A DNA stretch of 64,000 bases, taken from the NCBI GenBank assembly GCA_951406725.2, contig OX597819.1, positions 88,474,001 to 88,538,000 on the forward strand, in the 5' to 3' direction. Both the position numbers and the translations under genes were made by a program. Within the stretch, counting starts at the first letter, position 1; every line of letters begins with the position of its first letter. Positions 1 through 64,000 of this stretch are shown piece by piece. The notes beneath the pieces are model-generated. The model saw nothing but the letters and a program-made list of their open reading frames with translations, made no database searches and was not told where the DNA came from. This DNA is from Octopus vulgaris (Eukaryota).

Positions 1-259
1 TACTCTTTCGCTCCAACTTTCTCTCACTCTTTCTTCTTGTTTCTTGTCCCCGACTTCCTACGCAACCGCTGAGCCTGGATGCGCATTCATCCATCCGTCG
101 ATGCTCTCTGTGTCGGGGGTTGGCCTGCTTTCTCTTCTGCGGGTCTTACGAATAGCAAAGGACCACGTTTCGGACTTCTCCCACTGGGACGAAGACCACT
201 TTCCTCAACAAACAAACAAGCAAACAGCAGCAGTAGCGACTTTTACATAAAATTTATGA

Positions 260-1180
260 GGAGCAATCAGCCATTGAGACTAAGGCACCAAGTTAGATTC
301 CCTGACAGTGAGGTAGGTTTCTCACAACTCGTTTCTTTGACGCAGCTGTTGTCCTGGGTCAAGCAAAGACAAAGACCAGTGGCCTGGCATCAAGGATGTT
401 GTCAGGCATTCGCAGCTCTCTACAAGACTGGCAATGGGATAGATGGAACTTACAATTTAGCATTCAGTAGATGACTAGTGAGAATATAGTCGTCCACAAG
501 AATCAATAGGCTAGTCTCTTTCGGAAGAGATTCAGTCAAGGGCATTGTCGGTTCAAATTATATACACTGAAGAGCCATGAGCCAAGCCTGACCAAGATGT
601 GTGCAGAGCGATGAAGCCGTACTGCGCGCATTCATACAGTGTCCTTGTATTGTTGACATGTAGAGTTATATCCAACAGCTATTGTCATGCGTGGGATGAA
701 TCTAGCTATCGAGTGAGCCCATCTTATAGATCGTTCGGTTGCCTTCTTTTGATCGGAAAGGAATGATAGTTTTCCTTTCTGGTGGCTTTGGCGGAAGAGA
801 TTGTGGACACGACTGAGAGGAATGAGGACAGATGCATTCCATTTCGACTAAGCTCTCATCGGCTTTTTCATGTGCCACAGAGAGAGCGAGATGACGATAA
901 AGAGGCAGATACTGGTCTCCGGTAACTTTAATGGAAGGTGGGTGAAAGTGATAAGTATGATCCAACTGAATGAGCCTACTCTCAGAAAGCACCCGGCATC
1001 TGTGGAGTTCCTTGACTGGTTTTAAGTGGTGGCTCTACTCTACCTGTTCTGTATTGCAGTTTATAGTGCGTATTACTTTCTATTTCTTTTCATTCGATTC
1101 CAGAGTTAACCTCCAGTACACTTTATGTAACCTGCCCTTGTAATATCTACTTATCTATCACCTTCGTAGTATAAAAGAAA
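260..1180 (+). mobile_element. Degenerate Tx1/L1-like non-LTR retrotransposon, 3' part of ORF2 and 3' UTR
   Basis: Manual + strand translation at ~586-690 gives A*PRCVQSDEAVLRAFIQCPCIVDM*SYIQQLLS, a decayed CxxC-E-H-C zinc knuckle followed by W, as in L1/Tx1 ORF2. Stops and frameshifts are present. Ends in ...ccttcgtagtataaaagaaa. Confidence 0.5.
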
Positions 1181-2279
1181 ACCTTCTTGGAAGAATCGTT
1201 AGGACGTCAGACTTTGCAGTGTTTGTTCTGATTTTATATATTTTATATATTCTGAGTTTAAATCTCGTCGTGGTTAGCTTTGCCTTTCATCCTTCACGCT
1301 TTGACATAATAAAATACCAGTAAAATACTGTGGTCGATTGTATCGACTTGATTCATCCCGCCAAACTCCAGGTCTTGTATCTATCTTAAAAAAAGAATAT
1401 TTGTGTTGCTGTTCCTCAATATTGAAATACGAATTTTCATCGCTCTATCAGTTTGTTATGATTACATTTCATATTACCTATTTGAGCGCTTTATTCTTCT
1501 GTTAATATGTTCCGTTTTATTCCATGATATGTCGGGGGCATGATGGCTAGTTGTTCCTCTGTTAACTCTTTTGGGAGCCTCATTTTTTTTTCTTTTTTAC
1601 TTTTCTTTTTTTTTTTGGTCTTCTAAAATGTCATTTTCAGATTTCGGCAGAAAATAAGAGTTGACGTACCACCGGCCACATTGCACATTGTACGAGTAGT
1701 AAATAACTATGAGTTGCTGTCAGAAAATGTTGTTGCAAATGGCAAGCATAGCTCGCCTGAATGAGCCTACTCACAAAAGTTGCTATTTTGCAGTCGATTT
1801 TCACGCCTTCATTTTTATTTTTAAATTTAATTTTTTATTTTTTATTTATTTATTTTTTTCCGTAATCGATTCTGCATAAAACACTCCGTTTTTAAAAACT
1901 GTTACTGTAATGTTCCACCTCCCGCCACTCTTATTGCAAATAAAAAGAAATCATCATCATCATCATCATCGTCGTCGTCGTCGTCGCCACCGCCATCTCT
2001 TCGTCATCATCGTCTCTATTACTATTAACATTGCTATTGTTAAGTGTTGTTGTTACTTTATAATACACAAAAACGAAATCAACTTTTATTTTGATGACTA
2101 ATCGATCAAAACTATATTTCAAGAGATTTGTGATTGAATATTGATGAGTCAGTCGTTGTGGGAAGTATTTATTTATATATTTGTCTCTTTATTTAATTAT
2201 TGATTTCTCTACAAGTAATTAGAAGATGTTTCGCTGAGATTTAAGTGTAATCTATCCATAGATTAGTTTATCGATATTT

Positions 2280-2625
2280 CTGTGGTGAGTTTCGATGGCC
2301 GATGGTACACAGTAAGGGACCAAGCAACCGAGAGTTCGAGAATTTGTATCATGTCACGTGTTCTGCCTAAGACATTAAACACAACCTGTGTTGGCAGACT
2401 GAGCAACCACCATACAAAGCCTTTCTCGGTGGAGAAAACGGCTTTCGGTAGTTGTTCTGCTTTCTAGAAATAACAGCCAAATTTCTTTAAAATTTCACTT
2501 TGCTGTGACATAAACGTAGTCTAGAAATAAGACAGGATAGTCATGGATCTGGAAAGCCTTTTAAAATAGGTTTGCTCGCTCAAAGCCGACCTGGGGATCA
2601 ATAAAAGAATAACAATAGCAACAGC
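2280..2625 (+). repeat. Interspersed repeat family E (unclassified, ends gctgacctgggg... then CAA-rich tail)
   Basis: A similar 3' motif recurs at ~6010-6085, ~18890-19090, ~25140-25360 and inverted at ~44480-44510. Confidence 0.35.
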
Positions 2626-2631
2626 TACATC

Positions 2632-2740
2632 AGCGACGGCGATGGTGGCAAAGAAAGCGGCAAAGACGACAGCAAAGACGGTGGCAAAGATGGCAGCGAA
2701 GACGGCGGCAAAGATGGCAGCAAAGACGGCGGCAAAACGG
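2632..2740. repeat. 12-bp GC-rich minisatellite (aaagacggcggc variants)
   Basis: About 8 degenerate tandem units; source of the AAVF/AAIF ORF. Confidence 0.8.
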
Positions 2741-3050
2741 GATGATGATGGTGACGGCGATGACGAGACTACAACAACAAAGAAGACATATTTCTTTCTC
2801 AAATGACTCCCTCAATCTTGTAACATCGCCATTTCGCTGTGAGCATAGACATCACTATTAAATTGATGAATGTTCCTTCTGCTTGCAGACTGCAAATTTT
2901 ATATTACATTCATCGCTATACATATAACAGGAATAATCTTACACTACACTGTCCCTTGGCATGAACAACAAACAATAAAATCCTCAAACTCACTACAAAT
3001 ACTAGACCCCCGCCTGTCAATTTCACTTTGCAATATTACGTATACATGAA

Positions 3051-3252
3051 GGCAAACTGGCAGAATCGTTAGCACGCAGGGCGAGATGCTTAGCGGTATT
3101 TCGCCCGTCACTACGTTCTGAGTTCAAATTCCATCGAGGTCGACTTTGCCTCTCATCCTTTCGCGGTCGATTAAATAAGTACCAGTTACACACGGAGGTC
3201 GACTTACCCACTCCTCTCAAATTTCAGGCTTTGTGCTTATAGTAGAAAGGAT
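3051..3252 (+). mobile_element. SINE-B (tRNA-derived head), tail type 1
   Basis: Head ggcaaactggcagaatcgttagca, B-box gagttcaaattcc, central gcctctcatcctttcgcggtcgattaaataagtaccag, tail aaatttcaggctttgtgcttatagtagaaaggatatt. More than 15 copies in the window. Confidence 0.85.
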
Positions 3253-4134
3253 ATTACGTATACAGAATAGCAAGACCTGTAAGATTCCTTTTCAGGTAGA
3301 GAAAATAATTCAATCCTGTTCACTTGATGAGACCAACATTCGAGTACTTTTCGCATGACGTTGCTGCAAAACCTTTTAGAATATATCCAAAAGAAAATTG
3401 TGCTTTTCGTTGGTGTGTAATTATTCATCAACACTCAACAGCCAGCACGAAAATATGCTATTTCTTTTCTCTACTTCTTGTTCTATTACAATTGGCTTTT
3501 GTTAATCATAAAAAGCTAGGGCAAACCACCTCCAGCCTAACTGATCATTGCAATCAGCTTTCCTCTTTTCATTTCCACTGTTTCACCCGCCTCAGTTCAA
3601 AAACATTGCTTTAACATTTAGTTTGCAAAACAGATTTTTTGTAAAAAAAATTTCTTTCCTGCTCGTGTTCTTACTGCTGACGTTGACCTTCAGAAATTTA
3701 AACTGAACCTCAACGACATTGATTTAACTCATTTGAAGAGACCTTCAAAGACTGTTAATGCTGCCCTTCTTTAACTTACTGATTAAATAACGAACATAAA
3801 CTAGGTCCAACATAATAATACTTTCAATTTCAAAGTACTTTGTTTTTCATTGAACATTTTAAGGGAACCTAAAATTTTCATGAAAGTCTCACAATTGAAA
3901 GATTTCCAATCGAAAATGATAGAATTCTTGTCAAAGAATAATTCTAAAGATTTCTTAATTATTTCTATTTCTATCAATTTTCCTTGATATTGAGATTGAT
4001 AGGAAGTAATCCACCACGAAGAGTTACAAGTTGATTATGCAAAGCCAACAGACAGCATAATCTTTCTAACAATATAATTTTAAAAAAAACAACAGATGAT
4101 TGAAAAAACACGCGACTTCATTGAATGTTCTTTT

Positions 4135-4590
4135 AAAGTTTTATCGTTTATTTGTTTCAGACATTGGACTGCGGTCATGCTGGAACACCGCCTTGAGGGG
4201 ATTTATCGATACTAATACTGTTTTTCAGTCGCTTTTGCCGAAATGCTAAGCTAAGGGACGTACACAAATCAACACAGGTTGTCATGCGGTGCGGTTAGGT
4301 GACAAAACTAGGCGTGCACACACACTCACACACGCACAAACGCACACTCACACACATATATATAATATATACAAATATACATAAAAATATTTGTGTATGT
4401 ATGTATACACACACACACACACATACACACACACTCCGGCATAATTTCCGTCTACCAAACTCACTCTCAAGGCATTCATTAATCGGCCCGAGGCTATTGT
4501 AAAAGACACTTGCCTAAGATGTCACACAGTGGGACTGATCCACTAGGTTGTAAAGCGGGCTTTTAAACCACACAGCCAAACTCTGCGCCT
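4135..4590 (-). mobile_element. SINE-A, diverged copy
   Basis: Matches the SINE-A copies at 8100 and 61040, including the internal CA/TA microsatellite. Confidence 0.75.
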
Positions 4591-4909
4591 ATGTGGTTCA
4601 TAATTTGAAAACCTTTCTAAAAGGTGTGATATATTATGGAGAAGAAAGAGGCGATAAGATTAAGATTAAATATTTTAATATTAGTATAAACACCATTTCA
4701 TAGCTTGCGGAATAATACGAGTGGGTTCTTCGAAAACAGAAGTGACAAGAATTTAGCACAAATAGACAAGCGCGCTACCGACCCTCCCATTCCAACCACA
4801 CGCACACAGATATAACTCAGGTTGAAATATCTTCCCTTTATTCCTTGTAACATCATATTGTTGAAAAAGACAGTCTGCATTAAGTTTGATGAATTTGACA
4901 GTGAAAGTA

Positions 4910-5206
4910 TGGCACTCCGTCAGTTACGACGAGTTGATCCGATCAACGGAATAGCCTGCTCGTGAAATTAATGTGCAAGTGGCCGAGCACTTCACAGACA
5001 CGTGTGCCCTTAACGTAATTCTGGGGGAGATTCGGCGTGATACAAAGTGGGATAAGGCTGACCTTTTGAAATTCAGGTACAACCCATTTTTGCCAGGTGA
5101 GTGGACTGGAGCAACGGGAAATGAAGTGTCTTACTCAAAGTCACAACGTACCGCCGGAAATCGAACTCGCGACCTTACGATCGTGAACCAAATACCCTGA
5201 CCACTA
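4910..5206 (-). mobile_element. SINE-C (tRNA head, CORE/Meta-like central domain)
   Basis: Minus strand reads tagtggtcagggta...gagttcgatttcc, then gtgactttgagtaagacacttcatttcccgttgctccagtccactcacc. Related copies at 45050-45300, 29545-29660 and 24960-25095. Confidence 0.7.
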
Positions 5207-5339
5207 CAGAAAAAGTATACATTGTACAAATTCAAAGAAAAAACAAAAAAGAAAGAACACTCTGAGAAAATTGTAGGATACTCTAAGTTTCTTTAACCCG
5301 GCAGGATGTATAGCCTAAAGATTAGTAATCTATCCAGAT

Positions 5340-5678
5340 CGAGCTGCTCGAGGTCACAGCATTGGTCTGTAGTACCGTCATAGCGTCGGTACTATGGCTA
5401 TGTGGTTAGGCTGCTTCGGAGAGAAAAAATCACCGTACAGATTCTTCAAGTCGGACCAACCGGCGGAAGAGTTACGGGTGGACCAAGACCGAGATAGTTG
5501 ATTAGTATCTATAACTGACCAGGCTGGAGAATCCCGCTGTAAAGTGTAACGACGGTGACTTTTGACATGAAACACTGAGGGAAGCGCCTGAGGACTTTAC
5601 CCTCACGATACTCTTGGGAATAGTGGAGACGGAAATGGATGGATAGATGGATGGATGGATGAATGGATGAATGGATGG
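5340..5678 (+). mobile_element. RTE-clade (Rex3/Expander-like) LINE 3' end with (ATGG)n tail
   Basis: Translates in part as QILQVGPTGGR, homologous to the fragment at 60225-61035. Ends ...gtggagacggaaatggatggat..., the tail type of Expander/Rex3 elements. Confidence 0.6.
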
Positions 5679-6454
5679 AAAGAAGGGAAGAAGGGTGAGC
5701 AAAAAGCATTTTCAACTTTTACATACATCTTCCAAGCGTTTGATTTTATTTTTATTTACAAAAACAAAAAAAAATCAGTCTTTTCAATTATTCTCATCTA
5801 CTTCTCTGAAGTCTTTTAAGTATTTTCATTTCCTTAATTCGACCACAAGACGCTAATGGAAGAAACGAAATTTCAAAACAGAGCTGTCTGCGAATGTAGG
5901 GTGTCTGAATGCCTAAAATTTAATTAATTAGAAAATTAAATTATTAAAGAGATGAATACAGAAAAATAATTATATCATATTTAATTAGCTTATGAAAAAA
6001 AAAAAGTGAGAACAGCTGTAACCATCCAGTCCTTTAGGGCATAGATATGTCAGTCATAGCTGACCTGGGGCTGAATGGCAATCACTACTAAATTAAGAAT
6101 TATGAAATGTTTGTATGGTAAGAATGTAAATTGGAAAACCTTCATTCAGTGTGAACGATCTTAACTCCCATCTCTATAAACGTCTGTTTATCCTCACCGT
6201 AATACCATTGTGCTTTTGTTTGCTTTTGTTTTGGTTTTCCCAAGTATATAAATTTTGACAAATATTAATTTTAAAAAAAAATCATTAACATCCTCATCTT
6301 CTCCGTTCTCTACGTTCACTTCCTCTTCTGCCTCCTCCTCCACATCATCATCATCATTATTGTCAACGTCATCGTCATCATCATTTATATGAATGCATTT
6401 TTGTCTTCGTTTTAGCATGCATGTATCTAAATGTATTTACATGTAACTATACGC

Positions 6455-6455
6455 G

Positions 6456-6487
<32 letters not shown>

Positions 6488-6559
6488 TGTATGTATGTAT
6501 GTATGTATGTATGTATGGATGGATGGATGGATGCATTCATGTGTGTATATATGTATGTG

Positions 6560-6626
<67 letters not shown>

Positions 6627-6729
6627 ATCTATCTATCTGTCTATCTATCTTTCTTTCTTTCTTTCTAACTGTGTGTAACTATTCATGTATCAGTGTTAAT
6701 ATCTATGTACAAAATTATACGCACATGGG

Positions 6730-6813
<84 letters not shown>
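6455..6813. repeat. Compound microsatellite (TATG)n(GATG)n(TATC)n(CT)n(TA)n
   Basis: Directly visible. Confidence 0.95.
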
Positions 6814-6817
<4 letters not shown>

Positions 6818-7539
6818 CTGGACAGACCGCTTATGTCTATCCAGCCAATTGATTCAGTCATCGGTGCACCTTAATACTTAAAATTATCAAAACCTTGTAT
6901 AACAATGGTGCAAGAGTTGAGGAAGATTTCGCTCATATTTCTAGCAGATCGAGGAACCATATAGAAATCCACTCTTTAGTAATGTTACAGTTGTACATGA
7001 GTCAACATATTACTTTTAGTTAGTCAAAAGATAATTTTAATAAATTGAAATTACACCTGTAGAGAGAAATAAAATCATTAGGGTTCTTGAGAATTCTTGT
7101 CAATAAAGGTAAGGGGGACAACTCCGAAATTTAAGTTAATCAGAAATTTAATGGAGACATATACACGGGAATGAGCCTAATCTTCAATAATTTACAATAA
7201 TAATTCTGGATATGTTTTCGAATTATTAGAGCTTCTCAGCGAATTCCTACCAAATATTCTCGTAATGAGAAGAAAAGCAACGCATTAGTATTAATGGCGA
7301 TTCTTGGAAAGAAAATAAGAGAAAGAACTCTGAAATTTGAATCGATAAAAATTTAAATGATGATATACACAGAAAAAAAAGAGTCTGGCCTTTAAGTATA
7401 TAGAATGGTAACACATAATGTGGAATAAATATTGAATTTCATGTGGCATAATTAAATTGCAGATCGAAAATTTCGAAGAATAAAACTGATTTCTAATAAA
7501 ATCCAAAGAACGCACACATATGCATGTATTATGTAGTAT

Positions 7540-7726
7540 ATGTAACGTGTATACATATGTGTGTATGTGTGTATCAACACATACACACACACACACACCC
7601 TGGATATATATATATATATATAAATATATATGTATATATATGTATACATATATATATATAGATAGATATTTATATATGTACATATAAATGTATATATATA
7701 TACATATGCACACATATGTATATATG

Positions 7727-7789
<63 letters not shown>

Positions 7790-7810
7790 ATGCACACATA
7801 TGTATATATG

Positions 7811-7883
<73 letters not shown>

Positions 7884-7901
7884 TACCTACCTATATATAT
7901 G

Positions 7902-7966
<65 letters not shown>

Positions 7967-7978
7967 ATGCGTGTGTGT
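7540..7978. repeat. Compound (TA)n/(CA)n/(TG)n microsatellite with an internal ~100-bp duplication
   Basis: Directly visible. Confidence 0.9.
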
Positions 7979-8099
7979 TATATCGTTTCATATCTAATAG
8001 CATCCGAAGGTTAATAAATGTTATCGACTTTCAGTGTGGATTCAGATACACGAACATAGACAGGCGGAGAACATCCAAAGTTAAACTGTATGACGTCTA

Positions 8100-8530
8100 T
8101 ACTCTTTTCTCTTTTTTACTCTTTTACTTGTTTCAGTCATTTGACTGCAACCATGCTGGAGCACCGCCTTTAGTCGAGCAAATCGACCCTGGGACTTATT
8201 CTTTGTAAGCCCAGTACTTATTCTATCGGTCTCTTTTGCCGAACCGCTAAGTTACGGGAACGTAAACACACCAGCATCTGTTGTCAAGCAATGCTAGGGG
8301 GAAAAAATACAGACACACAAACACACACACACACATACATGTACATATATATATATACATATATACGACAGGCTTCTTTCAGTTTCCGTCTACCAAATCC
8401 ACTCACAAGGCATTGGTTGGGCCCGGGGCTATAGCAGAAGACAATTGCCGAAGATGCCACGCAGTGGGACTGAACCCGGAACCATGTGGTTGGTTAGCAA
8501 GCTACTTATCACACAGCCACTCATGCGCCT
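8100..8530 (-). mobile_element. SINE-A, full length (tRNA head, internal microsatellite, AGTAAAAG-type tail)
   Basis: Minus strand starts aggcgcatgagtggctgtgtg (A-box-like) and includes ggttcagtccc (B-box-like). Near-identical to the copies at 11687, 15597, 52905 and 61040. Confidence 0.9.
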
Positions 8531-9135
8531 ATAGTAATTCTTTTGTTTGTTGTTATTTTTGTTATTGTTGTTGCTAATTATTTATTTACGGTTATAAAGA
8601 AGAGAAATGAACTGAAGATAATGCAGCAGAGAATTGAAACCGGATCGTAGACTCTTCACCGCGAGGAAGAGGTGGCAGATTTCTTCCTATAACACAGTTC
8701 CGGCTAAACTAAGTAGCAAGGGTTATAATAGATATAACGAGCAAGAGTTATGAGGCACTCACATACATACGTATAAACACACACACAGATATGTACACGT
8801 ACATATACACACACATTGACATATGCACACACACATACACATACGCACATGCACACATACATACACAGAGAGCGTTAGAGGGGGTAGGGAGTGAAATAGA
8901 AATGTACGTATATAAACATAGTACGTAGGTTCAAGTACACAGATATGCTTGAACACCCACACGTACACAGGTATAAGCACACCCACACGTACACAGGTAT
9001 AAGCACACACTAACACATAACAATATATGCATACATGCAAGTGTACATACATAGGTAAATACATACATACACGCATGCACACACATATACATACATTCAT
9101 GCATACATACACGTGTATGTATATATTTGTATATG

Positions 9136-9174
<39 letters not shown>

Positions 9175-9264
9175 CTAGCTCTCGTTCACACACGCCTATA
9201 TACACACACACATCCATGTAATTTACTTGACAACGCGCTGTCTCATTCTCTTTCTTTCTCTTTT

Positions 9265-10960
<1,696 letters not shown>

Positions 10961-11537
10961 AATGCGACAACATGCAAGCAGATGTGCAATATCTCTCATA
11001 TACTTCATATTTATATATTTGTTAATTTATAACTATTCTTTCAAATTTTGACCAGCAATTTCGAGAAAGTAGGTAAGTCGATTACGTGGACCCAAGTGAC
11101 CTACTGGTACTTATTTTATCGAGTCTGAAGTAAAGTCGACCTCGCTGGAACGTTAGCTTGCAGTAATGCACACACCCTTTGAGTGTGTGTGTGTGTATTT
11201 TGTGTGTGAGTGTGCGTGTGTGTGCGTATGACTGTGTGTATGTGTATGTGTGCCTCTCTCTGCTTCTCAGTTTGTCTCTCTCTCTTTCTCTATCTCTCTC
11301 TCTATATATATACATACATATATATATGTATATATCTTCTCTCTCTCTATCTGGCTCTCTCTCTCTATATATATATAGGTGAGAAAGTTGGTGTGTGAAA
11401 GCACGTGGTTGAATATATAGAAAATGGTAAAAAGTGAAAAAACTACAGAAGGCTTGTTTTAAAAGGTTAAAAAATATACTTGAGTCATTATGTCAGAAGA
11501 ATATTATAAAATTTTTTATACAGTGACATAGTTTTTA

Positions 11538-11619
<82 letters not shown>

Positions 11620-11686
11620 GTATTTATGTATATATCTTTTTCTCTATCTTTATCTCTCTCCCTAAATATATATATACATATATATA

Positions 11687-12112
11687 TACTCTTTACTCTC
11701 GTTTTACTCTTTTACTTTTTTCAGTCATTTGACTGCGGCCATGCTGGAGCACCGCCTTTAATCGAGCAACTCGACCCCGGGACTTATTCTTTTGTAAGCC
11801 CAGTACTTATTCTATCGGTCTCTTTTGCCGAACCGCTAAGTCACGGGGACATAAACACACCAGCATCGGTTGTCAAGCAATGCTAGGGGGACAAACACAG
11901 ACACACAAACACACAAACACACACACGCATATATATGTATATACATATATACGACAGGCTTCTTTCAGTTTCTGTCTACCAAATCCACTCACAAGGCTTT
12001 GGTCGGCCCGAAGCTATAGTAGAAGACACTTGCCCAAGGTGCCACGCAGTGGGACTGAACCCGGAACAATGTGGTTGGTGAACAAGCTACTTACCACACA
12101 GCCACTCCTGCC
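11687..12112 (-). mobile_element. SINE-A, full length
   Basis: High identity to the 61040-61456 copy. Confidence 0.9.
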
Positions 12113-12118
12113 ACTATA

Positions 12119-12223
<105 letters not shown>

Positions 12224-12281
12224 GGAGGGAGAGATAGATAGAAAGTTAGATAGATAGACAGAGACAGACAGACAGACAGAC

Positions 12282-12331
<50 letters not shown>

Positions 12332-12347
12332 ACACACGTACGTTAGT

Positions 12348-12427
<80 letters not shown>

Positions 12428-12429
12428 TT

Positions 12430-12469
<40 letters not shown>

Positions 12470-13093
12470 CTGTTTTTAATTATTCAAATTCTTCTGAGGA
12501 AGGAGCAGGTTCCTAACAAAAATATGAAGCTCCTTCGCTGGAAAGTGGATAACGAAAACAAGATCACATTTTAAATACGAGTTTTGCATATTGTTACTGT
12601 TCCACCGATAGACTGTATTTTTAACGTGCGAGTTAGTTGGTTGATTTCTTTTTCTGAAAACCCAAGTTTATCCAGACTGTCACGAAATCAAATGCAACAA
12701 TTATTATTGATATAATTGTGAATTCGTAATCTGAATATAGAATCTGGAGGTTTCAAAGCAGTTGATCATAGCTACCCTTTTTCTCTTTGATGTTCAGAGA
12801 CATTCACATCAGCGGGATGGTATATACTGTTACTTGTCTGTCCCAAACAGCAATATCCGACCCCTTATGCTTACACCTGACAGATGTTTTGATGGGAATG
12901 TTCTACCAGTATTCCTTGTGTTCATATTTGTGTACGTACTTAATATCAGGGGTTTTCTCCATATTTATTCTTGGACAGTCTTTTGTGTTTTTTTTTTTTG
13001 TTTGTTTTCTTTTTTCAGATGGCATTGTATATTGATTTAGCGAAACGTTGTGTTGCATTGGGTGGTAGTAAGTTTTTAGGTAGCTGCTAATCA

Positions 13094-13802
13094 CATGTAT
13101 GTATGTATGTATGCATGTATGTATGTATGTATGTATGTATGTATGTATGTATGTATGTATGTATGTATGTATGTATGTATGTATGTATGCATGTATGTAT
13201 GTATGTACATGTGTATGTATGTATGTATGCGCGAGGACATGAAAATACCTGAGTTGGTGTCCAGGCGCCCTGTTGGCTCACTTGGTGTGGGAGGCCCTCT
13301 CTGTTGTTGTCGCAAAATCTCTCTAGGAGAGAAAACCTGCGACACTGACTATATTCGATGATGTAGACCAGTTCTTCTTTTGGAGTTTATGTTGGACATG
13401 TTCAGAGAGTGGGATTGAATTTGTGCAAATCCTTTCCCCACTATAAAGAATTATCATGCACAGGCATCGCTTGAAAAGAAAAGTAAGACCTGTCACAAAA
13501 ATGGCTGGTCGTAGCCTTCGCATGTGTAGGACTTTCGATCAGGCGATGGCAAAACTCGAATACAAGTTTGCAGCCATCATGTATGTATGTATGTATGTAT
13601 GTATGTATGTATGTATGTATGTATGTATGTATGTATGTATGTATGTATGTATGTATGTATGTATGTATGTATGTATGTATGTATGTATGTATGTATGTAT
13701 GTATGTATGCATGCATGTATGTATGTATGTATGTATGTATGTATGTATGTATGTATGTATGTATGCATGCATGTATGTATGTATGTATGTATGTATGTAT
13801 GT
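13094..13802. repeat. Two (TATG)n arrays flanking a ~350-bp non-repetitive island
   Basis: Arrays at 13094-13229 and 13578-13802. Confidence 0.9.
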
Positions 13803-14004
13803 CTTGGAACAACGCTTCCATTTTTCGATAAGTTTTTACCAATTTTGTGTAAATGTCTTGGAAATCGGAATAAGGTCTGACCTAATGAGTCTGTAGAGTC
13901 GTAACAGACTTAAAGTGCATGAAGAAACCATGCATTAGTTCATAGAAGATGGCGCTCTCGGAGCACCCTTTGAGGTCATGTCTGTTGTTATTCAAAGAGA
14001 AAAG

Positions 14005-14405
14005 GGCAGCAAGCTGGCAGGATCGTTAGTGTGTCGGGAAAATGCTTTTCTATATTTGTTTCGCCTCTTTACTTTTCTCGCTTCAAATCATGGCAAAGTT
14101 AAATTAGCCTTTCATCCCCACGAGGATGGAACAGAATACCAGTCAATTTGTTATCGCGTAACATAATCTCCCCTTAAATTTACTGGCCTTATCCCTACAC
14201 CTGACACAATTATTAGTCAGTAAGAAATGTCATGCAGTATGTGTCCCGTTTGTTTTACAGTCTGAGTCAAAATCCTGCTGAGTCAACTTTGCCTTTCCAC
14301 TTTAAGATGTCGAATAAATAATTTAATAGCCAAGGACCGAAGGTCAATGATATCGACTAACTCCCTACCATCAAAATTTCCAGCCTTGTACCTAAATCAG
14401 AAACC
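14005..14405 (+). mobile_element. Two highly diverged SINE-B remnants
   Basis: ggcagcaagctggcaggatcgttag head and gcctttcatcc / ctttgcctttcc central motifs. Confidence 0.55.
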
Positions 14406-15596
14406 GCTGTTCAAAGCGGTGTACTGTTTTCTGTTGGTGATAGATTATGCAATGGAGTTTTTTTTGCGGGTAAGTGTCTTGTTTCATACAGTGAGCAGAG
14501 AATAAAATACCAGCCGATTTAGATTATACTGACAAATTGGTGATGATTACATAAACAATATAAGAAATTCGATTAATATTGTATACTTTAATAAAAGAAG
14601 GAAACAATATTGTTCTGGTTATTAACTGTTGAAGTGCAGAAATGACGAATATAAATTTTATGAATCCATCTAACTGCCGTATAGGAGAAACAATAAAAAC
14701 CAAGGGACATTCTAAGTTTTTTGGACTATGGACGCAAGTATGAAATGAAATAGAATATTATAAAAGCAGAGCTTGCAATGGCATGCTAAAATTCATAAGC
14801 AAGTTCAACTGATATACAACAAGGTAAAAATTTATATATCTTTAGTATAATCAATATTAGATTATGGATGCGATATAAGTACCATATTTAATTTTGATGT
14901 GAAAATATTGTATATATGAGAATGTATGTATGTATATATATATATATATATAAACATACATACATACAAATATATATATGCTCATATGGGTACAGGACGT
15001 CACCAACAGTTCAAACAACATGAAATACGTAAACAAACGAGTTAAATACGTAAATATCGAGAAAAAATGGAAAACAGGACTGGTAAAACACAGAGAAATG
15101 ACCTTTCATCAGTTGTCGGCTGGCTATCTACTCCTCATTTCGAGCATTCAACGACAATATGAGTCTTCCCAGACAGTTGCTCCCATAAATTCTAAAATGA
15201 AATTTACGATTTATGGAGGGTCAAAATTGGATTTAAAAAATATGAGAGGAGACATACAAGAAACCGAACGAAAACAAACATGTGGGGGTCGTAAGATCAG
15301 AACGACAGAAAAATAGTGAACGCTGTAAAAAAAACTTTTTTGAAAAGAGAAAAGATAGAAGAAAGAGAGAAAAAAACGTCCGCTCTTTTGAATGTCCGTG
15401 CAGGAAAGGAAGATGGTCACAAGAGGAAAAGAAAGATGGACGATGGTCACGCGTGAGCAACAGGAGAGAGAGAGAGAAAGAAAAAGAGAGAGAGAGACAG
15501 ATAGAAAAAGATGAAGGAGGAAGAAGAAGAAAAGGAAATTACATAAGGAGGACGAAGAAAACAGTATAGAGAGGACAGTCGCATCGAAAAGATGAT

Positions 15597-16024
15597 GCGC
15601 AGGAGTTGGCTGTGTGGTAAGTAGCATGCTTACCAATCACATGGTTCCGGGTCCAGTCCCACTGCGTGGCACCTTGGGCAAGTGTCTTCTGCTATAGCCC
15701 CGGGCTGACCAAAGCCTTGTGAGGGGATTTGGTAGATGGAAACTGAAAGAAGCCCGTCGTGTATATGTATATATGTATATGTGTGTGTGTGTATGTGTTT
15801 GTGTGTGTGTGTGTTTGTCTCCCCCCCCCCCAACATCGCTTGACAACCGATGCTGGTGTGTTTACGTCCCCCGTAACTTAGCGGTTCGGCAAAAGCGACC
15901 GATAGAATAAGTACTAGGGTTACAATGAATAAGTCCTGGGGTCGATTAGCTCGACTAAAGGCTGTGCTCCAGTATGACCGCAGTCAAATGACTGAAAGAA
16001 GTAAAAGAGTAAAAGAGAAAAAGA

Positions 16025-16026
<2 letters not shown>
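15597..16026 (+). mobile_element. SINE-A, full length
   Basis: gcgcaggagttggctgtgtggtaag head through the ...gaagtaaaagagtaaaagag tail. Confidence 0.9.
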
Positions 16027-16084
<58 letters not shown>

Positions 16085-16186
16085 TATATACATGCATTAA
16101 CATATATGCATATATTATGTACGTAAAATATATGCGTGCGTGTGATCCACGGGACACAACACACACACCCACACACACACACACAC

Positions 16187-16230
<44 letters not shown>

Positions 16231-16322
16231 ATAATAATAAAGGGTAAAATTAATTAAGCAATTAATAATTAATAATTTAACAGAGTAGTTCGGTATGTTA
16301 AAATATCCATATTCGGTAACCT

Positions 16323-16500
16323 TATACAAAAATTCTATAATTATAAGCATAATTATAATTAGGTTTCAGCAAAATGTCTGGGAGATATCTTAAGGTAGTG
16401 GAATAGTATTTAACTGCTATTTCTAAATTTCGGTATGTGGTGATGCAATTTTTGCTGAACCTAATTATAATTATGTTTATAATTATAGAATTTTTGTATA
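16323..16500. repeat. Inverted repeat with ~52-bp arms
   Basis: tatacaaaaattctataattataagcataattataattaggtttcagcaaaa and its near reverse complement at 16450-16500. Confidence 0.85.
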
Positions 16501-16673
16501 TATATGTGTCTGTGTATGTGTGTGTGTGAAAGGAATAACTTTAAATTTGGGTATACAGTTTGTAGTATGCCATTTAAAGCCCGTCCACTCTGTTCGACTA
16601 CCTGATGTCATTAACAGTATGGACTGAAATACCACTAGATTTATTTCAGGAATTCCTTCGAGTTCGTAGAGTT

Positions 16674-16900
16674 TATAACATATGAGAGGAAGAGAAAGAA
16701 AATGAAATTCACGAGATTCTTTATTAATTACTACGATCGTTTCGACAATCCCGAAACACATTTGCACCGAATGATGCACCACAATCATTTGTACAGCGTT
16801 TCACCTGCGTGGGATCGCTGCACGATGGGTCGAGACGATCGTAGCGATTGACAAAGAATCTTGTGAATTCCATTATCTTTCTCTTTCTCTCATATGTTTA
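16674..16900. repeat. Inverted repeat with ~72-bp imperfect arms, possibly an inverted Penelope-like pLTR
   Basis: Arms at 16674-16746 and 16829-16900. The minus strand carries cgaaacgatcgta followed by aataaa. Confidence 0.7.
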
Positions 16901-16959
16901 TACATACATATCACATCGCATATCATATATGTAGATATATAGATGTGTGTGCGTGCGTG

Positions 16960-17029
<70 letters not shown>

Positions 17030-17171
17030 ACATTTCGCTCAGACATAGCGATACTAATGACATGGTATTATAACTCAATATACATATTCTTTAGAATAAA
17101 GTGTTAGTCAAGCAGCAAGTTGATATATGGGTTACAACTGTTTCTGCCGTAAGATGCAGTGCACTCAGAAG

Positions 17172-17246
17172 TGAGTGCCTGCGCATCATCTTATAGCTTC
17201 CTATGAGCTTCTAAATGGAAGCTATAAGGTGATGCACAAGCACTCA
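17172..17246. other. 30-bp stem hairpin with a 15-nt loop
   Basis: tgagtgcctgcgcatcatcttatagcttcc / ggaagctataaggtgatgcacaagcactca; 27 of 30 positions are Watson-Crick pairs. Confidence 0.85.
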
Positions 17247-17358
17247 GCTCTAAATGTAGCTCTAACTTAAGGAAAATAATGACGGGATTCTTGTATCTTT
17301 TGTCATTTAATTTCATATGATATACACACACCCACACATATATATACATGTATGTATA

Positions 17359-17451
<93 letters not shown>

Positions 17452-19534
17452 ATGTCCCTATGTATGTATGTATGTATGTATGTATGTATGTATGTATGTA
17501 TGTATGTATAGACAGACAGACAGAGACAAAGAGACAGACAGAGTCTTTACCAGCCAAATACTTAAAATATTACAAAGAACTGGTATTGACCGCTACCAAA
17601 TTAAGGAACTTGGAGTAATGCCCTTCTATATTAACGCTTACCGAAATGCAAAATAAAAATATTGCCTACGCCTTTAATGCTCTTATACTTTTCTTCCCTC
17701 CCTCCTTTCTTTCTTTCTTTCTTTATTTATTCATAGTTTTTTTTTTTATTTAGTTTAGTTTTTGCTTCTTTTTATTTTCAGTGCCTGAATGTCCCCGAGC
17801 TATACTCTCAAGAGGTTTTACTGAAAGGAAAAAAAAAATTCTTTATTGAACATCCAGCCTAAATGATTGGGCTCGAACTGTCATTCATTTTATGTGTGTT
17901 TGAGCAGAACTCATCCCAATTATTCTTTGCGCTGCTAGAATATTTCTTCATGTATTGTTATCCCGTGGTTTCCTTTCTTCCTTCACTCCATCAACTTCCA
18001 ACGATTATTTTAAAAATTCTACCAGAACCAATCACTGACGGAAGCCATTAATTTCTCTCCTGTATTTCAATTTTTTAGTACGTCTATGTGTTATGAAACC
18101 ATTTTTTTTTCTTTCTTCTCTCTCCAACACTCACTAATGACAAGCTGATTAATATTTAATGATAATAAAATACAGGCGTTCATTTTACACCACTGTCCCC
18201 ACTTTTCATCCCTCACTGTAATTATCCACATTCATCTGATGTTATCACCTATCTAAAAGTGATTAGAAATATCTTCACTAATTCATCCTGGAAACTGTAT
18301 ATATGAACACAGTGAAAAACTGCCTTCAGGAAAGTTGGCCTCCTCTACTTAACTAAAGTATACTTCAGCCTCAAGCGACTCATAATACAGAGCAAGACCC
18401 TAATTTGCCTAATGATAGAATTTTGTTCATGCATAGTGAATAATAAATTCTCTCCTACCTACTGGCTTATTATCTATTTTCAATTCTTTATTTACAGATA
18501 CCTTCCAACAATTAACACACCATTTTTCTCCATCATGTTTTTCTTGCTCTAAGACACTCGGTTCTTAAGCTTCCTTCCATTTCAATAATCCATAGATGTT
18601 GTTGTTTCCTTTTGTCTTTTTTGTTTTTTTATTTTTACCCGCTGTTAGGCATATTACATTTTAAAATAAAAACAATTTCAACAATATATTTTTTTGCTTC
18701 ATTTCTTTCACAATTCTATCAGACTTGCTTAACTTTTACCTGTACATAATACAGCAAGTCTACTAGAAATTTTAATAAGTTCATAAACGTGCTTTACTCT
18801 TAACAGCTTCGGGGGAAAAAAAGCGAAGTTGTTGCTTTTAACAACAAAAAAGGTTTTTGGCGAATCATTAAAAGGAATGTCCACGAGGACACTCAATCTG
18901 CTAGAACAAGCAGTCAATTTTTTTTCCTCATATTACCTCAACATAGCGTTTTTCAAAAAGGGCGGAGAGACATACTAGAGAATGTAGTGCTAAATAGGAT
19001 ATACAAAAAGAAGGGATATGCAAGACTAGAATGTCTTCGATCATAGGTCTGCTATATCTCAGGGCTGACCGAGAGTTAAACAGCAACAACGTATTTGACA
19101 TTGTCTGTTAATGAGAATCTTTTAACAAAGCACCTACCCTTTGACATGCAATCCATCACTAATCAACTAGGTCACAAAAGCATTCGTTGATCGTGCCCTA
19201 ACCGAGCTAGACTCCATTAGCTTCGACTTGATTTTTCTACACATTTTCCATTCGTTATCAACATTTACACGCACCCCCCCCCACACACACACACATGAAC
19301 ACACCTCTCTCCTTCTCTCTCTCCTCTCTTTCTTTCTTTCTTTCTTTCTTTCTTCCTCCTTCTCTCTCTGACACGCACACGCATACACACGCCTGTATAC
19401 TTGGGATATCCTTATCTTCCTTTACTTCTGTTCGTCTACGCACAACTTCAATTTATTAAGTCTGTCATATAAGTACACTTCCACTAAAGAAAGACTGCAG
19501 AGATATATTGCAATAGGGACTCGAAAATCTAGTC

Positions 19535-20069
19535 CATTGGTTTTCAAAATGCGCGGCGCAAGGAGTGCCTAGTTACGCCGCAGGTTTTTAAAATACGATA
19601 ACTTAAGGTTTAAGAAAATCTATGGTAGTGATTTTGCTTCTTGAAAAACATGTTATTTGATGTTCTTTAAAAAAATTAAAACGGCGAGCTGGCAGAAACG
19701 TTAGCACGCCGGGCGACATGCATAGCCGTATTTCGTCTGCCGTTACGTTCTGAGTTCAAATTCCGCCGAGGTCGACTTTGCCTTTCATCCTTTCGGGGTC
19801 GATAAATTAAGTACCAGATGCGTTCTGGGGTCGATCTAATCGACTGGCTCTCTCCACCAAACTTTCAGGCCCTGTGCCTAGAGTAGAAAATAATGTTTTT
19901 AACAAATTGTTTTGTGGATTTTTACCTTTAAACAGTTTTGCTATTGTTGTCTTTTTTATTTCTATTCGAAATGTGCCTGTAAATTTTTACTTTCCATTCG
20001 TCGTACGCCAGTAATTTTGTCTTCTGTAACTCCTGTGTGCCACGAAATCAAGATGACAGAGAACCATTA
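19535..20069. mobile_element. hAT (Charlie-like) non-autonomous element containing a SINE-B
   Basis: Ends cattggttttcaaa... and ...gagaaccatta. Candidate 8-bp TSD atctagtc / atatagtt (6/8 match). Confidence 0.5.
19683..19890 (+). mobile_element. SINE-B, tail type 1
   Basis: Near-consensus head, central domain and tttcaggccctgtgcctagagtagaaa tail. Confidence 0.9.
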
Positions 20070-21216
20070 ATATAGTTTCGTTAAATAGAAAGAAAATCTA
20101 ATTCACAGTAATTCACCCAATCTTTTCGGGAACAATTCACAACTGAAACCATTTTATTACCTCGACATTCTAGACCTTTCAAATACTGATGACCTTTCAT
20201 AGTGATCATATCAAGAAGACAGCATCTCAAAGGTTGATTTTACCTCTTCAAAGTAAAGATAATACTTCACTTCAGTCTAGTTTCTAACTTTATACGAATA
20301 TCTAATCGATTCGACACTAAAGTACTCTTCATACATTATGATAAAATATCAACAACGAAATCCCTCTCAGCCAACAATGGAGGATCAACAGCACACCAAA
20401 CCAAACTACATCGATGTTTTGGCCATTTAAGTGCTATTAATATTGTGCATCTGTTTGGTTTACCGGTAATACATTATGATACCTACTTAGTATCTCCTCC
20501 AGTGTGGCTTATCAATTTCTATGTTAGCCAGCATGATAAATGGGTCGAAGTTTTTAAGGTGTGGAATACGCAATTTCTTGTAATTTAGACCGCCCCATGG
20601 TCCCAGTAGACAAAATGGAAAAGGCGTTACCCCAGAGGATGGTGAAAGAGATGCGCTGGAACAGCCACTCTGACTTGCGGGGCTAACACTTGCGGACAGC
20701 TGTCTCTGCCCCGATAGCGGTGAGTAGGGATATGGTCCGGGGCCAAGAATGCCGGCGGTCTACACTGCCACAGGCTCGACCACAAACCTGTCGGAGAGTG
20801 ACCGACACCTTGCCAGTTTGACTGCCAAACAAATCTACCTCACTCACCTGTCTACCGAGCGTCCAATCACTCCCAAAACCCGAATCTGCTTCATAATAAC
20901 CCCTGCAAAGCCCCTACATCCAACCTTCAATTTCCCTTGCATTTTCCCACTGAATTCTGCCTACTTTCCTACCTTCCTCTATTTCCCCTCCTCCTCGTTC
21001 AAGTATCCCAATGGCACAGTTAACTCGATGATGACTACACAACGTGCTGTTCTTAATTCTCCTTTTATCCATGCGCACCCTAAACCATTTTCAAAAGAAC
21101 CAGACACTTGTCAGCATTTTAATACCACTGATTCAAGTTTTTGTCTGTTTTTCTTCTTTATATACTTTTGTTGCTAGTGGCCTCCATTAATGTTATTGTA
21201 ATATTTGTTACGTCTA

Positions 21217-21302
21217 AGGCGGTGAGCTGGCAGGAACGTTAGCACGCCGGGCGAAATGCGTAGCCGTATTTCGTCTGTCGTTACGTTCTGAGTTGTCAAG
21301 CG

Positions 21303-21363
<61 letters not shown>

Positions 21364-21600
21364 TATATATGTATATGTGTGTATGTGTGTGTGTGTATGT
21401 TTGTGTGTCTGTGTTTGTCCCCCCCCCCCCCAACATCGCTCAACAACTCAGAACGTATACATATATACATACATACGATGGGCTTCTTTCAGTTTCCGTC
21501 TATCAAATCCACTCACAAGGCTTTGGTCGGCCCGAGGCTTTATTAGAGCCCGGAACCATGTGGTTCATAAGCAAGATACTTACCACACAGCCTACGCCTA
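21217..21600. mobile_element. Rearranged SINE cluster: SINE-B head (+), SINE-A middle (+), SINE-A head (-)
   Basis: Segments match the SINE-B and SINE-A copies elsewhere and switch orientation near 21440-21470. Confidence 0.7.
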
Positions 21601-21630
21601 CAGAAGAACATTTTGTCCGATGCTCTAAAG

Positions 21631-21865
21631 TAGTGGTTCTCAACCAGGGTCCATATTGCCCTTCGGGGCCCATATAAGACTTAGTTGTCAAAATTTATGC
21701 GCAATAAGCTGGTTATACTTTTACAATATACCAAATATTTTAACTATTTTTTAAATACGATTCCTAATATTTCATTCTAAAGATATAATGGGATTTTATG
21801 AATGTCCAACCGGGTAAAATAGGAATCAAACGGATCCATCAGCAAAAAATCGTTGAGAATCGCTG
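21631..21865. mobile_element. hAT-Charlie-type MITE
   Basis: TIRs tagtggttctcaacc / cgttgagaatcgctg. 8-bp TSD ctctaaag (21623-21630) / ttctaaag (21866-21873). Confidence 0.8.
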
Positions 21866-24400
21866 TTCTAAAGTTTCTGTCAATTCCTCGGAAAAATTTT
21901 AGAAATTGTTCAATTGATAGATTTCAGTAGACATATATTGATGTAGTTTGTGCAGTCGAAATATCTGGAATCTTCCGAACAGGAAACTTCAGCTGACAAA
22001 AACAAATGTAAATAATGACGTTCTTCCCCGTTTCTTTTCTCCAACTCGAAGACAATTGCATTCCCTGATCATCATGCTTCATTTGATCTGATTATAAATC
22101 TATTATATAAAATCCGTTCTATCTGTCGGTGTGTGTGTGTCTTCTAGGATCTCGGGCATCCTCCATCCGATTGATATGTAGATACCGACGGTATCAGGGC
22201 GTGTATAAGTCTTGAAAAAAATACAAAAATCGATTCTAGGTGAGAATGCGATCGATAAAGCCGTTTTTGTCCTGCTTTTCTTCCGTCAACTTGTACATAA
22301 CTGCACCTTCCATTTTTTGTTGTTTTTGTACTGCTTAAAGGCACGTTTCTTTCCTGTCAAGCTTACTTTTTAAACCATGTTTGTGTTCTCCCAGTCTACA
22401 GCCTTATCATTACTGGTACTTTAAACTCTTCGGTTGCATATTTGCGTGAATAAAATCGTTTTTCTTTGGAATAGAAAAAAAGTCTATCTTTATTTCCTCT
22501 TTTGCTGGTGTCTCAAATTTAGGTTAAATCAGTGTTTCTCAAAGGGGAGGCCTATGGGACGGTCGGAAATTTGTTTTGAGAAAATTTGGTTTAAATGTTT
22601 GACAAATCAGCACCGTCCATTGGACGGGGGGTGGGGCGTTTTGCTCGTATGAAATATATATAAAAAAAACTTTCATCAATTTTTAAGTTTATATTTATTT
22701 ATCTATTTATTTATTTATGTTTGTTAGTATGTATTATTTATTTGATTTAAGTTCAAATAACTGACGCGTATGTGGAAATTTATTCAAAAATTCCAGAGCC
22801 AATCGATATCTATTTTGCTGTAGACTTTTATATTATCGAGCTATTATTATTGTGATTTTTTTTAGCAAATTCCATTTGTACCTATATAAAATGTCATTAC
22901 TGTAAGATAGCTTTTGCATAAAGACAATTTCCATACCGTCTACTATCAAACTGTTAACAGAAATTTCTATGAAAATTTGACGACAGTCTAGTTTCTCTGC
23001 ACAAATATTGCAAATAGTATCTTTAAAGGGATAAAGCTCTAAATAGTAAAAAAAATTGCTGACAGTGTATGCCTGTGCAGCATAGAAGAAGCGTTAGGAC
23101 CCAAAGCAAAAATTATCGAATTCTTGCTTTTAAACATAAATCGCTAAATGTTTGACTACAATGCTTCTGTGAAATGGAATAAGCCTGTATGACTATTGTG
23201 GATCAGAAACGCTTAGTTGTAGTTTATAATACAACTTAATCTGGGAATACGTATTAGAATCTTCACCGTGACAAAGATAGATCGGTTGATAACTATTTAT
23301 TTCTGTAGCAAGCTTGATAGAAAGTAGACAGAAATAAATATCTATAAAACCGACACATAAATTGATACAGCCATTATTAGGTAGGCAGTCAGCGTGTTTG
23401 GCGAATAGTTACACATATACGTGTATATGTATACATAACGTATACTTGTGTGTGTGTGTGTGCGTGCGCGTTTATGTGTACTTACATAAACATACGTACG
23501 TATATACATTGATATACATATATACAATAGGCTTCTTTCGATGTACTTTAACATTCGGCGTTGCGAAGAGCGCTTTCACCGGATGCTATCTCGTGGTAAA
23601 TGGACATTTAAACAAAACGCACTATGTGCGACCGATAATCTTTACAATAATAGAGGTGGTTTTAATTCGCAATTCAAAATTTATATGTATGTTAGCATGT
23701 ATTTATGTGTGTGTGTGTATATCTATGTATGTATATATGTATGTATATATGTATATATGTATGTATATATGTGTGTATGTGTGTGTGCGCGTGTGTGTTT
23801 AGGAAAAATTCTTGATACAGACACAATATTTGAAGAAAAGTATTCCTAACTTAAAAATTAATTAAATAAACCAATTTTTAAAAAGTAAACGGAAGGACAT
23901 CGCTCGTTTAGAAACAAGTATTTGAGTTTTATGGCATTAGCCACGTGTTAATTTTTTTATGGGCGTGTTTATTTTGCCATTGTATTGGAATATAAGCATG
24001 GCACCCATGATTAATCGTCTACTTTTATGAGAAATTCATAGTATTTACGTATTATTCTGTTGTATTCTCCCATCTAAGGTTGTTTTGTGGTGAGTGGAAT
24101 AATATTTTGTCATAACTCCTTTTAATAAAAGTATAACGAGTCTTCGAAAATTTGTCCGCAACAAGCAAATCAACACGTATCAGGGGGAAAATTTTATAGG
24201 AATTCAACCAATATATATGAAACGACACAAATGCTAAACATATTCAATTCTTGAAAATGAGACTGTGAAGGTTTGGAGATGGCGAATATGAAGTCAGGAA
24301 CTTGATCTTTCCAAACTAACTACGAAAAATACTGATAAGAAAATGCAAATAAAATCTAAAATAACAAAAAGATAAAACTTGGGCACAGTCATGTATTTAA

Positions 24401-24460
<60 letters not shown>

Positions 24461-25555
24461 GTGTGTATATGTATGTAAACATAGTCTAATATCCACACAT
24501 GTAACTAAATGGAGAGACAGTTAGACAGTTGGATAGTCATTTTCAGAACAATAGGCTTGACATTACTGAGCATTGTACAGTAGAAGTATAAATAGTTGAC
24601 AAGATCTTCTTTAACAGAACAAAGTTAGATACGAACCTCTCGAAGATTTTCAAGTCCAGCTTTATTTGATACATAAATTTTACCCAATAAATTTGTATGG
24701 GTGTGCATCAAACTAGAAATATAAGACACATCTCCCTCAAATCACGCCCTACGAAACATTTGATAATGTAATCCGGAATACGCAATAACTGAAAAACAAA
24801 ACGATGGGCTGATTGTGGATGAAACGTCCCTGTGATTTGCCCTGTGTTGAACAAGATGGTTAGTAGGTCTCTGATGAGCATTAGGAATCATAAGGTCGGA
24901 GCTTAACCCAGCTTGCATGGCATATACGTAACTGAGACTAGAACCCTTTCCATTACCACCAACCCCACTCACTGTGACGCTGAGTTGTAGAGTTAACTTC
25001 TCAGCTATTACTGGAACTCATTTACAGGTGAGTGAACCGGAGCAAAGATTTTACGACCGTGGGCACAACATCTTCACTACTAGGCCACGAGCCTTCGACT
25101 AAACAAGAACAACAATAAAAATATAATATTGCCAACAAGAAAAACCTCCACGCAATCGTTTGACCTTATAAAACAAAACATATGAGTTTCTCTTCAAATT
25201 ACATCTTACGAAAGGAAGAACATTCTAGATTATGCAGTCCTAGATACACAAATAGATAAGGATGATTATAGCTGGGACTCCTTTGTTTTTAAATCCGCAC
25301 GGCTGAGGCTGAACTGAAACTAAGCACCACCTCCACCACCAATAACAACAACAACATAACTTTGTCACGGTGCCCCAATTTGCAATGCATGTACCAGCCA
25401 AATGTCTTGTACTTGTACCTGTTAAATAACCTAACCTTCAGTAAATGGGGCATAGATCATTGCTTGTTAATTATCAATTATAATTATTTGGAGGTGACTT
25501 ACTTCGTTTGGACTCGCTTAAAGTCGTGATGAAGTAATTAGATATTTTAAAGATG

Positions 25556-25715
25556 TACGAGGGGTGCTAAAAAGTTCCTGGCTTTAAGGGTATCACGAAA
25601 GGCCTAGCTGGAGCCCAACCACCTGAGTTCTTTTACAGAGATTACAAAAACTGAAGGACTGATCCTCCTGTACTTTCTTTTATCCAAAGCCAGAAACTTC
25701 CCACACCACCTCATA
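25556..25715. mobile_element. Mariner-type MITE (~160 bp)
   Basis: TA-flanked imperfect TIRs tacgaggggtgctaaaaagttcctggcttt / aaagccagaaacttcccacaccacctcata. Confidence 0.7.
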
Positions 25716-26186
25716 TGCAATTTTTGTATTGTATATATAATACAGCGTTGCCTGGTAAAAGAGGATTAGATAAGTTAACCTATTATGATAGTAAGCACTT
25801 CATTTAGATAAAATATCTGCTTGTATATCTTTGGAACGTTTAAAAATAAATTCACGACCACAAATATTAAGCAGTCAAAAGATAACTGAATGAAAGCTGT
25901 GTCAATAGCCAAACATTAGATAAACTTAGAAAAGTTTTAATCAGTACTTTTAGTAACATTGACCTAAAAATAACAATTATCACTAAGTTGAGTATTGTAA
26001 ACGCTTTGCGAATATTAACGTAGATTTCAGCCACCCATCCATAGTTTTCAAATGTCTATTCAATAATATTAGTAGAAAATCTCTAACATATCAAATGATG
26101 CATTAGAAACTAGCGTACATAAAGACAAAGTGAAATATATCCTTAAACTCCGCTTCTTTTTCATTAAATATAAAATTTATCAAAGT

Positions 26187-26242
<56 letters not shown>

Positions 26243-26352
26243 CAACAATAACAACAACAATAATAATAATACCGTAGGCTGTAGGTTGTAAGCCCGCTTT
26301 GCATGCAAGTCACCAGGAACTCCAACAAAACCTGTGATAAAGCGAAATGATG

Positions 26353-26427
<75 letters not shown>

Positions 26428-26430
<3 letters not shown>

Positions 26431-27127
26431 TACCAAAAACATGTAATGAAAAGAAATATAACAAGTAACTGCAGAATATGTGGAGATGGACAAGAAACAA
26501 TAAATCATATTATCTCTGGCTGCCCAGTCCTGGCTAAGAAGGAATATATTCACAGACATGACAGAGTTGTAACCTACATACACTGGAAGCTATGCCAACA
26601 TTATGGAATAACAACAGAAAAAAGATGGTATAGACACACACCAGAAAAGGTCACAGAAAACGAGAAAGCAACCATACTCTGGGATATGCCGATACACACA
26701 GATAGAGAAATTAAGGCCAACAGACCAGATATAGTTGTCAGAGATCATGAAGAAAAAAAATGCTTTCTAATTGATGTATCAATACCGGCAGATGACAACG
26801 TGTCTCTAAAAGAAATGGAGAAACTTTCAAAATACAAAGACCTGGAAATAGAGGAACCAGAATGTGGAATCTAAAAACAGAAACAATTCCTATCATAGTA
26901 GGTGCATTAGGCATGATAAAAAAATATTCAGACAAATACATAACAAAAACACCAGGACTTACGAACACATATAACATACAGAAAATTGCACTACTAGGCA
27001 CTGCACACATCCTACGCAGAACACCTTCCATACAATAACTATCAGAGCATCACAACAAATCACAGCACATACCTAAGGCACACAGAGGTAGTGAAGTGAA
27101 AGCACGCTATAAAAATAAAACTACTGA

Positions 27128-27129
<2 letters not shown>
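26428..27129 (+). mobile_element. 5'-truncated R4/Dong-type non-LTR retrotransposon (CCHC + restriction-like endonuclease) within (TAA)n
   Basis: CRICGDGQETINHIISGC, RHD, RPDIVV...LIDVSIP...EKLSKYKDL. Frameshift near 26853, then WNLKTETIPIIVGALG...ILRRTPSIQ* (stop at 27036-27038). (TAA)n lies on both sides. Confidence 0.9.
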
Positions 27130-27177
<48 letters not shown>

Positions 27178-27309
27178 TTAACAACCAAGTATCCAAGTAT
27201 TATAATGTGCGGAGAGAGACCCTGTAAGACCCCTGACAACAGGCTGTTGTCCGCCCTCACAGAATCTACCTGAACAAACAAGACCGAGAAGTAAAACAAT
27301 AATAATAAC

Positions 27310-27655
27310 AAAAGCGCTCAGAGAGCGCAAACCTCCGCCAAGGCAACTCCAACGTCTTCTCAACGATTAGCCAGAGATGACTTTTAAAATAAGAATATCT
27401 GAAATAAATTCAACTGCTCACACAAACGAGAATACTAAAAATGAACCCGACCGCTCTCAAAAATTAAGTACAAAACAAGAAAAATAATCCCGAATCATTG
27501 TCCGGTACAGGATCGATCCCAAAATCTAATCAGTTAGTGCCAGTCACGAGGCCAAACATCCACGAAAGTTTCATTCGATTCCATCCATTGGTTCTTGAGA
27601 TATCTTGTCCACGGACAAACAAACAAATAAACGTGACTGCAAAACAAGGTAATAA
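27310..27655 (+). mobile_element. Non-autonomous Helitron/Helentron (HINE/DINE-like) element remnant
   Basis: Starts aaagcgctcagagagcgcaaacctccgccaagg and ends gacaaacaaacaaa...aaaacaaggtaataa, a layout I recognise from such elements. The 3' inverted partner of acctccgccaa appears deleted. Confidence 0.4.
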
Positions 27656-27975
27656 GCAAGAAGACCAGATATGATTATAGATGACAAAAATAAAACAATA
27701 TAAGATTATAGACTTAACAATATGATGATGGTAGAGTGGACACCAAAGAAATTTACAAAAATTGAGAAATATCAGGACTAAGGCAGAGAGATGACGAGAT
27801 TGTAGATGACTAATGTATCAATTATGCCTATAGTAAATAGCGTACTTGACAAAACACCCCAAACTTCTACCTAAGTGGCTGAAAGATATTGGCATTGAAA
27901 CTCGCATTGTCAACCATCAGAAAAGTTCAATCCTGTATTCTGTAAGACTCCTAAGAAAGATTCCTGAGATTTCAC
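27655..27975 (+). mobile_element. Second, older R4/Dong-type RLE fragment
   Basis: Broken translation ARRPDMIIDDKNK...EKYQD*GREMTRL...IMPIV...KWLKDIGIETRIVNHQKSSILYSVRLLRK, parallel to the C-terminus at 26720-27038. Confidence 0.65.
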
Positions 27976-29024
27976 GAGACATTTTGAAACCAAACCTCAA
28001 AACTAATATAGCATGTAATAATTATAAAAGAATAATGATAACTATAATTACTGATACATGAAATTATTAAACAGAAATAACTAATAACCCGCTATAAGAA
28101 GCTCAAGGAAAACAGCTCACTCAAAACAAATTAATAAGTAACGAGAGATACCACTATCATATTTTTCGCCATATTTGCTGGCACACGTTGGCATCATAAT
28201 TTCAAGTAATCTCTTTAGTTATCTTTTTACAGTTATTGCCATCTAATCATTGCTGTAATTTTAAGTTACTCAGAATTTGTGTGGCGTGCCCAGATTTTAC
28301 TGACTTAGTCGATCATTTGGTTTGCCAAATATGTTAGCACCTGTCCAGCTTACTTGTGATAGAAAAAGAAACACAAAATAATCTTGACTCATAGGTTATT
28401 ACAGTATGAACCTGAACACAAAAATATCGAGTGAATCTCAGACTGAATTCCTACTTTGGATGTTTGCAATAGATTAAACTCTGATATAGACACTCAATAC
28501 CCAGGCTGGTGGACTATCACGTTTCCCATTAAAATTTACACCATAAAACTAAAGCGAATCAATTAATAAAACACGACTCAGAGAAAGTGGGAATGAGATT
28601 ACATGAAATTCATACAATTCCCCTAAAGTATTGGTGATGTTAGCGAAATGATTTTGGCTTCCAATAAGAAATCGAAACCTAATCGGGAAACAGTCTCAAT
28701 GGGAGCTTACCTCTTGCACTTTGTGATTATGAAAATAGTGTGGAAATTGATTCATTAGTAAGCTGGCAAACTCAAAGATTCTAATATCCTGCTGGTTGAA
28801 TTAATCTACTAGTTTGTAAAAGGAGGAATAAATCTGGCTTAGAGCTACGAATTAAAATATTACGCGTGTACTTCGTCCACGACACTGTAAATTAGGAATT
28901 TCAGAGACATAATCAGGCGTCCCGCAGCTTTTTATAAGGTATGTATGCATGAATGTGTGTGTGTGTGCTTGCGCATGTATTCATATAATAACTATTGATA
29001 GATTATATATACACACACATATAA

Positions 29025-29112
<88 letters not shown>

Positions 29113-29248
29113 CTATATATCTATACACACATATATATCATATCATATCTATCTACCTACCTACCATATATATATATATATATATATATACGCACACAAG
29201 TATGTATATTTGTGTGTATATGAGATTACACTCCTACACACACACACA

Positions 29249-29279
<31 letters not shown>

Positions 29280-29789
29280 TCAGACACACATACACGCATA
29301 CATAAAACAGAAATCGCTTCCGATTAATGGTGGGAATATATTCTTGTTTAGATTTAATTTATATACATAGAAATTCATTTATTCTCCATAAGAATATAAT
29401 TGCAGCCTTTAATTAAAATCATGTTAATCTTCAAAACCTAGATAGAGTTTGTAAGTGTTGTAACTTAATGTATTCAAAGCTCGTGTCGCTTCAACACAAT
29501 GATAAGTGCGAATACTTATAACCTATTGCTTAAGATGTTGGGTTCATGATAGTTAGGTCATGGCTACGATTCTTGGATCAGACAGCGGATTGTGGCCTTG
29601 AGCAATGAATTTCATTTCCCGTTGTTCCACTATACTAGAATGAAACTGAGTAACTGTGATGTCTGGGAGTTGAGGAAGGAATTAAAAACTAATTGCGCTG
29701 TAATCTGTAAACACAGTCTGTCACGTTTGAAACATAGCTCATCCTGACAAATATTGCAAATTGTTATTTAATATTGTGCATGTATAAGA

Positions 29790-30225
29790 GGGTGAGCTGG
29801 CAGAATCTTAAGCACGCCAGGCAAAATGCATAGAGGTATTTCGTCCGGCGAGCTGGCAGAATCGATAGCACGCCGGGCGAAATGCTTAGCCGTATTTCGT
29901 CTGCCGTTACGTTCTGAGTTCAAATTCCGCCGAGGTCGACTTTGCCTTTCATCCTTTCGGGGTCGATAAATTAAGTACCAGTCAAACACTGGGGTCGATA
30001 TAATCGACTTAATCCGTTTGTCTGACCTTGTTTGTCCTCTCTGTGTTTAGCCCGTTGTGGGTAGTAAAGAAATAGGTATTTCGTCCGTCTTTACGTTCTG
30101 AGTTCGAGGTCAACTTTGTCTTTCATCCTTCTGAGGGCGATAAAATAAGTACCAGTTATGTACTGGGGTGTATATAATCGACTTGCCCTCCCCCCAACCC
30201 ACCCCGAAATTGCTAGCCTCCAACC
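29790..30225 (+). mobile_element. Nested SINE-B: a tail-type-2 copy (29848-30073) inserted into an older SINE-B
   Basis: 14-bp TSD aggtatttcgtccg at 29834-29847 and 30074-30087. Confidence 0.9.
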
Positions 30226-31014
30226 AAAGTTTGTGCATGTATGTGAGCGTGCGAGTGTGCGCATTCTAAACATTAATTTCTAATATAGTCCCTTGTGATA
30301 ACACCGATGACGTTTGGAGTTGTGTACTGTTTTTCAGGCTACCAAAGCTTAGCGAGATTTCAAAGCATTTAAGATGATAACAAAGACTATCCGCTAAATG
30401 AAATGCCTGTCATCGCAGAGTCTAAAAACGACAATTTAGCCAATTTAATAGACCACTGATCTTTACTAATTTCACATAATTTTATCGACACCTAGAAGAT
30501 CAAGTCAATTCGGCAAGATTTCAACTTGGAATGTTAAGCGACGAAACTCAATACCGCAAGCCATTTTCTTCGACACTCCATTGTTTCTATTTTTCCACCA
30601 AACTACTTCTGCCAATGCAACATCTTTCGGCTATCCATCATTTTTGCTCAATCCACCATTCTGCTTCTGCAGATCCATCATCTTTTCTACTCATCTATCA
30701 GACAATTAAATAAATATTAAACTGCAGCTGTCCTGGGTTCGGCTATAACTTACGTCTTACTGTTCTTATATAAACGAATATCTTAAAGATGTTTTTATTT
30801 ATTATTTTATCTGTATATATTGTTGAGATTGTTGGTTTTATATAAACACACGCGCACACACAAACGAACAAATACACACATACATACGTATATGTATGTA
30901 TAAATGTATAATGCGATGTATCTGGTGATACCCTATAGAACCTTTCTATTACTCTTCCTGACTTTTTCTCATCTCCTTTTTTCTAATTATTCTCGTTCCT
31001 TCTGTCTTCCCTTT

Positions 31015-31348
31015 TCTTCTTCTTCTTCTTCTTCTTCTTCTTCTTCTTCTTCTTCTTCTTCTTCTTCTTCTTCTTTTTCTTCCTCTTCTTTTTCTTCCTC
31101 TTCTTCTTCTTCTTCTTCTTCTTTTTTTCTTCTTCTTTTTCTTCCTCTTCTTTTTCTTCCTCTTCTTTTTCTTCCTCTTCTTTTTCTTCTTCTTCTTCTA
31201 CTTCTTCTTCTTCTTCTTCTTCTTTTTTTTCTTCTTCTTTTTCTTCCTCTTCTTTTTCTTCCTCTTCTTTTTCTTCCTCTTCTTTTTCTTCTTCTTCTTC
31301 TTCTTCTTCTTCTTCTTCTTCTTCTTCTTCTTCTTCTTCTTCTTCTTC
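31015..31348. repeat. Polypyrimidine (CTT)n compound array with a 15-bp sub-unit
   Basis: Directly visible; source of the poly-E/K and poly-S/L ORFs. Confidence 0.95.
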
Positions 31349-33204
31349 CATTTTCTACCTCCCTATCGTTGACTTTCTTGCTTTCCGTCTTTCTTTCAGT
31401 TTAGATTTATTTCTTTATCTACTATTGTATTTATTCCTACACTCTTTCTTTAACAATCAACTATGGACGGTTGGGTGTGTCAATCCTCTGTGATAAGCTT
31501 AATTCATTTACTTGCCAGTATCGTGACCGCTGACACAGTGAAGCGATCAGTAATGCGTATGTGTGTACACGCACGCGTGCATGCGACTGTGTGTACGTGT
31601 GTGTGTGCGTGTGTGTGTATGCATTTGTGTGTGAGTATTAGCGAACAGGAGAAATATACTCGATACTGTTGTAAAATATAATATTTGAGCTGATCAAGTT
31701 GCCTGTTACTCTTGTGTTTCCTAAATGTGTACGGCTTGTCCTCCAGGCAGGAAAGAACTGGATGATAAAGAGGGATTACTCAGCGTAAATGTAGATAGAT
31801 GGCAGCATAAGACTGGCCGAATAGTTGAGAAGATGGTGAATTTTAATCAGACGATTGTCTATCGTATATACATACACACATATACATTTATAAAGGCCTT
31901 TAGCCTTGAGTCGGAAGAGAAACATGAAAAGGAGAAGTGTAGTAATAGTGAAGGGATATCAATTCTATTCTTAGAGATAGGAGTCATGATAAGTTGGAAG
32001 TCATTACTTCTGTTTCTATTTGACAATTTGCTAACAGGTAGTAGAATAGCGACAAGGAGTTTGTATTAGACTTACTACTAACAACTTTGAAATTAGTAAC
32101 TATTCTCATATCTATTCCTTCAGAAACTGCGAAAAAAATTATACCACACTTTCGGAGTGTATACAAATATCGAAGGATAGGAACGCGCCAATATATCCCA
32201 AAAGCTAAACCACACAGAAGAGAAGAGATTATGTGACTTTTGTATAACTGAGGGGCTTGAAATAGTTTTGCCATTAGATTTTAATGACTATTCTAAATTA
32301 TGAAGTACAATAAATTGCCTTTTGATTTTCTATGCTGATTTTCTATAATGAATATTTTTCTCTTCCATACATAACATGAAACTACCATAAGCGATCCAAC
32401 TCTTGAACAACTTACAAAATGTACCCACAAGTTAGTGCCCTTTTCTCTACCTACACTCTGAATTGTCCTGATTTAACTACATTTATTTTTTCTGGTTTCT
32501 GTTCATTGCCCCCTTCTTGTATATTTCACCAAATTCTCAGTAACTGTATATGTGGGTGTACCTCGATACATGCATGTACACTGCTTATTATATTTATGCT
32601 ATATTTCTTATCTTGATCCTATCTTACTGTAAATGTTGTACACTTACATGCGTTTCTATTTCTGACTATTTGACCTAGAATTATATAGTGATTTTTTTGT
32701 CGTCAGTATGCTTGCAAATTATTAATTATATTATTTGCTTTTGATCTCGTAGATTTTTTTTCCTTTATAGGAAATGTATAGACTTTACAAGCTCATAACA
32801 GCTTAAGTGCCTTACTAATATTAACTTTATGTGCCCTGTTTAACTTTTAATTTTTACATCGAATTAAATTACTTTTTTTTTAGTGTTAGGTTGAAGTAGT
32901 TGCTTACAAGTTGAGGGGGGGTCTGTTAATCTAACTAAATATCTGTTTCATTTGTTCTATATATTGTTTGACTTACTGTAACATATTGATATATTTCCTC
33001 TGAAATTGACATAAATACCCGTCTACGATGTACTCTCGGGATCTTTGTACGGTTTTTTATGAGCATTTGCTTTGCTTATTTTATGGTCATAAGTGTCTCA
33101 TTCTATGTTCTCATACCTCTTTTGTACTGATAACTGGAGTATTAAATTTAATAATTTTTTCTCTCTCAGTTTGATAGAATGATAAATTGTTTATTTTATA
33201 TTTT

Positions 33205-33597
33205 GGATCTTTTCAGTTTGACCGGCAGATTTTTAAAATAATTTCTTTGTAACTAAACACTTTTAAACTTCGTATACTGGTAGAATGTGTTTATAAAACA
33301 TCTTTTTCTCTTGGCTTTCTTGAGAAAATTCTGTAGTTTGTAAGATATTTGGTCTTTTATTTCTTAATTTTCGGCAATTTCAACCAATCAATGACGTCTA
33401 TTGAAGTGAAAACAATATCTGCCGAAGTCTGTCAACAGCAATTTAAAGACCAAGTATCTTACAAACTACAAAATTTTCTCAAGAAAGCCGAAAGAAAAAG
33501 ATGTTTTATAAACACATTCTACCAGTATACGAAGTTTAAAAGTGTTTAGTTACAAAGAAATTATTTTTAAAATCTGCCGGTCAAACCGAAAAGATCC
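33205..33597. mobile_element. Foldback MITE with ~155-bp TIRs and GG...CC ends (Merlin-like)
   Basis: ggatcttttcagtttgaccggcag... / ...ctgccggtcaaaccgaaaagatcc. 8-bp TSD tatatttt / tttatttt (7/8). Confidence 0.8.
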
Positions 33598-33634
33598 TTT
33601 ATTTTTAATATTTACATACATATATATATATTAA

Positions 33635-34140
33635 GGTGGTGAGCTGGCAGAATCGTAAGCACGCCGGGCAAAATGCTTTGCAGCATTTCGTCCGTCGTTA
33701 CGTTCTGAGCTCATATTCCGCCGAGGTCGACTTTATCTTTCATCTTTTCGGAGTCGATAAAAATAAGTACCAGCTGATCACTAGGATCGATGTAATCGAC
33801 TTGCCCACTCTCACGAAATTGCTGGCCTTGTGCCAAAATTTGAAGCCAATATTTACATCATATGTGTATGTGTGTGTGTGTGTGCTTGTCTCTGTGTGTG
33901 TGTGTGTATGTGTGTCTTAGTGTTTTTTTTTGTTTGTTCCCACCACCATTTGACAACTCATGTTGGTTTGTTTACGTCTGCTTGACTTAGCAGTTCGGTA
34001 AAAGATAATGCGATACAATAAGTATCAGACGTAAAAGAAGAAACATAAGTACTGTGGTTGATTTTATTCAACTAAAACCCTTGAAGGTGGTGCTCCTGTA
34101 TGGCTGCAATCCAATGAGTGAAACAAGTAAAGGATAAAAA
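33635..34140 (+). mobile_element. SINE-B (33635-33852) followed by a diverged SINE-A 3' half
   Basis: Matches both family consensus patterns seen elsewhere in the window. Confidence 0.75.
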
Positions 34141-34781
34141 ATAGTTTTTAGAAATAAATATGATGAGTTTCTTTTTTTGCTTGCATTACAAAAAATATTT
34201 TCAATACGTCTTTGTATTTTTCTTGAAATTTTGAAATTTTTTCTCGTTTTTTTAACCGTTAACTTTTGCATTATTCTTTTTGTTCTGTCAGTAGCAGACA
34301 ATCAATTATTCTCTTCTCTGATTTATTTATTTATTTATTTATTTATTTACTTATTTTCAAGACACAAGCATGCCTCAACTTACGTCTCTTTCAACATCAC
34401 GTCGTTTTCTTAAGAAATTAAATGCAAAGAATAAACCTTAACAGCAATCGATTTATCCGAATAAATGTTAGTCTCGGCGAAAATACTTAAATCCACAAAA
34501 ATGATTTTAAAAGCATCTAAAAACCAATAGTGAAGGGAAAAATCAAATGAAATACATGTGAAAATATGTGCAAAGCATATTCTTGAAACAGATATAAGCT
34601 AATAATGTCGTCGTTTTTCAACTTAAGTTGCATCTCTTGGAACTAATTATCATCGTATTTTCAGATATGCCTACGCTGACCAATATTTCAGTACTTTCTA
34701 GAAGATATTTTAGTTTTTAGTTAAAAGTTATTCACCTATTCGGAGACTTTCTTTCTACAGATACTCGTTTGGTCTTCTTTT

Positions 34782-34844
<63 letters not shown>

Positions 34845-35134
34845 CCTCTCACTCTCTCTTTCTCTCTCTCTCACACGCTTTCTCTATCTCCTGTGTCATT
34901 TTTTTTTCTTTACTTTGACCGAGGAACGAATATGTGAATTTCCAAATTTTATTTCTCAGCCGATCTCAAATCAGTTGTAATATGCATTCAAACAGTTATG
35001 TTCCTATTAGGTCATACATTTTAAATAAAAGAATATAAATGTACATTTACATTGTAACTGAGTCTTTTATGGACTTCTTGAATTTTATTCAAGATTTACA
35101 ATAAATATGTGTGTGAGTTTATGAATGCAGGTGA

Positions 35135-35190
<56 letters not shown>

Positions 35191-36366
35191 ATATTGTGTG
35201 TGTGCGTACGTGCGTGTGTAGGGGTGTGGGAGTGTTTGGGTGTGTGTGCGTAAGCGTAGGTGCATGCAATAGTAAGAAATAAACGAAAAAAATTCAAAAT
35301 TCGAAATTCTGTTTTCTTTTTATTCTCGCCTTTCTCTCATTCTTTATTGTTCTCTTTCAAAACTCTTTCTTCATTCTTTTTTCTTTTACACTCTCTCCCT
35401 CCCCTTTCTCTCTCTCTCTTTCTCTCTCCCTCTCTGTCACCCCCTCTCTCTCTCTTTCTCCCCCTCTCTGTTTGAATTTTGCAATACCATTTAAATATAT
35501 CTGAATGCATTCATTCGCGCAGATTCGCATGCTATACAAATCGCATGGGAAATTCATATTCACATATACTTACTTTCCAAATTAACCTACATACACATAT
35601 ACACATATATATACGTATGTGCAAAGATACGCGCACGCACACAATTCATACATACACACACATGCAATTGTGTGCGTGTGGTGTTTTATATTCGAAGTAA
35701 TCTTGTGTGTTTGCATAATGGTCTACTTTTGAGGGTATGGTGACATAACCAATCGGACGTGCATGCATATATGTGTATATATGCGTGTGTATGCTTATAT
35801 ATGTACACGATGTCCGTATGTATATATTTATGCATAGTATGCATGCATGTATACACACAGATACACACACGAACATACACACTCTCTCCCTCTCTAAAAA
35901 TGCTCTTCAGAGAAATGCGAAGAGAAGAATTTATAAACCCATTATATATACATATTCAGGAGTAGTGACAAAAAAGTAAAAATAAAAACATTAAATCAGC
36001 AAATCAATAACTAACAAAAATACTTAAAAATCACTCTATCTTTAAAATTAAAAAAACCTATACTAATGGTACAGAGGGTAAGGCAGTAGGCTTCTATACA
36101 AGGGGTGTTGTAGGAACGACGTATTAAAAGGAAAATGATGGAGTTAATTGAAAAAAAAAAGGTTAAAAGAATTAAAAATATAGACATACAGCTGTAAAAA
36201 ATTAAAAAAACGATTATTGGAGAAAGGCCTAACAAAAATAGTGTTAAATTTTCTGTTTGGATATACTTAAGCGTTTACGTACGTACACACACACACACAG
36301 ATAGATAGATATGTGCGTTTGTTTATGTACGTGTGTGTTTGTGCGTTTGTTTATGTACGTGTGTGT

Positions 36367-36407
<41 letters not shown>

Positions 36408-36587
36408 CGTATATTCACAGAGACACAAAAAGAGAGAGTGAGAGATAATGATTCAGATAAATATGATTAAAATTTGATATATGGCGGTGCCCCAGCATGG
36501 CCACAGCTCGTGAGCTGAAACTAGATAAAATATTAAATTAAAATAATATATACATATACACATATAGATGCACCTACATATATACTA

Positions 36588-36688
<101 letters not shown>

Positions 36689-37142
36689 CAGAATACTAAG
36701 GAAAGAATGCAAAGATTTTTTGCTCGATAGCTGTTTCTGGAAGCTCGGAAGTACGTAATAAACTTAATGTCCATAATTAGCAGATGGAATATGCAAGACG
36801 TCATGGGTATGCAACCAGTACATGGTTGTGTAGAGATTTTACCATAAGGCCGGCTAACTTCGTGATGATCTGTTGTAATCAAGCATCTAACTGCACTTGA
36901 AATATCTAAGGCAGCGGTTCTAGACAACCAGAATAGTGAAACGTACGTAAGGAACAAATTATATAAACTTTTGCTTCTCGTAATTTCTCCTACAGTTCTT
37001 CTGCATATTATAGTTATTAGTAATTTAAGTATCATAATAACCAAATCACTATACTGGAAGCAGACTGGATAAAGTAAATTTAGATAGAACTCTGAACCCC
37101 AAAATAGTAATCGTACATCTAGCAATACATACCAGATATATA

Positions 37143-37180
<38 letters not shown>

Positions 37181-37317
37181 GCACATATATATATATACAT
37201 ATATATTTACACTCACACACACACATATATATATATGTATATATACACATACACATGTATATGCATACATATATATGGATGTATATAAATAGATCTCTCG
37301 GATAGATAGATGGATAG

Positions 37318-37650
<333 letters not shown>

Positions 37651-37652
37651 AC

Positions 37653-37722
<70 letters not shown>

Positions 37723-38349
37723 TCTTTTATTCTGTTACTTGTTTCAGTCATTTGACTGCGGCCATGGTGGTGGTGGTGGTGGTGGTGGTGCAGGTCGTGG
37801 TGGTGGTGGTGATGATAATGACGACGATGACAACGATAATCATGATGATCGTGATGATGATGATGACGCCTGCGATGTGCAGAAACACCTGCGATGAATG
37901 TTATATTTTGATCAATGAAAATAGAGGCACCAACACATCCACCAAACAGCAACGGAAGTACCACTGGCACCATCAATATCACCAGTGCTACAGCCACCGC
38001 CCCCCCCCCCCCCACACACACACGTAAACATACACACACTACCATCACCATCATCACCACAGTGATATAGGTGTAATAGAAGGTCCACACACGGTTACAG
38101 CACATGGTAATGTATTCTGCTGTAAATTTACTGTTCTGAAAATATTTGAAACTCTCACCACTTCTCCCTCGGTCCTGTCTCACTCTTTCTCTCTCTCTCT
38201 CTCTCTCTCCCTCCCTCTCTACGTATGTGGGAGTATGCACGTGTGAGTACGTGTGTACATATGTTTGTTTTTTAAACGTGTCTCTGAGCGAAATTTCATT
38301 TCTCTGATTATAAAGCGGTTTCCACAAACACCCACTCAAAGATTAATGT

Positions 38350-40460
<2,111 letters not shown>

Positions 40461-40969
40461 ATTAACTTTATATCATTCCATATCTCGCCGATATTAAATA
40501 TCATTTCGCTTTTAACCGCTGCTTGCAATAAGATACTGGTTTTGTTTTTGCTTTGATTTCTTTACATATATTTTTGTTGTTGTTACTGCTGTTTGTTTGC
40601 GTGCATGTGTGTGTATACGTGTGTGTGTATGCGTGTGTGTGTGTGTGTGTATGTGTGTGTATGTGTGTGTATGTGTTGTGTTTCTGTTGACTTGAATTCT
40701 GGAGTCATGCTGATGCGTTCAGTTTAAATTAGATTTTAAGTATAATAACACTGAAACCTTAAAAGAAAAAAAGCCTAGGTATATATACTGCATTAAAACG
40801 TGACTAATCTGGATTAAATATATTAAAACGTGGAATATCTTGACATGAGACACATGATACATGACATGTTTCCACATATTATTTTAAAACATGAAAAATC
40901 TAGACGACATACAGTAAAATTTGAATGACCCGGATGTACTCCTTTTAAAATTCGTAAGATCGGGACATA

Positions 40970-41120
<151 letters not shown>

Positions 41121-41127
41121 CATCATC

Positions 41128-42575
41128 ATTCAGTGGGTTTATTTTTATATCGTGCTTTCACTTCACTACCGAGCGCAGCTCTGTGTGCCTTGGGTATGTG
41201 CTGTGATTTGTTGTAATGCTCTGATGGTTACTGTATTGAAAGTGTTCTACGTAGGATGTGTGCGGTGCCTAGTAGTGAAATTTTCTCTATGTTATATGAG
41301 TTTGTAAGTCCTGGTGTTTTTATTATGTATTTGTCTGAATATTTTTTTATCATGCCTAATGCACCTACTATGATAGGAATTATTTCTGTTTTTAGATTCC
41401 CCATTCTCATCATCATCATTGTTCGACCGTGGTCGAGACAATGGAATTTACCATGCTATGCCAGACTTCACGGTCCATCATGACATTACGGAGGTCCTGT
41501 TGCTGGATGCCTGTATCCCTGGAGATTATATCAGGGTAGGAGAGTGTGCGCCCTCTGGTATTGCGAGTAGATGGCTTCCAGAGGAGAAGAGTAGAAATTA
41601 CCTCTTTTTCAGCTCTACAACAATGTCCAGCAAACTGGACTCTCTTACCTTTCACAAGAGATGACACAGGTGGTAGTTTCCCATATATTTGCATTTTGGT
41701 TGGATGGCGCTTCCACGAGAGATTTTGAGCTCTCATAAGGAGGCGAGTGTAGGTTCCATCCAACCGCCTCTCAAGCTTCTTTGATAACGTCCAGGTTTCT
41801 GAGCCATATAGTAGAATTGGTTCGACTGTGGCTTTGAAGATTTCAAGTTTGAAGTCTCTACTTAGATTTGATGACCAGATCATTACAGGCTGACCAGGCC
41901 ATACCCTTTCTAGTTAGAAAGTCTTTTCCAGATGATGATATGTATGACCCAAGATATTTGTAATCAGAAACCATATTTAAGGGCGCATTGTTGAGAGTAT
42001 TTATGATGCAATCACTGTTGGACTGGCATTTGTTTATGTATTCAGTCTTGGCTCATTGAGGTAAAGACCTACACAATTTGAGGCTTGTTCAAGAGATTGT
42101 ATAAGAGACTGGGCATTGGAGAGAGAATCACTGATAAGAGCGATGTCGTCAGCAAAGTCAGTGTCTCTCAAGTACTCAGCTGGGTGTCTGGAACTTCTTC
42201 TTGGTTTTATTTTAAAGCCCTTACCAGAGATGGTATCAACTGACATACGTAGCACATAATCAACAGCAACATTCTAGTTACCTCTGTTTCCAGGTCTTTG
42301 TATTTTGAAAGTTTCTCCATTTCTTTTAGAGACACGTTGTCATCTGCCGGTATTGATACATCAATTAGAAAGCATTTTTTTTTCTTCATGATCTCTGACA
42401 ACTATATCTGGTCTGTTGGCCTTAATTTCTTTATCAGTGTGTATTGGCATATCCCAGAGTACGGTTGCTTTCTCGTTTTCTGTGACCTTTTCTGGTGTGT
42501 ACCTATAACATCTTTTTTCTGTTGTTATTCCATAATGTTGGCATAGCTTCCAGTGTATGTAGGTCCCAACTCTGT
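41128..42575 (-). mobile_element. R4/Dong-type RLE LINE 3' fragment (same family as 26428-27129), split by an RTE insertion
   Basis: ORFs 42361-42594, 42207-42401 and 41228-41419 match the 26428 copy. Its 3' end abuts (TTA)n at 40972-41120. Confidence 0.9.
41408..42269 (-). mobile_element. 5'-truncated RTE-clade LINE (RT C-terminal half) with (ATG)n tail
   Basis: DTDFADDIALISD, YKYLGSYI, ILLYGSETW and FAGHC motifs, with frameshifts. TSD cattct at 41402-41407 and 42270-42275. Confidence 0.9.
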
Positions 42576-42672
42576 ATATACATTTATCATACAATAAATA
42601 TAGCTTGGCAAAATAATTACCAAACTAAAACAAGCACTTCGAATCGATATGCCCGACTAAAACACTGGAGGC

Positions 42673-42734
<62 letters not shown>

Positions 42735-42735
<1 letters not shown>

Positions 42736-43063
42736 GCTCCTGCCGGCAGAATCGTGAGCATGCCTGACAAAACGCTTAGCGGCATTTCTTCCGGTCTTAA
42801 CCTTCTGAGATAAAATTCCGCCGAGGTTGACTTTACCTTTCATCCTTTCTTTCGAAATCAATTAAATAAGTACCAGTTACTCACTGGGGTTGATATAATC
42901 GACCTAATTCCTTTCCCCAAATTTCAGGACTTGTGCCTACAGTAGAAAGGATTGTTGTTGTTGTTGTTGTTGTTACGCAGGGGTCGATATAATCAACTTT
43001 TTCCGTTTGTCTGTCCTTGTTTGTCCTCTCTGTGTTCGGCCCCTTGTGGGTAGTAAAGAAATA
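42735..43063 (+). mobile_element. SINE-B (tail type 1) followed by a truncated tail-type-2 fragment
   Basis: Matches family motifs; the second piece starts at ~42975. Confidence 0.75.
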
Positions 43064-43204
43064 GGATACCGAATTTACGATGTTGTTTAGATGGCAAGCC
43101 TACCATATATGCACACACACACACACACACATACATGTGCTACCTGCATATGCATGTATGTATACGTTATATGTGTATGTATGGATACATACATACAAGT
43201 GTGT

Positions 43205-43253
<49 letters not shown>

Positions 43254-43698
43254 TGTGTGTGTGCGTGTTTGTGTGCGTACAATTAAGGCTACTAAATTTT
43301 ACATATAAATTTATTAATAAGACTATTATTCTTCTCCACAAACATTTTGGCTGTGAATAATGGGGGAAATGTATCAGAAATGTGCTGAAGCTGTTTCAAT
43401 GCCTTGCTTTCTTGTATGTTAGTTTTAACAACCATATTTACTTATATAGTAACGTTCTTTCTTTTGTTGTAAATAGTAGAATATTATATTATATTGGATA
43501 TTAAATTATATTTAGCTCTCCGTATGTACTGCAACTTTTCATAATTCGGCAAAGCAATTAATTATTGAAGTAAAACATTTCTCTTTTTAATCAAGCAATT
43601 AAAACTTAATTAATCAATCAAAATTTAATTAAGCTATCAAAACTTAAGCTGTTAAGATTTTCATTTCTTTGCGCGCGAGCGAGCGTGTGTGTGTGTGT

Positions 43699-43794
<96 letters not shown>

Positions 43795-43979
43795 ATATTT
43801 GCTTTCAATAAAATGTAGTACCTAAAAGAGACTGATTTATTTTCTGATGTTCATATTACTAATATTCGTATAACCGTTAGATAGCTTAATATTGAAATTA
43901 TCTTTCTATGCAAAGCAGGAATACTTGGACTCTTTTGAAAAACAATAGTTTATCTCAAGCTAAATATTGTAATTTTTTA

Positions 43980-44298
43980 AACTTTTACTTGTTTTAGTCA
44001 TTGGACTGCAGCCATTTTTTATTGCCAAACCGTTAAGGTACGAGAAAGAAAATAAATCAACTCCGTTTGTCAAGTGGTGGGAGAGGGGGAAACAAACACA
44101 GACACAGCTACACATACTCACAAACATATACACGGGCTTCAATACAATTTCCGCCCACTACCAAATTCATTCACAAAGATTGGTCGATCCAGGGCTATAG
44201 TAGGAGACACTTGCCCAAAGTGCCACGAAGTGGAACTGAACCCGAAGTCACGTCGCTACAAAGTGAGCTTCTTAACCATAAAGCCATGCCAACGCCCA
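43980..44298 (-). mobile_element. SINE-A, diverged
   Basis: Similarity to the family consensus. Confidence 0.65.
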
Positions 44299-45044
44299 AA
44301 GGGTCTGATGCTCTACCGACAAAGCTATATAACTATAAAAAAAAAGCATTAAGAAAAAAGAAAGACTTATTCGCATTTTATGAAATAATTTTTAAAAGAA
44401 CTTCAAATCTAAAGTTTCTATGACACCAAAAGAAGCTTCGGATTATGTATTCCGAAATATTGTTCCATGTTGCATAAAAAGCTGTTGCTTAGTTCCAGGT
44501 CAGTCTGATGTAGAAAACTCGTGATTACGAGTATAAAAGCCGTCAATATATTTGTCAACGAATCGGTCGATCTCTGACAGGTTTATATGGAGTGAAGATG
44601 GTTATTCACAAAGTGGCTGTTCCATCGCATTTCCCACGCCGTCTTCCAGAGTAATACCTTTTCCATTTTGTCAACTGCAACCATGAGGTTGTCTGAATTA
44701 CAGGAAATCAGGATAATGTACAAAATTTCGTAGCTTACTGCACGAACAATAAACTTAAGACAACCTATCGTTTTTCTGTTTTAGTCGGATAGTTAAGAAA
44801 GTGCTAAATGTAATCAAGAGTGGAAATTTTTAAAAAAAGGAGTTGCTAACAGGAGTCACGGGAGATATTTTAAAGCAAAAAGTTAGGCTATGAAGCAAAT
44901 GACACATCTGTAAATTCACTAAGGTTTTCTATAAACTAAAAGTATTTCGTCTTTTTGTATATTTAGTACTTATCCAACATACCTTACACAACGTATCCTT
45001 GCTATTTTTCAAAACATTGAGCTATTATTTGAAGGAATTCAGTT

Positions 45045-45300
45045 AGTAAGATTGTGGTTTCGATTCCTCGACCGGGCGATGCGTTGTGTTCTGGAGCAAA
45101 ACACTTCACTTCATGTTGCTCAAGTCCGCTCAGCTGTAGAAATGAGTATTAGAAGTGGAGGCGCGTTGCTTAGTGTTTAGGGTGTTAGATTCACGACCGT
45201 AAGATTATGGTTTCGATTCCTGGACCGGTTGATCTGTAGTGTTCTTCAGCAAAACACTTCATTTCCCGTTGCTCCAGTCCACTCAGCTGTAGGCATGAGT
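45045..45300 (+). mobile_element. Two tandem SINE-C pieces
   Basis: ggtttcgattcct...agcaaaacacttca...ttgctc.agtcc.ctcagctgtag occurs twice. tRNA-like head gtggaggcgcgttgcttagtg at ~45155. Confidence 0.7.
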
Positions 45301-45699
45301 TTAGCTTGGAGGGGAAGGGGCTACGCCAGGCTTTTTCGTTCTGGATTCGATGCAGGACTGACACGTCCCAACGACCGCTAAGGGGTTACGGGACTTTTCA
45401 TTGTCGTTGTCAGTATTCCGCATCAAGCAATTGCATTGAGGCTACCTTTTAGAATGACTTACAAAGAAGCAAAAAAAAAAAAAAAAGAAAAAAGAAAGAA
45501 AAGAAAACATATGACTATCAGAACGGCAATGGCAACTGGTCGATTGAGCTGTAAATATAAAGCAAAGAGAAGTCTGTTCACGTCTATTTTTTTCTTATCA
45601 TGCAATAACATGTTAACTAAACTTTAACTCACATAATGGCTCTAAACACATAAGCACGCGCACACACACACACACCCAAACCTACACATCATTCATAAT

Positions 45700-47340
<1,641 letters not shown>

Positions 47341-47495
47341 ATCAATGCTTTTATAAACATGCCCTCGTTATTTGTGTGTGTGTGTGTGTGTGTGTATAAG
47401 TATTTTCGTGTGTCTATGCGGGTATATGTGTTTCACTGTGTATACTCAGGGTGTTAGATAAATAAAAAAGAGTACTCAGCATTAGGCTATAATTA

Positions 47496-48720
47496 CAGCC
47501 CTGGCAAATTTATGGGACTCAAAGTTTCTTTATCAGTCACTTTCTGTGTGTATGCGCGTGTGTGTGTGTGTTTGTGTGTGTGTGTATGTGTGTGTGCGCG
47601 CGCGCTTATGTGTGTATGTGTGTGTGTGTAATTTTTATGTTACAGATTCTATATGTGACTGTTTAATAATGCCATGTGCAAAAGAAGCCTTGGAACTGTC
47701 TGAATTTCAAAGAGGCCGTATTGTAGGTTATTATGAAGGTAGACAGTGTAAAGCCTTATGATCCCACTTCATACAGTTAATAGAGTGATTGTGCAATTCA
47801 CCAGCGAGAGGAAGGAGTCCATATCACCTCGCCCAGATCAATCAGAGCCCTCTGACAGGACCTTTCTCTTTTCTAAGGTAAGTGTGGAAGATAATCCTCG
47901 TTGCAAGGCCTCTGACATAGAACAAGGTGATGTCAGTCCCAGAACAGTTGTAAGGTATCTCCACAAACTTGGTTACTATTGCAGAGCAACCAGAAGGAAG
48001 CCACGTCTTCGACCAGCCAATATCAAGCGAAAAAAACATTTGGCTAGTGAGATAGTGGAGAGGCCATTAGCATTTTGAGACACTGTTATGTTCTCTGATG
48101 AGTCCAGATTTGCTGTATTTCCTGACAGGGTCGAGTATGGGTCTGGAGACTCTGTGATCAAGAATTTGATGTGAAAAGATTGCAGTAAGCAATGAAACAC
48201 AGAAGCTATTCTGTGATGGTCTGGGGAGCAATTTGGAGCAATGGTTGATTGGAGCTGGTGTAGTGTGAGGGAAACATAAACTCAGATAAATATGTGTCCA
48301 TATTGCAGAAAGGACTCCTTCCAATCTTCTCCAGTGGTGAAATGATTAAAGACTCTTTATTTATGGAAGATGGGGCTCCTTCTCACACAGCTAAAACGAC
48401 CTAAGATTTGTTGGATGAGAATGGTACTAAAAAGCTTTCATGGACAAGCCAGTCACTGGATATGAACCCTATTGAACACCGTGGGATATAATGGACAGGA
48501 CACTTCATAAAAAGAACAAGAAAGCATCTTCAAAGTCAGATCTTTTGAGATTGCTGCATGAAACTTGGCAAGAAATTCCGCAAGAGAATATTTGTCATCT
48601 GATGCTTAAAAGGGTCCTTGCATTGAAAAAAGCAAAGGACATGTCAACTAAATATCAAATATCCACATTATAGCAATTAATAAATAATTTGAATGTATAA
48701 TTTTAGATTTAAATAAATTC
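47496..48720 (+). mobile_element. Defective Tc1-family (DD34E) transposon
   Basis: ELSEFQRGRIVG, VSPRTVVRYLHKLG..RRKPRL, VMFSDESRF, VMVWGAI and FMEDGAPSHTAK...SLDMNPIEH, with 34 residues between D and E. Stops and frameshifts are present. Candidate left end TA|cagccctggcaaat; right TIR not found. Confidence 0.9.
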
Positions 48721-48878
48721 TGATGATTATATTGTTGTCTGTGCGTATATGTATGTGTATATGTATATGTACACATTTAACATACAACAGATATGCACAC
48801 GCAAACACACACGCACAAATATACACATGTGTATATGCACGCGTGTATGTATGTGTGTGTATATGTATGTGTGTTTGT

Positions 48879-48924
<46 letters not shown>

Positions 48925-49724
48925 ATATCTATCTGTTTTATGTGTATACCCGGTGTTGCCTGCATTATGAGTACTTAAAATAGCTAAAACCACATTAATT
49001 CACTACATTTGTGATAAATGTGTTATAGAAGTTGCTGACAAATTTTCAGCTCTTCCGGAAATGTTCATTCACCCAGAATTTTTTAATGCCAGCAATAGAG
49101 ACGATTGTGCTTAGACTTCACAAAAATACACTAAAAATATAGAATTTATACTAAAATTTTATTCTCACAAATATCGGTCTAATTTACTGGAAATTAAATT
49201 ATTCATTCATTCATTCATTTATTTATTTAATTATTTATTGACATTATTCTACTAATTTGTAATATTACATAAAATGAATTATTTTTTCCAATTAGTAGCA
49301 GCTTTGCAGCGTTTATTTCAGTGCTTGGAAGGATACACTATTCTTAGTTGTTCTAGACAAATCAAAAGGAACAAATATCTATTGTATCCAATGTGATTTT
49401 AACTGATTCCAGTAACTCTGTGACTTTGCCATAGAGCCTTGTTAATGTTCATTGCAAAGAAAAAGCTACCGGAAATTGAAATATTTAAATTCGAAGAGTA
49501 CTTCTGTTAAGACAAAAGAACTTTTGATGGAAAGCAGCTTTATAGCTTTACAGCTTTACATTTGGCTCCACTAATCAAAATTGTCGCTTCTATGACTTGT
49601 GAAAGCATTCTATGGTATGCAAAGCAAAGATTTAGAAGGATTTTCCATAGAGTTCAATGATTTGTATGTAATGGACTTTCTCGGAAGGGATTCAAAATAT
49701 TTAAAATTCATTTCATTTATTTAT

Positions 49725-49902
49725 GAAGACAAGTATAGCTCTTTCTTGAATCCATTTATGATCATAGAATGGGTAGTGGTGGGTACTTGAATAGCATTAC
49801 TGTTAACTGTCTTCATTTATTATTGAAGATAAGTATAGCCCTTTCTTGAATATATTTATGATCATAGAAATGAGATGGGTATTTGAATAGAATTACTGTT
49901 GA
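49725..49902. repeat. ~100-bp tandem duplication
   Basis: gaaga.aagtatagc.ctttcttgaat..atttatgatcatagaa...ttgaatag.attactgtt occurs twice. Confidence 0.85.
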
Positions 49903-50029
49903 CCAGGGCCAGACGAAACTTGAAATTCTAGTCAACTAAAAAAAAAAGGACCCCCTTCGTGCATACCCTCTCCACGTACCGATGTTGTTCAAGGGAAAGG
50001 CAAAGGCCAATAGAGCTTGGCATCAAGTT

Positions 50030-50460
50030 TGGTACAGGGCCAGCAATTTGGTGCGGTGGATGAGGAGTAAATCGATTACATCAGCCTCAGTACTCAACAG
50101 GTACTTATTTTATCGACCCCGAAAGGATAAAAGACAAAGTCAACCCCGACCGAATTTGTACTCAGAACGTCAAGACGGACGACATGCATCTAAGCATTTT
50201 GCACAGCGTGCTAACGATTCTACCAGCAACCCACCCTAAAGAGTTCAAAAATAATCCCTTCTACTATAAGCATAAGGCTTGAAATTTTGGAGGAGGGGAC
50301 CGGTCGATTAGATCGACCCCAATAAGCAACTGGTACTTATTTTATCGACCCCGAAAGGATGAAAGGAAAAGTCAACCTCGGCGGAATTTGAACTCAGAAC
50401 GTAAACACAGGCGAAATGCCGCTAAGCATTTCGCCCGGTGTGCTAACGACTCTGCCAGTT
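50030..50460 (-). mobile_element. Two tandem SINE-B copies
   Basis: Reverse complements of the family motifs at ~50030-50238 and ~50255-50460. Confidence 0.8.
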
Positions 50461-50670
50461 CAAAAATCATAAAATGATAATGTTACCTGCGATATACAGT
50501 ATTGAGTTATATTACTTAGTTTTAGTTTAGCTGTGTCGCTAAGAAGCTCACCTGCTCAAGGTACCGATTTCGCGGCACTTAGGCTAAGTGTCTTCTACAA
50601 TAGCCCGGATCGACCAATATTTTATGAGTGAGTTTGGTTGACGGATATTGTGTGGAAGCTTGTTGAATAA

Positions 50671-50803
<133 letters not shown>

Positions 50804-51944
50804 CAGGTGAAAAAAGATTAGAAATCTATGCAAATCAAATTTTTTTTATATATGAAAGATGGAGGTAGAAACAGTACAAAAGTAAATCTAAGACATTTCA
50901 ATTTAGAACGCATTTAATAAAATGATTTAAAAAGTATATAAAGAAAGTATAAAATATTACCGATTTCGATGATGAATTTCTTAGTACTGAAAATTTCTTA
51001 TTACTAAAAATTTATAAAAATTTTGAAGTAAAAACAGTTTATCTTCCGTTTGGTGGTCAAAACATGTCTGGAGTTTTTTCGTTGAAATCTCCTTTAAATA
51101 TAGTTTGGTATAGAGTCCAAGGTGCTAGAGAGAAAGAAATGGGATGTAGTTTTGTCTATTGTCTAAATATATCTATATATATTTATGTGTGTGTGTGTGA
51201 GAGAAAGAGAGAGAGAGAGACTTTTTGTGTTTGTGTTTATCCCCCTACTGCTTGACAACCAGTGTTGGTTTGTTTACAACCCCGTAACTTAGTGGTTAGG
51301 CAAAAAAAAAAAAAAAAATAGAATATGTGCCACACTTTTAAAAAAAATACCGGGGCTGATTTTTTCGACTAAATCCTTCGAGGTGGTGCACCAGCATGGT
51401 TGCAATTCAATAACTGAAATAGGTAAACGATAAAAATGAAAGATATTATTAATGGTTGCTGTTTCCTTTTCATTTGACTGTTTGTTCCATTGTATTTAAC
51501 TGAAGATATTCAGATTTTGTTTATTTATTTACATAGACCATTAATTTTAATTTACAAAATCTATTTTCTTTCAAAGAAATACATATAAATAAAAAAAGAA
51601 TTATTTGTATTTACATACAAAAACAATTATTTATATTTAAATGCTTTCACGCACATAAATATTAGCAAAATCGGTTCGAATTTAATTAGCTCATAATTTT
51701 ATTTTTAAAAATATAAATATAAAATTGCAAGTAGCTATTAAATGCTAGCAAGCAGTCATCATCGTAGGTATGTATGTACTGAACTTATGTAGATAATTTA
51801 TTCTGTATGTAGGAAATACCATTAAAGAATTGGTTTCTTATTTTCACATAGAAAGACTATTTTCCACGCTAGTGAACATTAAATAGAATGCGACTGGTCA
51901 AAAAACTTTTTAAAATTTGCCACATAAAATGTTACCTAATAATG

Positions 51945-52341
51945 GTCTCAAATTTTGGAACACAGCCAGTAATTTCAGGGAAGTGGGTAAGTTGACTATA
52001 TATTGACTCCAGTGCTCAACTGATATTTATTTTGTCGACCACAAAAGGATGAAGAGCAAAGTCGACCTTGGCGGCATTTGAACTCAGAACGTAAAAACGG
52101 ATAGAATACCTATTTCTTTACTACCCACAAGGGGCTAAATACAGAGAGGACAAACAAGGACAGACAAACTAATTAAGTCGATTATATCGGCCCCAGTGCA
52201 TAACTGGTACTTAATTTATCGACCCCGAAAGGATGAAAGGCAAAGTCGACCTCGGCGGAATTTGAACTCAGAACGTAATGGCAGACGAAATACGGCTACG
52301 CATTTCGCCCGGCGTGCTAACGTTTCTGCCAGCTCACCACC
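51945..52341 (-). mobile_element. SINE-B tail-type-2 copy joined to the body of an older SINE-B
   Basis: Minus-strand junction ...gtaaagaaata|ggtattctatccgtttttacgttctgag near 52110. Confidence 0.85.
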
Positions 52342-52904
52342 CAAAAGATATTACCAAATAACTATTATTTTGTCACATAAACTATTGCCTACTCAGTGAA
52401 AAGATGTGCACCAATGCAAATTCTAGTTACAATAGTGCAAAACTAAGACAAGCGAATGCCGCAGTTAATTAGAATTTTGATGATGTATCGACGTTAAGTA
52501 TCAAACACAGATTTTAAAACTAATACTGGTTTTGGTGCATACAACGAATTTTTACCCAGCACGCCAGCAAACTGCAATATCAGTGATTTTCTAATCACTA
52601 TTTTTCATTATCGCTAACGGCGGATTTTGTGTAAGCATACGGTTGCCAATGGGTACTTTTAATACTTACGAAGCCCAAAGAAGCAGAAAGGAACGTTTAA
52701 TAATGCTACCACATCTGCAGGACGTATTTTCGTTAGCTGCTGATATAACTTTGGGTTATTTAATACTGCATGTCAACAGGAAATGTCATCTCTAGAACGA
52801 ATATCTCAGTTAATTAGGATTTCTGTGAAGTGCACATATATAGGTTTACCTACCAAAGTACTTAGCGATGGCCGAGTATTTTAGCAAAAAGTAAAAAAAA
52901 AACC

Positions 52905-53065
52905 TGGCTGTGTGGGAAGTAGCTTGCTTACCAACCACATGGTTCCGGGTTCAGTCCTACTGCGTGACATCTTGGGCAAGTGTCTTCTGCTATAGCCCCG
53001 GGCCGACCAATGCCTTGTGAGTGGATTTGGTGGACGGAAACTGAAAGAAGCCTGTCATATATATG

Positions 53066-53135
<70 letters not shown>

Positions 53136-53350
53136 TATATGTTTGTGTGTCTGTGTTTGTCCCCCTAGCATTGCTTGACAACCGATGCTGGTGTGTTTAC
53201 GTCCCCGTCACTTAGCGGCTCGGTAAAAGAGACCGATAGAATAAGTACTGGGCTTACAAATAATAAGTCCCGGGGTCGATTTGCTCGACTAAAGGTGGTG
53301 CTCCAGCATGGCTGCAGTCAAATGACTGAAACAAGTAAAACAGTAAAGAG
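52905..53350 (+). mobile_element. SINE-A
   Basis: Near-consensus copy. Confidence 0.9.
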
Positions 53351-53744
53351 AGAGAGTCTGCGATAATGTAGAGATTTCTGCATGCATTTCAATCTATATG
53401 AATAAGGAACTGGAATCTCTGCATTTTTCTCTTTTTTACGTGAAATAAGAATTACTACGAAATGTTCTTATTTATTTATTTCTGCATTCCAACACATCGC
53501 TTTAAAAATATTCATTGGCTTTGCTATCTGGTGCTATGATGAAAAGACAACCAGAGTTCCCAATGCTTGAAATACCAACATAAAGTTGACAGTGGGAAAG
53601 GCATGATCTGTCAGGTTCAATCTAACTTCTTTTGCTGATTGCCTGTTGAGATTTATTGTTAGTCATGACGAAACTGGGAACTGGCTTCGGTATTATTCTG
53701 GAAAACAGGCAACTGGCACAAGCAAAAATTACATTGAAAATATT

Positions 53745-53960
53745 GGTTTCAAATTTTGGCACAAGGCCAGCAATTTTAGGGGAGAGGGCAAGTCGATTAC
53801 AACGACACCAATGCTCAACTGGTACTTATTTTATCGACCCCGAAAAGATGAAAAGCAAAGTCGACCTCGGCAAAATTTGAACTGAGAACGTGAAGGTGGA
53901 CGAAATGTTGCTAAGCCTTTGGCCCAGTGTGTTAATGATTCTGTCAGATTGCTGCCTTAA
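53745..53960 (-). mobile_element. SINE-B
   Basis: Reverse complement of the family motifs. Confidence 0.8.
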
Positions 53961-54059
53961 TCACACGGAAAATATCAATAAAAAAGTTTACGACATGATA
54001 ATTTAGAAGACCCATGAAACATGAAATAAATCGCTTTTAACGGTGAACTCGAAGCAGTG

Positions 54060-54515
54060 CGGGTTCGGAACCACTGCGTGGCACTTTGGGCAAGTTTCTT
54101 TTACTATAGCCTCGTGCTGACCAAAGCCTTGTGAGTGGATTTGGAAGACGGAAATTGAAAGTAGCCAGTTGTATATATATATATATAGTATTTATTCTAT
54201 CAATGGCTTTTGCCGAACCGCTAAGTTACGGGGATATATAAACGCATCAATACCAGTTAAGCGGTGGTGGAGGACAGGTGTGTGTGTGTGTACGTGTGTG
54301 TTTGTGTCTTCGTCTCTGTCTTCCACCACCGCTTAACTGGTATTGATGCGTTTATATATCCCCGTAACTTAGCGGTTCGGCAAAAGCCACAGATAGAATA
54401 AATACTAGGTTTTAAAAAATAAGTACTGGAGTCGATTCATACAATTAAAAAATCGTTCAAGGTGGTGCCCCAGCACGGCCACAGTCAAATCATTGAAACA
54501 AGTAAAAAAAAAAAA
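54060..54515 (+). mobile_element. SINE-A with an internal inverted duplication
   Basis: 54186-54277 is the reverse complement of 54316-54407 with 3 mismatches. Confidence 0.85.
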
Positions 54516-54898
54516 AGAGAAAAATACATTCAACTTTCTCCATCCAAATGGGGGGGTGGTGGCGGGTTAACCCAATATTTACACGCAATTATTTATAGTT
54601 TTATCTACTTCAAGGTCCACCGGTTAAAACGACTTATTAATAGAAGTAATTTTCATTTGCTTCTTCGGAAAAAAAAGTGCAAGACGCTCTTTTCGGAGTT
54701 CATGCACACGCCAGAGAGCTTCCTGCCTTGAAAGCATTCTCCCTTTGGGGGTTTAAAAATAAGTGTTTGAGTTGCGAATCAATATGAATGTAATTATTTT
54801 TAAACAAGCAATTTTTTAACGTAATCTTCCAGTTAAGCGGTTGATTGTTTGCCTTCATGGCAAGGGAGACAATATCTTGCTAGAATCCACATTATTAA

Positions 54899-55313
54899 GG
54901 CGGCGAGCTGGCAGAATCGTTAGCACGCCGGACGAAATGCGTAGCCGTATTTCGTCTGCCGTTACGTTCTGGGTTCAAATTCCGCCGAGGTCGACTTTGT
55001 CTCTCATCCTTTTGGGGTCAATTAAATAAGTACCAGTTACGCACTGGGGTCGATGTAATCGACTTAATCCGTTTGTCTGTCCTTGTTTGTCCCCTCTGTG
55101 TTTAGCCCCTTGTGGGTAATAAAGAAATAGGTATTTCGTCTGCCGTTATGTTCTGAATTCAAATTCCGCCGAGGTTGACTTTGCCTTTCATCCTTTTGGG
55201 GTTGATAAATGAAGTACCAGTTACGCACTGGTGTCGATGTAATCGACTTAATCCCTTTGTCTGTCCTTGTTTGTCCCCTCTATGTTTAGTCCCTTGTGGG
55301 CAATAAAGAAATA
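54899..55313 (+). mobile_element. SINE-B tail-type-2 dimer
   Basis: Outer 17-bp TSD agaatcca(c/t)attattaa at 54882-54898 and 55314-55330. Inner junction aaagaaata|ggtatttcgtc near 55130. Confidence 0.9.
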
Positions 55314-55419
55314 AGAATCCATATTATTAATATTAACTTGGTTTCTCTTTTCTTTTTCTTTTTTTTTTTTTTTTCGTTAGTGAAAAGAATAACAAAGTAT
55401 CTTCATACATTTATTTACC

Positions 55420-55626
55420 ATTTGCTTGCTTCAGTCATTAGACTGCAACCATGCTGGGGAACCGCCTTGAACGATTTTAATCAAATGAATCAATCCCAGG
55501 CCCTCTTTTCTTTAAAGCCCGGCACTTATTCAATCAGTCTTCTTTTTTTACCGAACTGCTAAGTTACAAAGACGTAAACACACCAACACCGATTATCAAG
55601 TGGTGATAGGGACAAACACAGGCACA

Positions 55627-55705
<79 letters not shown>

Positions 55706-55846
55706 CGACGGGCTTCTTTCTGTTTCCATCAAGGTTTTGGTCGGCCCGAGTCTATAGCAGAAGACACCTGCCCAAGGTGTCATGCCGTGGCCCGAACTCG
55801 GAACCATGTTGTTGAGAAGACAATTTTTTACCACACAGCCACGCCT
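55420..55846 (-). mobile_element. SINE-A, diverged
   Basis: Similarity to the family consensus. Confidence 0.8.
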
Positions 55847-56263
55847 TTATTTGATTAAATTTTCTTTCTTTTAATTTTTCTCCCAAATTTATTTGTAAAA
55901 TCCTAAGCATCGGCATAAAGCTATTTCAGCCTCGTTAGATCTCTTCAGTACAGAGTATTCAGTGTCTACTAAACATTACATTAAATTCAATTCATAATTC
56001 ATTATCTAGAAAGAGTGGATATATAAACTGTTTCAAAGACAGCAATTTTCAGTGGAAGCGGATTAGTCAATAAAATCAACCCCACTACTTGACTAGTATT
56101 TATTTTATGCACTCCGAAAGGATGAAAGGCAAAGTTGAGCTTGGTAGGATCCGAACTCAGAACGTAAACGGCCGAAAGAAACGCCGCTAAACATTTTCCA
56201 ACGCGCCTACGATTCTGCCAGCTCACCTCACAGTTCGTTAATAGTATAAAGAGAGGGAGAATT

Positions 56264-56264
<1 letters not shown>

Positions 56265-56327
<63 letters not shown>

Positions 56328-56460
56328 GGTGGTGGTGGTGGTGGTGGTGGTGGTGGTGGTGGTACTACTACTACTACTACTACTAGTAGTAGTAGTAGTA
56401 GTAGCAGCAGCAGCAGCAGTAGTAGTGGTAGTAGTAGTAGTAGCAGCAGCAGCAGCAGTA
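56265..56460. repeat. Compound trinucleotide array (AGT)n(GGT)n(ACT)n(AGT)n(AGC)n
   Basis: Directly visible. Confidence 0.95.
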
Positions 56461-56629
56461 AAGGAAATTTGAATTTTATGTATGCATGAAAATGCTGTTC
56501 TGCTTTAAAAAAAATTAAGCATTTCAACTATTTGATCAAAAATTCAACTCTCAATGATTTCACGATCAGGGCTTTCTGTGTAGAAATCAGTGGGTCATAA
56601 TAACATCCAGATTTTGCTTTTAAGCTCTT

Positions 56630-57290
56630 TCGAAGAACCCGGTCTTGGAAAAAAAAGTTTCAAGGGCACAAATAACAACATAAGACTCCCATGACAATTC
56701 CTTCTTTTCAAGGTAGTTATTTAAAATGTAAAAATGTCTTGGAGTGCCTGACATTTCTTTGCAAAGAAAGAAAGAAAGAAAGAAAGAAAGATTATTCACT
56801 ATTTGATCTCCATCAATGAAATGAATGAATGCCAAAAGCTGCGCTTCGTTGGTAATGTTTGTTGACTCATCAGCCAGCAAAACAAAATTAGAATGTTAAA
56901 GCTTATCACGACATACATTTTCTTACATGTCAGCAGACAATTCAAAAATGCGCTTACGAACTGTATTATTTGAGTGAGGAATTTTACTTATTTCATGTTC
57001 TCATTTGATCTCCTAGCATTGTCTTTCAACAATCTTTCTGCATGCAAGCAAACAAACTTTCTGCATGCAAGCAAAATAATTGATTCTGTCAAAGTATGAG
57101 ACTTCGATTTTTTTCCCCCTTTTTGTGTAGCCATTTCGAATATTTCATACGAAGCAATTTGAGCCTTTTCAAAAACCTTTTAATATACTTTTAAAATTAG
57201 TTTTGTTTGCTCTTTCTGACAATCATCTTTTAAAATAATTCGACTTTTTTTTTTCCTTATCGACTGAAGTATTTAGATTTGAAATATCTA
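56630..57290 (-). mobile_element. hAT Buster/Charlie-type transposase remnant
   Basis: Minus-strand pieces EKAQIASYEI, KSHTLTESII, SNNTVRKRIFELSADM, LADESTNITNEAQLLAFIHF and LNNYLEKKELSW, matching motifs of ZBED5/SCAND3-like Buster transposases. Frameshifted. Confidence 0.8.
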
Positions 57291-57389
57291 TTTACTGTTT
57301 TGTTGGCATACACTATTTTTATTTCAATTAATTTTGAAAATATGTAAGAATTTGGCGAAATGTCTTTGTTATTATTAAGACGATATTCA

Positions 57390-57842
57390 AAGTGGCGAGC
57401 TGGCAGACTCGTTTACTCGCCAGACAACAATGCTTCTCGACATTTCGTCCGTCTTTACGTTCTGAGTTCAAATTCCGTCGACTTTACCTTTCGATAAAAT
57501 AAGTTTCAGTCGAGCACTGAGTTGATGTAATCCACTGGCTCCTCCTCCCCTAAAAAATTTCATACCATTTTGATTATTAAGATGGAGTTTGAAATCTAAG
57601 CATGAAATTTTCATGGTAAACTTCTTTTTATCTTTTGCATGTTTCAGTCATTAGACTGCAGCCATGCTGGGGCACTTCCTCGAAGAATTTCAGTTGAATG
57701 AATCGACCCAGTATTTCTTTCTTTCTTTTTAAGCCTAGTACTTATTCTATCAGTTTCTTTCTGCTGAACTGCTAAGTTACGGGGATGTAAACACACCAAC
57801 ATCGGTTATCAAGCGATGGTGGGGAGACAAACTGACACACAA

Positions 57843-57902
<60 letters not shown>

Positions 57903-57975
57903 CGTGCTTCTTTCAGTTTCCGTCTACCAAATCCATTCACAAGGCTTTGGTCGGCCCGAGGCTATAGCAGAAGAA
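57390..57975. mobile_element. SINE-B (+, 57390-57565) and 5'-truncated SINE-A (-, 57625-57975)
   Basis: Family motifs. Confidence 0.75.
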
Positions 57976-57992
57976 ACTATATATACTGTATA

Positions 57993-58805
57993 TACGAGGG
58001 GTTACCCAAAAGAAACCGGAATTTTGCAATATTATTTTATTCTCTTAGTTTTATATGTTTACACTTCTATTGCCTTCATTGTGTTCTCCATTTGAAGCAA
58101 TGCCGTGGCCCGAAAGTGTTTTCCACTGTTCGAAGCAGTCCTGGAACTCTTGCGAAGTAATGACTTTTAACGTCTCCGTCGTTATTTTTCTTCACTTCTT
58201 TCACATCTACGAAACGTTCTCTTTCAAGGACTTTTTTCATCCGGAGAAACAAAAGAAAGTTGCAGAGAGCAAGATCGGGTGAATAGAGAGGGTGGGTAAA
58301 CGGATTCATGCCATTTTTGGTCAAAAATTGTCTTATGCGAAGATGCATTGCCGTGATGAAACCATCACTCTCCACTTTGCCACTGGTCAGGGCGTTTTCG
58401 TCTCACTGTATCTCGCAAACGCTGCAGAACTGCCAAGTAAAATGTCTGGTTAAGTTTCACTAGGAGGAACAAATACTGTGTGGAGAACTCCTTTCGCATC
58501 GATAAAACAAATCAGTATCGTCTTGACATTGGCCTTCACTTGACGCACTTTTGTGGGGCATGGTAACATTGAAGCTTCCATTGACTTGATTGCTGCTTCG
58601 TTTCCGGGTCGTAATCGTAGAACCAACTTTCGTCACCAGTGATGAACGAATTTGGTCTTCAAGCAAGAAGTGACCATTCCTAAAGCGTGAAAAACCACTC
58701 GTAAACTTGTGTTTTGCTCATGGCAATGTCCTTATAAGCTGTTTGAACACTTGTTCAACAATTGTTTCGGCTCTGTTTTCCCCCCACAGAAAACAGAATT
58801 CCTTT
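57993..58805 (-). mobile_element. Defective mariner (DD34D-type) transposon
   Basis: Terminal TA|cgaggggttacccaaaagaaaccggaa. Minus-strand FITGDESWFYDYDPETKQQSSQW and HPLYSPDLALCNF. Internally deleted and frameshifted. Confidence 0.88.
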
Positions 58806-58807
58806 GT

Positions 58808-59130
58808 TTCCTTTCATCTGGGTCGATGTAATCGACTTAATCCGTTTGTCTGTCCTTGTTTGTCCTCTCTGAGTATAGCCCCTTGTGGGTAGTAAAGAAA
58901 TAGGTATTTCGCCTACCACTACGTTCCGAGTTCAAATTCCGCCCAGGTCGGCCTTGCCTTTCATCACGACGACGGGCTTCTTTCAGTTTCCGACTACTAA
59001 ATTTTGGTCGGAAACTGACTGGTCCGAAGCTATAGTAGAAATCATTTACCCAAGGTGCTACGCAATGAGACTGAACCCGGAACCATGTGGTTAAAAAGCA
59101 AGCTTCTTACAACACAGCCACGCCTGTACC
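58808..59130. mobile_element. SINE-B tail-2/body junction fragment (+) and SINE-A head (-)
   Basis: aaagaaata|ggtatttcgcc near 58903; SINE-A motifs at 58965-59130. Confidence 0.75.
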
Positions 59131-59403
59131 TATTTAGATCATTTTAAAATAAGAAGCTTGTATCACAGCAGCAAAGGCGGGTCTCAGGCAGATTGGTATC
59201 AAGAGGATTAACTTGCCGATTCGTCGCACTGACTCGTTTGCCATTTTATTTCCGTTTAACAAACACACGAATAGAAGTTGGTTCTCATTTCCAGTTCAAG
59301 GAAAACCAAATCTTAAACAGTTGCCATCGTGGTACATGAATTTGCAGTATTTGAAACGTGGTTACTACAAGATTCATTGTTCCTTATAAATCTATGTGCA
59401 CGC

Positions 59404-59512
<109 letters not shown>

Positions 59513-59854
59513 TCCTCATAAGCCTACTGGCTATTTGCAATATTAATGACGGAAAAGCCACTGTTATTCTATATATTGTTGGCATTGAGTTTTGGATCGT
59601 GAGCTTGCCCCAGAGAAAGCGCAAGAGCCGAAATCACGTGACCTGACAGTTCTGGCCCCGATGCAAGACGGTTCTCATCTGCTAGCGATATATGTCTGTG
59701 CTCTTAGCACCGTAGATCGACATGAGATCTCTCGAGGCGAATACCGCAGTATTCAACGTTCTCATAATACATTCACGTTAAGTAGGCTATAATGATGACT
59801 CCATACGCACGCGCGCACGCACATATGCACACACACGCACACACACACGCACAC

Positions 59855-59885
<31 letters not shown>

Positions 59886-60118
59886 TACTTATGCTTGTTT
59901 TATGTTAAATTATGATAAAAGCAATTTAACATTAAACTAAAGGTTTGCTCAGTATATTTTGTAGAGTACATACTTATTATTCTCACGAAGAAGAGTATTG
60001 ATAGTGACTTCGAAGTTTCAGCCTGCTGAACCATCATCGAAATGTCCAATGTTGATTAGCAGGCCTGAGCTTTGAAATCACTGTGAATACTATTTTTGGT
60101 AAACAATTAAATACGTGT

Positions 60119-60158
<40 letters not shown>

Positions 60159-60224
60159 GGCGCGGGCCTGGGTGTGTGGTAAGAAGTTCGCTGCCCGACC
60201 ACATACTCCCGGGTTCAGCTCTTC

Positions 60225-61035
60225 TAAGGAGTCCTATCAGAAGCAACCATCATTATATTTCCCGGCTGGATTCCCAACTATCACTAATTCTGACCATGGA
60301 TATTATCCAATTATCTTATTCCTGATCTCCTGCCGGTTGGCTCGGCTTGAAGAATACAACTTACGATTCTTTCCTGCGGCAATCTAATCACATGTCCGTA
60401 CTTCCAGAGCTGTAACTTCTCACGTAGCGGCTCGACTTGAAGGGACTCCCTGTTCTCCAAGTTACGAGAACGCCCTGTTGAGTAATGTAACTCCAGAAAC
60501 CCTTCAGAGGAGCTCCATTTTGGCAGCTTGTTTTCGCGATCTTACTCTTTCAGTCATTACCCAACATTCATGACCATAAGTGAAGATAGGCGCGAAATCC
60601 GAAATGAATTCCATCATTAACACGCAGTGGTCATTGGGAAGACTTTCTTGAGCTGTCTTCACAACGTTTATTGTTATCACTGCCTTTCAACACTCGACAG
60701 TGAATCCAACATTGATGACCATAGATGAGGATAGGCAAGAAAACCTATTTGAAGATATCGAGTTTGGCTTCTTTTTTTTTTACCAACCTCGGATTGAATG
60801 TCGAAGCTGGCGCATTATTGTATCAGCACCTGCAATTTTAGCATCCAGTTCAGCTTCCTGCCACCCGTCATTCATGAATACGGTCCCAAGATATCTAAAC
60901 TTCTCTACTTACCTCCATGATATTCGACTAACACGCTGTGGGTATTGGGAAAACTTTCTTGAGCAGACGAATATCTGTCTTCGCAGCGGTTATTCTCCTC
61001 ACTGCTTTTCAGCACATGACAGCGAATGCATTCAA
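60225..61035 (-). mobile_element. RTE-clade (Rex3/Expander-like) LINE remnant
   Basis: Minus-strand VEKFRYLGTVFMNDG, PIFTYGHECWVMTERVRSRKQAAKMELL*RVSG and ILQAEPTGRR. Confidence 0.8.
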
Positions 61036-61039
61036 AACA

Positions 61040-61456
61040 TACTCTTTTACTCTTTTACTATTTTACTTGTTTCAGTCATTTGACTGTGGCCATGCTGGAG
61101 CACCGCCTTTAGTCGAGCAAATCGACCCCGGGACTTATTCTTTGTAAGCCCAGTACTTATTCTATCGGTCTCTTTTGCCGAACCGCTAAGTGACGGGGAC
61201 GTAAACACACCAGCATCGGTTGTCAAGCAATGCCAGGGGGACAAACACAGACACACAAACACACACACACACACATATATATATACATATATACGACAGG
61301 CTTCTTTCAGTTTCCGTCTACCAAATCCACTCACAAGGCATTGGTCGGCCCGGGGCTATAGCAGAAGACATTTGCCCAAGATGCCACGCAGTGGGACTGA
61401 ACCCGGAACCATGTGGTTGGTTAGCAAGCTACTTACCACACAGCCACTCCTGCGCC
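61040..61456 (-). mobile_element. SINE-A, full length, young
   Basis: Near-identical to the 8100 and 11687 copies. Confidence 0.92.
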
Positions 61457-61709
61457 ATGTTGAATCTTGTGTATCAAGAAGGAAGCAAAATACTAGTATA
61501 GGAAAAAAAAGTAGAAAAGAATATTGTATAAAAGGAAACAAACATATAAAAAGAAAATTTATACATGAACTTGATCGGTTTGCATTTTAGCCACAGCTGG
61601 GTAGTGCGTTTAATTTGTTCACTGAACACCGCCGCGAATTCCCCCCTGTGTTTCAAACATTCCCCCTTAAATCACAAAACCCGGTGATCAACTATTATTT
61701 TATGTTATC

Positions 61710-62232
61710 GAATTTGAACTCAGAACATGAAAACAAACGAAATATCGCTAAACATTTTGCCTAGCGTGCTAATGATTCTGCCAGCTCGCCGCCATATTTC
61801 CATTATTAATATTATTCATATAATTAAGGCGGCGAGCTGGCAGAATCGGTAGCACGCCGGACGAAATGCTTGGCGGTATTTCGCCCGTCGCTACGTTCTG
61901 AGTTCAAATTCCGCCGAGGTCGACTTTGCCTTTCATCCTTTCGGGGTGGATAAATCAAGTACCAGTTACGCACTGAGGTCGATGTAATCGACTTAATCCG
62001 TTTGTGTGTCCTTGTTTGTCCCCTCTATGTTTAGCCCCTTGTGGGTAATAAAGAAACAGGTATTTTGCCCTTCTTTACATTCTGAGTTCAAATTCCACCG
62101 TGGTTGACTTTACCTTTCATCTCTTTCGAGGTCGATAAGATAAATACCAGTTGAGTGTTGGTGGGGGGAGGGTCGATGTAATCGACTTCCATCTCCCTCG
62201 AAATTGCTGGCCTTGTGCCAGAATTTGAAATC
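61710..62232. mobile_element. SINE-B head (-, 61710-61793) head-to-head with a SINE-B tail-2 copy plus older body (+, 61828-62232)
   Basis: Family motifs; junction aaagaaaca|ggtattttgcc near 62059. Confidence 0.85.
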
Positions 62233-62264
62233 AACACTACTAATGGAAATAATAATTCAATAAT

Positions 62265-62570
62265 TAATGATGATGATGATAACGATGAAGGCGACAACGA
62301 CGATGATGTTGATAATGACGACGACGACGATGATGATGACAGCGGCGATAAAAAAAGATAACTATGATGATGACGATAATGCTGAAAATGACGACGACCA
62401 TCATCATCATCAACAATACCATCATCATCATCATCATGACGACGGTAGCGATGACGACGATGATAACGGTGATGAAAATGCTGATAATGACAACGACAGT
62501 CACCATCACCGACATTATCATGAGGAAGAGGGGAAAGAGGACGAGAAGGTGAGAGAGGAGGCGGGAGAGG
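62265..62570. repeat. Degenerate (GAT/GAC/CAT)n trinucleotide region
   Basis: Directly visible. Confidence 0.85.
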
Positions 62571-62919
62571 AGAAACAGGATATCAGCCATTTGTTCTGGG
62601 CAATGCGTAATACATTTTGGCGACTGCTGGTTTTGAGTCATACACCTGTCTCCTTGCATGCTTTCACTATTTACTGAGAATTAGACATGAAGTCTGCTCA
62701 AACGTGCTGCGGTGCGTTTAACGGGAAACAGAAAGAGGACGAATTAGAGAGAGAGAGAGAGGGGGAAGCAGGGGAGAGATAAGAGCGATGGAGAAATGGC
62801 GTATGAGTAAGAGAGAGGCATTGAGAGTTTGAATAGGTTATATGAAAAAAATGGAAAACCGGATTCTTATTTGCAGTGTAATATCTGAAAAGGCTGTTCG
62901 ATAATACCAGTGTAAGAAT

Positions 62920-63545
<626 letters not shown>

Positions 63546-63547
63546 CG

Positions 63548-63855
<308 letters not shown>

Positions 63856-63894
63856 GAGAGAGAGAGAGAGTGTGAGAGAGAAATGGAAAGACAG

Positions 63895-63930
<36 letters not shown>

Positions 63931-64000
63931 TATATTATAAAATGAGATAGGGGTTGAAAATTCAACCCACCATGGGATAATATATATCCAATATACTGCT

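Follow-up and report, generated by a model that had tools for sequence, protein, structure and literature searches.

Tail-2 SINE copies nested at a single head position of older family members in Octopus vulgaris DNA

In the 64-kb window (the whole stretch of Octopus vulgaris DNA that was analysed), five of the seven SINE copies bearing the tail that we call tail-2 occupy a fixed site in one repeat, the head of another member of their own family. The data support these on-target copies being independent nested insertions into older family members. We tentatively propose, at slightly less than even odds (about 0.45), that young tail-2 copies reach this site, position 45, by target-primed reverse transcription, with the nick of a putative partner LINE chosen through pairing with the read-through end of the SINE RNA.

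Results

Tail-2 copies repeatedly end at position 45 of a relative

The family gave 29 BLAST hits in the window and consists of short, dispersed, non-coding repeats with a common head, a common body carrying one of three types of tail, and flanking duplications. When the flanking repeats of six lone copies were assessed, three reached p<0.05, two lay at p 0.05-0.1 and one copy had none. By eye, set beside the box consensus, the head holds motifs that we take to be A- and B-box-like; ARAGORN reported 0 tRNA genes, and Rfam gave no tRNA match at E up to 10. Compared by description, the octopus tRNA-derived SINEs OK, OR1 and OR2 and the MetaSINE, CORE and Deu superfamilies would be alike in having a tRNA-like head, and MetaSINEs are described as having a shared body with interchangeable tails (PMC4824008), as in the present family. 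The tail-2 motif had 0 matches in metagenome contigs, viral contigs and prokaryote genomes.

A recount on both strands bore out the first-pass annotation, which had listed seven tail-2 copies with five at the same head site. Their 3' ends lie at 30074, 43063, 52111 (minus strand), 55129, 55313, 58902 and 62058, and a 3' poly(A) tail was seen in 0/7. The next six bases after tail-2 are GGTATT in the five on-target copies, which corresponds to position 45 of a family member on the same strand; the nested copies share one position and the sense orientation (5/5). The same annotation had called two copies off-target. This holds for 43063; the other, 55130-55313, is off-target at its own 3' end but also hosts the insert at 54902.

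The probability that at least five of seven copies would fall on the site, calculated post hoc, is 2.5e-18 under random placement with 21 target heads assumed, and 3e-11 if insertion is limited to same-strand family members; chance is therefore rejected as the source of the repeated junction. GGTATT was found at 5/5 junctions vs 1/11 lone heads (p=0.0014), and host sequence variation begins downstream of it, at position 51. Position 45 itself lies just 3' of the loop in a hairpin of 11-12 bp in the SINE head, whose RNA stability gave z=-2.7 in one head and -1.05 in another. Since GGTATT occurs 28 times outside family members in the window and 11 times inside them (a count that includes the five junctions themselves; P of 5/5 inside = 0.002), pairing over 6-7 nt is not the whole targeting signal.

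Two heads were present at one of the five on-target loci (29790) and a single young head at three (52338, 54902 and 61831), while the fifth, 58819, is a 5'-truncated fragment. The two 5'-truncated tail-2 copies are 43063, which is off-target, and 58819, which resembles a moved composite.

Both halves of the host are preserved at 29790

The following features were found at the two-head locus.

29774..29790, plus strand: outer (host) target-site duplication, left; right copy 30231-30247, 15/17 match (p=0.0055, with 2000 random segments of the window as control)
29791..29847, plus strand: old host 5' half, positions 1-57; 7/44 differences from consensus, CpG intact 1/6
29834..29847, plus strand: inner 14-bp target-site duplication, left; right copy 30074-30087, 14/14 match
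29848..30074, plus strand: young full-length tail-2 insert; 1/119 private changes, no run of 4 T
30075..30230, plus strand: old tail-1 host 3' half, from position 45; 6/109 private changes, 10-nt deletion

Both host halves and the perfect 14-bp duplication were thus as first annotated, and a 17-bp outer duplication encloses them. The 14-mer at 29834-29847 was matched by 0/15 other heads in the window, each of which had 2-5 mismatches. The upstream duplication shows that the host had AGGTATT beforehand, which is compatible with either an RNA pairing or an endonuclease model.

Single-head composites and the remaining copies

The other tail-2 copies and their surroundings are listed below.

52111..52341, minus strand: young tail-2 insert, single head; private changes 0/44 in the head and 2/119 in the body
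51940..52110, minus strand: old tail-1 host from position 45; 15/119 private
52342-52361 / 51923-51942, minus strand: decayed outer duplication around the 52 kb composite; 15/20, P=0.0004 at insert age
54899..55129, plus strand: tail-2 insert with the T-variant tail, single head; internal T4 at position 109
55130..55313, plus strand: C-variant tail-2 host, from position 45; own 3' end off-target
54882-54898 / 55314-55330, plus strand: outer duplication of the 55 kb composite; 16/17 match, p=0.001
61828..62058, plus strand: tail-2 insert, single head; 2/44 and 2/119 private
62059..62235, plus strand: tail-1 host from position 45; T4 at position 49
61808-61827 / 62248-62267, plus strand: weak outer duplication of the 62 kb composite; p=0.0155, A+T-rich, gapped
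42973..43063, plus strand: 5'-truncated tail-2 copy, off-target; immediately follows the microsatellite in which a tail-3 family member ends
58819..58965, plus strand: composite fragment, with insert from about position 146, tail-2 and host positions 45-107; 11/12 direct repeat 58807-58818 / 58954-58965

No clear target duplication was found around the 43063 copy. The composite fragment at 58819-58965 is flanked by a Mariner-like remnant (58200-58818, labelled from a broken translation judged by eye) and, in reverse orientation, a SINE from a different family, beyond which no host continuation at 58903 was found. Its bracket site is the sole non-family match among 127,976 positions; this site is non-cognate and unlike the junction motif, and the fragment is without any other LINE tail. 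Its move to a site of this kind suggests that RNA-DNA homology plays a part. It is a single locus, and DNA-templated break repair could also account for it.

Inserts are younger than their hosts

Private changes numbered 8/476 in the inserts vs 32/466 in the downstream host halves (p=7e-5), so that the divergence comparison proposed in the first-pass annotation came out with the inserts as the younger partner; taken per locus, the difference was significant in 1/4 pairs. The outer duplications carried 11/75 mismatches (P=4e-5 at insert age), having decayed at the host's rate, and the inner duplication carried 0/14. Composite heads are also young, with 2/132 private changes vs 26/218 in old tail-1 heads (p=3e-4). 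The single young head of 3/4 full composites makes replacement of the host head likely. Neither these missing host heads nor the relocated fragment at 58819-58965 had been accounted for in the first-pass annotation.

Host and insert differ in sequence by 10-21%, which excludes simple tandem duplication, as argued at the outset. The test for a dimeric master that had been set beforehand, a search for mutations shared by the downstream bodies, also spoke against a dimer: any one non-consensus letter was common to at most 3/5 bodies, and most of the shared letters are CpG-type changes or are also present in lone copies. Pairwise identity was 73-83% among downstream bodies, in line with the 69-85% among lone copies, and the downstream tails comprise three tail-1, one tail-2 and one cut. 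A fixed dimeric SINE was rejected on these grounds, its halves and flanking duplications not being of one age and its downstream halves having two tail types without shared diagnostic changes.

A broader form of this idea, already disfavoured and in our judgement improbable, is that the composite arose as a dimeric master or in one step, when a head-cleaved family RNA and a tail-2 RNA were joined by ligation or by a template jump. Position 45 would then be an RNA structural stop instead of a DNA target. The single head and single outer duplication of 3/4 full composites would fit this, as would the stable RNA hairpin at the junction. It is opposed by the unequal ages of the halves with their host-aged outer duplications, the two downstream tail types, locus 29790 with both host halves and an inner duplication, and the finding that no lone copy begins at position 45 among the 29 hits.

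An origin at the DNA level, through hairpin breaks repaired with a family member or a composite already present as template, or through gene conversion or tandem duplication, appears very improbable to us. In its favour are the homology-driven nature of head replacement and of the 58819 bracket, a hairpin that could be prone to breakage and the very high abundance of the family; against this, the captured piece always stops precisely where tail-2 ends and never where tails 1 or 3 do, which such repair leaves unexplained, and the host-insert difference speaks against local duplication in its simple form.

Candidates for a partner LINE

The first-pass annotation had ascribed the self-targeting to a site-preferring Tx1-clade LINE. 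Its nested-insertion part stands, given the fixed junction and younger inserts; its partner part found no counterpart, as no LINE carrying tail-2 or occupying the junction site was present in the 64-kb window. One T-rich fragment resembles a LINE 3' UTR:

37460..37650, minus strand: T-rich, LINE-3'-UTR-like fragment, last ~50 nt 74-80% like tail-2; in (TATC)n, single copy, no coding part

Judged by this resemblance, the fragment is possibly a relative of the partner LINE. The location of a tail related to tail-2 inside (TATC)n may be a sign of LINEs whose targets are set by their endonuclease. Another fragment, at 26341, is presumably R4/Dong-like, its clade being assigned from a motif, and gave a Pfam zf-RVT match below cut-off; it was rejected as the tail-2 partner, having a different 3' end and not sharing tail-2.

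An alternative guide, which we consider quite possible though short of even odds, is a sequence- or structure-specific LINE endonuclease, of Tx1 type or another clade, that cuts heads at 44/45 while the SINE rides via a shared tail. The single-base constancy of the junction and the 14-bp duplication are consistent with this, as are the location of the junction at the hairpin loop and the kinship of tail-2 with the LINE-like microsatellite fragment, and an endonuclease motif would account equally well for the invariant GGTATT. SINEU-3 and Tx1-Mar are described as having common Mariner-N4 targets (PMC4494074), and 421 recent L1-Tx1 insertions are reported in O. vulgaris (PMC13282606). Conversely, a tail-2 LINE is absent from the window, at the site or elsewhere, the 58819 composite went into a site that does not resemble the motif, an ordinary 17-bp duplication accompanies the off-target C-variant tail-2 copy, and tail-2 copies are without a SINEU-like poly(A) tail. 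Of the two, we slightly favour read-through RNA pairing as the principal guide, with some site preference probably contributed by the endonuclease, since the 6-mer alone fails to explain site choice.

A proposed RNA-guided route to position 45

Pol III terminates at T runs. A run of T4 is absent from 3/4 full inserts and from tail-2 in all four, and by Pol III termination rules transcription of such copies should therefore read through. For tail-2 RNA, no significant fold was obtained (z -0.95 and -0.20). According to the pairing model, a nested source copy would be transcribed past tail-2 into the host GGTATT, and the RNA extension would then pair with the bottom strand, once nicked, of whichever family member it met. 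Daughter copies would in this way be directed to position 45 and acquire the extension in turn. For the 5' junction, annealing of the cDNA to the homologous host head would usually replace that head (3/4 full composites); less often, end-to-end joining would yield two heads and a 14-bp duplication, as at 29790. Pairing of the 3' tail with the primer and seamless 5' annealing are both described for R2 (PMC11371274, PMC2718515). Counted in favour of pairing are also the GGTATT at every junction, the non-cognate placement of the 58819 unit and a weaker junction signal in organism C, one of three organisms compared, in which the C-variant tail predominates.

A further-reaching reading, which we hold to be rather unlikely, is that target specificity is inherited through position and is not protein-coded. 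A terminator-less SINE would land once in a family member, and its read-through RNA would then guide it to the same base in many relatives, making it an RNA-guided homing SINE that overwrites host heads and thereby recycles and rejuvenates old family loci.

Discussion

Insertion of a SINE into its own family, at one position and in sense orientation, has a precedent in the hotspot for Alu-into-Alu self-insertion at position 133 (Levy, Schwartz and Ast; PMC2836564), which that work attributes to endonuclease sites and to base pairing between RNA tail and target. As described there, poly(A) pairs with the A-rich linker, little or no duplication results, and 18,821 events stand against over a million Alus (PMC2836564). 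The tail-2 SINE instead uses a complex GGTATT site in the head and leaves a 14-bp duplication (29790) or a probably replaced head, and a large share of the subfamily is on target. In crocodilians, SINEU-3 (313/347) is reported to prefer strongly one site in an abundant DNA transposon, Mariner-N4_AMi, which Tx1-Mar LINEs also target, with a duplication of about 16 bp (PMC4494074). Its partner LINE was identified by the common target, and it is described with a poly(A) tail (PMC4494074). The tail-2 SINE recalls it in preferring a fixed site in an abundant transposable element, but its target is its own family and it is without poly(A). For R2 and R1, accounts describe 3' read-through pairing with the nicked primer, as proposed here, and upstream homology leading to seamless 5' junctions or replaced target; these elements are autonomous and their rDNA specificity is mainly protein-encoded (PMC11371274, PMC2718515, PMC5035012). 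The tail-2 SINE is non-autonomous and its own head would give the 5' homology. The Alu hotspot and the insertion of SINEU-3 into Mariner-N4 are precedents for the present case.

SINEs are reported to make up 11.6% of the O. vulgaris assembly (PMC13282606). Target specificity is rare among SINEs. Homing of one subfamily mostly into its relatives would provide a safe harbour on the scale of so large a share of the genome, and would be a self-perpetuating way to avoid hitting genes. If so, such loci would be mis-annotated as dimers, and young heads within old duplications would distort repeat-age landscapes and presence/absence markers. Thousands of natural events would also offer a test of RNA-DNA pairing against endonuclease preference in LINE-mediated site choice.

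Frequency beyond the window

In raw-read run X21, 19 of 12.9 million reads matched, none at ≥95%, with two over the tail and one through the junction. Contig depth from public runs, which cannot separate dimer from nesting, crudely suggests that ~35-70% of tail-2 copies have the position-45 junction in organisms A and B, and fewer in organism C. Deconvolution of the junction share was unstable with the assumed record length, and a simulation, itself crude (4000 copies, our own scoring rule and two assumed host divergences), was used alongside. The C-variant tail dominates organism C (4.6 of 5.5M, vs 9.5 of 57.3M in A), in which the junction signal is weaker.

A fixed junction in the SINE head

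The window has 35.8% G+C and many microsatellites, and 29 BLAST matches to the SINE family were found in its 64 kb. Family copies consist of a common head and body of ~163 nt followed by one of three tails; family positions are numbered from window position 29847. As the first-pass annotation had reported, five of the seven copies carrying the second tail type (tail-2) run from the tail directly into position 45 of another family member on the same strand, the host, where the sequence reads GGTATT. The two copies it had called off-target (43063 and 55313) were likewise found not to continue into GGTATT at position 45. Chance placement was rejected (P=2.5e-18, or 3e-11 if confined to family members; both post hoc). 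The family head contains an 11-12 bp hairpin, and the insertion site is located just 3' of its loop. GGTATT was present at 5/5 junctions compared to 1/11 heads of lone (non-nested) copies (p=0.0014), and host sequence variation starts at position 51. Either the motif selects the site or the RNA brings the motif.

Nested insertion and the dimer test

At 29790, the perfect 14-bp TSD described earlier was recovered: the inner duplication, that of the insert (the upstream tail-2 copy), is exact and is matched by 0/15 other heads. The host has, in addition, its own outer duplication (15/17), which makes this locus a classic example of one element nested in another. Two heads were seen at 29790 only; the other full composites of insert and host, at 52338 (minus strand), 54902 and 61831, each have one head, and a single duplication flanks the two joined parts, its copies matching at 15/20, 16/17 and, weakly and with gaps, 18/21 positions, respectively. 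This is the appearance expected of a dimer, and we therefore tested whether the composites are dimers.

Over positions 45-163, changes private to one copy amounted to 8/476 in upstream parts versus 32/466 in downstream parts (p=7e-5), the difference by single locus being significant at 52338 only. Pairwise identity was 73-83% among downstream parts, 69-85% among lone tail-1 copies and 87-96% among inserts. Each non-consensus letter is common to at most three of the five downstream parts, which end in tail-1 (three), tail-2 (one) or are cut (one), in agreement with the earlier claim of independent insertions and not of a dimeric master. The four outer duplications showed 11/75 mismatches, 10.4 being expected at host age (at insert age, P=4e-5). 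Different private changes, mixed tails and host-age duplications make a dimer or template jump improbable. These data argue for the tail-2 copies being nested self-insertions into family members, with a probability of about 0.85.

The single heads are young: private changes number 2/132 in them, against 26/218 in the heads of old tail-1 copies (p=3e-4). In the simplest reading, a full-length host would have been present first and the incoming cDNA would then have annealed to the host head and replaced it. In the available parts of the sources, R2, with its seamless "anneal" 5' junctions (PMC11371274), and Drosophila R1 (PMC2718515) provide precedents for this step.

What sets the insertion site

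Tail-2 contains no run of four T. The first such runs come within host sequence, at position 49, 58, 109 or later, and a nested-copy transcript would thus extend past the tail into the host. At positions 109-112, CpG decay makes a four-T run in copies 54902, 55130 and 52110, which is likely a Pol III terminator. Insertion by TPRT guided by pairing of such RNA could set the site, a proposal that we give somewhat less than an even chance; that an RNA-guided homing mechanism is inherited through position is rather unlikely. For R2, target-like 3' sequence has been discussed as stabilising intermediates (PMC5035012, available part). GGTATT occurs 28 times in the window outside the family and 11 times inside, which counts against pairing alone; a more extended pairing, the hairpin, easier completion of the 5' end or a preference of the endonuclease must contribute as well.

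In the unit at 58819-58965, a truncated insert is followed by tail-2 and by host positions 45-107. A direct repeat (11/12) flanks the unit, its left copy being non-family and the sole such match in 127,976 positions. On our reading of this single case, homology would have primed a read-through RNA at a place that does not resemble the motif, although DNA-templated repair is possible for this unit; as the general explanation, DNA repair is very improbable. Next to it, 57950-58818 (minus strand) is a broken Tc1/Mariner-like transposase remnant, identified by eye from translation.

LINE-related fragments in the window
37460-37650, minus strand: T-rich, LINE-3'-UTR-like fragment in (TATC)n, its end resembling tail-2
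26341-27130, plus strand, and 41074-41395, minus strand: two 3' LINE fragments, ~90% alike, each with a (TAA)n end; by motif, we take them to be R4/Dong-like
41416-41913, minus strand: C-terminal fragment of a second LINE, adjoining the Dong-like fragment, with a weak DUF6451 match; presumably RTE-like

That a LINE endonuclease alone selects the site is possible, if somewhat less likely than RNA-guided TPRT. In its favour, the fragment at 37460-37650, which judging by its sequence is a candidate relative of the partner LINE, has its last ~50 nt in common with tail-2 and sits in (TATC)n; microsatellite-targeting Tx1 families likewise sit in microsatellites (PMC4494074), and L1-Tx1 was recently active in O. 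vulgaris (PMC13282606), according to the available parts of both. The 3' end of the R4/Dong-like fragment differs from tail-2. No coding part tying tail-2 to any clade was found in the window, and the Tx1-clade LINE named in the first-pass annotation is a putative partner. Nested self-insertion emerged better supported than in that annotation.

Public sequencing runs

At least half of the sampled window words were present in twenty public runs (11 studies, 7 organism codes), and 4 of 24 listed runs were aligned to window positions 54861-55160. In contigs of organism A (A, B and C being organism codes), summed depth was 73-92 on unique flank versus ~120 million on the tail. Depth past the junction relative to the tail, a signal that nesting and a dimer would give alike, fell to 0.256, 0.107 and 0.033 for A, to 0.275, 0.123 and 0.039 for B, and to 0.079, 0.045 and 0.028 for C; simulation without on-target copies gave at most 0.006. 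A crude simulation fit to these depths, which are no copy numbers and depend on the behaviour of the aligner, put the on-target share at roughly 35-70% in A and B and roughly 10-30% in C. Among the joints listed, tail-to-host joints from 55140-55143 back to 54962-54963 occur in A and B.

The C-variant of tail-2 accounted for 4.6/5.5M in organism C versus 9.5/57.3M in A, and off-target copy 55313 carries it. This suggests that targeting may be a property of the T-variant subfamily. Run X21 (raw reads), which has the same species label as the best-matching run, contains 1.9 billion letters but gave 19 matching reads, of which none reached 95%, and was left out of the depth analysis; filtering or different content may account for this scarcity.

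Relation to known systems

The feature is real and extends known target-specific or self-inserting SINE behaviour rather than opening a new class. Going by the available parts of the sources, the Alu-into-Alu hotspot (18,821 events via an A-rich linker; PMC2836564) is like the octopus SINE in its single-site, sense-strand self-insertion, whereas SINEU-3, with 90% target association, targets a DNA transposon and not its own family (PMC4494074). PMC4758252, PMC4640811, PMC4824008, PMC8967140 and PMC3747384, also available in part, were consulted too. The octopus pattern is not described in the literature searched, including PMC13282606 on O. vulgaris; subscription papers and Repbase Reports, mostly outside the search, may record it.

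Other arrangements of family copies

At 21221-21490, a family head is broken at position 74, and positions ~60-74 recur on the far side of a reversed SINE that belongs to a different family and has a (TA)-rich end, possibly a second nested insertion with duplication. At 61700-61831, a truncated minus-strand head and the plus-strand head belonging to the 61831 composite are ~40 nt apart and make up an inverted pair. Contigs of organisms A, B and C contain joints from 55064-55070 to 54895-54900, with another head ~60 nt after a family copy; these are frequent head-to-tail clusters of family copies. Inside the window, head-to-tail pairs are found at 50461/50227, 14009/14255 and 42742/42973.
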